DNA of 64,000 nucleotides, from the NCBI GenBank assembly GCA_045578525.1, contig JAZNKL010000006.1, positions 3,419 to 67,418 of the forward strand. Reading direction: 5' to 3'. Under the pieces are notes generated by a model that saw nothing but the letters and a program-made list of their open reading frames with translations, searched no databases and was not told where the DNA came from. The position numbers and the translations under genes are program-made. Origin of the DNA: Candidatus Nanosyncoccus sp. Lineage in GTDB: Bacteria > Patescibacteriota > Saccharimonadia > Saccharimonadales > Saccharimonadaceae. The first letter of the stretch is position 1. Every line of letters starts with the position of its first letter. Below are positions 1 to 64,000 of the stretch, piece after piece.

Positions 1-188
1 CATCTGTAGTAGCAGAAGCAGAGCCGTTAGGATCAGCATAAGCAGAAGAAGTAAAGAAAGTAGAAAAGAAAGCAAAAGAGGAGATTAGAGCAAGGAGGAC
101 AATTACAGATAGAGAAGCAAGCAAAACCCGAGGTGGCTTGCTAAACCTTCCTAATAATGACCCCCCCCCCAAGAACTACTCTTGACAT
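1..188 (-). pseudogene. 5' part of a secreted/surface protein gene, frameshifted in a G10 tract (probable phase-OFF allele); runs off the window
   Basis: AGGAGG SD 5 nt before ATG at 188. With G10 it reads MSRVVLGGGVIIRKV*. With G9 it reads MSRVVLGGGSLLGRFSKPPRVLLASLSVIVLLALISSFAFFSTFFTSSAYA-DPNGSASATTD..., a signal peptide with AYA cleavage. Confidence 0.7.
161..170 (-). repeat. G10 homopolymer (C10 on +) at codons 7-10 of the signal peptide
   Basis: cccccccccc at 161-170. Confidence 0.9.
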
Positions 189-287
189 GAAAACCTCCTA
201 TAAAGTTATCTCTAGTATAGCATAAACGCAAGCGAAATGGAAATAGTTTTTTATAATAATAGACAAAAAAGAGAAATGGAAATGAGA

Positions 288-2726
288 TTATTGAATTACA
301 TTTTGTCTCAAGGCTTTGTGGACATCTTCGTTATCCATAGAAATCAGGCGGAGTTTGGCGTTTATTTCCCCAATCGCGACCTCTATTACGCGAGTCAAGA
401 TTGGGTTATCTTTAAGTGGACCAAAGAACTCCTCGTAGGCTTTACACTCTTTGATTGTACGGATACTAGATGCAAGCACTCTTGGATAATCTTCTACCGA
501 TTTTTCTCCAGTCATCTCCACCACTTTATCCCAGTTGTTATAAAGCCAAGCGATAGTCCTCTCGCGAGTCTTGTAGTTTCTGAGCAAATCAACAAACAGA
601 TATAAATGATCTTGCGGACGAACAATATCATGTTGTTCAAGTAACCTTAGTTGTTTCTCTGTGTCGCCACTAAAATCAGTTAGCGCAGATAGCAGATCAT
701 CTTTCAAATTCGGGTCAGCTTCCTTCTGGTATTTTTCCAGATATTTATCAAATTCTGCCGGATTTTTACGTAAATTAGCGGTCATGACATATACGCGAAT
801 ATCTGGATTAATTTTACTAAGCTCGTCGGAATATAGATTAGCTAGCCTCTTTGTGGTTTCTGGATCTTCCGCATATAATGCTAAGCCAACTACAATTTGG
901 CGAAGCTTGGCATTGTTGTCGTCTTCCCTGTCTTGAGGCATAATACCAAGACGAGCTAAATTATCGGAAATCAAATTAGAAACATATTGCTGAAATTTTG
1001 GAAAATCTGGATCAGTTGGCGTAAAGAATAACTTAAGATCAGTAATGAGGCTTAAGACTGAGCTCCAGACTGCATATCTATCTTCTGATTTAAAATGTGG
1101 CAGGAGTTCCAAATGAGAAGCGGTTGAAACAACTGATGTACGAGAAAGTAAGGAATGATCGAGTAGTAAGCGAATCTTTTGTTCCTCTGATAATTTGCCA
1201 AACTGCGCCATTTTTTCTGCAAATTCTTCTCCAGAGAGATTGATAATATAGTGACCAGACATGTCGTCAGTAATCTCTGGAAGAGGCCACTTCGTATCAT
1301 CAGTTGCGCCAGTGAGCAAGAAGCGCTGTTGTTGCCCATCAGTAATCATTGGGTAGCCAGGCTGAGTAATCCAAGCATCCATGAATTTCTTGACATCGAA
1401 ATCGGCATAAGTCTGCAATGCTTTCCAAAGGTCATCACCAGAGGTATTACTATATTTATGCTCTTTGAAGTAGTCTTTCAGGCCTTTATAGAAATTTCCT
1501 TCGCCCATCAGACGATAGAGCATAAACATGAGATGTGCGCCCTTAGCATAAACAATTGCACCATCAAAAAGGGTGGCAATTTCTGCTGGATCGTTCACTT
1601 CTTGCTGGACCGCTTGGACGCCTGGGAGAGCGTCACGCATTAGAGCGACTTTACAATCACCGGTGAAAAAATATTCCCAAATGTGGTAGCTCGGACGAAT
1701 TGCGTCTACACAGACGTATTCCATCATGTTGGCAAAACTTTCGTTTAGCCAAAGATTATCCCACCATTTCATAGTGACAAGATTACCAAACCACTGATGG
1801 GAGAGTTCGTGCGCAATCACGGTTGCAATGTACTCTTTAGTAGCCTTGGACTCACCTGGTGCGGCTAGCATACAAGCCTCTCGATAAGTGACTAATCCCC
1901 AGTTTTCCATAGCGCCAGCCTCAAAATCTGGAATCGCGACCTGGTCAAGCTTTGGCAGAGGATATTTTATGCCAAATTTGTCGTCGTAATAATCAAGTGC
2001 GTCAGCAGCGATTTCATTAGCAAATTCCAGCGTTTCTGGATCTTGATTAAGCGCGCAATAAGAAGTGATTCGGACCCCGTGCAGGTTTTTCTTAGAACGT
2101 TTTTTGAAATGGCCGAGGCAAAACGCCAAAAGATAAGTAGACATCCTTGGTGTGGTTTCAAATTCGACAATTTTCTTCTTGGCCTTGGTATTAATATTGA
2201 CACCATTTTTAGGATCTTGGTCTAGGCTAACTGTATCATATTCTACTATGCGTTCGGTTTTTGCTGGCATATTAGAGATAACCACGTCATCAGTGTCCGG
2301 GGTAATAATTTTAAGATCAAACGTAGCTTTAGCTTCTGGTTCGTCAATGCACGGGAAACATTCACGCGCATAATGGCTCTCAAATTGCGTGGAAACAATG
2401 CGTTCCTCTTTGCCTTTATACTGATAAGTAGAAAGATAAGCTCCCTGCATATTGGTATTTAAGAAAAAAGTATATTTGATAGTAATACTGGTTTTCTTAG
2501 CATCTAAATTTTCTAAAATAAGCTCGTCGTCCTCTTGTTTAAAAGAAACGGCATTTTCTGCGACTTTGACAGAGGTGATATTGAGATTTTTGGCGTGAAA
2601 TTTAACCGTTTTTTGCTTAGGTTCGCCAGTAATTATTACCGTGCCGTAAACTTTACGTGACGCCTTATTGATATTGAGTGACAAGTTATAATTTTCTGGG
2701 ATGAAATAGTTAATTAATCTTTCCAT
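288..2726 (-). CDS. pepN: M1 family aminopeptidase N
   Basis: GAMEN and HELSH-x18-E zinc motifs; ERAP1-like C-terminus. Confidence 0.93.
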   Translation of the reverse strand: MERLINYFIPENYNLSLNINKASRKVYGTVIITGEPKQKTVKFHAKNLNITSVKVAENAVSFKQEDDELILENLDAKKTSITIKYTFFLNTNMQGAYLSTYQYKGKEERIVSTQFESHYARECFPCIDEPEAKATFDLKIITPDTDDVVISNMPAKTERIVEYDTVSLDQDPKNGVNINTKAKKKIVEFETTPRMSTYLLAFCLGHFKKRSKKNLHGVRITSYCALNQDPETLEFANEIAADALDYYDDKFGIKYPLPKLDQVAIPDFEAGAMENWGLVTYREACMLAAPGESKATKEYIATVIAHELSHQWFGNLVTMKWWDNLWLNESFANMMEYVCVDAIRPSYHIWEYFFTGDCKVALMRDALPGVQAVQQEVNDPAEIATLFDGAIVYAKGAHLMFMLYRLMGEGNFYKGLKDYFKEHKYSNTSGDDLWKALQTYADFDVKKFMDAWITQPGYPMITDGQQQRFLLTGATDDTKWPLPEITDDMSGHYIINLSGEEFAEKMAQFGKLSEEQKIRLLLDHSLLSRTSVVSTASHLELLPHFKSEDRYAVWSSVLSLITDLKLFFTPTDPDFPKFQQYVSNLISDNLARLGIMPQDREDDNNAKLRQIVVGLALYAEDPETTKRLANLYSDELSKINPDIRVYVMTANLRKNPAEFDKYLEKYQKEADPNLKDDLLSALTDFSGDTEKQLRLLEQHDIVRPQDHLYLFVDLLRNYKTRERTIAWLYNNWDKVVEMTGEKSVEDYPRVLASSIRTIKECKAYEEFFGPLKDNPILTRVIEVAIGEINAKLRLISMDNEDVHKALRQNVIQ

Positions 2727-2771
2727 ATTGTATCTATTATAACAGAATGTGGTAGGCTAATCTCTTGATTT

Positions 2772-4682
2772 TTATTCTAGGATAGCTTTAATGCGGCGAA
2801 CGCCGGCGCTGGAACTTTCTTCCTTTTTAATTTTGAAGTGGCCAAGAACGCCAGTGTGCTCGACGTGTGGGCCACCGCAAATCTCACGAGAAACAGGATT
2901 TTCCGCAGGGGCATCTTCTGCTGATTTTGCTCCACCGATAGTGTAAACTTTGACCTTGGCATCGTATTTATCCCAGAACTGACCCTCGGCATGCAAAGTA
3001 TCACGTGCATATTCTTTGTCATACTCGGCAAATTCTACTGGCAAATCAGCAGCAATCCACTCATTTACTTGATCCTCTACAGCTTGCTTTTCTTCCGGGG
3101 TCAACTTCCTATCAAGATTAAAGTCAAGGCGCATACGCTCTGGAGTAATATTGCTTCCCTGCTGATGAATATCATCGGAAACAATTTTTCTAAGTGCGGC
3201 TAATGTCAAATGAGTAGCAGTATGATATTTCGTACTCATTTCACCATGATCTTCAAGGCCACCTTTAAACATACCCTTGGATGCAGTTTTACTGCGTTCG
3301 CGTTGCTCGGCCAAAGCTTTGTCGAATTCTTCCTTGTAATCTTTGGATAGTTTGATATTTTGGCGATAGGCCTCCTCAACGGAAACCTCAAATGGGAAGC
3401 CGTAGGTATCTTGAAGTTTGAAGAGATCAAAGCCTGTCAGAATTCCATCTACATCCTGAGATACCATTTTGTTCATTTCCTTGAGACCCTTATTCAAAGT
3501 TTGGCGGAAGGCGCGTTCTTCTTTTTCTAGAGCGGCAACTGCGTCTTCACGGTGAGTAAGGATACTATCTGGCAAGTCTTTATAGTTTTTGGCGATAATT
3601 GGCACAATTTCTGGAATAAAATCTTGAGCAATACCAAGATCTAGCGCCTTCAAAACAGCGCGGCGAATCAGACGGCGAAGCGCATAGCCTTGCTGTTTAT
3701 TTGAAGGAGTAAGTCCCTGCGCAGTCAATAGATATGCACCACGCAAATGATCGGCAATAATACGCATCTCGTCAGTATTATTGTCGTAGCTCTTGCCGGA
3801 AATTTCTTCTAGTTTGTCAATGATTGGCTTTAGGAGGCTAATCTTAAATACGTCAAAACTATTGATGCTGGCCGCAGTAATACGTTCTAGGCCACCACCA
3901 AAGTCCACATTTTTATGCTCCAGTTCTTCAAAAGTACCATCCTCTTTTCTGCGATACTGCATAAAGACTTGGTTACCAATTTCCATAAAGCGCGCGCCGT
4001 CAGAGGCTGGATGCGATTTACCATATTTTTCTACGTCTTGTTTATCTTCGCCAAAATCGTAGAATACTTCGGAATCTGGGCCACACGGATCACCAATCGG
4101 CGTTGAGTCAATACCACCACCACGAGACCACCAGTTTTCTTTGTCGTCATAGAAGAAGATGTGCTCGCCTTCTTTGATACCACGCTTATCACCATCTTCA
4201 GCCGAACCGATCTCGGCGATTTTAGCTTCTACGCCAGCATCTTTAAACACTTTCTGCCAAATTTCTGCGGCTTCGGTATCTTTTGGGATGCCATATTTTT
4301 CGTTACCAATGAAACAAGTGACATAAATTTTGTGTGGATCTAGGCCGACAACCTCAGTCAAAAATTTGAAGAAAGCTGGGATTTGCTCTTTTTTGAAATA
4401 ATCGCCAAGTGACCAGTTGCCAAGCATCTCAAAAACCGTAGTATGACGGGGATCACCCACGTCTTCAATGTCTTGAAGCCTAAGTGACGGCTGAGAGTCG
4501 GTCAGACGTTTGCCCTCGGGATGAGGCTCTCCCAAAAGATATGGCAAGAGCGGTTGCATACCAGAACCGGTAAAAAGCGTGGTTGGGTCATTTTCAAGAA
4601 CAAGTGGCGCTGGCGCAATTACCTTATGTCCAAGACTTTCTTGATATTCTAAAAATTTTTTTCTGATTTCACTTGCGTTCAT
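2772..4682 (-). CDS. alaS: Alanyl-tRNA synthetase, short form lacking C-Ala domain
   Basis: PTTLFTGSGMQP, HTATH and CGGPH editing motifs; ends at GVRRIKA. Confidence 0.95.
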   Translation of the reverse strand: MNASEIRKKFLEYQESLGHKVIAPAPLVLENDPTTLFTGSGMQPLLPYLLGEPHPEGKRLTDSQPSLRLQDIEDVGDPRHTTVFEMLGNWSLGDYFKKEQIPAFFKFLTEVVGLDPHKIYVTCFIGNEKYGIPKDTEAAEIWQKVFKDAGVEAKIAEIGSAEDGDKRGIKEGEHIFFYDDKENWWSRGGGIDSTPIGDPCGPDSEVFYDFGEDKQDVEKYGKSHPASDGARFMEIGNQVFMQYRRKEDGTFEELEHKNVDFGGGLERITAASINSFDVFKISLLKPIIDKLEEISGKSYDNNTDEMRIIADHLRGAYLLTAQGLTPSNKQQGYALRRLIRRAVLKALDLGIAQDFIPEIVPIIAKNYKDLPDSILTHREDAVAALEKEERAFRQTLNKGLKEMNKMVSQDVDGILTGFDLFKLQDTYGFPFEVSVEEAYRQNIKLSKDYKEEFDKALAEQRERSKTASKGMFKGGLEDHGEMSTKYHTATHLTLAALRKIVSDDIHQQGSNITPERMRLDFNLDRKLTPEEKQAVEDQVNEWIAADLPVEFAEYDKEYARDTLHAEGQFWDKYDAKVKVYTIGGAKSAEDAPAENPVSREICGGPHVEHTGVLGHFKIKKEESSSAGVRRIKAILE

Positions 4683-4723
4683 TTTTACTCTTTTTTAACT
4701 TCTAGGGGTAATTATACTATGAG

Positions 4724-4785
4724 TTGACTTTTTTGACAATGTATGATATAATTAGAAAAGTAGGGCTTCTCAGGAAGTCTTTTTT
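4724..4785 (+). promoter_or_regulatory. Consensus sigma70 promoter followed directly by hairpin and U-tract
   Basis: TTGACT(4724)-17-TATAAT(4747), GGCTTC-TCAG-GAAGTC, TTTTTT. Confidence 0.6.
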
Positions 4786-4857
4786 GTGCTATAATATGAT
4801 TAGAAACTATTGTTAGCGAGGCTAGTTCACTCGTGTACCTTAAGGAGGTGGTAAAAG

Positions 4858-5532
4858 ATGAAAAGGAAGTTACTCGCTATAATAACCGTCGTTGCCGTGA
4901 TGATGTCAATGACGATTCCGGTATATGCAAATGGAGGCTATATAGTTCGAACAACTGAAGAGACGATCACCATGGTTGGTGATAAGGTGGTTGGATATAC
5001 CACCAACACTTACGATTCTCCAGTTTGCTATGGGACGGCACCGGCTGCTTCGTATTGTTCTTCGTGGAAGCCCGATTGGGGCGCAAATTATGCAGCAGAG
5101 CAGGCGAAGTATATGGAATCGGCAAAGCGCTTGGCGGCCAAGAGTTCAAGTTCAAGCTGTTGGAAACCGCAGCAGGCGGTTCCCGTTCAGCAGGCGCAAC
5201 CCCAAATCATTGCCCAGCCTATAACACCAACGTATATTTATAACTACGGTTATACATACTCTACAGTTGGAGACGAGGCAAAGTCTCGGGCATCCAGCAT
5301 GGAAAAATATGCGAAGGATTACGGATGGAATGTGTCGGTAGGTAGCGACTACGGCGGAGGTTGCGACTTGCGTTTTCTGGATATTACATTTTCCAACAAA
5401 CGCTACTCAAACTTCAGAGTGACTCAGGTCACCGAATGGAATGGCTCAGGCTACAATACCTACTATAAGTACAATGACAGGTATTATTCGGCTGACGGGC
5501 TGAAAGATAGCCTCAAAGGCTATCGTGACTAA
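4858..5532 (+). CDS. Secreted hypothetical protein (signal peptide, Tyr/Ser/Gln-rich)
   Basis: AAGGAGGT SD; MKRK plus hydrophobic stretch plus VYA; terminator AAAGGCGGCT..AGCCGTCTTTTT downstream. Confidence 0.8.
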   Translation: MKRKLLAIITVVAVMMSMTIPVYANGGYIVRTTEETITMVGDKVVGYTTNTYDSPVCYGTAPAASYCSSWKPDWGANYAAEQAKYMESAKRLAAKSSSSSCWKPQQAVPVQQAQPQIIAQPITPTYIYNYGYTYSTVGDEAKSRASSMEKYAKDYGWNVSVGSDYGGGCDLRFLDITFSNKRYSNFRVTQVTEWNGSGYNTYYKYNDRYYSADGLKDSLKGYRD

Positions 5533-5605
5533 GGGAGATGGTCTGTTTCATTTTTTGCTACTCCTTTCAGAAAGGCGGCTTGCAATTTAAGCCGTCTTTT
5601 TCATG

Positions 5606-5705
5606 CGCTTAGATAATGAATTTAGTGATAACGCGTTTTTAGGCAATAATGTTTAGCGATGCGTTTAGATAATGATGTTTTAGCGATGCGTTTAGATAAT
5701 GATGC
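5606..5705. repeat. Degenerate ~27-bp tandem repeat (about 4 units) overlapping the mnmA stop
   Basis: Unit gcgtttagataatgatgttttagcgat; no unique spacers. Confidence 0.7.
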
Positions 5706-6840
5706 CACCGCCTAGGCAGACATCTCCATCATAGAACACCACGGATTGACCGCTGGCTGGAGTTTTGATTTCGTTTTCAAATATGACCTTGCTGCCTTTT
5801 AATTTTGCCGGAATAAGCGGGGCGCGATGGCGAAGACGCACCTTTATATCAGTACCTGGGGTTTCCCTTGTAAAAATATCTTTTAAATTAAGTTTCTTAG
5901 TCCAAAGATTGTCGTTGTTGAGATTTTGAGAAACGTAAACAATGTTTTTTGCGATATCTTTTTTCACGACATAATATGGAATGCCACCGCCAACCCTTAG
6001 ACCCTTGCGCTGGCCAATGGTATAAAATATCGCACCTTCGTGTACCCCAACGACCTTTTCGGTATCAATATCACGAATCTCGCCTGGTTGAGTTTTGAGG
6101 TATTTTTTGAGAAAATCTTTCATGCCAACTTCACCGACAAAACAAACTCCCATAGACTCTTTTTTGTAGGCATTATCAAGTCCGTGCTCCGCGGCTAGCT
6201 TCTTCACGTCGGCTTTTAACATCTCGCCGATTGGGAAAATGGTATGCTTTAAAGCTTCCTCTGAAATGCGATAAAGAAAGTAGGTTTGGTCCTTATTCTC
6301 ATCTACGGCACGAAGAAGCTTAGCTCGGGATCCTGCCGCGCCATCTTCCCCCCGCCTTGCGCTTTGGCGCTCGGCGGGGGCGCCCCCAAGGCGCGTCACC
6401 CCTCGCCCGACTCTAGCATAATGTCCTGTCGCGATGTAGTCTGCACCTTTTTCGCGTGCAACATCGTAAAACAATTTAAACTTGATTTCTTGGTTGCACA
6501 TGATGTCAGGATTAGGAGTGTTTCCCTTTTCAAACTCCTCGAGCATATAGTCGACCACTTTCTGACGGTACTCTGTTTCAAAATCAAACACTTCAAAATC
6601 AATGCCAAGTTTCACGGCAACGCGCTTGGCGTCTGCCAAGTCTTCGGCCCATGGGCATTTCATACCAGGAAGATCCTCGGACCAGTTTTTCATGTAGACG
6701 CCCACTACGTGGTAGCCCTGCTCTTTCAATAGAATGGCAGAGACGGAGGAATCGACACCGCCGGACATGCCAAGGTAGACAGTTTTAGCTCGAGGTTCTG
6801 CTTTAGCTCTGGGTTCTGCCTTAGCTCTGGGTTCTGGCAT
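5692..6840 (-). CDS. mnmA: tRNA-specific 2-thiouridylase MnmA
   Basis: SGGVDS, TPNPDIMCN, ATGHYAR, KDQTYFL, GQRKGL, GQSVVFY; start taken as ATG 6840. Confidence 0.95.
   Translation of the reverse strand: MPEPRAKAEPRAKAEPRAKTVYLGMSGGVDSSVSAILLKEQGYHVVGVYMKNWSEDLPGMKCPWAEDLADAKRVAVKLGIDFEVFDFETEYRQKVVDYMLEEFEKGNTPNPDIMCNQEIKFKLFYDVAREKGADYIATGHYARVGRGVTRLGGAPAERQSARRGEDGAAGSRAKLLRAVDENKDQTYFLYRISEEALKHTIFPIGEMLKADVKKLAAEHGLDNAYKKESMGVCFVGEVGMKDFLKKYLKTQPGEIRDIDTEKVVGVHEGAIFYTIGQRKGLRVGGGIPYYVVKKDIAKNIVYVSQNLNNDNLWTKKLNLKDIFTRETPGTDIKVRLRHRAPLIPAKLKGSKVIFENEIKTPASGQSVVFYDGDVCLGGGIII
6323..6399 (-). repeat. GC-rich palindromic in-frame insertion in mnmA (RPE-like copy 1)
   Basis: Hairpin CCCCCGCC-GA-GCGC-CAAA-GCGC-AA-GGCGGGGG; 53/77 nt ungapped identity to 60779-60855. 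Confidence 0.8.
6785..6838 (-). repeat. 18-bp tandem repeat x3 (EPRAKA) at the iscS/mnmA overlap
   Basis: ttagctcgaggttctgct / ttagctctgggttctgcc / ttagctctgggttctggc. Confidence 0.9.
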
Positions 6841-8077
6841 ATTCCTCCTCAACGGCTTCACGGATTAATCTACCAGCTTCTTTGACGTTTTCCTCGGTGT
6901 TCAGTACACCTAAGGAAATACGGAGCGAACCGGCGATTTCTGCATCAGATAGCTTAATAGCCTTCAAAACGTGTGAGACAGTTCCCTTGTTAGCCGAGCA
7001 AGCAGCGCCCGTAGAGAGATAGACCTGTTTTTCTTCCAGCTTGTAAATTAGGCGTTCAGCATCAATTCCTGGGAAGCTAACTGGACAAAAGTTAGCCAAC
7101 TGATGTTTGGAGTTGCCGAGAAAAATCGGCTCTATAGCTTTACATTTTTTGAGCTCGACCCTTAAAATGCTTGAAAGTTCTTGGTATTTTTTGTAATTGC
7201 TCTTGATATGTGCTTTTGCCTCTTCGGCCGCCTCGGCAAAGCCAATCACCGCTGGGACGTTTTCGGTGCCAGAGCGAAGCCCGGCTTCTTGTCCGCCGCC
7301 ATAGATGATAGGGCTAAGTTTTACGTCATGGTCAGCATAGAGCGCACCGACACCTTTCGGCCCGCCGATTTTAGCGGAATTGATAGTGAGAAGATTCACC
7401 CCCAGTCTATAGACGGAAATATCGATTAGATTCAATGCTTGCGAAGCATCGGAGTGAAGGAAAAGCGGTAAAGGAGCGTCGTCTTTAGTGTTGGAGCTTT
7501 TTAGATGCGCCTGCAGACGCTGATCGCGCTCGTCTCTGATGATTTCTGCGATTTCCGCAAGCGGCTGAATGGTGCCAAGCTCGTTGTTAGCTAGAGAAAT
7601 CGAAACAAATACCGTATTTTTATTTAATTTTTTACGAAAATCCTTGAGGTCGATCAGACCAGTTTTGTCAACATTTATTTCCGTCAGTTTAGCATCGGAG
7701 ATTTCTGCATAGTGCTTGGCAGCGGCTCTGACCGAAGCGTGCTCAGTCTCCAAAATCAGAATCTCTGGAGCGTCTGTTTTTGGGATATTCAAAGCTGAAG
7801 GGTTCAAAACTGAAGGGTTCGAAACTGGGAGGTTTAAAACAGCGGTGAAAGCCAGATTGATGCTTTCGGTAGCGCCAGCGGTAATGATAAGGTCAGCGCC
7901 TTTAGCACCAACGGTGTGGGCGATACGGTTTTTGGCGAACTCGTAATTATCACGCACGTGCTTGGCGGGAAGATAAGGGGCGGAAGGGTTGAAAAACTGT
8001 GCAGAAAAATAATCACGCATGGCAATTTCTGCCTTGCGACTAACTGGGGTAGCAGCGGCGTGATCAAGATAAATCAT
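6821..8077 (-). CDS. iscS: Cysteine desulfurase (IscS/NifS family)
   Basis: YLDHAAATP, EHASV, NNELG, HSDASQ, SAKIGGPKG, STGAACS. Confidence 0.93.
   Translation of the reverse strand: MIYLDHAAATPVSRKAEIAMRDYFSAQFFNPSAPYLPAKHVRDNYEFAKNRIAHTVGAKGADLIITAGATESINLAFTAVLNLPVSNPSVLNPSALNIPKTDAPEILILETEHASVRAAAKHYAEISDAKLTEINVDKTGLIDLKDFRKKLNKNTVFVSISLANNELGTIQPLAEIAEIIRDERDQRLQAHLKSSNTKDDAPLPLFLHSDASQALNLIDISVYRLGVNLLTINSAKIGGPKGVGALYADHDVKLSPIIYGGGQEAGLRSGTENVPAVIGFAEAAEEAKAHIKSNYKKYQELSSILRVELKKCKAIEPIFLGNSKHQLANFCPVSFPGIDAERLIYKLEEKQVYLSTGAACSANKGTVSHVLKAIKLSDAEIAGSLRISLGVLNTEENVKEAGRLIREAVEEEYARTQS
7788..7843 (-). repeat. 15-bp tandem repeat (~3.5 units) in-frame in iscS
   Basis: ttcaaagctgaaggg / ttcaaaactgaaggg / ttcgaaactgggagg; protein VLNLP-VSNPS-VLNPS-ALNIP. 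Confidence 0.8.
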
Positions 8078-8095
8078 GCTGATATTATACCATTA

Positions 8096-8154
8096 TTGAC
8101 TTTTTATATCAAGTGTGGTATAATAAAGATATAGCCTCGGTTGGGGCGTTTTTT
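8096..8154 (+). promoter_or_regulatory. Consensus sigma70 promoter followed directly by hairpin and U-tract
   Basis: TTGACT(8096)-17-TATAAT(8119), GCCTC-GGTT-GGGGC, GTTTTTT. Confidence 0.6.
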
Positions 8155-8210
8155 AGTGCTTTTCCCACGATTTTACACACAAATAAAAACTTTATGTTAA
8201 AATAGAAAGT

Positions 8211-8335
8211 GGAACATCTTTGATATATTATCGCAAGGAAATTTTTATCTTGTCCATAATAGGCGCTACTAGGCCCCTCGGCGAGATATTCCTTGTGAAT
8301 ATTTCAAAGATGTTCCATCCTAGCAGCGCCTTTTT
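8211..8335 (+). promoter_or_regulatory. Interleaved inverted repeats in the leader of the FISUMP adhesin gene (candidate switch)
   Basis: 8211-8240 pairs with 8289-8316; 8261-8273 pairs with 8319-8331 followed by Ts; TGTTAAAAT extended -10 at 8195-8203. Confidence 0.55.
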
Positions 8336-8383
8336 GTAAGTCACCTCTACAAAGAGGCCTGCTAGCTAAGAACTAGGAGGTAT

Positions 8384-10282
8384 ATGACAAACAAGAGAAT
8401 CGGGGATATAAATATATTTAGGCAGCGAGCTAGGCACTTCAATACCGTTGGGCTTTTGGTGCTTAGCAGTATGATTGGGCTTCTTGCTCTTGGATTAGGA
8501 GTTTTTAGCAACTCCGTCTTTGCTGAATCGTCCGCTAATGGTTCAACCACCGCCACTTCCCGTGTTGCAGTTACCCTTAAAGAAATCATTGCTCTTCGTA
8601 TCCTAGACAAAACCGCTAGTTCAGAAATATCTAACCTAGTACTTGATATTACTCCTACCCCTAATGGTGTGTTTACTAAGGGGTCTTTTATTGCCGAGAC
8701 GTCTACCTCTAATGCTACCGGCTACAAATTATACCTTACTAGTATCGGAAAAGATCACCTTGATACTTATACCAATTCACTGATTAATATCGATAGTAGT
8801 GTTGAGCCTAGTGTCGGGACTATTCCGAGCTTGACATCTGGCGCTTCCGTGACGGAGGCGGCATTTAGAGTAAACAACTCCGCTTATAAGAATAAATGGG
8901 GGTATAGCACTAATGGGCTAATTGTAAATACTACTACTAATAATGGTGCTACTACTATTGATTCTATTGCTGACAATACCAATACTAGCGAGATTACTTA
9001 TGCTGATATTCCAGAGAACGCAGAAAGTAGGCAGATAGATAATAAGTCGGCAGCTATTGATAAAGGGATTACGCCTATTACAATCGGAGTCAATGCTTCC
9101 TCAGCAGTGACATCTGGGGTTTACAAGAACACTTTGGAGCTCACGGCGATTGCGAACCCACTTTCGGTAGATTATTCTCTCTCCTTTGACGGCAACTCTA
9201 CTGGCACGGTGACGGGACTTCCAACTACGATGGAAGCTTCTTCTGTAGCGTCTTCTTATACATTTACTATTCCAAGTAATGTGCCAACTACTTCTGGCTA
9301 TACGTTTAAGGAATGGAATACCACAGCTGATGGCTCTGGTGATAGCTATAGTCCTGGAGATGATTTTACCGTATCGGCTGATGATATTGCGGGGACAGAC
9401 CAGGTGCTTTATGCTATTTGGATGCCGGTGCCAGCGTTCTTTACCATTACCTACATGCAAGATATGACGTCAGAGATTTGTAATTCAGCCACCACTCCGG
9501 ATGTAACCGTATTGGGAGACGAGACCAGGGCGGATACTGACGGTTCCCACAATGGCGACACCAATTATGTTCCAGAGACCACTCTCATAGACTACCGTGG
9601 CATTAACGGTACTGGTACAGCTTCTAGCCCGGCTACTGGCACTAACCAAGTTTCCTACAAGGTGAGAAAGCTAGCTGATGGTAACTGCTGGATGACCCAG
9701 AACCTGAAGTTGACGCTCTCTACCTCCACTACGTTAGAAGTTGGTACCTTTACTGGTGGTACTACTTCTTGGACACCAAATAGTACTACTGAAGCATACG
9801 TATACAACTACGCTATCACGCCAAGTACTAAAGCCGACCTCAGCGTCAATACGGACATTGATGCTAAGAACGGTGGCAATGCCTGGTATTATCCATGGTA
9901 TGCAGCAACGGCAGGACAAGGCACTCAAACCACTAGCCCAAACATCACCCAATCTATCTGCCCTAAGGGCTGGAGGCTACCATTAGGAACTACGGCAGAT
10001 AAGTCATTCTATAACCTCTTCACCACTAAATACGGCCTAGAAAGCTCTGCTGCTGGCTCTACTTCCTTACAAAGCTTCCCACTAGACTTTACTCTGTCCG
10101 GATACGTGGATAACGGGTCGCAGCTCGGTGCGGGTTCATACGGCTACTACTGGTCAGCCAGTCCGGACACTAGCCGTCCTGGCAGCGCGTACAACTTGTA
10201 CTTCCGCTCTGACATCATTGCCTCTCAGAACTACTACAGCGCCAAGTACTACGGTCGCTCGGTGCGTTGCGTATCAGTCTAG
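8384..10282 (+). CDS. Surface adhesin: signal peptide, WxL-like subunit domain, InlB B-repeat (Flg_new), FISUMP/Fib_succ_major tip
   Basis: TSTSNATGYKLYL..KWGY..GVYKNTLELTA; GYTFKEWNTTADGSG..LYAIW; KLADGNCWMTQNL, CPKGWRLP, YYWS, GRSVRCV. Confidence 0.85.
   Translation: MTNKRIGDINIFRQRARHFNTVGLLVLSSMIGLLALGLGVFSNSVFAESSANGSTTATSRVAVTLKEIIALRILDKTASSEISNLVLDITPTPNGVFTKGSFIAETSTSNATGYKLYLTSIGKDHLDTYTNSLINIDSSVEPSVGTIPSLTSGASVTEAAFRVNNSAYKNKWGYSTNGLIVNTTTNNGATTIDSIADNTNTSEITYADIPENAESRQIDNKSAAIDKGITPITIGVNASSAVTSGVYKNTLELTAIANPLSVDYSLSFDGNSTGTVTGLPTTMEASSVASSYTFTIPSNVPTTSGYTFKEWNTTADGSGDSYSPGDDFTVSADDIAGTDQVLYAIWMPVPAFFTITYMQDMTSEICNSATTPDVTVLGDETRADTDGSHNGDTNYVPETTLIDYRGINGTGTASSPATGTNQVSYKVRKLADGNCWMTQNLKLTLSTSTTLEVGTFTGGTTSWTPNSTTEAYVYNYAITPSTKADLSVNTDIDAKNGGNAWYYPWYAATAGQGTQTTSPNITQSICPKGWRLPLGTTADKSFYNLFTTKYGLESSAAGSTSLQSFPLDFTLSGYVDNGSQLGAGSYGYYWSASPDTSRPGSAYNLYFRSDIIASQNYYSAKYYGRSVRCVSV
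10100..10282 (+). other. Candidate DGR variable region (VR)
   Basis: 104/183 nt GC; 30/60 sense codons end in C; all 10 Tyr are TAC and all 3 Asn are AAC; lies at the extreme C-terminus of a CLec-type domain. Confidence 0.55.
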
Positions 10283-10334
10283 TTCTCTCCGTGGTGTTTT
10301 CCCGTGTCCTCCCAAAAAAGGGAGAGAACATCAC
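10282..10334 (+). promoter_or_regulatory. Hairpin immediately after the adhesin stop (terminator and/or DGR cis-hairpin)
   Basis: GTTCTCTCC(10282-90)/GGAGAGAAC(10321-29); alternative arm GTGGTGTTTTC; inner CTCCC-AAAAAA-GGGAG. Confidence 0.5.
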
Positions 10335-10377
10335 GCTCACGCTTGAGTAGCCTATAATTATGTGCTACGGTGATAAC

Positions 10378-10782
10378 ATGAAGAAAAAATATACCGTAAT
10401 TACAGAGACTAGCGCAAATAATCCTCCGCAAGATTTTGAGATGCGAGCCGCAATAATTCTGGCAAATTACTTAAAGAAAGATTTAGTGTTCCAACGCTCT
10501 GGACATTGTCGTACTCCGGATCTGAGAGAAAAAGACTCCACGATAACCTGGGAATTAAAAAGCCCTACTGGTGATGGAAAGAAAACTATAGACAATAATT
10601 TGCGTTCTGCAAAAGGCCAATCAAAAAGAGTAGTGCTGGATCTATCTCGATGTAAAATGCACCAGCTTAGAGTAATTGGTCGTATAAAGCACTACGTAAA
10701 AGCGGGCAATCACCAAATCAAAAGATTGCTTATTATCACAAAATCTAAACGAGTCATTGACTTTTTAAAAGAAATAAAGTAA
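10378..10782 (+). CDS. Stand-alone CdiA C-terminal-like (PD-(D/E)XK fold) nuclease domain protein
   Basis: RTPDL..WELKSPTG..KTIDNNLRSAKGQSKRVVLDL. Confidence 0.6.
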   Translation: MKKKYTVITETSANNPPQDFEMRAAIILANYLKKDLVFQRSGHCRTPDLREKDSTITWELKSPTGDGKKTIDNNLRSAKGQSKRVVLDLSRCKMHQLRVIGRIKHYVKAGNHQIKRLLIITKSKRVIDFLKEIK

Positions 10783-10797
10783 TATAGAATCATAGAT

Positions 10798-10845
10798 AAG
10801 ATGCGTAAGATACTGTACTGAATCAAACGCATCTTTTCTTTTTTG
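10798..10845. terminator. Bidirectional hairpin/terminator between convergent genes (possible sRNA)
   Basis: AAGATGCGT..ACGCATCTT followed by TTCTTTTTT. Confidence 0.65.
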
Positions 10846-10847
10846 TC

Positions 10848-11303
10848 TTAGTACAACTTCGTCTTAATCAGCTTCAAATACTCGGTAGCGGCTTTGCAGA
10901 AATTTTCTAGCTCGCGACCTTTGATTTTGATATATTCGCCGCCTAGTGGCAACTTATAGACGCCGTTTTCACGGACTTCATAAGTAATAGTAGATTCAAA
11001 CTTCTTGCCGTCTTCTATCCAGCTTTCGTGATAAATCCAGACATTGTGCTTAAAGCGGAAGAATTCGCGGCGATGGCCTTTTGGAATCGGACCAAAAAGA
11101 GTTGCGCCAAGAGCAGATTCGGCATTGATTAAATCTGATTCAGTCAGTTTTAGTTTAGTGTTTTTCCCTGCACTAAAAAGCGACTTGATGATATTTTTGT
11201 AGTTTTTCTTGCTCTTTTCCTTCGGCTTTACGGCTGGTTTTTTGGCAGCCTTTTTTACTTTTGGTGTAGCTTTTCTTTTTAGCGCAAATGACTTTGGCGA
11301 CAT
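10848..11303 (-). CDS. Hypothetical protein with Lys-rich N-terminus
   Basis: AGGAGGT SD; 151-aa ORF. Confidence 0.75.
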   Translation of the reverse strand: MSPKSFALKRKATPKVKKAAKKPAVKPKEKSKKNYKNIIKSLFSAGKNTKLKLTESDLINAESALGATLFGPIPKGHRREFFRFKHNVWIYHESWIEDGKKFESTITYEVRENGVYKLPLGGEYIKIKGRELENFCKAATEYLKLIKTKLY

Positions 11304-11435
11304 CTTTCCACCTCCTCAGAAATTCTACTTAGCTCGTGATAAAGCTCAAGATCAGGAGAATCAAAAGCATAGGCCTCAGCTTTTTTGAAGCTTGGCATAC
11401 CAAAACGGGGTGCAAAATCTGGGTTCTCTACCCCT

Positions 11436-12359
11436 TTAATGTGTGAGTTTGAATAAATTTCTCGCATTTTCTGTGGTTCTCCCTTCGATTTCCGCTTCTG
11501 GAATGCCCAGAGTGTCGGAAATATAGGCGCAAATGTCTCTCACATGCGCCGGCTCATTTATTGTACCACGAAATGGCGCTGGTGTCAAGAAGGGGGCATC
11601 AGTTTCTAGGAGCATTCTCTCTAGTGGCGGGAGCGGAAGCTCTGGTTTTACAAAAGTTGCAAGACCATTTACACCGATAAAGAAGCCGAAATTTAGAGAT
11701 TTTTTGAGGTTTTCTGGACTATCGGAGAAGGAATGAACTACCCCTTTTACTTCTGGGAAATTCTTAACCACAGCGAAGAAATCATCAAAAGCATCACGGA
11801 CATGGAAAATCAGAGGCAAATTCTGGTCTTTTGCCAGCTGTAGCATCTCTTCAAAGAGCTTTATCTGGTTGTTTTTCCCTGCCACGCCTTCCCGTGGTGC
11901 ACCTTCACGGTAATCAAGGCCCACCTCGCCGATAGCAACTAAAGTGGGCGAGTCAAACATCTCTCTCGCGACACGCTCGGCTCGGCCCGTCGTTACGGGC
12001 GAGCCTTCGCTCCGCCCGCTCCCCGTTGGTCGCGGAGGGTCGCTATGAGAGATATCTTGACTCGCCCATCTGTCTGCCTCGTCGGGGTGGATGCCGTAAG
12101 ACCAAAAAACGCCGTCAGAAGCGTGAGAAGCTGCAAAATCGTGAGCAATTAAAGAATCTTCGTGCGAAGTGCCCACGCAAATCATCTGAGAGATACCAGC
12201 AGAGTGAGCACGCTCAATAATCTTTGACGGCTCAAAATCTGCCGGAAGATGCGGAACTTCTGGGTGTTTCTTTAAATATTTCTCGGAAAGTTGCTGGCGC
12301 GACAAAGCAAAATTATAAGTATCTCGATCGTGAATATGGCAGTGTGTATCAATTAACAC
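11436..12359 (-). CDS. tatD: TatD family DNase
   Basis: IDTHCH, GIHP, AIGEVGLDY, FHVRDA, HSF, LETDAPFL; GTG start overlapping the typA stop inferred. Confidence 0.9.
   Translation of the reverse strand: MLIDTHCHIHDRDTYNFALSRQQLSEKYLKKHPEVPHLPADFEPSKIIERAHSAGISQMICVGTSHEDSLIAHDFAASHASDGVFWSYGIHPDEADRWASQDISHSDPPRPTGSGRSEGSPVTTGRAERVAREMFDSPTLVAIGEVGLDYREGAPREGVAGKNNQIKLFEEMLQLAKDQNLPLIFHVRDAFDDFFAVVKNFPEVKGVVHSFSDSPENLKKSLNFGFFIGVNGLATFVKPELPLPPLERMLLETDAPFLTPAPFRGTINEPAHVRDICAYISDTLGIPEAEIEGRTTENARNLFKLTH
11946..12067. repeat. 122-bp palindromic MITE/RPE-like element in-frame within tatD
   Basis: Terminal IR GGGCGAGTCAA..ATCTCTC / GAGAGAT..TTGACTCGCCC; inner GGCTC-G-GCCCGT-CGTT-ACGGGC-GAGCC. 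Confidence 0.8.
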
Positions 12360-14166
12360 GACTTTCGCGTTTCCTTTTGATTGGATCAAGCAGACGTTTA
12401 CGAAGACGCAAAGATTTTGGCGTGACTTCTAGAAGCTCATCGTCTAAGAGAAAATCTAGGCACTGCTCAAGACTTAACTGTGTGTATGGAGTAAGCTGAA
12501 TAGCGCCGTCAGAAGCGTGAGTACGCATATTAGTAAGCTGCTTTTCCCGGCAAACATTAATGTCAATATCTTCTTTTTTATTAGAAAGGCCGACAATCAT
12601 ACCCTGGTAGACTGGCACCTGCGGCGGAATATAGAGCACGCCACGAGCCTGAGCGGCATCTAGGGCATAAGCAGTGGATACGCCAGTCTCAAAAGAGATC
12701 AAAGCACCGTTTCTCTCTGGGCGATATTTTGTTTCTACGGCGCGGTAGCCATAAGGAATAGAAGACATAATGACGGTGCCTTTGGTGGCGGTAAGAAGAT
12801 TATTACGAAGACCAATCAGGGCAGCAGTGGTGATTTCGTAAGTAAAGCGAGTTGAGCCAGAGCTGGTAAGTTCTTGATCGATTAGTTCGGCGTGACGAAC
12901 CCCCATTTCCTGAGAAACTGCGCCGACATATTCGGAATCTACTTCGATGGTTAAATTCTCTACCGGTTCCTCTAGCTTGCCGTCCACTTCTTTATAGACT
13001 ACTTCTGGACGACCTGCCTCAAGTTCGTAACCCTCGCGACGCATAGTTTCAATAAGGACAGAAAGATGCAGCTCGCCACGGCCAGAGACCTTATAGCCAA
13101 GGCCATCGGGTTTGATTTTAAGAGCGATATTAGTCTCCAATTCTCTCTCCAAACGCTCAGCAATTTGGCGAGAGGTGGTAAATTCACCTTCTTTGCCCTT
13201 TAGTGGGCTAGTATTTGGGCCAATGTAGATAGAAAGAGTTGGCGGCTCAAGCTCGATGGTAGGGAGAGCTTCTGGGTTGTCACCAGTGGCAATCGTATCG
13301 CCGATATTAGCGTCAGTGACACCAGTAATAGCCACAATGTCGCCAGCGACAGCTTCTTCAACTTCTTCCTTACCAAGACCGCGATAAGTATACAGACGGT
13401 CAATTTTTGCCGCAGTGCTACTTTCTGTACCGCGCAACAATTTAACTTGCTGGCCTTTTTTCAACTTGCCACGGAAAATTTTGCCGATAGCATATTTGCC
13501 AAGATAATTATCTGCTGCAAGCGCCGCGACCAGAAGCTGTGCGCCTTTACTTGCGTCTTCGTCAATGGAAGGCTCTGGAATATCATTAATAATTGCGTCA
13601 AAAATCACGTGCAGGTCATCGTCCAGCTCAGGAGTTTTGCCAGCACGACCATCTCTAGCAATAGCATAATATATCGGGTAATTCAGCTGCGATTCATCAG
13701 TAGCAAGCTCCAAGAACAAATCAGATATTTCGTCTTTGACTTCTTCAATTCTGGCAGCAGGTTTATCAATTTTGTTGATGATAACGACCGGCTTTAAATG
13801 CAGGCCAAGGGCTTTCTGTAATACGAACTTCGTTTGAGGCATCGGGCCTTCCTGAGCATCAACAATCAAGAGAACTCCGTCAGCCATATTGAGCGTTCTC
13901 TCAACTTCGCCAGAGAAATCAGCGTGACCCGGAGTGTCTATGATATTAATCTTGTAGCCGTCATAATAAACTGCGGTTTGCTTGGCGGTGATGGTGATAC
14001 CACGCTCGTGCTCTTGGTCCATTGAGTCCATGATCAGAGTCTGTGACATTTCTGCCTGATTGTCGCGAAAAGTATGGGACTGCTTCAAAAGCCCATCGAC
14101 TAGTGTGGTCTTCCCGTGGTCAACGTGGGCGATAATTGCGACATTTCTGATTTTAGACTTTTCCAT
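12349..14166 (-). CDS. typA: Translational GTPase TypA/BipA
   Basis: AHVDHGKTT, ERGITI, DTPGH, NKID, GRGELHL, EVTPKSLRLRK. Confidence 0.96.
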   Translation of the reverse strand: MEKSKIRNVAIIAHVDHGKTTLVDGLLKQSHTFRDNQAEMSQTLIMDSMDQEHERGITITAKQTAVYYDGYKINIIDTPGHADFSGEVERTLNMADGVLLIVDAQEGPMPQTKFVLQKALGLHLKPVVIINKIDKPAARIEEVKDEISDLFLELATDESQLNYPIYYAIARDGRAGKTPELDDDLHVIFDAIINDIPEPSIDEDASKGAQLLVAALAADNYLGKYAIGKIFRGKLKKGQQVKLLRGTESSTAAKIDRLYTYRGLGKEEVEEAVAGDIVAITGVTDANIGDTIATGDNPEALPTIELEPPTLSIYIGPNTSPLKGKEGEFTTSRQIAERLERELETNIALKIKPDGLGYKVSGRGELHLSVLIETMRREGYELEAGRPEVVYKEVDGKLEEPVENLTIEVDSEYVGAVSQEMGVRHAELIDQELTSSGSTRFTYEITTAALIGLRNNLLTATKGTVIMSSIPYGYRAVETKYRPERNGALISFETGVSTAYALDAAQARGVLYIPPQVPVYQGMIVGLSNKKEDIDINVCREKQLTNMRTHASDGAIQLTPYTQLSLEQCLDFLLDDELLEVTPKSLRLRKRLLDPIKRKRESRVN

Positions 14167-14229
14167 AAGAATTAATTATACACTTTTTAGAGGTAAAAGT
14201 AAAGCCCCTAGCATAGAGGGGCTTTTTGC

Positions 14230-14898
14230 TCACTTTCTGCGAGCAGGTCTTTTGGCGGGGGTGGAGAGCATCAGTCCGGCGAACGCTAGATCGTCGTTCG
14301 TGAAAACGCGTTGCGGTGACATATTCCAGTAGACATAGACATCTTCGTCAATCTTCAGACTATCGGCTACGTCAAGAAAGCTCGGTTTAACAGTGGCAGC
14401 AATCTCTGATAGTAGTATTTCGACCGCATTATCTTCGATGGTTCCAGCTATTCCAGACGAGGTTTCTGAAACCGCCGCATTTCCGCCGCTAATAAGCTGA
14501 CGACAAAGTAGAGAAACTGTTCCTCCGGGCTTTGTGGCCGAAATCGCGAAAGTGTTATGACGACTTCCTTTATAATCAAAATCGCTGAATTTTCCGACGG
14601 CAAATTCGACGCCTTTACCACTAAATTCACTAGGAATCTTCATTTCTGTCAACCGGTTGTAATACTCTAAAAAATCATCAAGCGGATGAAAGAAGCTTTC
14701 GAATTCTGCCGGGATTGCATTACTGACGTTATTTGTGACGTAGTCTATCGGAATAAAAACATTGAGACTTTTGGGATAAATCGCACTAAACTCATTAGCG
14801 AAAAAGCCATTTGAACCTAAAGCCGTGATTTTCATATCTATTCCTGCCGGAAAAACCTGACGTGCAAGACTCTCTGCCCCCAAAGCAAACTTAGTCAT
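14230..14898 (-). CDS. Hypothetical protein
   Basis: AGGAGGTGA SD; own promoter and terminator. Confidence 0.75.
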   Translation of the reverse strand: MTKFALGAESLARQVFPAGIDMKITALGSNGFFANEFSAIYPKSLNVFIPIDYVTNNVSNAIPAEFESFFHPLDDFLEYYNRLTEMKIPSEFSGKGVEFAVGKFSDFDYKGSRHNTFAISATKPGGTVSLLCRQLISGGNAAVSETSSGIAGTIEDNAVEILLSEIAATVKPSFLDVADSLKIDEDVYVYWNMSPQRVFTNDDLAFAGLMLSTPAKRPARRK

Positions 14899-14988
14899 AT
14901 CCTCACCTCCTAATGTACAATGTTCTTATATTGTACCATAAAAAACCTCTAATTAAAGAGGCTTTTTATGATTGCGTTTAACTTTTTG

Positions 14989-15603
14989 CTATTTTTTCTT
15001 TGAAGTGGTTTTTGCTTCTGGAATTTCTTTAAGGCTTTTCGTCATATCTTTAAAGGTGTCAGAAACATCTTTAATATTGTTCTTAATGGTGGCCATTTGG
15101 ATGATATTAGAAATACCATAAATAATCATCATGATACCCGCAAAGAGCATAATAGAAATCTGTCCGCCCCATGGGTTGAAAATTAGAAGCATGCCACAAA
15201 TAAAAGCAAGTACTGCAACGACAATAGAAAGCGAGCCAGCGCCAGTACCTTTCAAAGTAGTGGCAAAGCGCAATGATGAAAGGGCATTAATAATAAACCA
15301 AGCGCCGATAATGATTGGGAAAATATTCATCACGTCTGGATAGATTGCAAAGACTAATGCAATGATTATTAGGATAGCGCCCATCGCAGTGGTGCCGAAA
15401 AATGGCGAGAGGCGCTTCTTGCTGAAATCAGCGGCGACTAAGTAGACACCGGCGATCATACTAAGTGCAGCGATAGACCAACGAATGACATCGAGTGACG
15501 TCTCCGGGAAAAATATAAATAAAATTCCTAGTGCCGTGAACGCCGCAGAGATACCAATTGAAGCGTTGATAAAACTGTTAAATTTTTTCTTTAGTCCATT
15601 CAT
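14989..15603 (-). CDS. HdeD/DUF308-like membrane protein
   Basis: Six TM segments with repeated GILFIFFP / GMLLIFNP pattern. Confidence 0.7.
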   Translation of the reverse strand: MNGLKKKFNSFINASIGISAAFTALGILFIFFPETSLDVIRWSIAALSMIAGVYLVAADFSKKRLSPFFGTTAMGAILIIIALVFAIYPDVMNIFPIIIGAWFIINALSSLRFATTLKGTGAGSLSIVVAVLAFICGMLLIFNPWGGQISIMLFAGIMMIIYGISNIIQMATIKNNIKDVSDTFKDMTKSLKEIPEAKTTSKKK

Positions 15604-15617
15604 TTTGACTCCTTTAA

Positions 15618-16340
15618 TTATTTATTGCAGGTCGTTTCACAATCTGCGCTTTTTATTAGTTGTATAAAACTGCCTAAGCGGGCTTTCAAATCTTGCACAC
15701 GACCCTCAGTCCAATACTCGGCTGGATCTTTAGCTCCAGCAGTATATTTCGAGGTTTCATAATCGTTCCCGACAATCTGACCATCGCTTACAAAAACTAC
15801 ATCGGGGACGTAGATACGGTAATGACCCTCATCGTCATATTGAAGATGATCACCTAGAATCTCAACAAACTTCTGATAGTCTGCATTGTTCTCCTCTCGA
15901 TCTTTTCTGATGTTGTAATAGTAAATTTTCTCAATACCGTTATCTTTTGCAACCTCATTCAAATATTTAGCGTAAGCTTGGCACCAAGGGCATTCTGGGA
16001 AGCCTAAGAAAACAATTCCGGTCCCGTGCTCTAGGATATTGATAGTGTCTTTAGCATCTTTATAGACGAAGACGTTTTCCGTATCAACGTCTGTGTATTC
16101 TGTCGCAAAACGCTCAGCGTCGGTTTTAATGCCATACTCGTAAGCATTTTTTGTACGGATCGTGGAGAAGATAGTAATAAATGCCACAGCGACTATTGCC
16201 GCTACGCCCAAAATAATGATAGTAATAAGACATGCTACCCTGTTTGGACTACTCATCTTCTTGTTGTATTTATAGGACCTAGGGCTTCTCCTCGCAGGAG
16301 ATTTCCTAGTGGTTTTTCTAGATTTGCTCTTTGTACTCAT
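15618..16340 (-). CDS. Membrane-anchored thioredoxin-fold protein
   Basis: Basic N-terminus, one TM, GFPECPWC motif. Confidence 0.75.
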   Translation of the reverse strand: MSTKSKSRKTTRKSPARRSPRSYKYNKKMSSPNRVACLITIIILGVAAIVAVAFITIFSTIRTKNAYEYGIKTDAERFATEYTDVDTENVFVYKDAKDTINILEHGTGIVFLGFPECPWCQAYAKYLNEVAKDNGIEKIYYYNIRKDREENNADYQKFVEILGDHLQYDDEGHYRIYVPDVVFVSDGQIVGNDYETSKYTAGAKDPAEYWTEGRVQDLKARLGSFIQLIKSADCETTCNK

Positions 16341-16431
16341 AGTTTAATTATAGCATAACCGTAAATTATGTGGCAAATATAGTCTTTATTTTTTAAGAAA
16401 TAAGTGCTATAATAATATCACCACTTTTTGT

Positions 16432-16508
16432 GGGCCGGTAGCTCAGCTGGTTAGAGCACGGGCCTTTTAAGCCCGGTGTCGAGGGTTCGAGCCCCTCCCG
16501 GCTCACCA
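16432..16508 (+). tRNA. tRNA-Lys(TTT)
   Basis: Cloverleaf; CGGGC-CT-TTT-AA-GCCCG; TTCGA; CCA. Confidence 0.97.
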
Positions 16509-16530
16509 TTTACGTGGCCTTAACTTTTAT

Positions 16531-16607
16531 GGGCGGTTAGCTCAGTTGGCTAGAGCGCGTCTTTGACGTAGACGAGGTCAGAGGTTCGACTCCTCTATCG
16601 CCCACCA
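16531..16607 (+). tRNA. tRNA-Val(GAC)
   Basis: CGTCT-TT-GAC-GT-AGACG; CCA. Confidence 0.97.
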
Positions 16608-16722
16608 GTTATATAATAAAATTGCCACCTGTCAAGGTGGATTTTTGATATACAGACGTCTTGCTATGATAACGGTCGAGTCTGACTCTGACCTATTTTT
16701 TGGCCTACCCTTATCATCACAA

Positions 16723-16755
16723 AAAGTGAGCGCACTCGCAGTTTGCGCTCACTTT
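16723..16755. terminator. Intrinsic terminator of the surface-protein cluster
   Basis: AAAGTGAGCGCA..TGCGCTCACTTT 12-bp stem. Confidence 0.8.
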
Positions 16756-16800
16756 ATAAGAATAGCCAAAAACAAATCAATCAATAATTTAAGGGGTGGA

Positions 16801-17736
16801 TTACTTTCTCTTGTTGGTTCGTTTGATTACGAATAGCGCAAGAACACTGATAGCCGTAAATCCGATTAACCCCGTGATTAGAAAATCACTCTTTGAAATG
16901 TTGAGACTGCTAAGCAAAGCACCTGTGTCTGGAACATTTGGTGCATCTGGTGTGACTGGCACGTTCGGACTTTCTGGTACGTAGTTGAACCAGACCGTAA
17001 CTGAACCAACAGCTCCGCCGGCACGGTCATAAGTATCGTAGGCTGTAACTTTAACGGTGTATTTCCCTTTTGCTAGGTCCAAGCCACTTAAGTCGATCGG
17101 TACGATATCGGAGCCACCGGTTTCTGGATTTTTAACAACATATCCTGGAAAATCGCCAACCACCTTTCCATCTTGATCGTAGATAGTTAAGTCAAGTATC
17201 TTAACTGTTGCGGCATAGTTAATGGTGACTTTCGTGGTATCTTCATCGACAGTCAGTTCATCATCTGGAGTATCAATGGAGACAAAATTGAATTTGACAT
17301 AGTCTTCGCTTGTTCTTCCGTCCGATGAGGTGATTACGGATGTGAATTTGTAAGCACCCCAACCACCGTAGTTGTTAAGATCAAGTGTAAATTGGGTTAC
17401 TCCACTGTCTGGATCACCACTGTCCACATCGACATCATATTCGCTAAGCGAATAAACCGTCTCCGTACCATCCTCGTTATAATAAGTCAGGTAGTAATTG
17501 ACCTTACTTGCTTTACTGTGCGTCTCTTTAAAATTGACTACACTTTTGGTATATCTATCTCCGTCTAGCGGTTTGTCAATCTTGGTTTCGAAGTTGGTGT
17601 TGTAGACTTGGACTATAACATCAACATCACCACCAGCAGAAGTTGCGCTAGTTGGGAGATTATAGGCAACGGCAGTAATACCCGCGACAAGGGCAAGACC
17701 ACCAAAACCTAGTAGCTGCTTTTTTTGTATATGCAT
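16801..17736 (-). CDS. Cell-surface protein with LPxTG-like sorting signal (VPDTG, TM, basic tail); CscD-like
   Basis: Signal peptide, beta-rich body, PNVPDTG..TM..KRTNKRK. Confidence 0.75.
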   Translation of the reverse strand: MHIQKKQLLGFGGLALVAGITAVAYNLPTSATSAGGDVDVIVQVYNTNFETKIDKPLDGDRYTKSVVNFKETHSKASKVNYYLTYYNEDGTETVYSLSEYDVDVDSGDPDSGVTQFTLDLNNYGGWGAYKFTSVITSSDGRTSEDYVKFNFVSIDTPDDELTVDEDTTKVTINYAATVKILDLTIYDQDGKVVGDFPGYVVKNPETGGSDIVPIDLSGLDLAKGKYTVKVTAYDTYDRAGGAVGSVTVWFNYVPESPNVPVTPDAPNVPDTGALLSSLNISKSDFLITGLIGFTAISVLALFVIKRTNKRK

Positions 17737-17833
17737 ACTCTACACTCTCTTTTATTATTTTGTTTTTGTTTTGGCTAACGCTTTCGAGCTCTACCCTCGC
17801 ATGGTAGTTTCGACAGGGGTGAGAAGTCTCTCG

Positions 17834-18802
17834 CTAGACTTTCAGTCTGCCTTTGCGCTCTTTGCGCTTCCTACTTAGCATTATAATCCAAATGATGAGA
17901 ATTGTCAAGAGGATAAGCATAATAATAATCATCCAGATAGGTAAAATTACGACTAGCTTGGTTTCTTCTCTAACTACATCACCTGCAGAACTAGACACAT
18001 TATAGGTGACCCAGAAAAGTCCCATCGGAGAAGTATTATTCCATTCGCTGTTCATGCGACGCTCTGTGTCTGGGAGAATATTGTAAGCCTGCTCTTCTTC
18101 ATGAAGCGTGTTGCCGAAGATAGATTTGACAGTAAACTTGTATTTAGCCTCGATGTCTGTATTACCTTTATTTTTAACCTTGGATGTGGCAGTGATTGGA
18201 CCTTTATTGAGGAAGCCGGAAATTGCATAATCTGTGATTTCTGCGTCCTCATTGGTCTCGCCGTTCGTACGACCATAGACGATAAGGCCGATACGAGAGA
18301 CAGTGGTAATACCGCTAGCGTCTTTTTTGTCATCACTGTCAGTCTGAGCAAAAATGGTAGCATATTGACCGCCGGCAGGGACATCTTCTGGAACACTGAT
18401 ACGGTAGTTTACAGTCTGTTTTGCACCTGGTTCAAGGGTGCTTTTGAAAGTATCAGTAGTGCTGCCGTCTTCATTGATGAATTTAATCCAGCGAGAAAGT
18501 TGCGTACGATTAGTTTCATTGCTAAAGGAAACATTATAATCTTCGTCTACGACAGAGTATGGCGCAGTATAAACGCTGTATCCGAATTTATCGGTACCAA
18601 TATTAGCTACTGTCATAGAGTAATCCAGTGATTGCCCTGGGCGAAGCACCACCCTAGATGATACAGGGGTCACCTGAATCCAAGATGATGAGCTATCAGA
18701 AGAAGTAGTAGTGAGCTCTTCTGCAAAAACATTAGTCACTGGAGCGATTGCGCCGGTAATGGCAAGCGCTAGTGCTACTAATCCATATTTTAACGATTTC
18801 AT
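17834..18802 (-). CDS. DUF916/WxL-interacting-like surface protein with C-terminal TM anchor (CscA-like)
   Basis: IQVTP..LRPGQ..TVANIG; AGGQYA; KNKGN; C-terminal TM plus RKRK. Confidence 0.7.
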   Translation of the reverse strand: MKSLKYGLVALALAITGAIAPVTNVFAEELTTTSSDSSSSWIQVTPVSSRVVLRPGQSLDYSMTVANIGTDKFGYSVYTAPYSVVDEDYNVSFSNETNRTQLSRWIKFINEDGSTTDTFKSTLEPGAKQTVNYRISVPEDVPAGGQYATIFAQTDSDDKKDASGITTVSRIGLIVYGRTNGETNEDAEITDYAISGFLNKGPITATSKVKNKGNTDIEAKYKFTVKSIFGNTLHEEEQAYNILPDTERRMNSEWNNTSPMGLFWVTYNVSSSAGDVVREETKLVVILPIWMIIIMLILLTILIIWIIMLSRKRKERKGRLKV

Positions 18803-18828
18803 TAGTATTATCTCCTTTCCTTAAAAAG

Positions 18829-19791
18829 TTATTTTTCTCGTTTTCCTTTGCTTTCCCCACGCGCCTCACGCATCTCACGTTTGCGATCTCTTGAACGAGA
18901 TACTAGCCAGAAGATGATGAAGAATAGGAGAGCGAAGATGATAAATAGTAGCCAGAGTGGACAAATCAGAACGAGTTTTCCGACCTTGGAGGTTTCTCCT
19001 GCAAAGTCAATGGTTTGTTCCACATAGAAGACGCCAAGGCTTGGCGCACCATCCCAGGTAATGGAATTAAAGCGGCTGGTTTCTGGAATGATATCTAGGG
19101 TTAATGGGTTATCTGCATTAGAAAAGGCGGTTTCTTTTTGGAAAAGTGGCCAGATATTGGTTGTATAGGTAGCGGTCTGTTCAATATTACCCGTGTTCTT
19201 AACTAAAGACGAGACGGTAATTGGCGGATCGAAATAAAAACCGTTAACAGTGTTTTTAACGATTTCGCCAGATGCACGAGTCTCACCTGGAACTGCAGCG
19301 TAAAGGATCATACCAACGCGATGAACAACGCGAACTGTAGCATTGTCAGCGTTACCGCTATCTGTCTGAGCCATAAGTGCGGCGTACTGACCGCCAGCAG
19401 GTACATCAGTCGGAACTTTTACATAATAAGTGACATTAGCAGTCTCACCTGGGCCAAGATGACCACTCTTTTTGTCGAAGGTAATCCATTCGGCAATTTG
19501 AGTGTAATTATTCTTGGTGTCATAATTTCCTTCGTAGTTTTCTCCGGTAACAGTATAAGGCGTGGCTTCTACTGTATAATCAAAATCTCCTACGCCAATA
19601 TTCATAACCTTGAAGGTTCCGGTATAGTTAGAACCTGGGGTGAGGGAGATCTTTTGTTTCGTTGGAGACACTTGGATGCGGGTAACACCTTCGTCCTCTG
19701 CAAAAACTGGTGCGGAATTTAGAACGCTATACCCACCAATGGTTAGTGCTGCAAGCAAAACAGCAAGAAAATATTTTATTTTTTTAGCCAT
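18829..19791 (-). CDS. DUF916/WxL-interacting-like surface protein (paralogue)
   Basis: IQVSP..LTPGS..KVMNIG; VPTDVPAGGQYA; KNTGN; C-terminal TM. Confidence 0.7.
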   Translation of the reverse strand: MAKKIKYFLAVLLAALTIGGYSVLNSAPVFAEDEGVTRIQVSPTKQKISLTPGSNYTGTFKVMNIGVGDFDYTVEATPYTVTGENYEGNYDTKNNYTQIAEWITFDKKSGHLGPGETANVTYYVKVPTDVPAGGQYAALMAQTDSGNADNATVRVVHRVGMILYAAVPGETRASGEIVKNTVNGFYFDPPITVSSLVKNTGNIEQTATYTTNIWPLFQKETAFSNADNPLTLDIIPETSRFNSITWDGAPSLGVFYVEQTIDFAGETSKVGKLVLICPLWLLFIIFALLFFIIFWLVSRSRDRKREMREARGESKGKREK

Positions 19792-19889
19792 TAACCTCCT
19801 TGTTATGGGTTTAATTATACATGAGTGAGATAAGTTTTACAAGCCTTGAATATAAATAAAAGTCGTGTTAAAATATGTTTAGTCCTTTT

Positions 19890-19977
19890 GCGCCCGTGGT
19901 GGAATTGGTAGACACGCTACCTTGAGGTGGTAGTGGCGATTTAAGCTGTGCTAGTTCGAGTCTAGTCGGGCGCACCA
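19890..19977 (+). tRNA. tRNA-Leu(GAG)
   Basis: CTACC-TT-GAG-GT-GGTAG; long variable arm; CCA. Confidence 0.96.
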
Positions 19978-19992
19978 TTGACAAAAGCTCAA

Positions 19993-20018
19993 AAAAGACC
20001 CCCAAGTGGGGGTCTTTT
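19993..20018. terminator. Bidirectional terminator
   Basis: AAAAGACCCC..GGGGTCTTTT. Confidence 0.85.
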
Positions 20019-20034
20019 TACTGTATAAAACTGA

Positions 20035-20796
20035 TTAGTTAGCAGTTGTAGCAGTGTAGGTAAGGGTAGCCTGGTATTGACCAGTTGGCTGAGCTTTGCC
20101 AGTTGCTACGCCATACTCAACGATAGAAGTATCTTGAGTGTAGCCAGTGCGCTGGGCAGGAGCAACCTTCACGGTGTAACCAGCAGTCGTTACTGGGTTC
20201 CAGTTAGTGATGGTGCTGTCCATAGTGCTACCAGCATAAGCAGCAGCAGGTTGGATGCCCCAAGCAGCAGTACCAGCAGTCAAAGTGCCAGCAGCAGCGA
20301 TGGATGGGATAGTATCACCAGCAGCGTTGGTTAGATCAACGTCAGCAGCAGTTTTAGCGGCGACAGCTAGGCTGTAACCACCAGCATCGTTGGTAGTAAC
20401 CTTAAGAGTGGAGAAGAATCCACCGTTTGGTGCAGTTGTTGCATCATAAGCAGTAGCTGCATCACCTTCGACTACAGAATACTGGGTCATCGTGACTGCA
20501 GAAGATGAGGTCTTGATATTAGTCTCAGTTAAATCGTTACCGCTACCGTCAACAAGACCGGTGTTATTAGGAGTGATATCGACAACGGAGCCGAAGGTTT
20601 CGCCAGAAACACGGCTTGGGATGTGATTATCATCGTTGTTACCTGCGATTTCAAGAGCGATTGCTGGATCAACTTTGACAATAACTTCTGCATCGCCAGT
20701 TGCGCTTTGGGTAGCGAATGATGCCATTGGAAGAGCAGCAACGCCAAGACCTGCAACTACGCCGAGCGCAGCAATAACTTTAGTAGATTTGGACAT
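20035..20796 (-). CDS. Small secreted WxL-like (YxL variant) subunit, probable major subunit
   Basis: VTTNDAGGYSLAV, AWG, YGVATG..GQYQATLTYTAT; strongly GCT/ACT-biased codons. Confidence 0.7.
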   Translation of the reverse strand: MSKSTKVIAALGVVAGLGVAALPMASFATQSATGDAEVIVKVDPAIALEIAGNNDDNHIPSRVSGETFGSVVDITPNNTGLVDGSGNDLTETNIKTSSSAVTMTQYSVVEGDAATAYDATTAPNGGFFSTLKVTTNDAGGYSLAVAAKTAADVDLTNAAGDTIPSIAAAGTLTAGTAAWGIQPAAAYAGSTMDSTITNWNPVTTAGYTVKVAPAQRTGYTQDTSIVEYGVATGKAQPTGQYQATLTYTATTAN

Positions 20797-20856
20797 ATTA
20801 AAACTCCTTTCTATATTTGTTTTACTTTTTTGTTTTATATGACCTTTGTGTCTCCT

Positions 20857-20899
20857 AGTATACTAAAAGCTTGTGGTTATGTCAATAGTTTTTTTGAAC
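20857..20899 (-). promoter_or_regulatory. Promoter of subunit gene 1 (duplicated)
   Basis: AAAAAAACTATTGACATAA; TTGACA-17-TATACT. Confidence 0.75.
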
Positions 20900-21031
20900 A
20901 TTATTTGATAAAATATGCAAGTTTTCCACAGGGGTTAGATAAGAAAAAACCGCATCTTAAAAATCATGCGGCTTTTCATGTCTATATTATAATAGTTGCA
21001 CTATATTATATATGTGTCGGAAGCGATTACG

Positions 21032-21709
21032 CTATTTTGCTGTGGCGGTATATATTACCGTATCCGTATAGGTGCCGACCGGCTGGCTAGGAGTGGCGGC
21101 TACACCGTAGTGAACAGTACTTTGATGGTCGTTAGTGATGGTTGGAGTAGCTGGAGTGTAGTTTGTCACAGTGATTGGAGTACCAGCGACGATTGTTGGA
21201 TCAGTAGCAGAAACGTTGTTTGGAATCGCCTGCCAGACATTTGTATCACCGATAGATACTGCCCAACCAGTGTTAGAGGACGATGGAATATTGCTTGTAG
21301 CAACAATGGTATCGCCAGCGGCAGACACAAGGCTGGTAACTTCATCAGCATCGATAAGTTTCAAGGTGTACCCAGCGACTGAGTTGGTACTAACGAAAAT
21401 ATCGGAATACATCGTGGTGTTATCCACCTGGCTTGGCAAAATAGTGGTTTCGGCTTTTTGGGTACCAGTAGTAGTACAGACGGAAGTGCCATCATTATAG
21501 GTATTGCACTCAGTAGTGCCATTCAAAGTAGCTCCAGTATATGATTTAATTGTCATACTGATAACGCTATTAACAAGTAAATTGACTGTGAGGTCTTCTG
21601 TTGCCTGTGCATAATCTCCTGGGTCTGCATAAGCCGCCATTGGTAGCAAAGAAATGCCTACCCCAGCTACAATCCCGAGACCAGCGACAATCTTTTTTAT
21701 TTTGGACAT
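21032..21709 (-). CDS. Small secreted WxL-like (YxL variant) subunit, paralogue
   Basis: VSTNSVAGYTLKL, GWAV, YGVAAT..GTYTDTVIYTAT; N-terminus near-identical in style to 20035-20796. Confidence 0.7.
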   Translation of the reverse strand: MSKIKKIVAGLGIVAGVGISLLPMAAYADPGDYAQATEDLTVNLLVNSVISMTIKSYTGATLNGTTECNTYNDGTSVCTTTGTQKAETTILPSQVDNTTMYSDIFVSTNSVAGYTLKLIDADEVTSLVSAAGDTIVATSNIPSSSNTGWAVSIGDTNVWQAIPNNVSATDPTIVAGTPITVTNYTPATPTITNDHQSTVHYGVAATPSQPVGTYTDTVIYTATAK

Positions 21710-21759
21710 TATATATCCCTTTCGGTGTTTATATTATAATATATGACTTTTCTGAGGTT

Positions 21760-21801
21760 AGTATAACTCATTAAAGTGCTTATGTCAATAGTTTTTTTGG
21801 A
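21760..21801 (-). promoter_or_regulatory. Promoter of subunit gene 2 (duplicated)
   Basis: AAAAAAACTATTGACATAA; TTGACA-17-TATACT. Confidence 0.75.
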
Positions 21802-23535
21802 CTATGGTGTACGATTTTTCTGAGTCTTAACTGTAGCCCAGAAGGAAACGTCGTTGAAACGATCAGTTGGAGTAACTAATCGCAAATCTTCAGAGAAAGT
21901 ACGAACGTTACGGTTGACGAAATAAGAAAGGTTCACTTGATAGATGCCAATGGCTGGAACATCCTCAACCCAAGCTTTGAGGAAGGCTTCATACTTAGCA
22001 TCACGAATAGCTTGATCCATTGTGCTACGAGCGGCCAAGATTGCATCAGAAGCAAGCGCGCTACTATAGTTAGAAAGGTTAAGCGAGTTTTCTATGGTCT
22101 GTGAAGAGTGATAGTAGGCAAAAAGATCTGGATCGGAACCAAGCTCTATTTCATAGAGCAAAATATCGTAATTTCTTGGGCGGATAATCCCCATTAAGAA
22201 TTCTTGGCCAGCAGGCATCACCTGAACCTCCACTTTTAGTCCAAGATTTTCTAGCTGAAAACGTAGATTCTCAGCAAGTGCTGGTAAATAGCCAGAGTCA
22301 ATCGTCGCAAGGCGTACGACTTGGTCCTCAGCGAGACCTGCAGACTTGATTTTTTCTTTGGCAGCATCTGGATCATATTCCGGAATAGCTGGGAAATCGT
22401 CAAAACCAACCTGTGAAGCGAGCAAAGGGTAATCTAGCGGCAACTCATCACCTAGCGGCGCACGAAGAGAACGCATATCAATTCCCTGCTGCAAAGCTTT
22501 TCTTAAAGTTTTATGAGAGAAAATAGGGCTTCTGGTATTGAGAAAGGCAAAAACACCAGAATTAAGAGACGTTTGTTTTTCATAAATATTTGTTGCTGTA
22601 ACCTTATCAGCATCAATAGGCAGAATCTCGGCGGTGGCTGTAACAGTGCCAAGGTTAATCGCAGAAATAATTTCCTCGATCGTAGGATATGCGTGTACAG
22701 CAAAGCTGTCTAGGAGTGGGCCGCCTTTGTAGTAATCTGGATTCGGATTCAAATAAACGATTTTTTCACCAGTACTGCCGATGGTCTGGGTGGCATTATA
22801 AGAAAAAGCCCCTGAGGTTACTGGCGTAGTGGAAAAATTATGCTCAAGTAGGAGATTCGGGGTCACCCCACTCAAAATATGAGATGGCAAAATTGGAAAT
22901 TCCAAAGCTGAAGAAAAGTTGGCATAGGCCGAGGAGAGGGTGAAGATTAACTTATCATCTTCCGTAGAAACTTTGACACCAGAAAGATTCGAAGAATAGG
23001 ATGTCAAAATCGCTGGCGACTGAATAACACTGACGGTATATAGCACGTCTTCATTAGTAATTGGTTCCCCGTCAGACCATTTCAGTCCTTCTCTTAGTTT
23101 TACCGTCCAGACAGAGCCAGATTCATCCGTCTTGATAGAATCCGCTAGGCCAAGACCAATGTGTCCAGAATAGTCAACTGATGACAGTGTGCCAAACATT
23201 AGACGGCTGAGGGTTTTTTCGCTGTTAGTAGTGGCAAAAAGAGGATTCAAAGAATTAATGCGTCCGAGCGTGGCTTCGGAATAAGTACCACCTCTAGTAA
23301 ATGTTGTGACAGCATAAGATTCAGCATAGAGAAATGCCTGAGTAATCGAGAGCATTAGAATTGCCAAGATTAGAAGTGACCACTCCAAGATCAGCAGGCG
23401 AATTTTTTTGATATGAGAAAATCTATCAACGACATTTTCTTTGATGTGCTCTGAGCTTTCGCGACTAGCCTTTCGAGAGAAACGAGAGAGCTTTCTCGCT
23501 ATTCTTTGCCCACGTTTTTTTAACCCTTGTTCCAT
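21802..23535 (-). CDS. ABC transporter substrate-binding protein, family 5 (OppA-like), membrane-anchored
   Basis: LNPLF, GLADS, WTVKLREGLKWSDGEPITNEDV, LRKALQQGID. Confidence 0.85.
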   Translation of the reverse strand: MEQGLKKRGQRIARKLSRFSRKASRESSEHIKENVVDRFSHIKKIRLLILEWSLLILAILMLSITQAFLYAESYAVTTFTRGGTYSEATLGRINSLNPLFATTNSEKTLSRLMFGTLSSVDYSGHIGLGLADSIKTDESGSVWTVKLREGLKWSDGEPITNEDVLYTVSVIQSPAILTSYSSNLSGVKVSTEDDKLIFTLSSAYANFSSALEFPILPSHILSGVTPNLLLEHNFSTTPVTSGAFSYNATQTIGSTGEKIVYLNPNPDYYKGGPLLDSFAVHAYPTIEEIISAINLGTVTATAEILPIDADKVTATNIYEKQTSLNSGVFAFLNTRSPIFSHKTLRKALQQGIDMRSLRAPLGDELPLDYPLLASQVGFDDFPAIPEYDPDAAKEKIKSAGLAEDQVVRLATIDSGYLPALAENLRFQLENLGLKVEVQVMPAGQEFLMGIIRPRNYDILLYEIELGSDPDLFAYYHSSQTIENSLNLSNYSSALASDAILAARSTMDQAIRDAKYEAFLKAWVEDVPAIGIYQVNLSYFVNRNVRTFSEDLRLVTPTDRFNDVSFWATVKTQKNRTP

Positions 23536-23539
23536 AATG

Positions 23540-23764
23540 TTACGGAATGATTAATAACCCCAAGATTGATGATACAAAAATCACTACAAAAACAATGGTA
23601 GTAACGAAAAGCGACTTGTCTAGCCCACGACGTGCGGTATATAGTTCTCCTGACGCACCAAACCCAGCACCAAGAGATGCACCACGTTGCTGAAGCAAAA
23701 TTAGGAGCACCGAAAGTACGCCGGAAATCAAAGTAACTGTCTGAAGTAGTGTTCCAATATCCAT
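23540..23764 (-). CDS. secG: Preprotein translocase SecG
   Basis: ILLQQRGASLGAGFG..RRGLDK, two TMs. Confidence 0.9.
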   Translation of the reverse strand: MDIGTLLQTVTLISGVLSVLLILLQQRGASLGAGFGASGELYTARRGLDKSLFVTTIVFVVIFVSSILGLLIIP

Positions 23765-23765
23765 A

Positions 23766-24134
23766 TTACTCCCTATTATACGGCGAGAGCCCAAAATTTA
23801 CAAGCCCATTTGCGATACTCATAACAATGCTAGAAAGCACCGCACCCCAGAAATCCATAGTTACATTTGGCATAATCCAAATAGTGAGTGCGACCATTGC
23901 AGTATTGATGATAATTGTAAACAATCCAAGACTGACAATAATGAGCGGTAGAGAAAAAACTGTAGCTAGTGGGCGAATAACAGTATTTACGATTGAGAAA
24001 ATTAGGCCAGCTAGCACAAAAAGCCAGACATCATAATCTCCAGTGATGACACCAAATAGGGTGATAGAAATCCACATGCCGAGCGTGGAAAGTGCCCAGC
24101 CAAGAAGAAATGCAACTATTTGTCGTTTAATCAT
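23766..24134 (-). CDS. YvlD-like 4-TM 'phage holin family' membrane protein
   Basis: AGLIFSIVNTVIRP..PLIIVSLGLFTIIIN. Confidence 0.8.
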   Translation of the reverse strand: MIKRQIVAFLLGWALSTLGMWISITLFGVITGDYDVWLFVLAGLIFSIVNTVIRPLATVFSLPLIIVSLGLFTIIINTAMVALTIWIMPNVTMDFWGAVLSSIVMSIANGLVNFGLSPYNRE

Positions 24135-24141
24135 AACTTTC

Positions 24142-25407
24142 TTATTTTAGCAGATTTTTGCGTTTTAACAAACGGTGATATGTAATCGCAAAACGATGTG
24201 CTTCGTCGTCGATGCGTGCAATTAGCTTAGAAAGGTGAGAATCAGGTGGCAGATATTCCGAGCGAAAGCCATCTTCCTCGGGAATAATTAGATGAACGAC
24301 TGCGTTTCTAGTATGATCGCCAGATTTATTACGACCGATTACTGGAATTTGATGTTCCTTTAACAAATCCTTGACGGCATTCACTTGTCCTTCTCCACCG
24401 TCTAAAATTACCAGGTCCGGAAACTCCCATTCTGCGTGTTTTAAGCGTCGCTCTAAAGTTTCTCGCATATTAGCAGTATCGTCATTTTTCTGGGAACGCA
24501 TCTTAAACTTGCGGTATTCTGAACGGTCAGAAACGCCGTTTTTAAAAACTACCATGGAGGCGACAACGTTAGTTCCTTGCTCGTGAGAAATGTCATATCC
24601 CTCAATGCGGCGAGGCGGATTGCTTAGGCCTAATAGTTGCTGAAGTTCTTTTAAAGCCTGATCGGACGAGATATCCAAAAATTCTTTATCAGAAAAAACG
24701 ATTTTTTTCTTCAATCCCTTCAAGCCGAAGTATTGATTTCTAAGCTCAGCTGCACGTTCGTAATTTCCAGCGTTTGCCTCTACTTTCATTTCCTTCTCAA
24801 TATCGGAGATTAGTTTCTCTCGGTCCCCCTCCAAATAACGAATTAAACTCCTCAAATCTTTTTTATACTCTTTGGGCGTGGTCTTACCAACTTCTATCCC
24901 TGGAGTAAGTCCAAGATCGGTATTTAGAGTTTTTCTACCGGTGTATGGTTTATCATAATACGGGAAAACTTTTCTTAAAATTCTAAGAGCCGTCGCAACG
25001 GTAGATTTGGCATAAAATGGCCCAATGTAGCGCGCCTTGTCGTCTAGTGGTTGGCGCGTCATCGAGACATAAGGCACTTCCGACTTCATATCAATGCGAA
25101 CGTAAGATACGGTTTTATCATCACGCAGTAGAATATTCCACTTCGGCTTGTAGCGTTTAATCATTTCGTTTTCCAAAAAAAGGGCATCCATTTCAGTGTC
25201 TACGGTTAACCAGTCAGTCATGGCGATTTCTCTGACTAGCGCTTCGGTTTTTGGGTCTTTTTCAGTATTTTGGAAATATTGGCGTACGCGGTTTTTTAGA
25301 ACCGCCGCTTTACCAACATAAATGACCTCGCCATCGGCGTTTTTATGAAAATATACGCCTGGTGAGGCGGGCAGAGTTTTTAGTTTTGCCTTGAGGCGGT
25401 CATTCAT
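24142..25407 (-). CDS. uvrC: Excinuclease UvrC (short, no C-terminal HhH)
   Basis: GIY-YIG (PGVY..YVGKA..RVRQY), [28 protein letters not shown]. Confidence 0.92.
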
Positions 25408-25461
25408 ATTTATATTATAACTTCTTTAGGTAATATTTCAAAGTGTGATATAATAATGCTT

Positions 25462-26781
25462 ATGGATAAACTAATTATTTCTGATATTAAAGCAAGACAA
25501 GTTTTAGATAGCCGCGGCAACCCAACGGTAGAAGCGGATGTCATCTTAAAATCGGGCGAGATGGGACGCGCTATCGTACCATCTGGCGCATCAACTGGTG
25601 CCGGCGAGGCTTTAGAACTTCGTGATGGCGATGAGCAGTATTATGGCGGTAAAGGTGTTTTGAAGGCAGTTTGGAATGTTAACAGTAAAATACGTGACGT
25701 ACTAATTGGGAATACCGCCGAACAGAAAACCATAGATCAAATGATGTTGGAGCTTGACGGTACAGATAACAAATCCGGGCTAGGAGCTAATGCTATTTTA
25801 GCAGTATCACTTGCAACTGCTAAAGCTGTAGCAAAGGCTAAAAATATGCATTTTTATGAATATGTCGCAGAGCTCGCTGGTACAACATCAGAAATGTCAC
25901 TACCGATGCCAATGATGAACGTAATGAATGGTGGAGCTCATGCTGACTGGAGTACAGATTTCCAAGAATATATGATTATTCCAAGAGGTGCCGATACAAT
26001 TTCTGATGCCGTGAGAATGGGAGCAGAAATATTCCATGCCTTAAAAGATATTCTGAAGGAACGTGGCTATCCAACAACGGTTGGCGATGAAGGTGGTTAT
26101 GCGCCACTAGTTCGCGACGGAAATAATGAGCCGCTCGAATGTATTAAGCTCGCCATCGAAAAAGCAGGTTACGCACTTGGAACCGATATTTGTATCGCGA
26201 TGGATATTGCGTCCTCCGAGTTTTATAATGCTGGCGATACTGAAACCCCAGCTCACTATGAACTAAAGACCAATGGCGATTGGAAAAGTGCTGACGATCT
26301 TATTAATTGGTATACTTGGATACTCGACAACTATCCTGTAGTTTCGATTGAAGATGGGCTTTCCGAATCCGATTGGGACGGCTGGAAAGATATGACAGAA
26401 CGTATTGGCGGTCGTTGCCAATTGGTCGGAGATGATCTATTTGTAACTAATACCAAATTGCTAGAAAAAGGCATCTCGGAAAAAGTTGGTAATGCAATTT
26501 TGATTAAGCCAAATCAAATCGGCACTCTTTCTGAGACTATCGCTGCAGTAATGATGGCTAAAAAAGCTGGTTACAAGACTATTATTTCTCATCGTTCTGG
26601 AGAGTCAGAAGATGCTTCTATCGCACATCTTGCAGTTGGGCTTGGTGCTGGGCAAATCAAAACTGGCTCGCTTTCTCGCTCGGAAAGAATTGCAAAATAC
26701 AATGAGCTAATTCGTATCGCAGAAGGTAACTCTAATTTAGGAATTTCTCGAGAGTTTAAAGATTATAGATTTGACAAATAG
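25462..26781 (+). CDS. eno: Enolase
   Basis: [38 protein letters not shown]. Confidence 0.97.
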
Positions 26782-26812
26782 AGATATTATTATTTAATAC
26801 AGATTTGCCGTT

Positions 26813-29919
<3,107 letters not shown>

Positions 29920-29939
<20 letters not shown>

Positions 29940-30789
29940 TTTCTAGCCTTTCGATGCGTTTTTCAATTGGCGGGTGAGTAGAAAAGAGACGAGAAATTGC
30001 GCCCTTTTTCAGTGGGCCGTTGATGTAGAGCGCCTCCGTAGCGGCGTTTTGGCGGCGCATCGGGCGTCCGTGCTCCTCAAGTTTTTTCAAAGCAGAAATC
30101 ATACCCTCTGGATAACGCGTAAGATGGGCAGCCGATGCGTCCGCCAAGTATTCGCGCTCGCGCGATACCGCTAGCTGCGCTAGCGACGCCGCTAATGGAG
30201 CGAAAATTGAAGTAATCACAATCACGATTGCACCAACTGGACTGCGGTCATCATCATCGCTATACATAAGCATGCGTAATCCAATGTCGGAAATAAAGCC
30301 TACCACACATACTAGTCCGAATGTAATCATCGATACTCTGATGTCGTAGTTTTTAACATGTGATAATTCATGTGCCATGACCGCTTCAAGCTCATTTTTG
30401 TCCATAATATCGAGGAGGCCAGTTGTAGCAGCAACCACTGCGTGCTTTGGATCTCTGCCAGTTGCGAAAGCATTTGGAGCAGGATCATCTATCACATAGA
30501 CTTTTGGCATCGGTAGCCCAGCTGCAAGCGATAGATTTTCGACAGCGTTGTACAATTTTGGGTTGTCCTTCTTTTCGATTTGCTTGGCCCCAGTCATCGC
30601 AACAGCAAGTGAGCTTGCGGCAAAATATTGAATCACTGCATAGATAAGTGCTATGGTCAGTACATAAATCTCTACCCAAAAATTTTCGAAGGCCCAAGCA
30701 AAAAGACCGCCAATAATACCTATCAAAATCACGAATATCGCAATGATAAAAATAGTATTTCTTTTGTTAGCGGCAATTTGCTTATACAT
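29920..30789 (-). CDS. htpX: M48 zinc protease HtpX
   Basis: PNAFATG, HELSH, SREREYLAD, STHPP. Confidence 0.93.
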
Positions 30790-30792
30790 ATG

Positions 30793-31356
30793 TTATTGGA
30801 ATTTTACTTCTGGTGCGTCTTTAATTTTTGCTTTTTCTTCGTCATCTACTTCATAGTAGTCACGAGCCTTGAAGCCGAAACCTTTAAAAATGTTAACTGG
30901 GAACATTTTGATCTTGGTGTTAAGTTCCTTAGCTCCAGCATTATAGAAACGACGGGCGGCCTGAATTTTATCTTCAGTGTCGGAAAGTTCGCTTGACAGT
31001 TGCTTAAAGTTTTCGTTTGCCTTTAGTTCTGGATAGGCCTCAGAAATAGCCATAAGACGTGAAAGTGCGCCCATAAATGATTTGTCTGCATCAGCGGTAG
31101 CCTTGACCGTGCGAGCACCCATCATTTTAGCACGAGCTTCGGAAACAGCTTCAATTGCATCCTTTTCATGTTTAGCATAGCCCTTAACGGTCTCTACGAG
31201 ATTCGGAATCAAATCAGAGCGACGTTTAAGCTGAACAGTGATGTCTGACCATGCCTCATTAACACGCTCGTTGAGCTTAACAAGACCATTATAACTGCTC
31301 CAAATGAAGACAATAGCGAGCAGTATAATACAGCCAATAATTATTGCAACTATCAT
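30793..31356 (-). CDS. lemA: LemA family protein
   Basis: YNGLV, LKRRSDLIPNLV, EAYPELKAN, RRFYN. Confidence 0.95.
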   Translation of the reverse strand: MIVAIIIGCIILLAIVFIWSSYNGLVKLNERVNEAWSDITVQLKRRSDLIPNLVETVKGYAKHEKDAIEAVSEARAKMMGARTVKATADADKSFMGALSRLMAISEAYPELKANENFKQLSSELSDTEDKIQAARRFYNAGAKELNTKIKMFPVNIFKGFGFKARDYYEVDDEEKAKIKDAPEVKFQ

Positions 31357-31437
31357 TTTTTCTCCTTAAATTACTATGCTTCTATTATAGCATAAAAGAG
31401 CTTAAAACATAAAAAATTTGTGTGATATAATGTATCT

Positions 31438-32385
31438 ATGTCTAAAGAACCAAACACTTTTAAAGTGCGGCTCACTAAGATTCACTTGTCAAGGGATTTG
31501 CCACCGGTAAAGGTTATGCTGACTGGAGATTGGCACATTAGCCCAATTGTTTCTGAGCGCCAAGAAAAGTTTCTTGCGGATGCCATCTCTAAAACAAAAC
31601 CAGACGTTATTATAGTGCAAGGTGATCTAATCGATAGTCCTACAGAGTTGAAGCGAGAAACTTCGCTTAAAAAATTAGTGCGCGAGTTAAAACTCTGTGC
31701 CAAAGCTGCTCCGACCGCCGTGGTTTTAGGTAACCATGACTATATTACACCAATCAACCCAATTGAGGTACGCAAAGAATACTCTATTCCAAAATTTAAA
31801 ATTATATGCGAGAAATGTGGAGTCAAACTACTTCTAGACGATTGGTTGGAACTAGACAATATACGCATTTTCGGCGCTTTTCAAAATGAAGAGTGTTTGA
31901 TAAAGAAAACAAAAAATGACCGCTATATTTATTACGAAAATCCTCGTTCCTTCCAGAAAGAAATAGAAAACCACGACTTTTCTAATATACAAACCGATAA
32001 AATCAATTGGTTTGCGGCGCATGCACCGTTTTTCACTCCAAAAGTAATTGAGATATTGCAAGGCTTTGATGTACTTTCTTTTGGTCATACTCACGGAGGA
32101 ATTGTGCCAAGAGGCGTAGATGAGACTCTTGAGAAACTTCATATTCATGGTGGATTATATAGTGCTGGAAAAAGACCATTTCCTAGAAAGGTACGTGGCG
32201 CTTGGAAAGAAAAACAGGGGAGTTATGTTGTAATTAACTCAGGAATGGTAGGTATGCAATTCTGTGCACCAAGAGTACTACAAAGTATGAACTTCGTTAA
32301 AGCGGCAGAGGTAAATCTAGTAGAAGTCAATGGGGAGGCTACACATCAGAAGATCGAAGAAAAAACCACTTCGGAACAAGAATAA
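31438..32385 (+). CDS. Calcineurin-like metallophosphoesterase
   Basis: GDWH, GDLID, GNHD, GHTHGG. Confidence 0.88.
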   Translation: MSKEPNTFKVRLTKIHLSRDLPPVKVMLTGDWHISPIVSERQEKFLADAISKTKPDVIIVQGDLIDSPTELKRETSLKKLVRELKLCAKAAPTAVVLGNHDYITPINPIEVRKEYSIPKFKIICEKCGVKLLLDDWLELDNIRIFGAFQNEECLIKKTKNDRYIYYENPRSFQKEIENHDFSNIQTDKINWFAAHAPFFTPKVIEILQGFDVLSFGHTHGGIVPRGVDETLEKLHIHGGLYSAGKRPFPRKVRGAWKEKQGSYVVINSGMVGMQFCAPRVLQSMNFVKAAEVNLVEVNGEATHQKIEEKTTSEQE

Positions 32386-32442
32386 AGCAAAGAATAGTTT
32401 GCTTTTTAAAGACAAGTGTGGTAATATATAGATATACAACGT

Positions 32443-32519
32443 GCGAATGTAGCTCAGTTGTTTAGAGCGCTTCCTTGCCAAGGAAGAGGTCGAGAGTTAG
32501 AGTCTCTTCATTCGCACCA
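32443..32519 (+). tRNA. tRNA-Gly(GCC) with T19/A56 instead of G19/C56
   Basis: CTTCC-TT-GCC-AA-GGAAG; D-loop AGTTGTTTA; T-loop TTAGAGT; CCA. Confidence 0.92.
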
Positions 32520-32631
32520 CTATAAATGGCTTTGCCATTTATTTTTTGCTTCGCAAAAAAGGCCTTACGGCCTAAGTGGTGCTTGGACTTCGTGATCGCA
32601 CCACTATAAATGGCTTTGCCATTTATTTTTT
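32512..32631 (+). repeat. Exact 36-bp direct repeat of the tRNA-Gly 3' end plus terminator, 84 bp apart
   Basis: TCGCACCACTATAAATGGCTTTGCCATTTATTTTTT at 32512 and 32596. Confidence 0.92.
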
Positions 32632-33165
32632 TGTCTCAAAAATCTTGTCTGGAAATTTGACGGGGTAACTCTCTCTGAGATCGGACACTAAATCGGATAC
32701 ATATTCGTCAAGTCTTTCTGAATAGCGGTTTTCTGTCATCTTCTCGGAATCAATTTCGATATCTTCCCCATTCTTACGTTTACAATTGGTATGTACCAGA
32801 ACTAGGTTATTAGAATAATTACTTCCGTAATTGCGACGCGAAACGATATGCTCTACCCTTGCGTTATGTAAATTTGTAATTGGTTTGTGGCATATCCCAC
32901 AAACACCGAATTGACAATCATATTGTTCTTTAGTCCATTTTTTGAAAATCGACTTTTTCTTGAGCTTAGTAAAAACGAAGCTTGCAAAATTCCAATACTC
33001 TCCTTTAAGATCTAAAATCTGCTCTTCCTCAGCTTTTTTCTCATCTTCAGCAATCGCTTCATCAATGTTTTCTAGGCCTGGAACACATTCAAAAAGATAT
33101 TTATATTCCTCACCAGAATATTCTTTTCTTAGCTCCTTATATTTTCTGATTAATTCTGCATCCAT
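32623..33165 (-). CDS. HNH endonuclease-like protein
   Basis: CGIC..VEHIVSR..GSN..NLVLVHTNCK. Confidence 0.75.
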   Translation of the reverse strand: MDAELIRKYKELRKEYSGEEYKYLFECVPGLENIDEAIAEDEKKAEEEQILDLKGEYWNFASFVFTKLKKKSIFKKWTKEQYDCQFGVCGICHKPITNLHNARVEHIVSRRNYGSNYSNNLVLVHTNCKRKNGEDIEIDSEKMTENRYSERLDEYVSDLVSDLRESYPVKFPDKIFETKK

Positions 33166-33166
33166 G

Positions 33167-33862
33167 TTATTCCCCAGCAATTAGCTCGATTATTTTCTCG
33201 GCCGCTCTTACAGGACCAAGTTTAGTCACGTTCACACTCTTTCCGTCCACGTCAGCGATAGTTTGATTGACGCCTTTTCTGACAACCATATCAAAAGTGA
33301 TTACTGTTGGATAAAGTGCGCTCGGACGAATGCCATATAGCAACAGGTCAGCAAAATTGCTCTTGAAATTGTCGAGGCTCTGTTCGGTGGTCATAATCAC
33401 TGGTTTACCACACTCGTGATAATGAACGCATGATGCGAAACTACTACTTGCGCCACCAACCATCACTAAATTGCCCGTAGATTGCTTGGCAATTTCGTCA
33501 ATCACTTCTTCTATGCGGACAGCGAGAGCGTTTGACGCGTGACTGATATTGACGGTAAAGGCCGGAAGCTTAAAGAACTTGGTGTCACCCTGGTAATAAA
33601 GACAAGGCTTATCAATATCTCTACCATAGTCAAACAGTGATAAAAGATTGATGCCTTGTTCAGATTTTTCGGCCACTTCTTGCTCTGCAGCTTTCAAAGC
33701 GTTCAAAAACTTTTCTGGCGCAATAATTTCGGTGATGTTTTGGTAGCATAAATTTGGATCAAATTGATATTTAGCGCAGTAATCTTTGACGGTTTGTTCA
33801 TCACAAGTCAAAGACATAGCACGAGCTAGAAGGCCAGCATAATTTTTAGATAGTATCGTCAT
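33167..33862 (-). CDS. Hypothetical protein (HNH operon gene 2)
   Basis: 231-aa ORF overlapping the upstream gene and abutting HNH. Confidence 0.75.
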   Translation of the reverse strand: MTILSKNYAGLLARAMSLTCDEQTVKDYCAKYQFDPNLCYQNITEIIAPEKFLNALKAAEQEVAEKSEQGINLLSLFDYGRDIDKPCLYYQGDTKFFKLPAFTVNISHASNALAVRIEEVIDEIAKQSTGNLVMVGGASSSFASCVHYHECGKPVIMTTEQSLDNFKSNFADLLLYGIRPSALYPTVITFDMVVRKGVNQTIADVDGKSVNVTKLGPVRAAEKIIELIAGE

Positions 33863-34874
33863 AGTATTCCTCCTCTCTCTCCTCAGTTACTTCCTCTACA
33901 TTTATCTTAGTCTCTTTGGTAGTATTACTAGACATCTCTTCAGCTACCTCTGTAACTATTTCGTAGTAATCTTCTTCGGTCAATTTCGGTTTTCTGCTCT
34001 TGCCAAATATCCGACGAGCAATTTTTGGCTCTTTTACGGTGAGTAACAATTTGATTAACAATCTAAAATCGGTATTTTTGTCAGAAAGCGAATTATCTAG
34101 CAGATCCTCAAACCACTCGCTACTCAAAAAATCATCCTCAGAAAAATAGTCCATCACCTCAAATATTTGATAGTCCACCACCCAAATTATAGCCAAAATC
34201 TTTTCTAGGTCATCGCCGGTTTCTGCGATTTTTTCAATAGCATCGAAGGCATCAATAGCCTCACTTAGGAAATTTTCATCGTCTAGATCAGTATTAATCG
34301 GAACATAATAATAGTCGTCTTTCATTACAAAGTGGTAATCAGGTTTAATTAAATCAATTAAACGATCGTAATTTTTTAGATCGGTTTCCTCATAAGTTTT
34401 CAAGAGTTCGTCAGAGATAACCTTTGCTTTATCGAAATTTCTAGAAGAGATTGCTTCAATTAACACTGGAACTGCATTTTTCAGAGCATTGTCGTGGAGG
34501 CGCTCATACATTTCATCAAAGGCATAGCCACCACAGCCAACCTCTCTAAAATCATACTCGATCTTAGCTGTCCTAAAATGACAGCTCTTCAGCAAGTCCC
34601 TAATTTTGGCTAGGTTTTCAAAATCCCTCTTCGCGCTCTGATATTCCATGGAATCTATCAATTTTTCGTCACCAGGTAGAGTGATCTCTTCAGCGCGCAA
34701 ATCGGCCTCTTTAAAATCAAATCTTTTAAAGTCTGGGGCAATTTTGCTTAAAGCCTCACAAAAAGACGTCGCTCTTTCATAAGCAGAGGCCAAATCGGTG
34801 CTAGATGCATTCTGAATTACATAATCACTAGCAACACGTCCCACTCCGTGATTTTCGGCAAAATCATCACTCAT
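33846..34874 (-). CDS. Acidic hypothetical protein (HNH operon gene 1)
   Basis: 342-aa ORF; TGGTATAAT promoter upstream. Confidence 0.78.
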   Translation of the reverse strand: MSDDFAENHGVGRVASDYVIQNASSTDLASAYERATSFCEALSKIAPDFKRFDFKEADLRAEEITLPGDEKLIDSMEYQSAKRDFENLAKIRDLLKSCHFRTAKIEYDFREVGCGGYAFDEMYERLHDNALKNAVPVLIEAISSRNFDKAKVISDELLKTYEETDLKNYDRLIDLIKPDYHFVMKDDYYYVPINTDLDDENFLSEAIDAFDAIEKIAETGDDLEKILAIIWVVDYQIFEVMDYFSEDDFLSSEWFEDLLDNSLSDKNTDFRLLIKLLLTVKEPKIARRIFGKSRKPKLTEEDYYEIVTEVAEEMSSNTTKETKINVEEVTEEREEEYYDDTI

Positions 34875-34986
34875 TTACTATAATATTATACCATAATTAT
34901 GCCCTTTTTGACAAGTATTTCGCATTGTTTTTCGATATCCGTAAAGTATTGGAATTGTCGTTCAAATATGATAAAATAAAAGAGAT

Positions 34987-35060
34987 GGCGCTGTGGCGGA
35001 GTGGTTACGCAGAGGTCTGCAAAACCTTGTACACCGGTTCAATTCCGGTCGGCGCCTCCA
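34987..35060 (+). tRNA. tRNA-Cys(GCA)
   Basis: GAGGT-CT-GCA-AA-ACCTT; U73; CCA. Confidence 0.96.
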
Positions 35061-35131
35061 CGAAAACTGAAAACAAATTTTCGTTTTTGTGTTCGGCGCC
35101 TTGACTGCCTTTGGCAGAGGCGGCGCCTCCA
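35049..35131 (+). repeat. Re-iterated tRNA-Cys 3' end
   Basis: CGGCGCCTCCA at 35050 and 35121; TCGGCGCCT at 35093; CTGCC-TTT-GGCAG hairpin between. Confidence 0.7.
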
Positions 35132-35143
35132 AATTCAAGTTGT

Positions 35144-35228
35144 GGCCGAGTGGCGGAATTGGTATACGCGTTCGACTTAAAATCGAATGACGAAAGTCAT
35201 ACGGGTTCAAGTCCCGTCTCGGCTACCA
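35144..35228 (+). tRNA. tRNA-Leu(TAA)
   Basis: TTCGA-CT-TAA-AA-TCGAA; variable arm; CCA. Confidence 0.96.
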
Positions 35229-35318
35229 AAATCTATCGATTTTGTCCGCCGATACTTCCTAAGTGGTGGATGTTTATCATAAATTCTTTGAAGTTCCAAA
35301 CTGGGACTTTTTTGATGT

Positions 35319-35424
35319 CAAGAAAACGCGCCTAAATTAGGCGCGTCTCTGTTTCTAGGTGATTAATCACAGCTAGAAAACTCCTGGATATTAGGCGGCT
35401 CTCAACTTCGTCCAATATCCTCTA
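35319..35424 (-). ncRNA. Candidate ~105-nt orphan sRNA
   Basis: TTGACA-16-(TGC)TAAAAT, two hairpins, ACGCGCCTAA/TTAGGCGCGT terminator with TTTTCTT. Confidence 0.5.
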
Positions 35425-35527
35425 CTTTGATTTTAGCATATGCAAAATACGTGTCAATATTGTTTTTTCACAAAGTTTATGTCGTAGTTTTATCACTATT
35501 TTAACAGGGGTGTGAAGCGATATTTTA

Positions 35528-35590
35528 TTGACATTTTTGTGAATGTGTGCTATAATAAGGATATAGGGTCGAGAAGTTCTCGACTTTTTT
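35528..35590 (+). promoter_or_regulatory. Consensus sigma70 promoter followed directly by hairpin and U-tract
   Basis: TTGACA-17-TATAAT, GTCGAG-AAGTT-CTCGAC, TTTTTT. Confidence 0.6.
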
Positions 35591-35648
35591 GTTCGGTTTT
35601 CTCCAAAATAGAGTATAATAAATATACATAAGCGAGGATACCGTAGTA

Positions 35649-36281
35649 ATGAAACAAAAATTTTTAAGGTGGTGTGATGGTTTTAAACTATCGGCAATGG
35701 GTATAGTATTAGCCTCAAAGAAACCAAAGTTTTGGCTAATTTTCTTCATTTCCTTTGTGTTATTTGGCACACTACTTAGCCTTCTCTCTGGAGGAATGGG
35801 CGCAGTCAATCTCCTCTTTGCTACTGATTTGGGTGGGAAAATACAGATTTTAAGTGATGGCTTTCTGGCACTATTCGGAATAAACAGAGCTTTTGCTGAT
35901 TGGCTACTAATTTTCACCATTTCTCTTTTACAAGCATTACTTATTGCACTAATCGCTCTAGTTTGGAAAAAGAAACATGCTAGAAAAACGCAAACTGGCA
36001 CGAACGGAAACGAGGTGCAAAATGCTGGAATAATTGCAGGTCTTGCAATTCTAGGAAGTGGCTGCCCAACTTGCGGAACAGCTCTAATTACACCAGTTCT
36101 TGGCGCAATTTTCTCTACCTCTAGCTACGCAATCGCTGGCGCAATCTCCAGTGTCATTACTATGATAGCAATCATTATTGCACTTTTATCAGTTAAAAAA
36201 GTAGGTGAGGAAGCCTATGTTATAATGATAGATGAAGAATGGAGAAAAAATCATAAAAAAGGAGGTTCTCGTGAAAGGTAG
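35649..36281 (+). CDS. Membrane protein with GCPTCG motif
   Basis: Four or five TMs; GSGCPTCGT; overlaps the DsbA-like gene. Confidence 0.75.
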   Translation: MKQKFLRWCDGFKLSAMGIVLASKKPKFWLIFFISFVLFGTLLSLLSGGMGAVNLLFATDLGGKIQILSDGFLALFGINRAFADWLLIFTISLLQALLIALIALVWKKKHARKTQTGTNGNEVQNAGIIAGLAILGSGCPTCGTALITPVLGAIFSTSSYAIAGAISSVITMIAIIIALLSVKKVGEEAYVIMIDEEWRKNHKKGGSRER

Positions 36282-36975
36282 GGTCGTTTCTACGATTGCG
36301 CTGATTGGAATTGTGTTGCTTATTGGGGCACTAATCGTCATCAACCTAAATAAACCGGAAGACCACACTGATAGGGTTTGGAATGAAGGTACAACTATGG
36401 GAAAGATGGACGCCAAAAATTATTACGTCATGTACACAGATTTAGCCTGTCCGTATTGCGATGCTTTTTCTCGCGCAATCGCGGAAAACGAAGAGGAATT
36501 TAAACGAGATTATATCGAGGGAAAAGATATCTTGTTTGAAGTTCGCGTCACAGAATTCTTGAAACTTTATGGTGAACATAAGCCGAACATGTCTGAGTGG
36601 AGTGCAGAGGGAGTGTATTGTGCTAGAAACGAGGGGAAGTTCTGGGAGTATTATCACGCGGCTCTCCTTTCTCTTTGGGAAGATTATCAATCAAAGGGAT
36701 ATGGTGTCTCTAAAACCAGCCCAGCAATTTCCAATATGACCGCTGATTACTGGTTAGAAATTGGTCATAAAATTGGGCTTTCTTCTGATTTTGACAAATG
36801 TTTTACGGAGCATCAGATGCTTGATGAAGTACGTGCCAATACTGCAAAAGCAGCTCAATATGTAGATGGTGGTTTGCCATACTTTAAATTTGGTAGCTTT
36901 ACAACTGGTGGATTTGATACGAATTGGGGTTGGGACTATGTCAAAAAGTATCTTGACGCTGGGCTGAAGAAATAA
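36271..36975 (+). CDS. DsbA/thioredoxin-4 family oxidoreductase, membrane-anchored
   Basis: GGAGG SD then GTG 36271; YTDLACPYC; GGLPYF. Confidence 0.8.
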   Translation: MKGRVVSTIALIGIVLLIGALIVINLNKPEDHTDRVWNEGTTMGKMDAKNYYVMYTDLACPYCDAFSRAIAENEEEFKRDYIEGKDILFEVRVTEFLKLYGEHKPNMSEWSAEGVYCARNEGKFWEYYHAALLSLWEDYQSKGYGVSKTSPAISNMTADYWLEIGHKIGLSSDFDKCFTEHQMLDEVRANTAKAAQYVDGGLPYFKFGSFTTGGFDTNWGWDYVKKYLDAGLKK

Positions 36976-36977
36976 GT

Positions 36978-37544
36978 TTATTTTAACACAGGCTTTATCT
37001 TCTTAGCCTCAAAAAGAACGGTCGGCACCGCTGGTGGTGGAGTGAAATCTGTCGACCTTAACGGATAGCGGATTTTGGTTTGGTATTTAGTTATCAGAGC
37101 CTTGCCGAGTTGAGAAGTATAGTGGCGATCAGTGTTCAGTAACTTCAAAGCAAACTGCTTTTGCAAAATCAAATAAAAACTCTCTGGCGGATTATCAGCC
37201 TCTAGGAGCTTGTGAACGATTTTCGATGAAAGATCGAATGGTGGATTAGCAAAAACTTTATATTTTTCTTTTGGCAAATCGCAGCTTAAAAAATCATTTT
37301 CAATTACAATGACGTTTTCTACGTGGTGTTTCTTTAAATTGGCGTATAGTTTTTTAGCAACAACGGGGTCCTTTTCTATGGCAATAACTTGCTTGCAACG
37401 CTTCGAGAGTGCGACGGTGATCACGCCGGAACCGGCGCCAATATCCAAAACAACATCGCGTTTTTTAATATTGCTGTGTCCGATCAACATCAACGCAAGG
37501 CGTGGACTTCTTAAGAAATGTTGCGAGAGCAGATGATTTCGCAT
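36978..37544 (-). CDS. Short Erm/KsgA-family rRNA adenine N6-methyltransferase
   Basis: SQHFL, LDIGAGSG, AIEKD, FANPPF, FTPPPAV; no C-terminal helical domain. Confidence 0.8.
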   Translation of the reverse strand: MRNHLLSQHFLRSPRLALMLIGHSNIKKRDVVLDIGAGSGVITVALSKRCKQVIAIEKDPVVAKKLYANLKKHHVENVIVIENDFLSCDLPKEKYKVFANPPFDLSSKIVHKLLEADNPPESFYLILQKQFALKLLNTDRHYTSQLGKALITKYQTKIRYPLRSTDFTPPPAVPTVLFEAKKIKPVLK

Positions 37545-37559
37545 CGACTACTGTCTCCA

Positions 37560-38900
37560 TTATTTATCGTTAAACGTGATTTGTTCTTGTTTTCCGGTAG
37601 CGAAATTTTTAATTTGATATTTCCTACTTTTTAGCTCATCACCACCGAAGATGATCCCGGAGCCGGCAATTTTAGTGGCATAAGTGATTTTATCGCCAAG
37701 CTTTTTGCCAGACAAAACGATCTCTACGAACTTTCCATTTTCACGAAGTTCTCTAGCCAAATTGTATGCAGCAGTTCTGAGTTCAATATCATCAGCGTCG
37801 ATTGGCACAATGGCAATGTCAATCGGCTTCTTCTCAGCAGAGTCTATCAGATTATTTTCCGACAAAATGAAGAATAGACGCGACAATCCAATAGACGCAC
37901 CAACACCTGGGAACTTTTGATCGGTGTAGTGAGAAGCGAGGTTTTCATAGCGACCACCGCCGCCAATCGAACCAAGCTCTGGATAGTCTGGAAGACAAGC
38001 CTCAAACACTGTCCCAGTATAGTAATCGAGTCCGCGGACGATTTTAAGATCGATGGTTGCGGCATCGCCTAGCCCATACGCTTTCAAATCTTCCATCACA
38101 GTGATTAGCTCAGATAGACCCTCAGACAGTGTGTCGTTTTTAGCGTCAGATTTTTTGGCTGCGATATTAATCTTTAGGAAATCAATTTTCTCTAGTTCCC
38201 TGATGTCTCCATGGACATTCATAAATGTTGTAATATTTACAACATTCTCCTCTGATATTTTTAGTTCTTTTAGTGCGGACACGGTTTTCTCTTCTGGGAC
38301 TTTTTCAGCGTGGTCAATAATATGAGAAATTTCCGCCGCCTTATCTTCTACCCCTAAAATCTCCAGTGCACCGGTTAGGAATTTACGGTTACTAATACGG
38401 ATCTTAACGTTGGTTTTTACGAATGATTTTAACGCGTCATAAAAGCAAGCAATTACTTTTGCATCATAGTAAATCGGCAGAGTGTTTCTACCAATCACAT
38501 CTACATCACACTGATAAAACTCGCGGAATCTTCCCTTTTGGGCACGCTCGCCGCGGAAATTACGGCCAATCTGAGTCACGGAAAATGGGAAATGCAAATC
38601 ACTCTCATGCTCCACCACGTAACGTGCTAGTGGGACGGTATGATCAAATCTTAGTGCTTGGTCAGCGTCTTTAGCCGTCTCTTCGGTCTTGTAAACTCTG
38701 TAGATCTGCTTTTCAGTATCACCACCAGCCTTAGCAAAAAGGATATCTGTACGGTCAATGGTTGGAGTTTCAATATTTAAAAACCCGTGTTTTTTATAAG
38801 TATCTGCAATTTTTGTTTTAATTTCATTGAAGATGGCCTGCTTCCCAGGCAAGAATTCTTGCATTCCAGAAATTGGCGAAGTATTCATTTTTTTGCTCAT
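37560..38900 (-). CDS. hisS: Histidyl-tRNA synthetase
   Basis: LRFDHTVPLARY, RGERAQKGRFREFYQCD, RGLDYYTG, GGGRY. Confidence 0.96.
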   Translation of the reverse strand: MSKKMNTSPISGMQEFLPGKQAIFNEIKTKIADTYKKHGFLNIETPTIDRTDILFAKAGGDTEKQIYRVYKTEETAKDADQALRFDHTVPLARYVVEHESDLHFPFSVTQIGRNFRGERAQKGRFREFYQCDVDVIGRNTLPIYYDAKVIACFYDALKSFVKTNVKIRISNRKFLTGALEILGVEDKAAEISHIIDHAEKVPEEKTVSALKELKISEENVVNITTFMNVHGDIRELEKIDFLKINIAAKKSDAKNDTLSEGLSELITVMEDLKAYGLGDAATIDLKIVRGLDYYTGTVFEACLPDYPELGSIGGGGRYENLASHYTDQKFPGVGASIGLSRLFFILSENNLIDSAEKKPIDIAIVPIDADDIELRTAAYNLARELRENGKFVEIVLSGKKLGDKITYATKIAGSGIIFGGDELKSRKYQIKNFATGKQEQITFNDK

Positions 38901-38942
38901 ACTTTCATTATAACACAATGTATGATATAATCTAAGGAATGT

Positions 38943-39018
38943 GGCTCTGTAGCTCAGTTGGTAGAGCAGAGGCCTGAAGAGCCTTGTGTCACTGGTTCAA
39001 GTCCAGTCGGAGCCACCA
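38943..39018 (+). tRNA. tRNA-Phe(GAA)
   Basis: GAGGC-CT-GAA-GA-GCCTT; CCA. Confidence 0.97.
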
Positions 39019-39170
39019 GATTTTATATGAGTCGGCATTTTCGCCGATTTTTTAGTGGTAAAATTCTGTTAAGTACCTTGTAGTAATAGTATTCATTTTT
39101 GGAGCATGTTTGCAACGAAAAACTGCCAAAAATGCGGTTTTCACCACTGTTAGAATGTCTGTTAATATCC
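39013..39170 (+). repeat. Inter-cassette element copy 1
   Basis: CCACCA, TCGGC/GCCGA-T6, CTGTTAAGTACCTTG (39066), TGTTAATATCC. Confidence 0.8.
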
Positions 39171-39176
39171 TAAAAT

Positions 39177-39818
39177 CTATGCTACCCCATCCCATTCGTC
39201 ATAAAACTCTTTCAAAAATTCTTTCATGAACCTATGTCTATGCTCCGCCATGTTTCTAGCAGTTTCGGTATTCATTAAATCTTTAAGTTTTAAGAGTTTC
39301 TCATAAAAATGAGTTATTGTCGTACCTGTATGTTTATAATACTCGTCGGCAGACATGTTCTCTTTGTGCTTCATGTCGGGAATATGCATCGGCACATTAT
39401 GATTCCCACCATAAGCGAATGTTCTACCTATTCCAATTGCTCCAATCGCATCCAGTCTGTCTGCGTCTTGTACAATTTTCCCTTCTATCGTCTCTGGAGT
39501 GATGGTATCTTTTCCCTTGAACGACACTTGAGAAATGATATGACAAACTTGTTCTATTTCTTCGTCAGAAACACCATGACGTTCTAGGAAAGACTTTGCG
39601 TTATGGAATGGATCCTCTTCACGTCCTACTAACTTATAATCATCTACATCATGTAATAATGCGCTCAAATAAACTAATTTTGTATTACACTCTTCAAATC
39701 TCGCAATATGTTTCGATAAATTATACACCCTTAAAGTATGATAATAATCATGCCCACTGAAATCATTCTTAAAAAACTCTTTCACATACTCCAAAGTTTC
39801 ATCCACTATGTTTTTCAA
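39177..39818 (-). CDS. HD-domain phosphohydrolase (YedJ-like)
   Basis: GHDYYH, ALLHDVDD, VQDADRLDAIG, HFYEKLLKL; AT-rich. Confidence 0.9.
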   Translation of the reverse strand: MKNIVDETLEYVKEFFKNDFSGHDYYHTLRVYNLSKHIARFEECNTKLVYLSALLHDVDDYKLVGREEDPFHNAKSFLERHGVSDEEIEQVCHIISQVSFKGKDTITPETIEGKIVQDADRLDAIGAIGIGRTFAYGGNHNVPMHIPDMKHKENMSADEYYKHTGTTITHFYEKLLKLKDLMNTETARNMAEHRHRFMKEFLKEFYDEWDGVA

Positions 39819-39888
39819 CCTTATTTCTCCTGTTTTATATATCTATCATAACACGAGACGCTCTTACTTTTATCTCTTCTCTATGCAG

Positions 39889-40072
39889 TGTTAAAGCCTG
39901 AGCAATTCGCCCCCACCACAACGTATTTAAATCGGCAAAATGGCCGATTTTTTAGTAGTAAATCTCTGTTAAGTACCTTGCAGGTTCTAGGGTGCTGTTT
40001 TGCAACGATTTTGCACAAAAAAATGCGTCCGAAAACGCATTTTTGCCCCTATAAAATCGTCTGTTAATACCC
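39889..40072 (+). repeat. Inter-cassette element copy 2
   Basis: TGTTAAAGCC, CAATTCGCCCCCACCA, TCGGC/GCCGA-T6, CTGTTAAGTACCTTG (39966), TGTTAATACCC. Confidence 0.8.
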
Positions 40073-41122
40073 TTCAAGTCTGTTCTTCAACACCTGTAAA
40101 AATTTTTCATATTGTTGAGAATATAAAAACCTTACACGTTTCTGAATCGACCCATTTGGTACTTGACCACGATACGATAAAACCGTATCTTCAATCGCTC
40201 TTTGGAATCTTTTGCACTGTCTTTCATTATATGATAATCCGCCAGTTTCATCTCCGTAGCCAATTTTGTTGGTGGCTTTTTCTGTCAATAGTGGTGGCCT
40301 TCCGACTCTTTGGCTGATTTTAGGATTCTCATCTAAAATTCTGGATATAATTTCAACATAATTTCCTATATCCTTATTATCTATGTAAAATACCATTGCG
40401 TCAGATCTGTCTGGAAATTGATTAATCTTGAATTCATACGGCAATTCAGCTTCTTTGCAGGCGTCTACAAATTTATTAGCAATTTCGAACGTATCTCCAG
40501 GTTCAGCGTTTAAATACAATCTACCGTCCGCATTAATACGTTTTTCTAAACCGAGTTTCTCGTCTCTCGACGAATAGTACATCCAGCCTGGCTCACTGTG
40601 CCTGTCGTATCTTAGGTGATCGAATGCCACATCAAAACCATCGTTGTCTCCATTGAAGCAATCTCTCAGTAATTCTGCTTGTGTTAACGCGTTCCGTCCG
40701 CTCTTGAGGTAGTTGTGTATTTTTTTCAGTGCATTGAAAGTATCGCCGCGCCCATATTTCTCAATTGCAGTTTGGGCATCTAAATCAATTATATTTTGCT
40801 TCCACTCTTCAAAACGCGCGCTCTCGAATCTATCTCTTGCTGGATTCTGGCTTGCCCTTATTCCTGGGTGCCATCTCTCTACATTGGACGTCATAATGGC
40901 ATCATAAAAGCCTTTTTTCTTGCTTAGATCGCAGTGCACGTACTCAACCACGGCTGAGGCTATCGTATCGAAATCCTCAGATGGTTTTTCAAATTTTGAA
41001 GGATCTATGTCCTTATTCTGTTTCTGGTATTTATTCGCCATAGCAGCGACGCTCTCCCAGCCAGTAGGCTGCAAGTTGCCTGGTGATTCTTCAGATGAAG
41101 TCTTTTCGTAATGATCTAGCAT
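40064..41122 (-). CDS. Protein with a HopA1-like C-terminal domain
   Basis: GRLYLNA..FVDACKEAELPYEFKI..RSDAMVFYI..PPLLT..IGYG. Confidence 0.5.
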   Translation of the reverse strand: MLDHYEKTSSEESPGNLQPTGWESVAAMANKYQKQNKDIDPSKFEKPSEDFDTIASAVVEYVHCDLSKKKGFYDAIMTSNVERWHPGIRASQNPARDRFESARFEEWKQNIIDLDAQTAIEKYGRGDTFNALKKIHNYLKSGRNALTQAELLRDCFNGDNDGFDVAFDHLRYDRHSEPGWMYYSSRDEKLGLEKRINADGRLYLNAEPGDTFEIANKFVDACKEAELPYEFKINQFPDRSDAMVFYIDNKDIGNYVEIISRILDENPKISQRVGRPPLLTEKATNKIGYGDETGGLSYNERQCKRFQRAIEDTVLSYRGQVPNGSIQKRVRFLYSQQYEKFLQVLKNRLEGY

Positions 41123-41177
41123 ATCTTTATTATACTATATTTTCGCGTAGCTTCACTTGAATATCCTCTCTATAAAT

Positions 41178-41270
41178 TGTTAATACCCGCCCAATTCGCC
41201 CCCCACCAAATTTTATTTAACTCGGCTTTTAGCCGATTTTTTAGTGGAAGACCTTGCTAAAGTGTTAGAA
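41178..41270 (+). repeat. Inter-cassette element copy 3 (shortened)
   Basis: TGTTAATACCC, CAATTCGCCCCCCACCA, TCGGC/GCCGA-T6, ACCTTG, TGTTAGAA. Confidence 0.75.
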
Positions 41271-41287
41271 CTTATCTCTCAAAAAAG

Positions 41288-41638
41288 CTAATCATCATCG
41301 TCATCGCCAAGAAGGTCTTGCTCATTTTCGGCAACAAGCTCCGTTGTACTATCCAGCTCACCCAATAAGCTCAACGGGTAGATGATAGCAAATAAGCCAA
41401 AAATAATAATAGAGACATAGCATACAAAATACACCCACGTGTTATCGTGTAAAAAGTTGGCTGGAACGTTTAAAAGAACAGCAACTGCTACCGCAATTGC
41501 AGCTGCAGAAATAATCCATGTCTTGCCAATTTTTGCGGCAGTACTAATTGCTTTACGAATACACATCGTATTTGCCGCAACGACTCCAAGAATCGCCGTT
41601 ATATCTTCGTTATTTTTTGATTTATTTGAATTAGCCAT
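41288..41638 (-). CDS. Small 2-TM membrane protein
   Basis: AAGGAGG SD; acidic tail. Confidence 0.75.
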   Translation of the reverse strand: MANSNKSKNNEDITAILGVVAANTMCIRKAISTAAKIGKTWIISAAAIAVAVAVLLNVPANFLHDNTWVYFVCYVSIIIFGLFAIIYPLSLLGELDSTTELVAENEQDLLGDDDDD

Positions 41639-41775
41639 TTTTTGCCTCCTTTTATACTCTCATTGTAGCATGTTACAATGTCAAAACAAGAAAAAGGCTG
41701 CTAATCCTAGCAGCCTTTCTGAATGAACCGTGTCTCAACTACTCTGGCGAATTATTACCAACTTAGACTCGACTA

Positions 41776-42480
41776 TTATTTAGTGCCGAAAATTCGATCG
41801 CCTGCATCGCCAAGACCGGGGACGATGTAACCCTTGTTATTCAGACCTTTATCAAGGTGCCCGATATAGAGTTCCACATCCGGATGTTTTTCCTGCAAAA
41901 GATTCACGCCGCGTGGCGCCGCAATGATACAGATGAACTTGATAGTATTACAGCCTGCCTCTTTCAGTTTGGTGATTGCCGCATCGGCGGAACCACCGGT
42001 CGCGAGCATAGGGTCCAGTATGAAGATCTGCCTTTCCCCTACCTCTTTCGGCATCTTCCAGAAATACTTCTGCGGCTCGAGTGTCACCTCGTCACGAAAC
42101 AACCCAATATGTCCAGTCCGAGAAGACGGCACGATCTCTTTCGCGGCATATTCCATGCCAAGACCCGCTCGCATGATCGGCGCCCAGACCAACTTCTTGC
42201 CAGCGATTTTCTTGCCAACAGTACTACATATCGGTGTTACCACCTCATATTCTTCCATCGGCAGGTCACGCGTAGCTTCATAGCAAAGCATAGTGGTTAT
42301 CTCCTCCACCAACCTTCTAAAATCTAAGCTCTTGATGTCGACACTACGCATAATGTCGATTTTGTGCTCGATCAACGGATGGGTAATAATGTGCGTGGTC
42401 GGCGCCACCTTCAGTCGCTCCATTTCGTCGTGGTCAGCAACAAGCTCGTCTTCGCACTGCAAGATCTTTTCTTTGTCCAT
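41776..42480 (-). CDS. upp: Uracil phosphoribosyltransferase
   Basis: HPLIEHK, PIMRAGLGM, GHIGLFRDE, DPMLATGGS, PGLGDAGDR. Confidence 0.96.
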   Translation of the reverse strand: MDKEKILQCEDELVADHDEMERLKVAPTTHIITHPLIEHKIDIMRSVDIKSLDFRRLVEEITTMLCYEATRDLPMEEYEVVTPICSTVGKKIAGKKLVWAPIMRAGLGMEYAAKEIVPSSRTGHIGLFRDEVTLEPQKYFWKMPKEVGERQIFILDPMLATGGSADAAITKLKEAGCNTIKFICIIAAPRGVNLLQEKHPDVELYIGHLDKGLNNKGYIVPGLGDAGDRIFGTK

Positions 42481-42580
42481 TCATGATCCCCCCTTTCTCT
42501 TAAGGAACTGTAATTGTAGCAAAAATTTTGGCCAAATTTCTTGCTTGATACCGCTTATAATTATATCATAAATATATACT

Positions 42581-43042
42581 TTAGTCAATGAGGCCGGATG
42601 TTGTAAATAGCATCATTGCTACATAGACGATGGTTAGAATCAGCCCAATCATCAGAAGTAAAATCTGTGCAATTAGAAGCGTACTACTACGGCTAGCCTG
42701 CTGATGACGCTTGCCAGCAGTTATTTTATTAGTAGACAATTTATATGCGGTAGAAAGACGTTGATGAAAACGCATATTGGCAAAATAATTGATTAGACCG
42801 ATAACAATGGAGATACTGAAAAGGCCAAGCGAAATGATGATGATATATTTTTGAGCAATATTTAGTTCACTTAAAACCTCACTCGAAGAAAAAATCGCAG
42901 CAGAAATTAATGCTAAAAAAGCAAGTGTAACCGTAATCAAATTATTGCCAAGCTGATTCTCAGTGTCATAACCAGTGATAGCAGAAGTCTCTGCGTCATC
43001 ACTTATTTCTTGTTCTATTTTATGTTCTTTTAATTCGTTCAT
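42581..43042 (-). CDS. Membrane hypothetical protein (3 TM)
   Basis: 153-aa ORF; TGCTATAAT-6-ATG. Confidence 0.75.
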   Translation of the reverse strand: MNELKEHKIEQEISDDAETSAITGYDTENQLGNNLITVTLAFLALISAAIFSSSEVLSELNIAQKYIIIISLGLFSISIVIGLINYFANMRFHQRLSTAYKLSTNKITAGKRHQQASRSSTLLIAQILLLMIGLILTIVYVAMMLFTTSGLID

Positions 43043-43097
43043 GGTTTAATTATAGCATAAAGGTTATTGAATAATCTATACACTCAGCAATTTCGCC

Positions 43098-44288
43098 TTA
43101 TCTTTTACTATCTTCAAATATTTTTTGACCTTCGATTTCCTTGGGAAGGTAGCTTTTGTCTAAATGGAAACCTGCCTCCCACTTTTGACCTTTGCCAAAA
43201 CCAAGATCTTTCATCAGTTTAGTTGGAGCATTGCGAAGATGTGTTGGGACTGGAACTCCCATGGAATTTCTAGCCAAATCTTTAGCGCGATACCAGGCAT
43301 CAATGGTATCACGATTTTTCTTGCATTTTGCGAGAACGGTTGCCACGTGGCTCAAGATTATTCCACCTTCTGGCATCCCTACGCGTTCGATAGCTTCAAA
43401 AGCAGAAACAGCTAAATTAAGTGCTCCGTTTCCAGCCAAGCCAATGTCTTCGCTAGCAAAAATTACCATACGCCTAGCAATAAACTTTGGGTCTTCACCC
43501 GCTTCCACCATTCGCGCTAGATAGTAGAGAGTCGCATCTACATCGGAACCTCTCATAGATTTAATGAAAGCAGAAATATTATCATAATGATGATCGCCAG
43601 TTTTGTCGTAACCTGGGACTTTGCGTCCAGCGGCCTCTTTAACTACATCTATATCGACTTTTTGAGATAATGACAGTGCCAACTCAAGATCCCCTAAGGC
43701 GCTTCTAGCGTCTCCGCCAGATAGTTCAGCTAGATAATCTATAGCCTTGGCATTCACACGTTTTGTAGCCTTCTCTGCTTTAATTGCACGTTTCAACACT
43801 TCTTTGATATTGTTTTTACTAAGTGGCGAAACAATTACTACACGAGAACGAGAGAGTAAAGGAGAGATGACTTCAAAACTCGGATTTTCCGTAGTGGCAC
43901 CAATTAGAATAATGAGTCCGGACTCCACATGCGGCAAAAAGGCGTCCTGCTGTGCTTTGTTGAAGCGATGAATTTCATCCACGAAAAGAACTGTCCTGGT
44001 ATTCAAGTTCCAATTCTCTTTAGCGCGCTTTACTACAGCTTCAATATCTTTCTTACCTGACGTAACTGCTGATATTTCAATAAAATCTGCTTTGTATTCC
44101 TTTGCCAAGATACGAGCGAGCGTAGTCTTACCGGTTCCTGGTGGCCCCCAAAAAATCAGATTTACCGGCTCACCCTTTTTGACAATTTCAGTCAAAATTT
44201 TGCCATCACCAATAATTGCGTCTTGGCCTATAACTTCGTCAAGTTTCTGTGGACGCATACGTTCAGCGAGCGGAACTCTATTTGTCAT
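43098..44288 (-). CDS. rarA: Replication-associated recombination protein A (RarA/MgsA)
   Basis: [46 protein letters not shown]; start at ATG 44288. Confidence 0.95.
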
Positions 44289-44319
44289 ATACATAATTAT
44301 ATCGTATAATATGTAATAT

Positions 44320-45420
44320 ATGCAATACTTAGCAGTGCTGGGCAGACAGCCAAAAATTTCAGTAGCAGAACTTGAAGCACTGTTTTCTGATGTTAATATG
44401 CTAGGACATACACTAGCTACTTTTTCTTCTAAAACGAAACCTGATATCTCAAGACTTGGTGGTACAATGAAACTCGCCCAAGAAATCAATGAAAGACCAG
44501 AAGAATACTTGCGTGCGTTAGATTACGATGGTAAATTCGTAATCGGTTTGTCTGATTATTCTAAAAATGGAAACGCGAAACGTTCACAATTCTTAGCTCT
44601 CAAAATGAAGAGAGCACTTAAAAAGCAAGGTAGAAGTGTACGAGTTCTGGAAAATAAAAATGCCGATTTATCTTCAGCCACAGTATTTCATAATCAGCTC
44701 GGAGAAAAAGCAGGGCATATAGAATTTATTAAGTATGCAAATAGGTGGTTTATCCTGATTGGAGTTCAAAATATCAATGCTTATCGCGATCGCGATCAGA
44801 ATCGTCCGGCCCGCGATGCGAAAGTAGGTATGTTACCACCAAAACTAGCACAAATCTTGATTAATCTTTGTGGGCCACTCAAATCGGGTGCACGAGTTTT
44901 AGACCCATTTTGTGGAACAGGAGTGGTACTACAAGAAGCGCTTCTAATGGGGCATTCGGCTTATGGCACCGACGCTAGCGAGCGGATGGTAGAGTATGCA
45001 AAGAGGAATTTAGAGTGGCTAGCGATTCCGACAGCATCATCCGTTGAGGTTGGTGATGCTACAAATTACCAGTGGCAACAGCCAATTGACGCAGTTGCGT
45101 GTGAAACCTACCTAGGACCGCCAATGTCTGAGCCACCAGTAGACATTAAACTAAAGACAGTCGAACAGGAGTGTCGCGCAATTATTGTTAATTTTCTTAA
45201 AAACCTAAGTGGTCAAATAATGAGCGAAACTCCAGTAGTTGTAGCTGTTCCGGCATGGCTTAGGCCAGACGGTAGCTACTACCGCTTAAAGATACTTGAC
45301 GAGCTCGATAAACTGGGGTATAATGTAGTGAAGAATAAAAACTTGAGTCAGAGAGATTTGCTTTACGTACGCGCGGGACAAATTGGGGCTCGAGAAATCA
45401 TAGTATTAAGAAAGAAATAA
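44320..45420 (+). CDS. TRM11-like SAM-dependent RNA methyltransferase
   Basis: GMLPPKLAQILIN, LDPFCGTG, ETYLGP. Confidence 0.8.
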   Translation: MQYLAVLGRQPKISVAELEALFSDVNMLGHTLATFSSKTKPDISRLGGTMKLAQEINERPEEYLRALDYDGKFVIGLSDYSKNGNAKRSQFLALKMKRALKKQGRSVRVLENKNADLSSATVFHNQLGEKAGHIEFIKYANRWFILIGVQNINAYRDRDQNRPARDAKVGMLPPKLAQILINLCGPLKSGARVLDPFCGTGVVLQEALLMGHSAYGTDASERMVEYAKRNLEWLAIPTASSVEVGDATNYQWQQPIDAVACETYLGPPMSEPPVDIKLKTVEQECRAIIVNFLKNLSGQIMSETPVVVAVPAWLRPDGSYYRLKILDELDKLGYNVVKNKNLSQRDLLYVRAGQIGAREIIVLRKK

Positions 45421-45421
45421 T

Positions 45422-45694
45422 ATTTCACCTGTGAAAGCCGGCGGCACCGCCAAGAATATCCACAATAACGCTGGCCAGCGCCTTGGCGTCAAGCGTTTTG
45501 GTGGTCAAAAAGTTAAAAATGGTGAAGTAATTGTTCGTCAAACTGGTAGCACTAAAATTGCTGGTCCTGGCACTTATATGTCTAAAAACTTTACTATCCA
45601 TGCTGCTAAAGATGGCGTAGTTACTTTCGTCAAGACCAAGAAAACTCATTTTTCTGGTAAAAGCCTACCAAGAGTTCGCGTAGAAGTTAGATAA
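45422..45694 (+). CDS. rpmA: 50S ribosomal protein bL27 (start ATT 45422 or GTG 45431)
   Basis: KAGG..RLGVKRFGGQ..IVRQTG..IHAAKDG. Confidence 0.92.
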   Translation: MSPVKAGGTAKNIHNNAGQRLGVKRFGGQKVKNGEVIVRQTGSTKIAGPGTYMSKNFTIHAAKDGVVTFVKTKKTHFSGKSLPRVRVEVR

Positions 45695-45759
45695 ATTAAA
45701 CCGCCTTTAAAGGCGGTTTTTTGTTGCTTTGTTTTTACTTCTTATGCTATACTATAAGC

Positions 45760-47568
45760 ATGAGTAATATATTAATAATTGGGAATATTCTAAAAGATGT
45801 TTATCTAAGATTAGATGAACGCCAAAATAATTTTGAAATTGACCAGAGTGGTACGCCTTGGCTCGATTTAGGGTTTGACGGGAGCTCATATAGCTTTTTC
45901 CGCCGAACAAGTATTTATGGTGGTGCAGCAGTAGCATTAGAAGTGCTAAATCGCTTTGATTTCTCCGCGCGAATCGCTGGTGCTAAGCTTGGCTTCGTTG
46001 GAGGCTCAATCGTATCTAACAACCAAAAAGCAGATGATTATCGTTATATGCTTTGTCACGGGAATAAGATTTCTTATATCGTGCCAAACGAACGAACGGA
46101 AACTAAATGGGTAATGCCAGACGAAGCAATAGATTGGATTTTCGTAGATCGTTCAGCAGGAATTTCTGACAATTTAGTCAAAGAACTGAAGAAATTCTTA
46201 GCGATTTCTAACAAAACTCGTTTAGCTGTTTACGCGCCGAAAGAGCTAACAAGCGCTGAAAAAGAATTGATAGAAATGGCTGAGATGATTTTTGCAGACG
46301 AAGATTTGCCAGAGCTAAAGGGCAAAGATTCTGTTTGCTACATCTCCGATCAAGACATATCACTAAACGGTCACTCACAAACTTGGCGCATCGAGCGTAC
46401 TGACCTCATGACACATCTTACCGTGCACTCCATCATTGCTGCAACTGTATTTGGAGCATTGACTAAGGGAATGTCCGTAGAAGATGCTTTGCGATATGCT
46501 AAGATTAATGCCGAAGGTTCTTCCCTTTCTGGTACGATGCCTTTAGAAAAAATTAAGGAAATTGCTGACAACCAAAAAATCGAAGAAACCGACATTCGCC
46601 TTGTGGCAGCAACTATGATGACAGACGGTAAAGGAATCCTAGCGGCTGATGAATCTGGCGGAAATATTCATCAAAAATTTGAAGGTTTAATGATACCTGA
46701 TGATGAAAAACATCGCAGAGATTATCGCAACTTATTACTTTCCACTCCAGAGTTAGAGCGATATGTAAATGCCGTAATTCTGTTTGACGAAACTACCAAG
46801 CAAAAATCTGACGATGGAAGAGATTTCGTATCGTATTTGACCGCACACGGTATTATCCCTGGCGTAAAGGTTGATGAAGGTTTAGAAAACTTCCCAGATT
46901 CCGATGAGAAATATACCAAAGGTCTAGATGGACTCAAAGAACGCCTTCCAGAATATTACAACAGGGGATTACGTTTCTGTAAGTGGCGTGCAGCGTTTGA
47001 TATTGACCTTGGCAAACCGTCTGATATGGCAATTTTGAAAAATTGCCAGTTGCTAGCAGAGTACGCTAAAATCTGTCAGGACAACAACTTAGTACCAATT
47101 GTCGAGCCAGAAGTTCAATATGATGGCAATTACACATTGCAACAAAACGCAGATACCACCGCAAAGATTCTCGATATCCTCTTCGATGAGCTTGCAAAGG
47201 CAGGTGTGAAATTAGACGCAACCATTCTTAAAGTTAACATGGTGCTAGCTGGTAAAAAATATCCGATTCAATCCACTCCAGAAGAGGTTGGACGTGCAAC
47301 CGCCGACGTGCTCAAAAGTCACGTTCCAGAGAATATTGCCGGTGTAGTATTCTTGTCTGGAGGACAAACTGTTGAACAGGCAACAGAAAACTTGCAGGCA
47401 GTTATAAACAATGGTCCATTTGCCTTCCCTCTCACATTCTCGTTCTCCCGCGCATTACAGATGCCAGCGCTCGAAACTTGGAAGGGCGACAATGAAAAGA
47501 TCGGTGTGGCGCAAGATGCCTTTAAGGCACGTCTCGTAGCCAATACTGAGGCATTGAAGAAAAAATAG
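45760..47568 (+). CDS. Degenerate PfkB-like domain fused to class I fructose-bisphosphate aldolase
   Basis: C-terminal half GKGILAADES, ILFDET, KWRA, PIVEPEV, FLSGGQ, FSFSRALQ; N-terminal half IIGNILKDVY, GGAA. Confidence 0.85.
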   Translation: MSNILIIGNILKDVYLRLDERQNNFEIDQSGTPWLDLGFDGSSYSFFRRTSIYGGAAVALEVLNRFDFSARIAGAKLGFVGGSIVSNNQKADDYRYMLCHGNKISYIVPNERTETKWVMPDEAIDWIFVDRSAGISDNLVKELKKFLAISNKTRLAVYAPKELTSAEKELIEMAEMIFADEDLPELKGKDSVCYISDQDISLNGHSQTWRIERTDLMTHLTVHSIIAATVFGALTKGMSVEDALRYAKINAEGSSLSGTMPLEKIKEIADNQKIEETDIRLVAATMMTDGKGILAADESGGNIHQKFEGLMIPDDEKHRRDYRNLLLSTPELERYVNAVILFDETTKQKSDDGRDFVSYLTAHGIIPGVKVDEGLENFPDSDEKYTKGLDGLKERLPEYYNRGLRFCKWRAAFDIDLGKPSDMAILKNCQLLAEYAKICQDNNLVPIVEPEVQYDGNYTLQQNADTTAKILDILFDELAKAGVKLDATILKVNMVLAGKKYPIQSTPEEVGRATADVLKSHVPENIAGVVFLSGGQTVEQATENLQAVINNGPFAFPLTFSFSRALQMPALETWKGDNEKIGVAQDAFKARLVANTEALKKK

Positions 47569-47620
47569 GCAGCATACAAAAAATAATCTCCTTTCGGAGA
47601 TTATTTTTTTATTATTTAGA

Positions 47621-48334
47621 TTACTCTTCGTTCTTTGCTTCGCCACCTTCAGCAGCTTCTTCAGGTTTACTACCATTATCAGAAGGAACATCTGCAGCTT
47701 CAGTGGTTTCACCAGCAGCAGCGGCTTCTTTGGCAGCAGCTTCTTCTGCTTCGCGTTGTGCAGCAACAGCAGCAGGGTCATAAAGACTAGCGATTACCTG
47801 ATCTTTACTTAGTTCCTTATCGGCTAGTTCTACGCCTGCAGGAAGTTCAAGATCGGCGATGGTTAATTTATCATCTAGATTTGCAAGCTTAGAGGCATCC
47901 AAAGTTAATTCTTTTGGAAGGTCGGCTGGTTTAGCCTTAACTTCAATTTCCTCAATAGACTGAGTATAAACATAATGCAACTTGTTCGCTTCGGAAGTTT
48001 CAAAGCCGGTAATAACGATAGGTGTAACAGCTTCAACTGGCTTATCAGCGGATACAGCTTGAAACTCTACATTTACGACTTTACGAGAAACTGGATCAAC
48101 TGCGATATCTTTTACGATGACCATCAGCGGCTTCTTATCGATAGTGACGTCGATAGTAGAGTGATATCCAGCGGCTTTTAGAACCTTCTCGGTATCATTG
48201 TAGGTAGATTGAACCATGATTGGATCGTTTCCGTCACCATAGATAACAGATGGGATAAGACCCTCAGCGCGAAGTTTAGCAACTTTTTTGCCAGAGACAG
48301 TGCGCTTTTCTAGAGACAATTTGTTGTCAGACAT
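47621..48334 (-). CDS. rplY: 50S ribosomal protein bL25/Ctc
   Basis: LRAEGLIPSVIYG; acidic Ala/Glu tail. Confidence 0.92.
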   Translation of the reverse strand: MSDNKLSLEKRTVSGKKVAKLRAEGLIPSVIYGDGNDPIMVQSTYNDTEKVLKAAGYHSTIDVTIDKKPLMVIVKDIAVDPVSRKVVNVEFQAVSADKPVEAVTPIVITGFETSEANKLHYVYTQSIEEIEVKAKPADLPKELTLDASKLANLDDKLTIADLELPAGVELADKELSKDQVIASLYDPAAVAAQREAEEAAAKEAAAAGETTEAADVPSDNGSKPEEAAEGGEAKNEE

Positions 48335-48407
48335 ATTATTTCCTCAAAAATTATTATTTCTTTTAACTTCCCTATATTTTACCGCATTTTCTTGAGAATT
48401 GCAAGGG

Positions 48408-50192
48408 CTAGAGAGTCTTTTTCTTCTTTTCGCGAGTAAAGAATTTGAGACGATCACCGACCGAAAGATTTATTTTATGCTCAGTCTTCAAGGCTAGACC
48501 GCCTATTTCACCAGAAACCAGTTCCGTAACATCCATCTTTTCCTTCTGGACGCTTACAACTTCAACCTCACCAAGTTCTTCCTTGTTGTGAAATGCGCGG
48601 GCGAGCATACCAGCAGAAACTTTTCCTTTCAGTACTTCGCCACCAGCAATAATCGATGTCTTTTCAGTGCGGAAAACGCCTTCTATCTTCATTTCTCCGG
48701 TGTCTTCTTCCACGATCTCTGCATCGAGAAGATCTTCCATGGAATGTTTAGCATCATCCAATAGTTCGTAGATGACTTTATAGCATCTAATCGGCACACC
48801 ATCTCTTGCGGCCATTTTAGCGATGTTGGTTGGTACGGTAACATTAAATCCATAAATCACTGTATTCTCGCCGTTTGCCATATAAACATCATTTTCAGTG
48901 ATGTCACCAACGCCAGTGGCAACAATATTAAGCGTGATTTCACCTTTAGTGTCAATCATTTTGAGGCTATCAACAACAGAGGTAACAGACCCTAAAACGT
49001 CGCCTTTTATTAATACGTTGAAAACTTTAGAGTTATCAGCAGTATTCATCATGCGCAAAAGATCAGATGAAGTAACATTAGCAGAAGCCGAAGCATCGGC
49101 CGTAGCATTGGCATTTAAGAGCGCCATTTTGCGAGCGGTTTTCTCGTCTTCAACTTCGATAAATCTATCACCAAAATCTGGAAGTTCTTTGAATCCAGTA
49201 ACCGTGACAGGAGTGCTTGGAGTGGCTTTCCCTTTTGGACGACCTTTAAAATCAACCATCGTACGTATTTTTGCATAAGTTGAGCCAGCCACGATAAACT
49301 CGCCGGTTTTCAACTCACCTCCAGTAACTAGAAGATTTACAACTGAACCCTTACCGATCTCCATATGACTTTCGATGACGAGGCCTTCTGCTGGAATATC
49401 GATATCAGCCTTAAGTTCTTCCATATCGGCAATTAATAGAATCATATCAAGAAGCTTATCTAGATTCTGGTTCATCTTTGCAGAAATTGGCACCATTGTG
49501 ATGTCGCCACCCCACTCTTCTGGTTGGAGTCCATGCTGTGCAAGGTCAGCCATTGTACGTGGAATATCTGCACCCTCACGATCAATCTTATTAATCGCAA
49601 CAATAATTTTTGCGTTGGCACCTTGAGCGAATTTAATTGCTTCTATAGTCTGAGGTTTTACACCATCATCTGCAGCGACAACAATCACGACAATATCAGT
49701 TAGCATTGCGCCATGTTGACGAATTACTGCAAAGGCCTCGTGACCTGGCGTATCAAGAAAGGTAATTTTTCTACCATCATGCTCTAACTGGTAAGCAGAA
49801 ATATGTTGAGTAATGCCACCAGCTTCGGCCTCGACTGTTTTTTTATTGAGTAATGTATCAAGAAGAGTAGTCTTACCGTGATCAACATGGCCCATAACTG
49901 CCACAACTGGTGGACGCTCTACAGCTTTATCAGAAAGCTCGTGAGTCTCATTAGAAATTTTTGTAGCAGAGTTTTTCTTTTCTAGTTTTACTCCTTCAAT
50001 ACCAAGCTCGTCGATGATAATTGCTGCAGTATCGTAATCAAGGCGCTGATTGATGGTCGCAACAATTCCTTCTTTAAATAGTTGTCCGATCAAAGTAGTA
50101 ACCGTAAGACCAAGGGCATTAGCTAGCTCATCAACAGTGATAGAACCAGCAATTTGAATAATTTTTTCGGGATTCTTCTGATTATCGCTCAC
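48408..50192 (-). CDS. infB: Translation initiation factor IF-2 (short N-terminus)
   Basis: GHVDHGKTT, GGITQHI, DTPGHEAF, NKID. Confidence 0.96.
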   Translation of the reverse strand: MSDNQKNPEKIIQIAGSITVDELANALGLTVTTLIGQLFKEGIVATINQRLDYDTAAIIIDELGIEGVKLEKKNSATKISNETHELSDKAVERPPVVAVMGHVDHGKTTLLDTLLNKKTVEAEAGGITQHISAYQLEHDGRKITFLDTPGHEAFAVIRQHGAMLTDIVVIVVAADDGVKPQTIEAIKFAQGANAKIIVAINKIDREGADIPRTMADLAQHGLQPEEWGGDITMVPISAKMNQNLDKLLDMILLIADMEELKADIDIPAEGLVIESHMEIGKGSVVNLLVTGGELKTGEFIVAGSTYAKIRTMVDFKGRPKGKATPSTPVTVTGFKELPDFGDRFIEVEDEKTARKMALLNANATADASASANVTSSDLLRMMNTADNSKVFNVLIKGDVLGSVTSVVDSLKMIDTKGEITLNIVATGVGDITENDVYMANGENTVIYGFNVTVPTNIAKMAARDGVPIRCYKVIYELLDDAKHSMEDLLDAEIVEEDTGEMKIEGVFRTEKTSIIAGGEVLKGKVSAGMLARAFHNKEELGEVEVVSVQKEKMDVTELVSGEIGGLALKTEHKINLSVGDRLKFFTREKKKKTL

Positions 50193-50332
50193 GTTTACTC
50201 CTTTCTGTTTATGCGTTTACGTCTAAAAAATAGACACACAAAATTACCTCTTTATTTTATCATAGTTCTAGATATTTGCCAAATTATGTTATTACTATTC
50301 CATTTTTTAGTAAAGTATGTTATAATAAATAT

Positions 50333-50947
50333 ATGGAATCTTTGAGTGATGGCGAGAGAAAAGCTGTGATTATAACTAGGTTGCTTTCTGTAGCGGCAAT
50401 TATTTCCGTCTTCGCTGTGGCTACATCAATCAAAAAACCAGTTCAAAATGTTATTTCTAACGATGCCGAACTACTCAAAGTAGCGTTCTTAAATGATTTT
50501 TCTAATACCGATTCTAGCGACGAAGTCATTGCAAAAGATGATGATCCAGAAGTCCCAGTAACTGCTTTGCCTGACGAGCAGAAAGGAAACGACGAATCTA
50601 AAGAGAACAAATCCGCCGAGACTGAGACAAAAATGGAAACTGAAGCAAAAGTGGAAACTAGAGAGAATGCGCCGTCATATACTAGAACTTACACTCCGGC
50701 TGCACGTCAGGTTCAAGCTACAACTTCTACTGCTAATACTACCACTAGCGAAACTCCAAATCCAAATTACCCTTCAAATTATGATGCTGGTTCTCCTTAT
50801 GCTGGACAAGTTTACGTTGATGGTGGTGAAGCGCCAGAGCTTCATAATCCAACTTATTACGAAATACCCGGTGGCAATCCTAATGTGGTTGTAGAGTCAG
50901 AGGAACCAGCTCTAGTTATCTCACAAGACCCAGAAACTAAAGAATGA
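50333..50947 (+). CDS. Membrane-anchored low-complexity hypothetical protein
   Basis: N-terminal TM; Glu/Thr/Pro-rich; TATAAT-6-ATG. Confidence 0.7.
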   Translation: MESLSDGERKAVIITRLLSVAAIISVFAVATSIKKPVQNVISNDAELLKVAFLNDFSNTDSSDEVIAKDDDPEVPVTALPDEQKGNDESKENKSAETETKMETEAKVETRENAPSYTRTYTPAARQVQATTSTANTTTSETPNPNYPSNYDAGSPYAGQVYVDGGEAPELHNPTYYEIPGGNPNVVVESEEPALVISQDPETKE

Positions 50948-50989
50948 TTGCAATAAAATGAGACCACTAGGGTCTCTTTTTATACAACT

Positions 50990-51064
50990 TGGCTCCCCGG
51001 ACTGGACTCGAACCAGTAACCTCGAAGTTAACAGCTTCTTGCTCCACCATTGAGCTACCGGGGA
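50990..51064 (-). tRNA. tRNA-Asn(GTT)
   Basis: GAAG-CT-GTT-AA-CTTC; G73; CCA. Confidence 0.96.
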
Positions 51065-51197
51065 ATAAGAACCTGTTGTATATGGTATATTATACACCCT
51101 GGTTCCGAATCTTGCAAGGATTTTCCGTTTCTTCATGAAAGAGTAATCTGATTATTACTCAAGAAAAAGGGCGCACTAAAGCGCCCAAGGCCAAATA

Positions 51198-51434
51198 TTA
51201 GCCATGCCCGAAATAGTTCCCATCCGAGTCCCTGCCGATATGATAATGACCGTTAGGACCATCTGATGGTCCAAACATCTCCCAGCTTCCGTCAGGGTTT
51301 GATTTGATTAAGCCACCGTCATCGCCTCTACCGATTTCCTTACCTTCCATTGTGTCGAGAAGAAGATCCTCTATTTCACGATTAGCTTCTCTAGAGCTTT
51401 CAAATGATCCGTTCCATTCTCTATTGCTTCCCAT
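51198..51434 (-). CDS. Small Gly/Asp-rich hypothetical protein
   Basis: AAGGAGGTG SD; own promoter; terminator ggcgcactaaagcgcc. Confidence 0.7.
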   Translation of the reverse strand: MGSNREWNGSFESSREANREIEDLLLDTMEGKEIGRGDDGGLIKSNPDGSWEMFGPSDGPNGHYHIGRDSDGNYFGHG

Positions 51435-51559
51435 AATAACACCTCCTTACAATAGAAATATAAAATTGGTTTTCGGGTAACTATATTATACCATAAAATT
51501 AAAAAACACACAAGTATTAAAATAAGGCCAGTTATCTGGCCTTATTTTGTCCAGCGATT

Positions 51560-52624
51560 TTACGCTACAGTTAAAGAGATCTTGCGGCCTTCACGATCAA
51601 TATCTAGAACTTTAAATTCTTTGCGTTCGTTCAAAGTAAAGACCTTTTCAGGATCGACATCATTGCCATCACCGAGTTCGGAAACGTGAACTAGAGCTTC
51701 TACGGCTGGAGAAATCTGAACAAAAGCACCAAATGGAGTAATACGGGTAACAGTTCCCTCAACTTTACTACCTTTCTTTAGGCTTTCTACTTCAGACAAC
51801 CATGGGTCTTCTTTGAGCTGTTTCATAGAGAGGCTGAGACGCTCCTTATCGATCGCGATGATCTTCGCTTCGATGGTATCACCAGGTTTAACATAGTCAG
51901 CAGGATTATTAACACGTTCCCAGGAGATTTCGGAAATGTGAATTAAGCCTTCGATGCCGTCTACATTTACGAATACACCGAAGTCTACTACGCCAGTAAC
52001 CAAACCTTTAACAACGTCACCAACTTTCATCTCAGAGAAACGTGCAGAAAGTGCGTCTTTGACAGCTTCTTTTTCGGAGAAGATAAGCTTGTTATCTTTC
52101 TTAGAAGCATCGAGAATACGAACTTTGATTGCTTTACCGACTAGAGAGTTTAGTCTTTGTAAGATTTCATCTTTATCAGCAGAACCAACACGTGGATAGT
52201 GCTCTGCAGATAGTTGAGAAACTGGTAAGAACCCGCGGATACCTTCATACTCTACAAGGAGGCCTCCACGATTAGCATCAAATGGGGTGATTTCGACGAT
52301 TTCACCAGCTTCAAGCTTAGCGGAAATTTCGTCCCAACCCTTATCTTTGACAGCCTTACGCATAGAAAGAAGAACCATACCGTCGTCCATCTCTGCGTCA
52401 ATAACAGAAGCGGTAACTTCTTGCCCAACTTCCATATCGCGAGAGAAAGCTGCTTCTCTTCTTGGGACCATACCAACGCCATTGGCGCCGAGGTCGACTA
52501 AAATTTCATGTTTTTTAACTGACATCACCTTTCCTTCTACGGTGTCGCCAGTTGCGATTTGTTTGACTTTGTCACCAGATTTCTCTAGCAACTCGTCCAT
52601 TGTAAGTTTTTTGGCATTTGCCAT
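51560..52624 (-). CDS. rpsA: 30S ribosomal protein bS1 (four S1 repeats)
   Basis: GFLPVSQL, VDFGVFV, GLIHISEISW, PFGAFV. Confidence 0.92.
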   Translation of the reverse strand: MANAKKLTMDELLEKSGDKVKQIATGDTVEGKVMSVKKHEILVDLGANGVGMVPRREAAFSRDMEVGQEVTASVIDAEMDDGMVLLSMRKAVKDKGWDEISAKLEAGEIVEITPFDANRGGLLVEYEGIRGFLPVSQLSAEHYPRVGSADKDEILQRLNSLVGKAIKVRILDASKKDNKLIFSEKEAVKDALSARFSEMKVGDVVKGLVTGVVDFGVFVNVDGIEGLIHISEISWERVNNPADYVKPGDTIEAKIIAIDKERLSLSMKQLKEDPWLSEVESLKKGSKVEGTVTRITPFGAFVQISPAVEALVHVSELGDGNDVDPEKVFTLNERKEFKVLDIDREGRKISLTVA

Positions 52625-52645
52625 ATAATTATTATCCTTCCTTTA

Positions 52646-52723
52646 GGCCCGTTCAAAGAAATTCTTGTAGTCTCCTATTTTTATGTCTTATGATCACACT
52701 ACAAAAATAGCTTTGAACGAGCC
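52646..52723 (-). promoter_or_regulatory. Structured 5' leader of rpsA
   Basis: 13-bp outer stem GGCTCGTTCAAAG/CTTTGAACGGGCC with competing inner stems. Confidence 0.6.
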
Positions 52724-52736
52724 CAAGATGCACTAA

Positions 52737-55625
52737 TTATAGCACGGTTTTTAGATACTGTCCAGTTGGAGTCTTGGCATCTTTGGCCAAATTTTCTGGT
52801 GTTCCCTCCGCAATAACTGTACCGCCATTTGCACCGCCTTCTGGCCCCATATCAATAATCCAGTCAGCAGATTTAATAACATGAAGATTGTGTTCAATAA
52901 TAATCATCGAGTTGCCACCATCAACTAGCTTATTTAAGATGCTGAGAAGTTTTTTAACGTCTGCTGTGTGTAAACCAGTAGTTGGCTCGTCAAGAATATA
53001 GAGCGTTTTACCAGTGCTTCTACGTGAAAGCTCAGTTGCTAGTTTAATGCGTTGCGCCTCTCCACCGGAAAAAGTGGTAGCTGGTTGACCTAACCTGATA
53101 TAGCCAAGACCCACTTCTTGAATGGTTTTTAGTTTTGGAGCAATTGATGGAATGTTCTCAAAAAACTCTACCGCTTCATCGATAGTCATATCTAGTACGT
53201 CGGCAATACTCTTGCCTTTATATTTGATTTCTAGAGCCTCGCGATTATAGCGTTTGCCGTGACAGGCAGGACAGGTCACATAAACATCCGGCAAAAAATG
53301 CATTTCAATTTTGTTAACGCCATCACCCTGGCAAGTTTCGCATCTACCACCACGAATGTTGAAAGAAAACCTGCCGGCTTTATAGCCACGTATTTCGGCT
53401 TCTGGTTGGTGCGCAAATAGTTCACGAATCTGATTAAACACACCAGTATAAGTTGCAGGGTTTGAACGTGGTGTACGGCCGATTGGTGACTGGTCAATTA
53501 CGATGCATTTATCGAGGTACTCTATGCCCTCAATCTTTTCGTGAGCTCCTGGAACGGTTTGTGCGCGATGAAGGCGAGCGAGCAGTTCATTTGCCAAAAT
53601 ATCATTTACGAGCGTAGATTTTCCAGAGCCGGAAACGCCAGAAACTACAGTCATTACGCCAAGCGGGAATTTAACATTAATATTTTTAAGATTATTTTCA
53701 CGAGCACCGATCACTTCAAGGTATTCTGGACTACGGTTGGTGTCGGTCTTTACTGTGCGGCGGCGTTTTGGAGTTTCAATCTTTAGTTCTCCTGACAAAT
53801 ACTTGCCAGTAATGGAACTCTTGTTTTTCATTATTTCTTCTGGCGTCCCACATGCTACAACCTGACCGCCATTGACGCCAGCGCCTGGTCCAATATCTAC
53901 AATATAGTCAGAACTAAGCATGGTGTCTTCATCATGTTCAACAACAAGAACGGTATTTTTTAGATCCCTTAAGTGTTTTAGAGTGGCAATCAATTTGTCA
54001 TTATCACGTTGGTGAAGTCCAATCGATGGTTCATCAAGAACGTATAAAACGCCTTGTAGGCCAGAGCCAATTTGCGTAGCGAGACGAATACGTTGAGCTT
54101 CGCCACCACTCAAAGTATTGGCCGCACGCCCAAGTTCAAGATAACCTAGGCCAACATCCTGCATGAATTTCACGCGCTCTCTAATTTCCTTTAGAATCGG
54201 ATCAGCAATTTGGTGTTCTGCTTCAGTGAATTCTAGGTCTTTATCTAGAACTTCTAGCGTAGTATCAACATCCATATTGCACATATCAACAATGTTCAAA
54301 TTATGGATTGTCACCGCGAGTACCACAGGCTTAAGCCTTGCACCGTGGCAAGTCTGACACTCTTTTAATCTCATAAATCGTTCAATATCTTTTCTAATAA
54401 AGTCAGAGTCAGTCTCACGATGTCTTCGTTCCAAAGTCGGAATTACGCCTTCGTAGGTAGATTCGTAAACTGTGCCTTCAGAAAATTTTCCTGTACCTGC
54501 GATTCTTACCTTGTATTTTTCCGAGCCTGTGCCGTAAAGAATTTTATGTCTTGCGTCTTCCGACAATTCACGGATTGGCGTATGAATACTAAATCCCTGT
54601 TTCTTACCCACCGCGTCAAGGCGTTTTAGCCACCATGAATCTTGGCTCACGCGATTGAATGGGCGAATACCACCCTCAGCGATAGTAAGATTTTCATTAA
54701 AGACTAGGCTTGGGTCAATTTCCATACGTGTACCAAGTCCAGTACACGTTGGACAAGCGCCTTGTGGAGCATTAAAAGAAAAGAGTCTTGGCTCGAGTTC
54801 TGGAATGAGTTCGTCAGGATGATTTGGACAAGCGTAACGCTGAGAGAAAGTAATAATATTAGTATTTTCATCAGTGATAGTCTTATTGTCAACGGCAGTA
54901 GAATTATCCGTAATTTTAAGAAGATTAATAATTCCCTGTCCGAGTTCTAATGCTTGCTCAATTGAGCTAGCAATACGTGCCCTCAAATCTAGGCTCAAGA
55001 TGAAACGATCCACTACGATTTCAATATCATGGCGTTCTTGTTTCTCTAGTTCCGGGAATTCGTCTAATGCATAAATGATTCCATCTACACGCACGCGCGA
55101 AAAACCTTTGGCGAGATATTGCTCGGAAACGTGCTGAAACTCCCCTTTCTTTTGCTGGACGATTGGAGCGAGTAACATGAGTTTTGAGCCAAGTGGCAAT
55201 TTCATTACTTCGTTTACAATATCTTCAGTAGTGCGCCTTGAGACTTCACTGTGGCAAATTGGACAATGTGGAACGCCAACTCGTGCAAAAAGAAGCCTTA
55301 GATAGTCAAATACTTCTGTGACCGTAGCGACAGTGGAACGAGGATTTCTGCTAGTAGATTTTTGATCGATAGAAATAGCGGGGCTTAAACCAGTGATCGT
55401 ATCAACATCTGGCTTGTCCATTACGCCAAGGAACATTCTGGCATATGAACTTAGAGATTCTACATATCTTCTCTGGCCTTCCGCATAAATCGTATCAAAA
55501 GCTAAACTTGATTTTCCAGAACCAGAAAGTCCGGTTAAAACTACAAGCTTGTCACGGGGGATATCGACATCTATATTTTTTAGATTGTGCTGTCTAGCAC
55601 CACGTATTTTAATCGCATTTTCCAT
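52737..55625 (-). CDS. uvrA: Excinuclease UvrA
   Basis: Two ABC ATPase domains ([24 protein letters not shown]) and zinc fingers. Confidence 0.97.
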
Positions 55626-55673
55626 AATTAGCGGTTATATATTATATATGAAAAACATTAAAAAGTCTAGAGG

Positions 55674-55799
55674 CTAGAGATTGCCTTTAGTTCGCATTTC
55701 ATAGACAAGACGCTCCTGATCATGATTTGAGGCGTCAGTTTTACCAGCTATTTCACCAAATTCGGACTTCTGCCCTGCAGATTCATATGTTTCATTCAT
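55674..55799 (-). CDS. 41-aa small ORF (below the ORF track cutoff)
   Basis: AAGGAG SD; [41 protein letters not shown]. Confidence 0.45.
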
Positions 55800-55811
55800 T
55801 TTTTCTCCTTT

Positions 55812-57335
55812 TTAATAATCATTGGGCTGAAGGTTTTGATACCAAAGCATTAGCTCCTCTAGAATGTATGGATCAATTTTTTGTCCATATTCTGTAGCGT
55901 CATAACCAGCATCGAGCCTCGCTTGTAAGCCTTCCATTTCTTTTTGGAAATTTGGCAGCTGACGGTTTAAACGATTCAATCGATATTCCTCCCATTTTTT
56001 TGTCTCTGTTTCAGAAAGACTAGTTGGATAATTTTTCGCCTTATAATGAAGAAGTAAATCCGGCAAACGTTCGTCGCTAAAATCTGGATGAAAGTCAGCA
56101 AGGCGATTTGCGTCTGCATTCCTCACGGCATTGCACTTCACACTATCTTGCTCGGAAAGAAATCCGTCATAAAGAGCAGATTCTGGGTCAACTGGCTCTT
56201 TGTATTCTGGACGGTTTTCGTATTTTTCACGCATCATTTCAGCAAACTCTGGATGAGCAAGTAAGCTCCCTAAGTTCTTGTCAATTTGTTCTTTCGTAAG
56301 CTCGACGTGTTCCCAACCGGTCTTATTATCTGATATACCATCTAAAACCCCAATTGGGGCAACCGCCGGACATTTGTTTAGGCTTAATTCTTTTACGATT
56401 GGATAAAATGATTTCGCTTGTGGTTCATTTGATTTTACTTGTGCTAAATTTGAATTCGTTTGTGGTTTATTTGATTCCGATTGTGCTAAATTTGATTCTT
56501 CTTGCGCTAATAAATCATCTAAATTGTAACGCAAGTCAAACACGAGGACGTTTCCATTCCTACCAGCCGTAAGTGGAAATGCTACCGTAGTTTTGTTATA
56601 TTTACCTGGATATCGACCGCAAGCATATACAAACGGTCTTTTATCGTCCAAATTAACCAGCTTAGCCACTTCGCGTTTATCGCGCATTTTGAAAAGATAT
56701 TCATATAGTTTTGGTTGATGTTTTTTGATAAGTTTTGTTACTTCTATGAGTGCAAAAACATCAGCTAGCGCATCGTGAGCATGGGTATGTTCTATACCGT
56801 TTAGTTTTGTTAGCAACTCGAGACGGTTCGTTGCCACTGTCACAGTTTTTTTCTCGCCGGTTTCCCTGTCTGCCACTTCTATTTCTTGAGTTGGCCAATT
56901 AATTCCCTCTGGTCTCAGAGCACGCGTCAGCCTAACCACGTCTAGAAGATCCCAGCGACTGCGACCATCTTTCCATTGCCAAGTGTATGGATCGTAAAAA
57001 TTTCTCCACAGACAATGGCGCATGAATTCATCATCAAAGCGCACAGAATTATAACCAACAGCACAAGTATCGTCTGTAAATAATTCTTCAGTTACATATT
57101 TGCAGAACTCAGCTTCACTCAGACCATCGGACAAAGTATCTTGTGGGGTGATTTTAGTAACTAAAATCGCACCAGGGCTTGGGAGTGTATCGTCTGACAT
57201 TTTTACTAACAAATTAATTGGCTCGCCAATTGGTTCTAGATTCATGTCGGTTCTTTGACCAGCAAACTGCATAATGCGGTCTTCGCACGGACTCAAACCA
57301 GACGTTTCTAAATCGTAGAAAAAGAATGATTTCAT
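55812..57335 (-). CDS. sbcB: Exodeoxyribonuclease I
   Basis: YDLETSG, QFAGQRTD, GYNSVRFDDE, HAHDALADV. Confidence 0.93.
   Translation of the reverse strand: MKSFFFYDLETSGLSPCEDRIMQFAGQRTDMNLEPIGEPINLLVKMSDDTLPSPGAILVTKITPQDTLSDGLSEAEFCKYVTEELFTDDTCAVGYNSVRFDDEFMRHCLWRNFYDPYTWQWKDGRSRWDLLDVVRLTRALRPEGINWPTQEIEVADRETGEKKTVTVATNRLELLTKLNGIEHTHAHDALADVFALIEVTKLIKKHQPKLYEYLFKMRDKREVAKLVNLDDKRPFVYACGRYPGKYNKTTVAFPLTAGRNGNVLVFDLRYNLDDLLAQEESNLAQSESNKPQTNSNLAQVKSNEPQAKSFYPIVKELSLNKCPAVAPIGVLDGISDNKTGWEHVELTKEQIDKNLGSLLAHPEFAEMMREKYENRPEYKEPVDPESALYDGFLSEQDSVKCNAVRNADANRLADFHPDFSDERLPDLLLHYKAKNYPTSLSETETKKWEEYRLNRLNRQLPNFQKEMEGLQARLDAGYDATEYGQKIDPYILEELMLWYQNLQPNDY
56418..56510 (-). repeat. 42-bp tandem duplication in-frame in sbcB
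   Basis: SNLAQSESNKPQTN / SNLAQVKSNEPQAK. Confidence 0.85.
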
Positions 57336-57449
57336 AGTGTAATTATAGCATACTCTATTTTTAAACTTAATATGCTTACCTAGGCCCAGATGAAGTTTGT
57401 GGCATTTATTATTTACATGAAAAACCCCGCGAAACTCGCGGGGTTTTAC

Positions 57450-58016
57450 TTATTTTGCTGTTGGGAAGTCGATAATCTTATCGGCCTCCCTTGCGCCTTC
57501 ATTGATGTCCTCTGCCGTGAGAGTCCTAAGAGGGACTATTTCCTCGATAGGATTATCTCCATCGGAAACCTCCCACGCTGCAAGGAGTTTATCAACGTCT
57601 GTTTCCAGACTGTCGCGGTACTCCTTGCGCAGTTTTTTCTCACGTTCTATCTCATAGCGCTCGCGCGCTTTGACGAACGTAATTTCAGAAGTAAAGGCAG
57701 ATATGTAATGCAGTCCATAAAACAGGGCCACGTGCACCGTAACGATAAATAAAAATGACATCACGTACGGCGCCTCTGTCTTTAGACGGAAGAGCGGCAT
57801 CATCATTTCAGCAATCATGATGAAGCCCGCCATGAGAAAAATTGGAAAGACGGACAGTGTTATTATAAACGCGATCGCGTCAAACGCAACCTGTTTATAA
57901 TTCAATCTTGGCCTTCCATCTGCCGTTTTCGTCATATTCTTGCTGGCAAGCCAACCAAGAAAAACAGAAGAAACGATCACGGCAATGACCCATGCTACGA
58001 AATAATAATTCTTCAT
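57450..58016 (-). CDS. Membrane hypothetical protein (3 TM)
   Basis: Own TTGACT-17-TATAAT promoter (58119-58091) with 5' hairpin; CCCCGCG/CGCGGGG terminator. Confidence 0.75.
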   Translation of the reverse strand: MKNYYFVAWVIAVIVSSVFLGWLASKNMTKTADGRPRLNYKQVAFDAIAFIITLSVFPIFLMAGFIMIAEMMMPLFRLKTEAPYVMSFLFIVTVHVALFYGLHYISAFTSEITFVKARERYEIEREKKLRKEYRDSLETDVDKLLAAWEVSDGDNPIEEIVPLRTLTAEDINEGAREADKIIDFPTAK

Positions 58017-58206
58017 ATTTACACCCCCCGAGCTTTTTGCTCTATAAATACTCTGTTACTAGCCATCCCATTACGATGGCTCATATATACATTATATCAC
58101 AGAACATCAAAATAGTCAATAGTTGCTCATGCTTATTTCCAGCGGTGAAATAGAAAATAACAGAGGTAAACATATTTGATGTATTATACGATATTCTAGT
58201 AACAGA

Positions 58207-58938
58207 TTATTCGGTTACGGAAGTTCCGCTACCAGTGGTAGAAGCATTTTTGTAGGAAGAACTATTATAATAAGCCTGTACTAACTCACCATAGATATTT
58301 TCTAGATCATTATTCAGCTCAAATAATTTGTCATCAGTAACTGGCATAATTACAAATTTAAGAGGCGAATTGGTAGCGCCACATATTTCCCTACTCTCAC
58401 CGTAAGCAAGTTCACCAGGGATAGCAATTTCACGAACCCCGCCGACTTTCATACCAACTACGCCTTCATTCCAGCCTTCGATTAAGCCTTGTCCAGCGTA
58501 AATTGGAGTATTAAGCGATGTCGGATTATCTTTGTCATTGAAGGTCGAATCAAAGATAGTCTCGTCTGGACACCAACCAATATAGTAAGCAAAATAATTA
58601 AGGTCCCCAGTAGCAAGCTCTCTACCGTCACCTTCTTTAAGGTCAGTCTTTTTGACGCCTGAGTTATTAACTGCTTCAGCATTATAAGCTTTGACTTCCG
58701 AACGGAAGCTATTCATGGTATCAAAATATTTATCAGACATTGTCTTACCGTATTCGTTGATTTCTACTTGTTTTGCAGTGTAATCATCTTGTAACTTAGA
58801 TAATTTAGCATCACCGGAGTTACTACTTGATAAAACAATCAGAATATATGTGGCAATAGTTGAGCCAAGAAGAAGAATAGCGATTATAGTAATCACAATG
58901 CGTTGCTTGGTGCTAGTTTTTAATGCGTTTTGATCCAT
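58207..58938 (-). CDS. FKBP-type peptidyl-prolyl isomerase, membrane-anchored
   Basis: IFDST, LIEGWNEGVVGMKVGGVREIAIPGELAYG. Confidence 0.9.
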   Translation of the reverse strand: MDQNALKTSTKQRIVITIIAILLLGSTIATYILIVLSSSNSGDAKLSKLQDDYTAKQVEINEYGKTMSDKYFDTMNSFRSEVKAYNAEAVNNSGVKKTDLKEGDGRELATGDLNYFAYYIGWCPDETIFDSTFNDKDNPTSLNTPIYAGQGLIEGWNEGVVGMKVGGVREIAIPGELAYGESREICGATNSPLKFVIMPVTDDKLFELNNDLENIYGELVQAYYNSSSYKNASTTGSGTSVTE

Positions 58939-58965
58939 ATTTACCTCCTTATTTAATAAAAATGC

Positions 58966-61485
58966 CTAGACGATTTCGGCGCCCACTTCTTTTTTAACAT
59001 TTTTCTCTACTTCTTCCATTATATCAGAGATCTCCGTATTCTCTAAGGTTTTCTTCATACTTCCAAATTCCAAATGGAAAGAAATGTTACGAGTCGTTGC
59101 ACCCTCTTCTGCTTTGTAAATTGACACTGGCGCAATATTCGTTATCAGCTCGCCGACGGCAGAGCTGCCATTACCATAAGCTGCAAAAGATTTAGCAATA
59201 GCGTCTTCTATCTTAGCAAAAGCGACATCAGTATTTACCTTAAACGTAATATCCCGTTCAACTGATGGGAATCTCGATAGTGCAGGCATCTTTACAGCTG
59301 TTGCTGGGAGCTCTTTAATCAGTCCGTCCAAGTTGATTTCGTAGGCAGCAATCGGTTGGTTAATTTTGAAACGTTTTAAGATGCTTGATTTTATCTCGCC
59401 ACAGCAAACGTGTGGAGTCTGAATCGTGGCAGAGCGAACTGATTCAAAATATGGAAAATGTCCATCATATTGATGGAAAGCCAAATCCCTAAAGCCAAGT
59501 TCAGAAAGTAGCGCCACAAGATTTGCTTTCATCGTGTAATAATCTCCAGTTGTGACAAAAGCAAGATGAGTGTAGAGTACTGGAACTTTATCATCATCGA
59601 GCTTGTAAGATTTCTTGGTGACTTGGTTAATTTCATAAACGGAGAAGTCACGGTATCCAGATTTCAAATTATCGCGCATCTTTTCGAGAAGTGACGGGAT
59701 AATACTTTGGCGGAAACATTGAAGTTCTGGAGAAATACTATTTACGATCTCGTAAGAATCGTGAGGATCTTCTCCGACGTCGCTTTGTAACTTTTTACTG
59801 ACAAAAGAATATGTAAGCAACTCGTGCGAGTCTAATTTATCCGATAGAATACTCCTTAATTTAGATTTGAGCTCAAGCATAGCATCCTCTTTTGCGCCAA
59901 TGAATGGCCGGACTGGATAGTCAATCGGGATATTATCATAGCCAAGTAAGCGTCCGACTTCTTCAATAATATCTTCTTCAATATGTAAATCAGTGCGCCA
60001 AAGTGGTGCTGTAACTCTAATACTGATTGCTGGACTATCATCACGAGCAACCTCGACTTTGAGGCCGACATTTTCGAGGGTATTTTTTACTGTAGACAAA
60101 TCATAGTTGGTGCCAAGTAATGAGTTAATTGCACGAATAGACGTATCGATAACTGATGGTCTCACTGGTTCCGGATATTCATCGGCAATCTCAGTTACAT
60201 CACCACTAAGCATCTCGCAGGCCGTCTTGAGAACTGATGCAGTTTGTTCAGCTGGTTGGCCTTTAGTGAAACGAGTAATAGCTTCTGAGAAAATTCCATG
60301 GGCCATCTGAGTTTTGCGTAAATGATAAAGTGAAAAAGTAGCTGATTCAAGGATGACTCTAGTCGTTGACTCATCAATCTCTGTATTCTTTCCACCCATA
60401 GCACCAGCAAGAGCAACCGGAACATTGTTGGAAGTGATGAGAATATCATTTTCGTTACACTTGATAGTCTTTCCGTCGAGAAGTTGCAATTCTTCCCCTT
60501 CTTTCGCAGCACGGACGATTATTGTTGGCTTGTCACTTCCGCCAGTCTTTAGAAACTTGTCATAATCAAATGCGTGCAAAGGCTGACCAGTCATCAGCAT
60601 CAAGTAGTTTGTGATATCAACAATTTTGGAAATACCATGCATACCTGCTTTTGCTAGAAAAACGTCCATTGGGGTTAAAAATCTATCATCAGAAAGGGCA
60701 TCTTTCATTTCGAGCACAGCACAAGAATAGCGTGGACAAAGATTTTGATCTTTGATCTCAATAGAAATTGACTTCGTTGCTGAGGACTCTGCTATATCAT
60801 CTTCCCAAACCTTTGTGCCCTGTTGTTCGACTGGGGCGCCTCCAAGGCGTGTCACTGATTTCGCGTTTTCTTCGTCAAATTTCTCACCGAGAATACCAGC
60901 AACTTCGCGAGCAAAACCAATTAGTCCAAATGTGTCTGGACGATGAGTGAGAGACTTATTCTCAATGTCAAGAATAATGTCATTTAAATCAAAAACCTCT
61001 GCAAAACTGTCTCCTGGCTGAATTTCTCTGGAGCCATCTGGGTATTTTTGATGAGGGTCAATTTCTACTATTCCAGAATGGTCGTCGCCAAGTGCTAATT
61101 CGTCTAGCCCTGCGAGCATGCCATGGGACTCAAAACCACGAAGTTTCCTGACGTCTAATTTGAAGTTCTCTTCGCCAAAAGTTTGCGGAACGATTGCTCC
61201 CGGAGCAAGCCAAACAGCGAACATACCAGCACGTACATTTGGTGCACCACAAACGACTTGAACTAAACCGTCTTTTGTTTCTATTTGGCATAAATGAAGA
61301 TGTGTTTCTGGAATCGCTTCACAAGATGCGACTTTGACGATGTATGCTCCCTGGTACTTTTCTGACCAGTTGATTTTCTCTTCAACTTCTACTAAACGTG
61401 AGCCAATTAATTTAACCAACTCGTCTGGTGATACTTCGGCAGCTTTGGGTACTAGTTTTTTGATTTCGTTTAGACTAATTCTCAT
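58966..61485 (-). CDS. pheT: Phenylalanyl-tRNA synthetase beta subunit
   Basis: VVCGAPN, SLTHRPD, GQPLHAFD, ESATF, FPSVERDI. Confidence 0.96.
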   Translation of the reverse strand: MRISLNEIKKLVPKAAEVSPDELVKLIGSRLVEVEEKINWSEKYQGAYIVKVASCEAIPETHLHLCQIETKDGLVQVVCGAPNVRAGMFAVWLAPGAIVPQTFGEENFKLDVRKLRGFESHGMLAGLDELALGDDHSGIVEIDPHQKYPDGSREIQPGDSFAEVFDLNDIILDIENKSLTHRPDTFGLIGFAREVAGILGEKFDEENAKSVTRLGGAPVEQQGTKVWEDDIAESSATKSISIEIKDQNLCPRYSCAVLEMKDALSDDRFLTPMDVFLAKAGMHGISKIVDITNYLMLMTGQPLHAFDYDKFLKTGGSDKPTIIVRAAKEGEELQLLDGKTIKCNENDILITSNNVPVALAGAMGGKNTEIDESTTRVILESATFSLYHLRKTQMAHGIFSEAITRFTKGQPAEQTASVLKTACEMLSGDVTEIADEYPEPVRPSVIDTSIRAINSLLGTNYDLSTVKNTLENVGLKVEVARDDSPAISIRVTAPLWRTDLHIEEDIIEEVGRLLGYDNIPIDYPVRPFIGAKEDAMLELKSKLRSILSDKLDSHELLTYSFVSKKLQSDVGEDPHDSYEIVNSISPELQCFRQSIIPSLLEKMRDNLKSGYRDFSVYEINQVTKKSYKLDDDKVPVLYTHLAFVTTGDYYTMKANLVALLSELGFRDLAFHQYDGHFPYFESVRSATIQTPHVCCGEIKSSILKRFKINQPIAAYEINLDGLIKELPATAVKMPALSRFPSVERDITFKVNTDVAFAKIEDAIAKSFAAYGNGSSAVGELITNIAPVSIYKAEEGATTRNISFHLEFGSMKKTLENTEISDIMEEVEKNVKKEVGAEIV
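60779..60855 (-). repeat. Decayed palindromic in-frame insertion in pheT (RPE-like copy 2)
   Basis: VTRLGGAPVEQQGTKVWEDDIAESSA; 53/77 nt identity to the mnmA copy. Confidence 0.8.
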
Positions 61486-61486
61486 A

Positions 61487-62434
61487 TTAAAACTCCTTTA
61501 GAAAATCAAGTTTGCCAGATTCGAAATAGCGAACGTCGGTAAGACCATATTTTAGCATCACTAAACGGTCAATACCACCACCCCAAGCGAAGCCTTTATA
61601 CTTGACTGGGTCAATGCCAGCCATTTTTAGAACGTTCGGATGGATCATACCGCAACCAAGCATTTCTAGCCAACCATCACCTTTGCCACCAAGAGATTTT
61701 GGTTTTTCAATTAAGAGCTCAATTGATGGCTCGGTGAATGGAAAATATCCTGGTTGAGTTTTAATATTCAAGTTTTGACCATAGTATGCCTCGAAAAAAT
61801 TCTTAAGAACGCCAAGCATCTGGCCAAAAGTAGTTCCCTCACTAACGAAAACACCCTCACACTGGTAAAAAGTATGCTCGTGCGTTGCGTCAACGTCTTC
61901 ATTTCTAAATACGCGCCCTGGAATGACTACGGCAATTTTGCCACCGTTTTCCAAATCCTTCTTGTAACGCTTCAAAGCACGGTGTTGCATAGTGGAAGTG
62001 TGTGCTGGCGGAATATAGCCTTCGGCCGTGCGAAAGGTATCATAACCATCACGAGCTGGATGCCCTTCTGGGAAATTTAACGATTCAAACATGTGGAATT
62101 CGTCATCAAGCTGTTGAGCTTCCATAACGTTAAAGCCCATATGCGAATAAATATCAATAACGCGCTCAAGTTCAGTCATAAGTGGATGACGACTTCCCTT
62201 TTTGATAATTGGAATTTCCGAATTATCGGCAGTCGGAGCAGTAATATCAATCGGCGAAACATTCCCAGATTCTTCCGCATCCATAGCTGCTTCAAGTTCT
62301 TTTTGTAAAGCTTCGCGTTTTTTATTTAGCTCGATACCAAAAGCTTTGCGCTCTTCTGGTGCAATGGTTTTGATTTTAGCATACTCAGCATTTAAAGCTT
62401 TAAGTTCTCTCTTAATTTCTTCAATTTTTGACAT
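61487..62434 (-). CDS. pheS: Phenylalanyl-tRNA synthetase alpha subunit
   Basis: HPAR, HTSTMQ, GRVFRN, FYQCEG, YFPFTEPS, GFAWGGGIDRL. Confidence 0.96.
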   Translation of the reverse strand: MSKIEEIKRELKALNAEYAKIKTIAPEERKAFGIELNKKREALQKELEAAMDAEESGNVSPIDITAPTADNSEIPIIKKGSRHPLMTELERVIDIYSHMGFNVMEAQQLDDEFHMFESLNFPEGHPARDGYDTFRTAEGYIPPAHTSTMQHRALKRYKKDLENGGKIAVVIPGRVFRNEDVDATHEHTFYQCEGVFVSEGTTFGQMLGVLKNFFEAYYGQNLNIKTQPGYFPFTEPSIELLIEKPKSLGGKGDGWLEMLGCGMIHPNVLKMAGIDPVKYKGFAWGGGIDRLVMLKYGLTDVRYFESGKLDFLKEF

Positions 62435-62488
62435 ATATATATTATAGCACAAAAACTGGGGCTAAAATAGCTACTTTAGTTACTCCAG

Positions 62489-62716
62489 CTAAATCAAAAC
62501 CATCACAACTATCGAGATAATTGCAAGCACGACTAGAACAATCCAGACCCAAGCATAGTTGCTGCTCTTTTTGAGATCTTTTGCGTAATCAGAATCTTCT
62601 ACTAAATCTGGATCGGAGCCCCTCATCTCTTTTTGCGCACGCTCGCGAAGATCAGCGGTAATACGCTGATTCAAACGTGAATTTTCGTCGTTATTTTTAG
62701 AAACTATTATTCCCAT
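62489..62716 (-). CDS. Small C-terminally anchored membrane protein
   Basis: AGAAAGG SD; single C-terminal TM. Confidence 0.7.
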   Translation of the reverse strand: MGIIVSKNNDENSRLNQRITADLRERAQKEMRGSDPDLVEDSDYAKDLKKSSNYAWVWIVLVVLAIISIVVMVLI

Positions 62717-62865
62717 ATTGTCCTTTCTATTCTACACTTACGATAATAAACAGTCCGTTCCACTAATAGACAATTTAAAAACTTAAGTACTTTACTATTA
62801 TATTTAATTAACAAAGATTTGACAAGTGTGATATAATAGAAACATATACCAATTAAGGAGGAATA

Positions 62866-63771
62866 ATGGCTACAACAAAGTCAAAGAAGACCACAAAGTC
62901 TTCAAAGTCTAGAGCCACTGTCGCAAAAACCAAAAAAGCTGCAGTCGTTCAGGCTCCGGTAGTCGAAAAATGCGAAAGTCCACTTAAAGGTTTCTTCGCA
63001 AAGAAATTCGACGCCAACGAAAATATATTAACAATCTTTAAAAGCCCACGCATTTACGGTGCAATTTTAGGTGAAGTAATTGGCACAATGCTTCTTACTT
63101 TGATTTTACTCACCTTGGGTATTTATCAGCCACTTTACATCATGTTTGGTGTAATCGCAATCACTATGGCTGTGTTTGCTCTATCTGGTGCAAATTTGAA
63201 CCCAATCATCACCGTTGGCATGATGGCATCTCGCCGCATGTCTGCAATTCGTGGTGTAGTTTACTTGCTCTCTCAGGTGCTCGGCGCATGGTTAGCATTC
63301 TTGCTTGCTAATGCATTTCGCACCGCTGCAGAAGAACCAAGCAACTTCCCACAAATGGCAGAAGTTGCCGATGGTCAATTCTGGCTAGTAACTATGATTG
63401 AATTTGTAGGCGCAATCATGCTTGCATTCTTCTTTGCACGCGCACTCGCTTACAAGCGTAGCACTTTCACTTTCGCTGCTATCTTTGGCGGTGGTGTTTG
63501 TGTAACGCTTCTATTCATCATCGTTGTTTCTTCAACTTATCTAAGCCTACAGAATAACTTCATCTTGAACCCTGCTGCTGCTTTGATGTATCAAATCTTG
63601 CCAGCTGGTGGCGAAAACTTTGGTGAGGTATTCGGTGCAATTTGCTCTGCACTTCTAACCTATGTCATCTTCCCAATGATCGGTGGCGTACTTGGTTTCT
63701 ATCTTGCAGACTTTGCAGGTCGTCTTTCCGGCGAACACTGCTGTGGCAAAGATTGCCCTTGCAAGAAATAG
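62866..63771 (+). CDS. Aquaporin/MIP family channel
   Basis: GEVIGT, SGANLNPII, EFVGA, ILNPAAA; six TMs. Confidence 0.88.
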   Translation: MATTKSKKTTKSSKSRATVAKTKKAAVVQAPVVEKCESPLKGFFAKKFDANENILTIFKSPRIYGAILGEVIGTMLLTLILLTLGIYQPLYIMFGVIAITMAVFALSGANLNPIITVGMMASRRMSAIRGVVYLLSQVLGAWLAFLLANAFRTAAEEPSNFPQMAEVADGQFWLVTMIEFVGAIMLAFFFARALAYKRSTFTFAAIFGGGVCVTLLFIIVVSSTYLSLQNNFILNPAAALMYQILPAGGENFGEVFGAICSALLTYVIFPMIGGVLGFYLADFAGRLSGEHCCGKDCPCKK

Positions 63772-63820
63772 CATAATTTAAAAATCGGACCTTATAGGTC
63801 CGATTTTTTGATGCCTTATG

Positions 63821-64000
63821 CTAGTTCTTTGGGAAAAGTGGAGTTTCTGGCGGAAGAATTTTTTCTGCTTTAAAAATACTAATGATCTTTTCGCTGGTTT
63901 CTGGTAAGAACGGAGCAAGTTGATAAGCTGCCGAGAGAAGCTTAGCAGATAAACTTAGTAGTGTTTCTTTTAATTCACTAGAGAGTTTTACGGCTTCGTC
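63821..64000 (-). CDS. metG: C-terminus of a class I aminoacyl-tRNA synthetase, probably methionyl-tRNA synthetase (partial)
   Basis: ..AAYQLAPFLPETSEKIISIF..PLFPKN*. Confidence 0.65.
   Translation of the reverse strand, partial: DEAVKLSSELKETLLSLSAKLLSAAYQLAPFLPETSEKIISIFKAEKILPPETPLFPKN

Follow-up and report, generated by a model that had tools for sequence, protein, structure and literature searches.

Two in-frame inserts in mnmA and pheT of a Candidatus Nanosyncoccus genome are probably copies of a GC-rich, hairpin-forming mobile DNA element

Two matching stretches within the mnmA and pheT genes of a Candidatus Nanosyncoccus sp. genome (assembly GCA_045578525.1) are very probably copies of one mobile DNA element, a non-autonomous hairpin of high GC content that has spread in the genus and has an end module in common with elements in other classes of the phylum. 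Both lie in the window, the 64,000-nucleotide stretch of contig JAZNKL010000006.1 analyzed here (Table 1). They are the two copies detected in this genome (G000, 99.5% complete); no third one was found there by blastn, a fuzzy core search, a peptide search, or two covariance models. G000 shows no sign of present activity, and its two copies are inherited relics. The one in mnmA, at a beta-hairpin tip, is fairly recent, and the one in pheT appears to be old and eroded by AT-biased mutation.

Table 1. Host genes and element copies in the window
Feature	Position	Strand	Description
Host gene mnmA (tRNA 2-thiouridine synthase)	5692..6861	-	ORF; PF03054 and related families; PDB 2hma, E 2e-95
Well-preserved element copy in mnmA	6322..6408	-	87-nt in-frame insert encoding GRGVTRLGGAPAERQSARRGEDGAAGSRA; subtype B
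Host gene pheT (phenylalanyl-tRNA synthetase beta subunit)	58966..61485	-	ORF; Pfam families
Decayed element copy in pheT	60779..60855	-	In-frame copy within the hypervariable linker that precedes the B3_4 domain; encodes VTRLGGAPVEQQGTKVWEDDIAESSA

The match claimed in the earlier note was reproduced. Positions 6323-6399 in mnmA and 60779-60855 in pheT, read on the reverse strand, are identical at 53 of 77 nt without gaps, and they share strand and reading frame, with the peptides VTRLGGAPAERQSARRGEDGAAGSR(A) and VTRLGGAPVEQQGTKVWEDDIAESS(A). The mnmA 77-mer was slid across its own genome (1,489,522 positions, both strands), where the pheT site gave 53 matches and the runner-up 39, against a mean of 17.4 (sd 3.8; z = 9.4 for pheT). 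The similarity is thus significant on a genome-wide scale. The copies differ at 24 positions, of which 19 are G/C in mnmA and A/T in pheT, and their GC contents are 77% and 56%, respectively. Such GC-rich islands can pass for horizontally acquired DNA.

The mnmA copy displays the subtype B signature TTGGGGG...GGGGGAAGATG. Two covariance models built without G000 sequences matched it, R1 at 6317-6411 (46.9 bits) and R2 at 6315-6412 (53.5 bits), and its E values in models from other genomes were 2.8e-8 genome-wide and 6e-11 within the window. The copy had been described as a strong hairpin. This holds for its folding energy of -52.3 kcal/mol, but z is just -2.1 against GC-matched shuffles, and the match to the consensus structure is the stronger evidence.

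The MnmA relatives P0002 and P0003 (79% identity, 343 aa) are without the insert, which is present in P0001 (94% identity). In the codon alignment with the empty-site orthologue P0003, 87 nt replace 9 nt. In the AlphaFold2 model of MnmA, internal pLDDT values below 50 were confined to residues 155-176, between beta-strands 150-152 and 181-183, and the rest was confident. The alignment with PDB 2hma places the insert in a hairpin loop, so that model and alignment agree on a loop position.

In 120 aligned MnmA orthologues, the site between GHYAR and LLRAVDENKDQTYFL emerged as a hot spot for insertions throughout Saccharibacteria. The shortest forms (339-343 aa) have 3-4 residues there, and many others carry varied inserts of widely differing length, including this element in either orientation, with total lengths from 339 to 442 residues. 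For CPR marker genes, inserts of this kind inflate alignments of the proteins and distort them, as they do orthology calls and phylogenies.

Across 120 orthologues, the PheT linker between GILGxKFxE and LCPRYSCAV has roughly 10-60 residues. Relatives at 80-82% identity are missing 21 residues at the insert position, and P0122 (88% identity) holds a partial copy whose 3' end, CGCGGTAGAATCCCAGGC, is similar to the end of the element. Presence and absence among orthologues therefore bear out the insertions in both genes. The wider sharing of the pheT copy among relatives and the 19 of 24 GC-to-AT differences fit the idea that it is the older copy and is decaying. Its fold was no better than that of GC-matched shuffles (z = +0.68), and no family model scored it significantly (R1 nothing, R2 8.6 bits, nhmmer E = 8.8). 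It is thus the pairwise likeness to the mnmA copy that places it in the family.

These low scores, together with a blastn alignment of the two copies that recovered a 23-nt core alone (E = 0.064), are what could be cited for a chance likeness, or for convergence of GC-rich low-complexity coding sequences of separate origin. We give this explanation almost no credence. The 53 matches at pheT stand far above anything else in G000, and the pheT copy keeps the register and the subtype B hallmarks GTGAC.CGCCTTGG.GG and GGGAAGATG...GCAG..TCC. Moreover, nhmmer ranked the pheT site second in the whole genome and in the right register despite its E value, and the segment is an insertion relative to the 80-82% orthologues, with an element-like 3' end retained in the 88% one.

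Copies that were sought beyond the two in G000 proved to be numerous in congeners. DNA searches matched subtype A in 114 of the 369 genomes of the genus and subtype B in 84. Five high-copy genomes held 21-27 copies each by covariance model, 123 in total, although these counts overstate insertion events because copies in related genomes are not independent. Six more families of the order gave weaker model matches. Other classes of the phylum also carry the end module GGGTGAC...GGCAGGACCC; of 401 genomes, 10 contained its pattern, and none contained the control pattern, which was the same pattern reversed. No Rfam 15 family overlapped the element at E up to 1 (12 loci). A literature search turned up no paper describing such an element for Saccharibacteria or CPR, in line with the earlier note, which knew of no description for Saccharibacteria.

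The element is 85-100 nt long and consists of four nested, strongly covarying helices with conserved unpaired loops. The outer stem (P1) has 9 bp, T-S-R-R-C-GGGT / ACCC-G-Y-Y-S-A. Inside it lie a small asymmetric loop, GA / GCAGG, and a second stem (P2) that is free in sequence but complementary, followed by purine-rich internal loops and a C5/G5 stem with a short hairpin cap. The flanks, ACA at one end and GAG at the other, are conserved and unpaired. CGTC, where present, is located inside the paired outer stem and is variable (CGCC, CGTT, CGCT). Measured from stem to stem, most elements have a length that is not divisible by three (82, 80, 89, and 83 nt).

In the consensus, 96.7% of cells were paired and 11 pairs were changed on both sides; 0 of 500 shuffles equalled those values, and slid controls paired at 35-49%. 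The P2 stem showed many sequences in 85 distinct copies and was nearly always complementary. The outer 5 bp of P1 varied among copies with identical P2 and interior in one genome, and they were always complementary. This covariation could stem from templated correction within hairpins instead of selection. The folding strand was not indicated by the counts of G:U versus A:C (53 vs 17, or 24 vs 17 without one fixed position). A kink-turn or bulge-helix-bulge for the end loop was considered by eye and dropped, as either clashes with covarying pairs.

No signal of target-site duplication was detected in 64 copies, where the longest shared word of the 20-nt flanks averaged 3.91 for true and 3.93 for mismatched pairs. 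The IleRS site has diverged flanking repeats, GAACAT ... GACCAT (HxEH), which are not general to other sites.

More than 10 different housekeeping genes contain copies in frame. The proteins concerned include YchF, IleRS (two sites), ArgRS (two sites), MurB, PBP, Obg, an RluB-like protein, a PriA-like protein, and MnmA. At the sites with a clear local alignment (YchF, the RluB-like protein, MurB, the PriA-like protein, and both IleRS sites), G000 shows a gap opposite the insert. In this empty-site comparison, MnmA is filled in G000 itself, the ArgRS sites align ambiguously, and Obg and PBP fall outside the G000 comparison.

Among 65 sampled copies, 39 (~60%) were located within an open frame that extends for 30 or more residues beyond either end of the copy, the remaining 26 were located between different genes, and none split a gene. 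In every intragenic copy examined, a single open frame runs across the element and continues into homologous protein sequence at either end. Depending on the host gene, the element DNA was read in two sense frames or in antisense frames, the latter orientation accounting for 11 of the 39 intragenic copies. Because frames and orientations vary in this way across host genes, the element behaves as DNA and not as a protein module. Insertions would persist only where they are harmless, in short intergenic spacers or in frame in permissive protein loops. Judging from the intact reading frames, the inserts are probably translated as peptide segments, and an element in frame would be read through as a low-complexity segment of 26-33 residues rich in Gly, Pro, Arg, and Glu.

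Excision at the RNA level in the manner of an intron, or a bypass during translation, would instead yield proteins without the peptide and give the fold a role in excision. The strongly covarying structure with its conserved unpaired nucleotides, the end module conserved across the phylum, and the lengths that mostly are not multiples of three are all compatible with such a process. It is nevertheless very unlikely, since all intragenic copies examined keep one open frame and none of the 26 others splits a gene. In addition, antisense copies are equally tolerated (11/39), which would not be expected of an RNA signal confined to a single strand. Decayed copies, that in pheT among them, stay in frame after loss of the fold, and there is no Rfam match.

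Saccharibacteria have some of the smallest cellular genomes, with ~95% of the sequence in open reading frames. The compact genomes of congeners still tolerate 20-27 copies of this selfish hairpin, many inside essential aminoacyl-tRNA synthetases, GTPases, and cell-wall enzymes. Genetics has recently become feasible in the phylum, and the element thus provides a system in which the movement of such repeats and the role of the added loops can be studied.

The orientation of the element was strongly polar. On contigs with at least two copies, 95 of 97 copies had the same orientation as the contig majority, and 59 of 65 copies had their G-rich strand on the strand that is locally rich in C. The latter rule was followed by 27 of 28 copies in sense orientation to their host gene, 10 of 11 in antisense orientation, and 22 of 26 outside genes. 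Element orientation thus tracks GC skew independently of gene direction. In three contigs the sign of the GC skew is the same on both sides of dnaA, though gene orientation flips there, and this gives no assignment to leading or lagging strand. The relation of GC skew to dnaA in G000 was unlike that in G060.

We infer that the element would spread via a folded single strand of DNA or RNA, in a strand-specific process that is possibly coupled to replication, and that an enzyme supplied in trans would drive it. The Y1 transposase family PF01797 was absent from five high-copy genomes (G060, G189, G342, G108, and G176; 92-98% complete), and the same search gave matches in 6 of 14 control genomes. 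Reverse transcriptase did not discriminate, as it was present in four of five high-copy and four of five zero-copy genomes. No unpaired element ends indicative of a long autonomous version were found in ~510 kb of high-copy contigs; those that appeared were chance partial matches or belonged to a variant subfamily, GGGTGGTG ... GACGACAGGACCC. A target resembling the 5' end of the element was seen at the G000 IleRS and P0003 MnmA empty sites, and it was rejected as a rule on the YchF, MurB, RluB-like, and PriA-like sites.

Members of the IS200/IS605 family transpose as single strands in a process coupled to replication. The element resembles them in its apparent structure-based recognition, lack of target-site duplication, short conserved flanks that are potential cleavage or target sites, and strand-biased orientation. 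It differs in forming one continuous hairpin instead of separate left-end and right-end hairpins, and in the absence of a Y1 transposase from the five high-copy genomes.

Tagged REPs (GTAG/CGTC) are 20-40 bp long. They have one stem, of 8-9 bp within a permitted range of 5-13 bp, a loop of 4-5 nt, a tag at the end, and a CCA tail; most copies lie outside genes, frequently as dimers, and some lie inside them (Di Nocera, De Gregorio & Rocco 2013, PMC3733652). The RAYT (Y1 transposase) association is limited to GTAG REPs, and CGTC REPs are without a dedicated transposase (PMC3733652). Like these, the element has a hairpin, conserved unpaired nucleotides beside the stem, some intragenic copies, and, as in CGTC REPs, no dedicated transposase. 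Unlike them, it is 85-100 nt long, folds into four nested helices, is flanked by ACA...GAG, and lacks a constant CGTC tag, and ~60% of its sampled copies are intragenic. Membership in the CGTC-tagged REPs was rejected on this comparison with PMC3733652 because of the size, the helices, the flanks, and the paired, variable CGTC.

Mobilization as a REP or IS200/IS605-type unit, with a tyrosine HUH transposase (RAYT or TnpA) that works on single-stranded DNA at the replication fork, would suit the lack of classical terminal inverted repeats and target-site duplications, the structured hairpin with conserved unpaired flanks, the chromosome-scale polarity, and the precedents of REPs within genes and of CGTC REPs without a transposase of their own (PMC3733652). 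We consider it unlikely, given that PF01797 is missing from five high-copy genomes and detectable in control genomes, that size and architecture depart from those of REPs (20-40 bp, 8-9-bp stems, GTAG or CGTC tags), and that any CGTC is paired and variable. Nor does GC skew change sign at dnaA in the three contigs, so that the polarity gives no link to replication direction.

Spread and diversification could also dispense with a dedicated enzyme if, during replication, hairpins prompted template switching or fold-back copying that produced both complementary arms in one step. This would account for the copy-specific, always complementary outer stems. The lack of target-site duplication, the extra nucleotides at the IleRS 3' junction that differ between genomes, the polar orientation, and the failure to find a transposase agree with it. 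However, the arrival of the ~72-nt core at unrelated sites is left unexplained, and only two empty sites (G000 IleRS and P0003 MnmA) resemble the 5' end of the element; we therefore regard this route as improbable.

We know of no described bacterial repeat family that explains both the orientation polarity and the copy-specific complementary outer stems, and together these may indicate an unrecognised insertion mechanism. A broader proposal is possible, though we consider it less probable than not. The element may belong to a Patescibacteria-wide superfamily whose defining feature is a folded end module, N5-GGGUGAC-stem ... stem-GGCAGGACCC-N5'. Such a superfamily would move single-stranded and strand-polar, outside the HUH, DDE, and reverse-transcriptase routes known so far, would acquire new complementary outer stems at each insertion, and would with time have remodelled surface loops in a large share of the essential proteins of these ultrasmall bacteria.

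The earlier note had inferred a selfish repeat family like the Rickettsia palindromic elements (RPE), and the copies in congeners, the in-frame sites, and the empty orthologous sites support this. RPE-1 to RPE-10 are palindromic, about 100-150 bp long, and inserted in frame in housekeeping genes (Ogata et al. 2000, summarised in PMC10969869). The element is likewise a short palindromic repeat of a reduced genome with many in-frame insertions in unrelated housekeeping genes, at fold-compatible positions such as the MnmA loop and the PheT hypervariable linker, where peptide segments would be added; the resemblance is one of behaviour only. Unlike RPE, it occurs in an unrelated host phylum, is 85-100 nt long, is strongly GC-rich in a genome of 41% GC, and is read in several frames and both orientations, whereas RPE have one conserved peptide per family. 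The documented helix covariation, the chromosome-scale polarity, and the phylum-shared end module set it further apart.

Classical bacterial MITEs, such as Correia, ERIC, BOX, and others (reviewed in PMC10969869), are also small non-autonomous repeats able to create in-frame fusions. In the element, target-site duplications were not detected, and the ~510 kb of high-copy contigs yielded no autonomous insertion sequence related to it. MITE arms keep a transposase-binding sequence, whereas the arms of the element covary.

The two copies in the source genome (G000; 745 kb in 9 contigs, 41% GC) were compared by sliding the mnmA 77-mer across 1.49 million positions on both strands. An earlier note had claimed that one element lies in frame in both mnmA and pheT. 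The two copies matched at 53 of 77 nt, ungapped and in a common reading frame, while the runner-up in the scan reached only 39 (mean 17.4, sd 3.8). Thus, the match is not a chance one, and the claim was confirmed. The host ORFs encode MnmA (PF03054, PF20258, and PF20259; PDB 2hma matched at E 2e-95) and PheT (PF03483, PF03484, PF17759, PF01588, and PF03147). No third copy of the element was found by whole-genome searches of G000, which is 99.5% complete.

Locations of the element copies and of the other features described in the text
Feature	Location	Strand	Context
mnmA copy of the element	window 6323-6399	minus	in 389-codon ORF 5692-6861
pheT copy of the element	window 60779-60855	minus	in 839-codon ORF 58966-61485
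MnmA hairpin tip	window about 6320-6410		GHYAR^LLRAVDENK
EPRAKA units	window about 6760-6840		5' end of mnmA ORF
Cysteine-desulfurase-like ORF	window 6821-8077		upstream of mnmA ORF
Second palindrome family, window copy	window 11937-12067 (= G000:C6:15355-15485)		in TatD-like gene
Second palindrome family, other copy	G000:C9:64405-64540		in ORF
Third palindromic pair, one copy	G000:C9:71640-71745		
Third palindromic pair, other copy	G000:C9:187090-187190		orientation opposite to its partner
dnaA locus, G060	G060:C4, about 124.7 kb		
dnaA locus, G189	G189:C8, about 63 kb		
dnaA locus, G108	G108:C13, about 9 kb		
Superfamily copy at L136 (G902:C2)	1492-1583		about 70 nt upstream of RNase P RNA gene
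RNase P RNA gene at L136	1652-2052		Rfam RF00010, 205.6 bits

Two covariance models were built without any G000 copy, R1 from 36 copies and R2 from 29 copies of subtype B. R1 found the mnmA copy at E 2.8e-8 genome-wide, and R2 gave it 53.5 bits. The pheT copy has lost its fold (z = +0.68); R2 gave it 8.6 bits, and a sequence-only profile placed it second in G000 at E = 8.8, in the correct register. Because these model scores are weak, its family membership rests on the pairwise match, the orthologue comparison, and the subtype-B motifs GTGAC.CGCCTTGG.GG and GGGAAGATG...GCAG..TCC, which both copies have. At 19 of the 24 differences, mnmA has G or C and pheT has A or T. G000 therefore carries two relics of the element, a fairly fresh one in mnmA and a decayed one in pheT.

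The family is far more abundant elsewhere in the genus. When the mnmA copy was used to search the DNA of 40 relatives, significant same-genus matches came up inside YchF, a penicillin-binding protein (PBP), IleRS, and Obg. Among 369 genomes of the genus, a subtype-A query matched 114 (E up to 0.01) and a subtype-B query 84 (E up to 1e-5). In five high-copy genomes of 0.7-0.9 Mb, R1 detected 21-27 copies each. These many copies support the suggestion of a repeat family resembling the Rickettsia palindromic elements (RPE) in this lineage.

The orthologues display both filled and empty sites, with the segments absent at 79% identity for MnmA and at 80-82% for PheT. Two MnmA relatives (P0002 and P0003; 79% identical, 343 aa) have an empty site reading GHYARV-NGK/DDK-KLLRA, and 29 residues replace those three in G000 and its 94% relative P0001. 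The site is a hot spot among 120 orthologues. The shortest forms (339-343 aa) have just 3-4 residues there, and many others carry inserts, with total lengths up to 442 aa. The element is in the opposite orientation in G188, P0050, P0088, and P0090, and other GC-rich peptide families are also present. Elsewhere in Saccharibacteria, the same hairpin tip holds other insert types, such as ...SRPSPRGERANSRAAALRN... and ...PRPSGPSPRAAGA.SRAAALRN..., which suggests that additional element families exist and that the tip is a general hot spot for insertion. In the AlphaFold2 model of MnmA (mean pLDDT 85.5, pTM 0.81), pLDDT drops below 50 internally only in the insert (residues 155-176, flanked by strands 150-152 and 181-183); PDB 2hma has a short hairpin, ARDEDGTVHML, at the equivalent place.

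The PheT site is a linker, which in 120 orthologues ranges in length from roughly 10 to 60 residues. The segment is present in the 98% relative P0121, and the 80-82% relatives P0123 and P0124 are 21 residues shorter at the linker. In the 88% relative P0122, the first 10 residues are missing and CGCGGTAGAATCCCAGGC is kept, a string that is nearer to the element 3' end (CGCGGCAGGATCCCGAGC in mnmA) than the pheT copy of G000 itself. This distribution indicates that the pheT insertion is older than the mnmA insertion, in agreement with the AT-biased decay and the lost fold, and fits the earlier reading of the pheT copy as old and decaying.

Separately, the mnmA ORF, when read from its putative GTG start, opens with three tandem EPRAKA units (MKPLRRNMPEPRAKAEPRAKAEPRAK) that precede the conserved MnmA start and overlap the end of the upstream ORF.

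Of 65 sampled copies, which include a few places fetched twice, 39 lay within an open frame that extended 30 residues or more beyond each end, 28 in sense and 11 in antisense relative to the element as oriented here. The hosts included YchF, IleRS and ArgRS (two sites each), MurB, PBP, Obg, and MnmA, as well as a tRNA-guanine-transglycosylase-like protein, an RluB-like pseudouridine synthase, a P-type ATPase, and a PriA-like helicase. Hosts other than Obg and PBP were compared with G000, which clearly lacks the insert in YchF, MurB, the RluB-like and PriA-like proteins, and both IleRS sites, and is filled in MnmA; the remaining alignments were too divergent or ambiguous at the site. The other 26 copies lacked a spanning frame, and their flanking ORFs matched different neighbouring G000 genes with complete ends. 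Thus, these copies are intergenic and split no gene.

Conceptual translation of the element DNA gives ...TGDGPGGGPPLS.SEVGEEK.RQDPS..., ...GRVTR.EG.P..., or, from the antisense strand, ...LDGSCRTFSSPTSL.LSGGPPPGPSPV..... A protein-level module was excluded, since one DNA is read in different frames and in antisense. Most element lengths are not divisible by three, yet the frame is intact in every intragenic copy (the YchF and MnmA inserts are 87 nt each). This argues for selection on the reading frame, and thereby for translation and against removal of the element at the RNA level.

Two empty hot-spot sites, the IleRS codons IDGEH in G000:C4 (ATC GAC GGT GAG CAT) and AGG GTG GAT GAC in the P0003 MnmA locus (L118), resemble the element 5' end (ATCGACGGGTGAC); the other empty sites showed no such resemblance. 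The resemblance could be fortuitous, a trace left by a lost copy, or the sign of a target preference. In G342:C3 (L085), the full copy at the IleRS hot spot is preceded, 12 nt upstream, by a partial additional 5' end (GGACGGGTT), apparently left over from a previous or nested insertion.

The element measures 80-90 nt from outer stem to outer stem, most commonly 82 nt. Conserved unpaired nucleotides flank it; among 64 copies, the three positions of the 5' ACA are seen in 47, 51, and 57 and those of the 3' GAG in 51, 45, and 43. The outer 9-bp stem P1 pairs T-S-R-R-C-G-G-G-T with A-C-C-C-G-Y-Y-S-A and leads into an asymmetric loop in which GA faces GCAGG. Further inward come the 6-bp stem P2, internal loops rich in purines (subtype A, UGGAGGGGG and AGGAGAAG; subtype B, UUGGGGG and AAGAUG), and P3, a C5/G5 stem with 2-4 further pairs. 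The innermost part consists of tandem G-A positions and then a short capped hairpin. Rfam 15 gave no match to the element.

In the 36-copy alignment, 96.7% of cells were paired, 11 pairs were changed on both sides, and the covariation score was 0.282. None of 500 shuffles reached these values, and sliding the partners lowered pairing to 35-49%. P2 took many different sequences in 85 distinct copies and was nearly always complementary. Furthermore, among copies of one genome with identical P2 and interior, the outermost 3-4 bp of P1 vary from copy to copy and are always complementary. Both P1 arms change together. Enzyme-free template switching would move or diversify the element and would account for the complementary copy-specific outer stems, but it would leave the arrival of the core at unrelated sites unaccounted for.

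A subfamily on G060:C6 and G060:C4 (L099-L116; for example, the minus-strand C6 copies CGGGTGGTGTCGCC...GGCGACGACAGGACCCG) has an altered end loop, with GGT replacing GA on the 5' side and GACAGG replacing GGCAGG on the 3' side. In this conserved asymmetric loop, change on one side may accompany change on the other.

No target-site duplication was found at the element copies. The covarying fold, conserved unpaired nucleotides, short flanks, absence of duplication, and strict polarity make the element similar to systems that recognise single-strand structure, such as REP/RAYT, IS200/IS605, and integron attC. Tests of membership in these families were negative for the enzyme and the architecture. 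Y1 HUH transposases were detected in control genomes but in none of the five high-copy genomes; reverse transcriptases were equally common in high-copy and zero-copy genomes; and about 510 kb of high-copy contigs contained no long version of the element.

On contigs of the five high-copy genomes with two or more copies, 95 of 97 copies followed the majority orientation of their contig. In G060, 18 of 19 copies are on the minus strand of two contigs (235 kb and 136 kb), of which one has genes mainly on the plus strand and the other mainly on the minus strand, and six copies are antisense to the host gene. GC skew over 3 kb of flank, with each locus oriented by the element, was negative in 59 of 65 copies (27/28 in sense hosts, 10/11 in antisense hosts, and 22/26 intergenic). 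Since the sign is the same whatever the host-gene orientation, element orientation follows a chromosome-scale strand asymmetry and not transcription. In G000, the pheT copy is one of the exceptions to the skew rule, and the mnmA flanks have nearly no skew. GC skew in this genus departs from the usual two-replichore pattern. At three dnaA loci, gene orientation flips and the skew sign is constant, changing in size only (for example, +0.15 to +0.38 in G189); on G000:C9 the skew sign changes and the genes remain on one strand.

Outside the genus, R1 was run on 150 genomes representing about 120 other genera of the order, and 6 of them gave weak matches (29-40 bits). The matching elements retain N-CGGGTGAC-stem ... 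stem-GGCAGGACCCG-N around unrelated, sometimes AT-rich interiors. Of 401 genomes sampled across the phylum, 10 contained the exact pattern GGGTGAC-N55-85-GGCAGGACCC, none of them belonging to the class of G000, and no genome contained the reversed control pattern. These copies have the identical nested-hairpin layout, and some are inside long ORFs. Therefore, the end module is the conserved part of a wider superfamily. One superfamily copy, in a distant member of Patescibacteria (L136), lies just upstream of the RNase P RNA gene.

RPE (PMC10969869) are the closest analogue in behaviour. Tagged REPs (PMC3733652) likewise combine a hairpin with an unpaired tag and at times lie inside genes, but their size, architecture, and tag are different; assignment of the element to the CGTC-tagged REPs was tested and rejected. 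No paper joining Saccharibacteria, Patescibacteria, or CPR with MITE, REP, or intragenic palindromic repeats was found in the library searched. The family is a structurally well-defined form of "selfish palindromes in genes", and its unexplained polarity, coordinated stems, and phylum-wide end module make it more than a routine repeat.

G000 also contains a second family of GC-rich nested palindromes, unrelated to the element, with the core CCCGTCGTTACGGG...CCGCCCGCTCCCGTTGTCGCGGAG. Both copies are in frame, and R1 matched the window copy weakly (E = 0.87). Neither copy of a third GC-rich palindromic pair is spanned by a long ORF; the two have CGCTCGCCGCGTCCCAAGGGGCGGGAC in common.

Follow-up and report, generated by a model that had tools for sequence, protein, structure and literature searches.

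A variable repeat of retroelement type at the tip of a Saccharibacteria adhesin gene, probably orphaned from its template

Introduction

Was the tip of this adhesin gene written by a diversity-generating retroelement (DGR), and if so, is it still being rewritten? The question arises from a stretch of 64,000 nucleotides (hereafter the window; C6:3419-67418) of a 745-kb genome, which is assembled in nine contigs, 99.5% complete by markers and placed in Saccharibacteria by its named homologues. The original prediction, made from the letters of the DNA, described the last codons of a fibre-adhesin gene as a DGR variable repeat (VR) and the gene as a remote target, with no reverse transcriptase (RT) or template repeat (TR) nearby. 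Positions given without a contig are those of the window.

The adhesin gene and its neighbourhood

According to its open reading frame and translation, the gene (8384..10282, + strand) encodes a fibre adhesin of 632 aa, secreted or anchored, which begins with a hydrophobic signal or transmembrane segment followed by a beta-rich N-domain. Using Pfam, a Flg_new (Listeria-Bacteroides) repeat (PF09479) was found at residues 264-333 and a Fib_succ_major (FISUMP) domain (PF09603) at the C-terminus, residues 433-630, the latter scoring 37.4 bits against a cut-off of 33.9. TIGR02145 of NCBIfam reached 37.3 bits on the same protein, which is under its own cut-off of 41.65. The putative VR sits inside this C-terminal Fib_succ_major/DUF1566-type domain.

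The AF2 model of the whole adhesin has a pLDDT of 81.8, and the ten-residue blocks of its C-terminal part have mean values mostly between 74 and 96, with a single dip to 54 at residues 491-500. Searching PDB with this model by Foldseek gave weak, pilin-like matches to the N-domain only. A PDB profile search returned no match, and the C-terminal domain modelled alone gave an unusable model (pLDDT 35).

The gene is surrounded by peptidase M1, alaS, mnmA and an aminotransferase gene on one side and by tatD and bipA on the other. Directly downstream lies a CdiA_C-like ORF of 140 aa (10360..10782, + strand; Pfam PF18451, E = 1.3e-15), which is 65% identical to the CdiA_C-like ORF that follows the orphan target of a related locus, L043. 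This ORF is no DGR component; it marks the same module as the L043 locus.

Composition of the gene tip

The jump in GC content that had been claimed for the tip is exact: 104 of 183 bases in 10100-10282 are G or C (57%), against 45% GC in the preceding 571 codons of the gene. Codons ending in C account for 31 of the last 61 sense codons and for 133 of the 571 upstream (Fisher p = 1.1e-5), which bears out the statement that half of the tip codons end in C. As had also been noted, tyrosine is written in the tip as TAC in all cases (10 TAC, 0 TAT), compared with 10 TAC and 14 TAT upstream (p = 0.0017). The asparagine count was likewise correct (3 AAC, 0 AAT; 17 and 24 upstream), and alone it is not significant (p = 0.086). 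The described YWS...SVRCV scaffold is present in the tip.

Codon-position bias among orthologues

Three close relatives of the adhesin were found by protein search, namely P0002 (88%), P0003 (84%) and P0005 (55%). The genes of P0002 and P0003 are syntenic with the window gene, and the flanks of the syntenic orthologue loci (L038 and L037) are about 94-97% identical to the window. Between the window and L038, differences at codon positions 1, 2 and 3 number 18, 19 and 12 in the last 61 codons, versus 16, 9 and 45 in the preceding 141 codons (Fisher p = 3e-5), and across the orthologue comparisons the p-value of this bias ranges from 3e-5 to 6e-4. The dN/dS of the same pair is 0.95 in the last 61 codons versus 0.12 in the codons before; across comparisons it is 0.45-1.9 in the VR versus 0.05-0.2 upstream.

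The four orthologues were aligned by codon together with the type A TR, VR1 and VR2, the repeats of a DGR resident in the present genome. In each column of the four orthologues the third base (C or T) is kept while positions 1 and 2 are scrambled. For example, after an invariant AGC the first two rows read CGT CCT GGC AGC and TAT GAT GAC GAC, and the third and fourth AAT GCT AAC TTC and AAT GCT AGC AAC. The scaffold blocks between the variable codons, such as CTACTGGTCAGCCAGTCCG, are invariant among the orthologues, including L043. The L043 protein is only 55% identical overall and is encoded at a different locus from the window gene, but its VR scaffold is near-identical, and the synonymous distance to L043 is 0.16-0.25 in the VR versus 0.5 to more than 3 in the rest of the gene. 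A pattern of this kind results when a shared template overwrites its target again and again, which would explain both the low synonymous distance in the VR and the invariance of the scaffold.

The same near-identity on a divergent protein could also be read as a tip with no DGR history, either a recombined cassette from a GC-richer source or the outcome of ordinary diversifying selection on a lectin tip. Adhesin genes of this kind are indeed mosaic; P0004 has the C-terminal half in common with P0002, under a different N-terminus. However, selection alone does not keep C versus T at the third base of each column while randomising positions 1 and 2. From the orthologue columns, the implied template was written down before any template had been found.

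A type B template in a sister strain

P0009, which was also returned by the profile search described below, has a tip of the same kind as the window adhesin. Its contig (L056; GCA_017460145.1) carries, in this order, the target gene, a 288-aa accessory gene, a 377-aa RT and an inverted TR on the opposite strand, which we call a type B cassette. This TR (TR56) is almost exactly the template deduced from the orthologue columns; its block translates as FTLSGNVNSGSQNNAGSNGNYWSASPNTSNANNAYNLNFNSSSINPQNNNNKNNGRSVRCVSI, and the ORF over it has a weak Lcl_C (DUF1566) match. TR56 and the adjacent VR (VR56) differ by 19 mismatches, all A>N, and are homologous up to 34 nt beyond the stop codon.

Against TR56, the window stretch 10088..10316 (+ strand), which comprises the VR and 34 nt beyond the stop, is 79.9% identical across 226-229 nt, and the TR/VR homology in L056 has the same limits. 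Within it, 10103..10252 (+ strand) forms the mutated core, delimited by the changes from TR56 and by the variation among orthologues, in which NNC/NNT codons stand between invariant scaffold blocks; the dN/dS given for this core is 0.95-1.9. When the VRs are scored against TR56, its own target VR56 has 19-20 A-to-N changes, 0 non-A changes and no indel; the window VR has 27 A-to-N, about 16 non-A and a 3-nt indel; the L038 VR 29, about 10 and 3 nt; and the L043 VR 27, about 11 and 9 nt. In the first 126 nt of the window VR only about 6 mismatches are non-A, and 5 non-A changes fall in the 3' homology/hairpin region, which includes the 34 nt of post-stop homology. TR56 has 4 codons in the Asn run and the orthologues 5 or 7; therefore the last template of the orthologues would have been an allele of TR56 and not TR56 itself. 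Judged from these alignments, part of the non-A mismatch of the window VR appears to reflect a different TR allele rather than decay.

Where the orthologues have variable columns, TR56 has AAC/AAT codons, and TR56 is a real TR that lies beside an RT and departs from its own VR at adenines only. Both the TR56/VR56 pairing as template and target and the match of variable columns to TR adenines were tested, and the coincidence holds. Taken with the kept third bases, this makes a tip free of any DGR history very improbable in our view, and a GC-richer donor cassette is not needed to explain the tip composition. The central claim of the original prediction, a DGR-type VR, is borne out by the variation at positions 1 and 2 in orthologues, by homology to two VRs of the same genome and by a TR of the same scaffold beside an RT in a conspecific strain. 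Judged by sequence comparison, a DGR origin of 10088-10316 is well supported, as a putative VR of the known CLec2/Fib_succ_major class.

The prediction had also counted a hairpin after the stop codon as a sign of homing. There is a weak inverted repeat at 10282..10329 (+ strand), identified by folding the window, L037, L038 and VR1 and from the TR56/VR56 alignment, with a 9-bp stem (10282-10290 with 10321-10329), a loop of 30 nt and -8.8 kcal/mol. Its z-score is -1.66 and 17 of 200 shuffled sequences fold equally well, so it does not exceed chance and was rejected as evidence of homing. A different GC hairpin further upstream, CGGGG-N5-CCCCG, is conserved in TR56, VR56, L037 and L038, and the window copy is eroded by G>T and C>T changes. 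GC-rich inverted repeats follow the VR in only 34% of DGRs (PMC5758913).

Downstream of the L056 cassette are ftsK, rpsF, ssb, rpsR, efp and ftsJ. The ftsK region is 96.8-97.7% identical at the DNA level to contig C1 of the present genome and the FtsK proteins are 100% identical; this makes the two genomes conspecific. In the present genome, contig C1 runs without a break through the ftsK locus, where PNPase, a 579-aa gene and ftsK follow one another with neither RT nor TR. The 579-aa product resembles these adhesins in its N-half and has a different domain as its C-half. In L043 the ftsK locus is found in a third state: between a FISUMP target with a type B VR and ftsK there is a 78-aa CdiA_C-like gene, which occupies the place of accessory gene, RT and TR, and no cassette is present.

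Search for the cognate template

According to the original prediction, blastn of the VR against the full genome should reveal a copy beside an RT that differs at adenines only. No second copy of the VR region was found in the assembly by blastn, and none of that kind by any other search. In an ungapped, adenine-tolerant scan of both strands of all 9 contigs, in which any mismatch was allowed where the genome has A, the best placement had 54 non-A mismatches in 183 nt (19-20 in about 100 nt). As a positive control, VR1 led the same scan to the type A TR, with 2 non-A and 17 A mismatches. Asn-codon-rich frames across the whole genome yielded the type A TR only. Using TR56 as query, blastn at word size 7 returned from the assembly just the window VR itself and the type A TR, and the whole L056 cassette, searched by word-7 blastn and tblastn, matched only the window VR and type A elements, with no cognate TR, RT or accessory gene; there are no Ns in the assembly.

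Outside this genome, the 19-nt scaffold core was searched as a DNA pattern with up to 2 mismatches and was absent from 200 other species genomes of the genus; the core had no matches in GTDB species genomes either. Two JGI metagenome matches to it were dismissed as chance, lying in unrelated high-GC genes. A search for short TR-encoded ORFs with the C-terminal 65 aa (10085-10279) gave no candidates. The profile search covered 1.84 billion representatives and returned many FISUMP tips, the cognate TR not among them; one Asn-rich TR-like ORF (P0378) belongs to another DGR.

Two further candidates were set aside. A 290-aa ORF in L044 has the length of the accessory gene and is unrelated to it. 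The gene at the end of C5, considered as the missing type B target, has an N-part 88.5% identical to the L056 target and a FISUMP domain of a third type.

The resident type A DGR

The window itself has neither RT nor TR, as predicted, whereas the genome does contain one DGR-type RT, on contig C7. This is the single RT of the genome (C7:1437-2555; PF00078, E = 6.7e-14). It has the motifs IGNLSSQ and YVDD, and among PDB structures the RT of the Bordetella phage DGR (8ub7, E = 2.9e-23) matches it best. Near it are the 3' end of a FISUMP gene (C7:1-542), a 290-aa gene without family match in Pfam, NCBIfam or PHROG, and, downstream of the RT on the opposite strand, the type A TR, an Asn-codon-rich block at C7 ~2579-2815. 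This TR differs from VR1 (C7 355-545) by 17 A and 2 non-A mismatches and from VR2, which lies at the end of contig C6 about 8 kb past the window, by 22 A and 5 non-A mismatches. In ten loci with a near-identical type A RT, only type A TRs were found. In an active relative of the type A DGR, the TR is identical over 198 of 198 positions in ten loci, and from nearly every sample to the next the VR beside it shows changes at adenine sites.

Could this resident DGR diversify the window VR directly? The VR families are homologous, the window stretch matching both type A VRs of the same genome, and in the alignment its variable codons stand opposite the Asn codons of the type A TR. However, the type A TR is only 75.6% identical to the window stretch over only 119 nt (blastn), and pairwise alignment gives about 53 non-adenine mismatches against 30 at adenines, with two codon indels, while the true VRs of this TR carry only 2 and 5 non-A changes. 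Moreover, the two share no 3' end, the homology of the kind needed to start homing. Being different in type, with codon indels and so short a match, the type A TR therefore cannot template the window VR, and direct action of the C7 element has virtually no chance of being the right explanation.

A variant in which the window VR is diversified in trans, by a hidden stand-alone type B TR served by the resident type A RT and accessory protein, is improbable. The type A and type B RTs are 57% identical and their accessory proteins 33%. If such service did occur, a single retroelement would be working with two template families unrelated to each other, and a full-length adhesin gene at a distant chromosome site would lie within its reach.

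The claim of a remote DGR target can thus be kept in part. The VR is of DGR type; that it is a target of a DGR in this genome is not supported, as the resident TR is of another type, neither a cognate TR nor a second RT is present in the assembly, and the ftsK locus is contiguous without a cassette.

Present state of the variable repeat

In our preferred reading, the window VR is probably an orphan, the frozen product of past diversification. An RT would have copied TR RNA and misread adenines, and the resulting cDNA would have replaced the VR (mutagenic retrohoming), which would give NNC/NNT codons on a fixed scaffold at the adhesin tip. The template would have been of the type B kind, still carried by a conspecific strain upstream of ftsK. 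In the present genome the type B cassette would be absent and the resident type A DGR would serve two other VRs, and the window VR would now change by ordinary mutation and recombination. We infer that the absence of a cognate TR and RT is real and not an assembly loss, and the window VR is probably static at present.

Assembly gaps bear on this point. Contigs break within FISUMP paralogues (the starts of C2 and C9 and the ends of C5 and C7), and it is common for a DGR cassette to end up as an unbinned contig of about 2 kb with the VR/TR repeat at its borders (for example, L063); therefore a type B TR could exist in the organism and yet be missing from the bin. The window gene might then be an active remote target, its VR still rewritten from a type B TR (a sequence such as AACGGCAACTACTGGTCAGCCAGTCCGAAC) that was left unassembled or unbinned, with or without its RT. 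Such breaks and cassette contigs are what this reading expects, a conspecific strain does have the type B cassette, the non-A mismatches to TR56 are few in the first 126 nt of the VR, and remote targets are documented for cellular DGRs (PMC5758913). On the other hand, the cassette site of the sister strain is contiguous and empty in the present genome, a genome of such marker completeness has one RT, and the assembly passes cleanly through the VR of the adhesin gene, midway along a 76-kb contig. The 5 non-A changes in the 3' homology/hairpin region and the static orthologous VR of a sister lineage also speak against it. Current rewriting of this kind is a real possibility and, on balance, an unlikely one.

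The sister-lineage evidence comes from three samples of one study at 1.4-2x coverage, in which the orthologous VR is unchanged; their last 1200 nt show 0-1 differences, even though the N-terminal half is a different one in one of these samples. The active relative of the type A DGR behaves otherwise, its VR changing from sample to sample. The window VR itself has a small excess of non-adenine changes and the eroded downstream hairpin. The static sister-lineage VR and the eroded window hairpin favour a window VR that is static and slowly decaying.

If the orphan reading is right, the mark of a DGR persists after the element itself has gone, Saccharibacteria strains that are close relatives carry different DGR cassettes, and a target gene can retain a frozen variable tip once its template is gone. 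A VR-like signature alone would then be no proof of current hypermutation, and surveys that call targets only from TR-VR pairs on the same contig would miss genes with orphan tips. The loci form a natural series, in which the cassette is present (L056), replaced by a CdiA_C-like gene (L043), or represented by an orphan tip at a second locus (the window). This series may serve the question of whether DGR loss fixes a useful binding specificity in an episymbiont adhesin.

As a separate observation, the gene that ends in the presumed orphan VR of the window is intact and full-length, and a template of the type of this VR was seen only in a sister strain, the resident DGR being another one.

Comparison with known DGR systems

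Fib_succ_major/DUF1566 tips are an established class of DGR targets, CLec2, with LdtA of Legionella pneumophila as prototype (PMC5758913, PMC4159848). CLec2 targets, with DUF1566, DUF823 or Fib_succ_major motifs, make up 'category d' of Wu et al. 2018, 14% of DGRs (PMC5758913). As in this class, the VR of the window lies C-terminally in a Fib_succ_major domain of a surface protein, its NNC codons derive from AAC, the ...YWS...SVRCV scaffold is invariant, and homology to a TR continues beyond the stop. Unlike the class, the genome assembly of the window is without a cognate TR. The homologous Saccharibacteria cassettes also depart from it, in that their TR is inverted and downstream of the RT, and that the place of a recognisable Avd is taken by an accessory gene of about 290 aa, for which Pfam, NCBIfam and PHROG gave no match.

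The second comparison is with remote or non-adjacent targets, which are known from Treponema denticola and from 45 of 372 DGRs (PMC5758913). By definition, a remote target departs from some TR of its own genome at A positions only (PMC5758913), and the window VR is unlike such targets in that the assembly contains no TR of that kind for it. What it has in common with them is its setting: the target gene stands away from any RT, in a housekeeping neighbourhood of mnmA, tatD and bipA.

Resident type A DGR and the contig breaks

Outside the window, this genome contains a complete DGR of type A (G000:C7:1-2815, locus L005), which consists of the 3' end of a target gene with VR1, an accessory gene, an RT and a TR. 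The accessory protein is 290 aa in length, with no match in Pfam, NCBIfam or PHROG, and the RT is 372 aa. The TR is located downstream of the RT on the opposite strand, convergent with it, and this inverted layout is also seen in loci L046-L055 and in the type B cassette of the conspecific strain (L056). The type A TR also has a second VR, ~8 kb past the window end, in a "beheaded" ORF of 242 aa (G000:C6:75099-75827 = L060:8100-8828) that contains FISUMP alone and lacks both the signal peptide and the N-domains. Another beheaded copy of this kind is found at the start of contig C9, where it runs off the contig.

The assembly breaks inside FISUMP paralogues, which have identical segments in common, at the starts of C2 and C9, the end of C5 and both ends of C7. 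Judged by the syntenic gene order of L046 (lepA, adk, target, accessory, RT), the VR1 gene is the start of C2 (reverse complement) joined to the start of C7. The genes at the ends of C5 and C7 are identical in their last ~59 aa, and the C-termini of both are unassembled. The way in which DGR cassettes get lost from bins is shown by L063 (Logan SRR12529347, 2079 bp), which contains the accessory gene and RT only, and both of whose ends are the last 30 nt of VR/TR homology.

Type B locus and module exchange

At the position of the type B DGR in the conspecific strain, our genome carries a 579-aa gene, P0386 (G000:C1:53433-55172 = L058:6434-8173). Its N-half is the same adhesin N-half, joined to an unrelated Cys-containing C-terminal domain which is not FISUMP, and this is a module swap.

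Adhesin genes are also mosaic between L064 and L038 (ENA ERZ25021417 and ERZ25021400): only 1 difference exists across the last ~1200 nt, whereas the genes diverge strongly over their N-terminal 700 nt, a pattern that indicates recombination within the gene. Identity to P0001 is 72% for P0004 and 88% for P0002.

Small CdiA_C-like ORFs (PF18451) lie downstream of two separate orphan type B targets, at window 10360-10782 and at L043:11311-11547, and are 65% identical to one another. In the syntenic orthologous loci L037 and L038, a PemK-like toxin gene takes the place of the window's ORF.

Comparison with pilin and fibre subunits

In the AF2 model of the window adhesin, Foldseek weakly matched the N-domain (8384-9160; residues 68-260) to subunits of pili or fibres, namely CfaB, CS20 and TasA (E ~1e-3). 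These pilin-like matches fit the fibre system proposed at window 8384-21801.

What the first reader, a model, noticed from the sequence alone, without database searches (positions are those of the whole stretch)
39013..41638. Cassette array behind tRNA-Phe: unrelated single genes separated by a conserved tRNA-end/terminator/TGTTAA element
Seen: three copies of CCACCA + TCGGC/GCCGA hairpin + T6 (39013, 39913, 41203). Copies 1 and 2 have an identical CTGTTAAGTACCTTG exactly 48 nt after the CCA. Copies 2 and 3 start with CAATTCGCCCCC(C)ACCA, a tRNA-like 3' end that is not that of tRNA-Phe. An exact TGTTAATACCC direct repeat (40062, 41178) brackets the HopA1-like gene with its promoter; TGTTAA also brackets the HD gene. 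Each unit holds one antisense gene of different composition. Inference: serial site-specific capture of gene cassettes, integron-like in logic but lacking attC symmetry; the TGTTAA boxes resemble tyrosine-recombinase arms (TTCTGTTAAGT is 9/11 to the XerD arm). No integrase is in the window.
Basis: partly seen in the sequence, partly recalled or inferred. Interest (0 to 1): 0.72.

Follow-up and report, generated by a model that had tools for sequence, protein, structure and literature searches.

The report
Serine-integrase scars bounding tRNA-Phe gene cassettes
Behind the tRNA-Phe gene of this tiny ruminant-gut Saccharibacteria genome sit two or three foreign single-gene inserts, each bordered by the leftover 3' end of a serine-integrase gene; this shows how these reduced bacteria stack new genes at tRNA ends, although this genome no longer encodes the enzyme.

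Summary
In this 745-kb genome the element occurs only here. In the genus (Ca. Nanosyncoccus) it is common and always punctuates cassette arrays that begin at the CCA end of tRNA genes of at least six kinds. The junction is not an attC, dif or terminator module. Read on the minus strand, it is the last ~55 codons of a large serine recombinase (LSR) gene, then the crossover block, then a ~25-codon tail. Intact LSRs of relatives sit in the same place, convergent on tRNAs, with their ORF running antisense into the tRNA. Whole cassettes are 91-95% identical between species whose HisRS region is ~72% identical, and they lie behind different tRNAs. The tRNA-Phe site holds 0 to at least 5 cassettes across species. 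This genome has no LSR, so the array is a fossil or needs an enzyme in trans. Still open: the boxes coincide with some breakpoints and co-vary as DNA. The scan reached the same reading on other Saccharibacteria genomes. I found no published description.

The parts
38943..39018 (+). tRNA-Phe(gaa), the head of the array. Its last bases, (C)CACCA at 39013-39018, are the block shared with the element (attB side).
   Evidence: ARAGORN; Rfam tRNA 69.7 bits
39019..39176 (-). B1-C1: relic of the last ~53 codons of a large serine recombinase gene before the crossover. The minus strand reads ...RILTDILTVVKTAFLAVFRCKHAPKMNTITTRYLTEFYH*KIGENADSYKIWW. It contains the hairpin at 39032-39047 + T6, box 2 at 39066-39080 and box 3 at 39159-39171.
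   Evidence: Frames. Colinear nucleotide alignment with the open integrase-tail relic L013:6783-6945, z=13.8. Profile alignment ends in register at the core W.
39177..39818 (-). Cargo 1: HD-domain phosphohydrolase, 213 aa, with its own promoter.
   Evidence: Pfam PF01966 E=7e-12; NCBIfam PRK10119-like phosphohydrolase E=5e-29, below the cut-off. It is 94.9% nt identical over 39156-39913 to a cassette in another species.
39838..39912 (-). A2: element-side arm, which is also the ~25-codon integrase tail after the crossover (WWGRIAQALTLHREEIKVRASRVMIDI*). Box 1 is TGTTAA at 39889-39894. The last 11 nt, CGCCCCCACCA, copy the tRNA-Met(cat) 3' end of relatives.
   Evidence: Open junction-spanning ORFs P0004 and P0007 in public data.
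39913..39918 (+). Crossover block CCACCA of junction 2. The break in the 95%-identity comparison falls at GCCCC|CACCA.
39919..40075 (-). B2-C2: second integrase-tail relic (...VLTDDFIGAK.. / ..ARYLTEIYY*KIGHFADLNTLWW). Hairpin 39932-39947, box 2 39966-39980, box 3 40060-40072.
   Evidence: z=12.9
40064..41122 (-). Cargo 2: 352-aa protein with a weak HopA1-family match.
   Evidence: Pfam PF17914, 24.1 bits against a cut-off of 22.7. It is 86% nt identical to a gene in G023 that lies in a different, multi-gene context.
41155..41208 (-). A3 + crossover block (CCACCA 41203-41208); box 1 at 41178-41183. The minus strand reads GRIGRVLTIYREDIQVKLRENIV*.
   Evidence: (D3)
41209..41287 (-). B3 with a truncated, eroded C (hairpin 41222-41237 + T6). 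This is the oldest layer and abuts the chromosomal backbone.
   Evidence: A terminal A-core-B lies directly before upp in a relative with the same synteny (L254).
41288..41638 (-). 116-aa membrane-like ORF with no family match. It may be the cargo of an eroded third unit; no A arm lies on its far side.

Best explanation
The locus is a stack of two intact mini-islands (B-C + cargo + A) and one eroded one. They were inserted one after another at the 3' end of tRNA-Phe by large serine recombinases of a Saccharibacteria family. In that family the gene lies next to the tRNA on the opposite strand and runs across its own attachment site.

The conserved 'tRNA-end/terminator/TGTTAA element' is the 3' end of such an integrase gene. 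C and B are the last ~55 codons before the crossover. (C)CACCA is the short block shared with tRNA 3' ends. A is the ~25-codon tail beyond it, and its end mimics tRNA-Met.

The cassettes here have lost the integrase body. They keep only this ~240-nt attP-like module and one cargo gene with its own promoter. Each new insertion at the tRNA end pushes older units outward, which leaves A-core-B junctions between cargos.

Shown: the anatomy; the homology of the junction to integrase 3' ends; insertion exactly at the tRNA end; variable content across species; near-identical cassettes behind different tRNAs; and the absence of any LSR in this genome. Inferred: that an LSR (in trans) did the joining, and that the crossover lies inside (C)CACCA.
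For: (1) Intact LSRs of the genus have the Resolvase + Recombinase + Zn-ribbon architecture. They sit convergent on tRNA genes, with the ORF ending antisense inside the tRNA. This holds for about 13 tRNA types, including tRNA-Phe (L012).

(2) The same array position, directly after A-CCACCA, is occupied in relatives by progressively better preserved integrase tails:
- L334/L242: 60-66% identity over 125-345 aa, E=9e-48 and 2e-158.
- L013:6771-6935: an open frame 67% identical to integrase L337 aa 506-560.
- L372: 79% identity.

(3) The L013 relic aligns colinearly, nucleotide for nucleotide, with the window's B-C, at z=13-14 against shuffles.

(4) A profile of five integrase tails hits B-C alone (tRNA part removed) in 22 of 68 copies at 8 bits or more. 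All hits are on the minus strand and end at the core W. None of 2040 shuffled translations reaches 8 bits.

(5) Empty versus occupied site: tRNA-Phe/Lys/Val are contiguous in G011. In G013, B-C-gene-A-CCACCA is inserted right after the tRNA-Phe CCA.

(6) Of 126 copies, 64 abut a tRNA end (Phe 25, Val-cac 11, Met 11, Ile-gat 10, Ile-tat 6, Leu 1) and 47 abut an A arm.

(7) Mobility. The HD cassette is 94.9% identical in another species whose HisRS region is 72% identical, and the right break falls at GCCCC|CACCA. A whole B-C-cargo-A unit is 92% identical behind tRNA-Phe in one species and tRNA-Val in another. A further B-C-cargo unit is 91-92% identical behind tRNA-Met, tRNA-Phe and an internal junction; in one of these three places its A arm is of a different variant.

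(8) In the unbiased copy set, 20 of 22 copies share the same in-frame TAA. The copies therefore descend from an already dead fragment, that is, an integrase-less lineage.
Against: No autonomous element whose integrase carries this particular B-C/A tail was found. This holds for 121 genomes of the genus, 1.84 billion representative proteins, 80 genome loci and 28 metagenome loci.

This genome has no LSR at all.

The window's own copies score only ~4 bits against the integrase-tail profile, so their link to integrases is transitive, through DNA homology to better preserved copies.

Three relic subfamilies are all cut off at the same point, box 3. Some homology breakpoints lie at TGTTAA boxes or at the B/C border, not at the core. 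A simple one-crossover model does not predict either observation.

From general knowledge, classical LSRs recombine attP x attB only. Repeated insertion next to an already occupied tRNA end therefore requires relaxed specificity, as in Ccr enzymes. No clear attP-type dyad around the core was found.
Confidence: 0.75

Rival explanations
1. Homologous recombination only. The junction modules are old fossils that now act merely as portable homology, and cassettes are swapped between strains by DNA uptake and RecA-type recombination. No site-specific enzyme is involved in the current diversity.
For: Several identity breakpoints lie inside the conserved module, not at the core: box 1, box 2 and the B/C border. 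Many array-bearing genomes, including this one, lack any LSR. Natural competence of Saccharibacteria is reported in the literature; this is from my own knowledge and was not checked here.
Against: The same module abuts the exact CCA end of at least six unrelated tRNA genes. Whole units end exactly at CCACCA with non-homologous DNA beyond. Homologous recombination cannot create such junctions. It may well shuffle cassettes after insertion, so this explanation is complementary to the best one and does not replace it.
Confidence: 0.15
2. One reading: a tyrosine recombinase (the genome's single Xer, or an unseen integrase) recombines the TGTTAA boxes as dif-like or arm-type sites, in the manner of IMEX elements or Acinetobacter pdif modules.
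For: Exact TGTTAATACCC repeats bracket the HopA1-like gene. Breakpoints lie at or within 5 nt of boxes in 3-4 comparisons. The only recombinase in the genome is one Xer-like protein at C7:73829-74359.
Against: No box has an inverted partner arm: at most 4 of 11 positions pair across a 6-nt spacer. The boxes are in direct, not inverted, orientation. They sit on conserved Leu-Thr codons of an LSR gene. No tyrosine recombinase ORF of 150 aa or more was found in 80 array loci of 8 kb.
Confidence: 0.05
3. Integron or CALIN: promoterless cassettes with attC sites, captured by an IntI integrase.
For: The layout is a row of single-gene units separated by one recurring site, with no integrase nearby.
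Against: The genome has no IntI-type gene beyond Xer. The junction is conserved in sequence and not as an imperfect palindrome. The cassettes carry their own promoters, and 31 of 133 cargo ORFs lie in the opposite orientation. The array is anchored on tRNA 3' ends, not on an attI.
Confidence: 0.01

Closest known systems
Dehalococcoides ssrA-specific genomic islands (DsiB serine recombinase; McMurdie et al. 2011, PMC3146451; read)
   Same: A ~540-aa CcrB-like serine recombinase is encoded on the reverse strand directly next to attL. Insertion is at the 3' part of a tRNA-like gene. Several islands lie in tandem, separated by direct repeats of the gene's 3' end. Some islands lack the integration module and are treated as cis-mobilizable or fixed.
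   Different: There the target is the single tmRNA gene, with the crossover in the T-loop and a 20-bp repeat; the islands are ~10 kb with a six-gene integration module. Here many different tRNAs are used, the shared block is only the last 6-11 nt, the integrase ORF runs across the site into the tRNA, and the units are ~0.6-1.3 kb single-gene cassettes that keep an ~80-codon integrase stub.
SCC / SCCmec composite islands at rlmH (CcrAB, CcrC large serine recombinases)
   Same: Serine recombinases insert at the 3' end of a conserved gene. Repeated insertion builds tandem arrays that include recombinase-less pseudo-SCC units mobilisable in trans (general knowledge; also discussed in PMC3146451).
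   Different: The target is a protein gene. The elements are tens of kb. The recombinase gene does not span the att site. Homology of these LSRs to Ccr was not tested here.
Integrons (IntI, attI, attC)
   Same: Functional logic: a fixed chromosomal entry point, single-gene units each tagged by a recombination module, newest unit next to the entry point, and recombinase-less arrays.
   Different: The enzyme class is different (tyrosine versus serine). The site here is conserved in sequence, unlike a folded attC. The cassettes have their own promoters and lie in either orientation. There is no attI/Pc platform.
Tycheposons of Prochlorococcus (Hackl et al., bioRxiv 10.1101/2020.12.28.424599; read)
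   Same: tRNA-anchored islands are built by successive integrations that push older elements outward, and they hold degenerate, integrase-less cargo remnants, in streamlined genomes.
   Different: 910 of 937 elements carry tyrosine recombinases. The repeats are partial tRNAs. The elements carry replication genes and are larger.
Integrases whose gene contains its own attP (SSV1-type archaeal integrases; myxophage Mx8 intP/intX)
   Same: Integration alters or splits the 3' end of the integrase gene, because attP lies inside the ORF (general knowledge; raised by earlier notes of this scan).
   Different: Those are tyrosine recombinases. Here the enzyme is a large serine recombinase, and only the last ~25 codons are exchanged for antisense tRNA sequence.

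Membership tests
Large-serine-recombinase integrative element (attP/attB logic) | Encodes an LSR (Resolvase + Recombinase + Zn-ribbon domains) | tested here: not met
   No LSR is present in the window or in the whole genome. Only the 3' stub of such a gene remains. Relatives carry intact LSRs with this architecture. The locus is therefore a derivative (scar or satellite), not an autonomous member.
Large-serine-recombinase integrative element (attP/attB logic) | Junction sequences derive from the element's attP region | tested here: met
   B-C and A are colinear with the 3' end of LSR genes that straddle the tRNA junction.
Large-serine-recombinase integrative element (attP/attB logic) | Precise insertion at one short shared core, with otherwise unrelated flanks | tested here: met
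   Empty versus occupied tRNA-Phe site. Breaks at GCCCC|CACCA or directly after CCACCA in independent cassette pairs.
Large-serine-recombinase integrative element (attP/attB logic) | Imperfect dyad of half-sites around a central dinucleotide (~50-bp attP) | tested here: inconclusive
   Only the hairpin itself gives a strong dyad. The centre at CCACCA scores 0.32 against a median of 0.25, and the copy set was mixed with tRNA heads.
Large-serine-recombinase integrative element (attP/attB logic) | Recombination activity of the enzyme on these sites | not testable with these tools
   This needs an in vivo or in vitro assay.
Integron / CALIN | IntI-type tyrosine integrase with attI and Pc | tested here: not met
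   The genome has a single Xer-like PF00589 protein, far from the locus.
Integron / CALIN | attC sites: imperfect palindromes conserved in structure, not in sequence | tested here: not met
   The junction is 75-92% conserved in sequence across species and has only a 5-bp stem.
Xer-dependent elements (IMEX, pdif modules) | 28-bp dif-like site: two 11-bp inverted arms around a 6-bp spacer | tested here: not met
   All six boxes have at most 4 of 11 positions pairing with a left arm, and 4-7 mismatches to the XerD arm in the register tested; that register was shifted for some boxes.
Tycheposon | Lineage-specific tyrosine recombinase and partial-tRNA repeats | tested here: not met
   No tyrosine recombinase was found in the arrays. 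The repeat shares only 6-11 nt with tRNA ends.
Dehalococcoides-type ssrA-GI / SCC-like composite island | CcrB/DsiB-clade serine recombinase next to attL, and tandem islands separated by copies of the target's 3' end | tested here: inconclusive
   The layout matches in relatives. Clade membership of the LSRs was not tested.

The most novel reading that the evidence does not exclude
The ~240-nt junction is not just a scar. It is a working, integrase-less 'cassette tag', the serine-recombinase counterpart of attC, and it lets single genes be captured and reshuffled in trans at the CCA ends of many tRNAs across Nanosyncoccus species.

On this reading, the TGTTAA-type boxes are DNA-level direct-repeat sites written into the integrase's own coding sequence. 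Boxes 2 and 3 lie at about +50 and +144 from the core. They are read in different reading frames in integrase L339 (checked by eye), and they co-vary within each integrase gene; box 1 lies at about -25 in the A arm and was not tested. The boxes would serve as secondary crossover or accessory-binding points. That would explain why three relic lineages are all cut off at box 3 and why some cassette exchanges break at the boxes.
Probability: 0.3. Interest if true: 0.8.

Novelty: new variant of a known kind. Interest (0 to 1): 0.6.

Why it matters
Saccharibacteria and other CPR bacteria have tiny genomes. In this genome I found no site-specific recombinase other than one Xer-like protein, yet related species differ in accessory genes. 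This locus and its relatives show one route. A lineage-wide family of large serine recombinases uses the CCA ends of many tRNA genes as entry points and leaves rows of single-gene, self-expressed cassettes. The cargo includes HD hydrolases, methyltransferases, NUDIX, GNAT and unknown proteins. These cassettes move between species that are only ~70% identical in core genes.

The case also offers an unusual gene architecture: the integrase ORF crosses its own attachment site into an antisense tRNA. It offers a set of natural LSR/att pairs with tRNA-end targets, which could be useful for genetic tools in CPR bacteria. If the integrase-less modules are mobilised in trans, this would be a serine-recombinase analogue of the integron.

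Tried and rejected
- Dispersed repeat in the own genome: rejected. blastn finds the module only at this locus.
- Known RNA family or small RNA: Rfam finds only the tRNA.
- Plus-strand ORF across A-B-C: the frame is open in copy 2, but homologues in 121 genomes are short and full of stops.
- Minus-strand C peptide as the tail of an intact gene: no long ORF found.
- Viral origin: two IMG/VR pattern scans gave only chance hits.
- The first tblastn hits of integrase tails to the copies were mostly trivial antisense-tRNA matches. I repeated the test with the tRNA part removed.
- A broad 13-integrase profile was too diluted, with at most 13 bits.
- The HopA1-like gene of G023 looked like the same cassette at tRNA-Met, but only the coding region is shared.
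- Search for the parent integrase among 1.84 billion representatives returned only short ORF calls and spurious TPR hits.
- A metagenome scan gave 28 more integrase-less arrays, with no parent and no circular contig.
- dif-like dyads at the boxes: none.
- attP dyad around the core: inconclusive.
- PADLOC defence models on the three cargo proteins: no hit.
Full report
OBSERVATION. tRNA-Phe(gaa) lies at 38943-39018. Three copies of CCACCA + 13 nt + TCGGC-N5/6-GCCGA + T6 start at 39013, 39913 and 41203. Copies 1 and 2 continue for ~160 nt to the stop codon of the next minus-strand gene, including CTGTTAAGTACCTTG 48 nt after the CCA. Copies 2 and 3 are preceded by ~50 conserved nt ending in CAATTCGCCCCC.

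I call the parts as follows:
- A: the upstream arm.
- Core: (C)CACCA.
- B: hairpin + T6.
- C: the rest, containing box 2 (CTGTTAAGTACC) and box 3 (TCTGTTAATACC). Box 1 (TGTTAA) lies in A.

The genes between the copies are an HD-domain hydrolase (39177-39818), a weak HopA1-family match (40064-41122) and a 116-aa membrane-like ORF (41288-41638). They are flanked by HisRS and upp.

DISTRIBUTION. The genome is 745 kb in 9 contigs at 41% GC, and it has the module only here. In same-genus genomes the module recurs at 75-92% identity in arrays of 2-5 copies spaced 0.6-1.3 kb apart. It was found in 44 of 121 sampled genomes. An exact-pattern scan of 185,579 species genomes hit only Candidatus Saccharibacteria / Ca. 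Nanosyncoccus MAGs, mostly from ruminant guts.

Of 126 copies, 64 follow a tRNA 3' end directly: Phe-gaa 25, Val-cac 11, Met-cat 11, Ile-gat 10, Ile-tat 6 and Leu-caa 1. Another 47 follow an A arm. Metagenome contigs add a copy directly after tRNA-Lys(ctt). The last 11 nt of A equal the 3' end of the relatives' tRNA-Met(cat). No tRNA of this genome ends that way.

INSERTION AND VARIABILITY. In G011, tRNA-Phe, tRNA-Lys and tRNA-Val are contiguous. In G013, B-C-gene-A-CCACCA sits right after the tRNA-Phe CCA. Across ~35 species the tRNA-Phe site holds 0 to at least 5 cassettes with different cargo before the conserved neighbours, which are tRNA-Lys/Val or upp-MgsA. In G007 it holds 9 kb with three ~520-aa ORFs.

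WHAT THE JUNCTION IS. Earlier notes of this scan on other Saccharibacteria genomes attributed similar arrays to large serine recombinases whose gene spans its own attachment site. I tested that reading here.

The genus has many LSRs, present in 50 of 81 genomes, with Resolvase + Recombinase + Zn-ribbon domains. Every intact one that I examined is convergent on a tRNA gene, and its ORF ends antisense inside the tRNA. The tRNAs include Phe, Ile, Gln, Val-tac, Pro, Leu, Ser, Gly and Arg.

Immediately after A-CCACCA, relatives carry integrase tails in every state of decay:
- A frameshifted but nearly complete integrase (L242/L334), with 60-66% identity and E down to 2e-158.
- An open 58-codon relic in L013, RVVRDLTAKTIEVEPYPWLDFLEKSSKKLAPELAKLLNSELQGRNGEKSGFYKIWW, of which 55 aa align at 67% identity to integrase L337 aa 506-560.
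- A relic with 79% identity in a metagenome contig.

The L013 relic aligns colinearly with the window's B-C over all ~160 nt, with z=13-14 against shuffles. A profile of five integrase tails, tested on B-C alone, reaches 8 bits or more in 22 of 68 copies. All hits are on the minus strand and in register with the core W, against 0 of 2040 shuffled translations. The window's own copies score weakly (~4 bits), so their assignment rests on DNA homology to those copies.

On the minus strand the hairpin reads IGENAD, box 2 reads (R)YLTE and box 3 reads (R)VLTD. Beyond the core, A reads WWGRIGQALTIYREDI... and reaches a stop ~25 codons on. In the unbiased set, 20 of 22 copies share the same in-frame TAA just before the hairpin. 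The family therefore spreads as an already dead stub.

MOBILITY. Window 39156-39913 (box 3, HD gene, A) is 94.9% identical to a segment at the second position of the tRNA-Phe array of another species, whose HisRS region is only 72% identical. The right break falls exactly at GCCCC|CACCA. The left break falls 4 nt before box 3, where that species lacks the C body.

A complete B-C-cargo-A unit is 92% identical behind tRNA-Phe in one species and tRNA-Val(cac) in another. A further B-C-cargo unit is 91-92% identical behind tRNA-Met, tRNA-Phe and an internal junction; in one of these three places its A arm is of a different variant. A cassette without B-C is 95% identical in tRNA-Phe and tRNA-Met arrays.

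Most breaks are at the core. Others are at box 1, at box 2 or at the B/C border.

WHO DOES IT. This genome has no serine recombinase and one Xer-like tyrosine recombinase. No recombinase ORF lies in 80 array loci of 8 kb, apart from one unrelated-family LSR and one decayed LSR. No intact integrase with this B-C/A tail was found in genomes, metagenome contigs or 1.84 billion representative proteins. The array here is thus fossil, or mobilisable only in trans. The boxes have no dif-type partner arm.

OPEN POINT. All three relic subfamilies end at box 3. Within each integrase gene, boxes 2 and 3 resemble each other more than those of other genes: own-pair identity is 0.74 against 0.65 for cross pairs, with 2 of 5000 permutations reaching the observed value. 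The sequences are related to one another and were extracted by hand. In L339 the shared motif GCGTTnTGGCCCTTA is read in two different frames, a point I checked by eye only.

COMPARISON. The nearest described systems are:
- The Dehalococcoides ssrA islands: DsiB serine recombinase next to attL, tandem islands, and some islands without an integration module (PMC3146451).
- SCC composite islands.

Integrons and tycheposons are analogous in logic but use tyrosine recombinases. Full-text searches found no description of LSR-built tRNA cassette arrays in Saccharibacteria.

VERDICT. This is a real, lineage-wide system. It is a new variant of a known kind.

Noticed in passing
window 32512-32631: The 3' end of tRNA-Gly(gcc) plus its terminator (CGCACCACTATAAATGGCTTTGCCATTTATTTTTT) is repeated 85 nt downstream, just before the minus-strand HNH operon. 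This looks like another att-type scar of a different family.
   Followed up: no
window 35050-35130: The tRNA-Cys 3' end GGCGCCTCCA is copied about 70 nt downstream, just before tRNA-Leu(taa). It looks like a short, empty scar.
   Followed up: no
G000 contig C2:133887-134171 (outside the window): Two short relics of an LSR C-terminal tail (54-59% identical to integrase L348 aa 504-538) lie next to tRNA-Ser(cga). They are the only integrase-derived coding remains that tblastn found in this genome besides antisense-tRNA matches; the B-C stubs in the window were too diverged to be hit.
   Followed up: partly
G000 contig C4:38233-38370 (outside the window): About 40 nt after tRNA-Ile(gat) comes ...ACTCCACCA, a copy of a tRNA-type 3' end. 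This may be a scar of yet another element family.
   Followed up: no
L112 (G007:C3:36000-49800): Between tRNA-Phe and tRNA-Lys/Val this relative carries ~9 kb with three ORFs of 519-537 aa on the strand opposite the tRNA. The tRNA-proximal ORF is an intact LSR that ends antisense in tRNA-Phe.
   Followed up: partly
L114 (G002:C1:2934-9500): An intact 532-aa LSR of another subfamily is inserted at tRNA-Ile(gat) and has pushed an older B-C-cargo-A unit 5.8 kb outward. Its own arm ends in ...GGTTCAAGAAGCGTCACACTTCTTCCACCA.
   Followed up: partly
L335-L341, integrase 3' ends: Two ~14-nt direct repeats at about +50 and +144 from the core co-vary within each integrase gene, and in L339 they appear to be read in different reading frames. 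This suggests DNA-level sites embedded in coding sequence.
   Followed up: partly
L026 (G023:C3): The HopA1-like cargo gene is 86% nt identical in G023, but there it lies inside a multi-gene minus-strand cluster without the junction module. The gene therefore also travels outside this cassette format.
   Followed up: partly
L076, L216, L248, L273 (after tRNA-Phe): A ~50-nt insert ending in a second copy of the tRNA-Phe 3' end (..GCTTCGCGAGCGGCGCCACCA) sits between tRNA-Phe and B. It is a cargo-less scar of a further element family.
   Followed up: no
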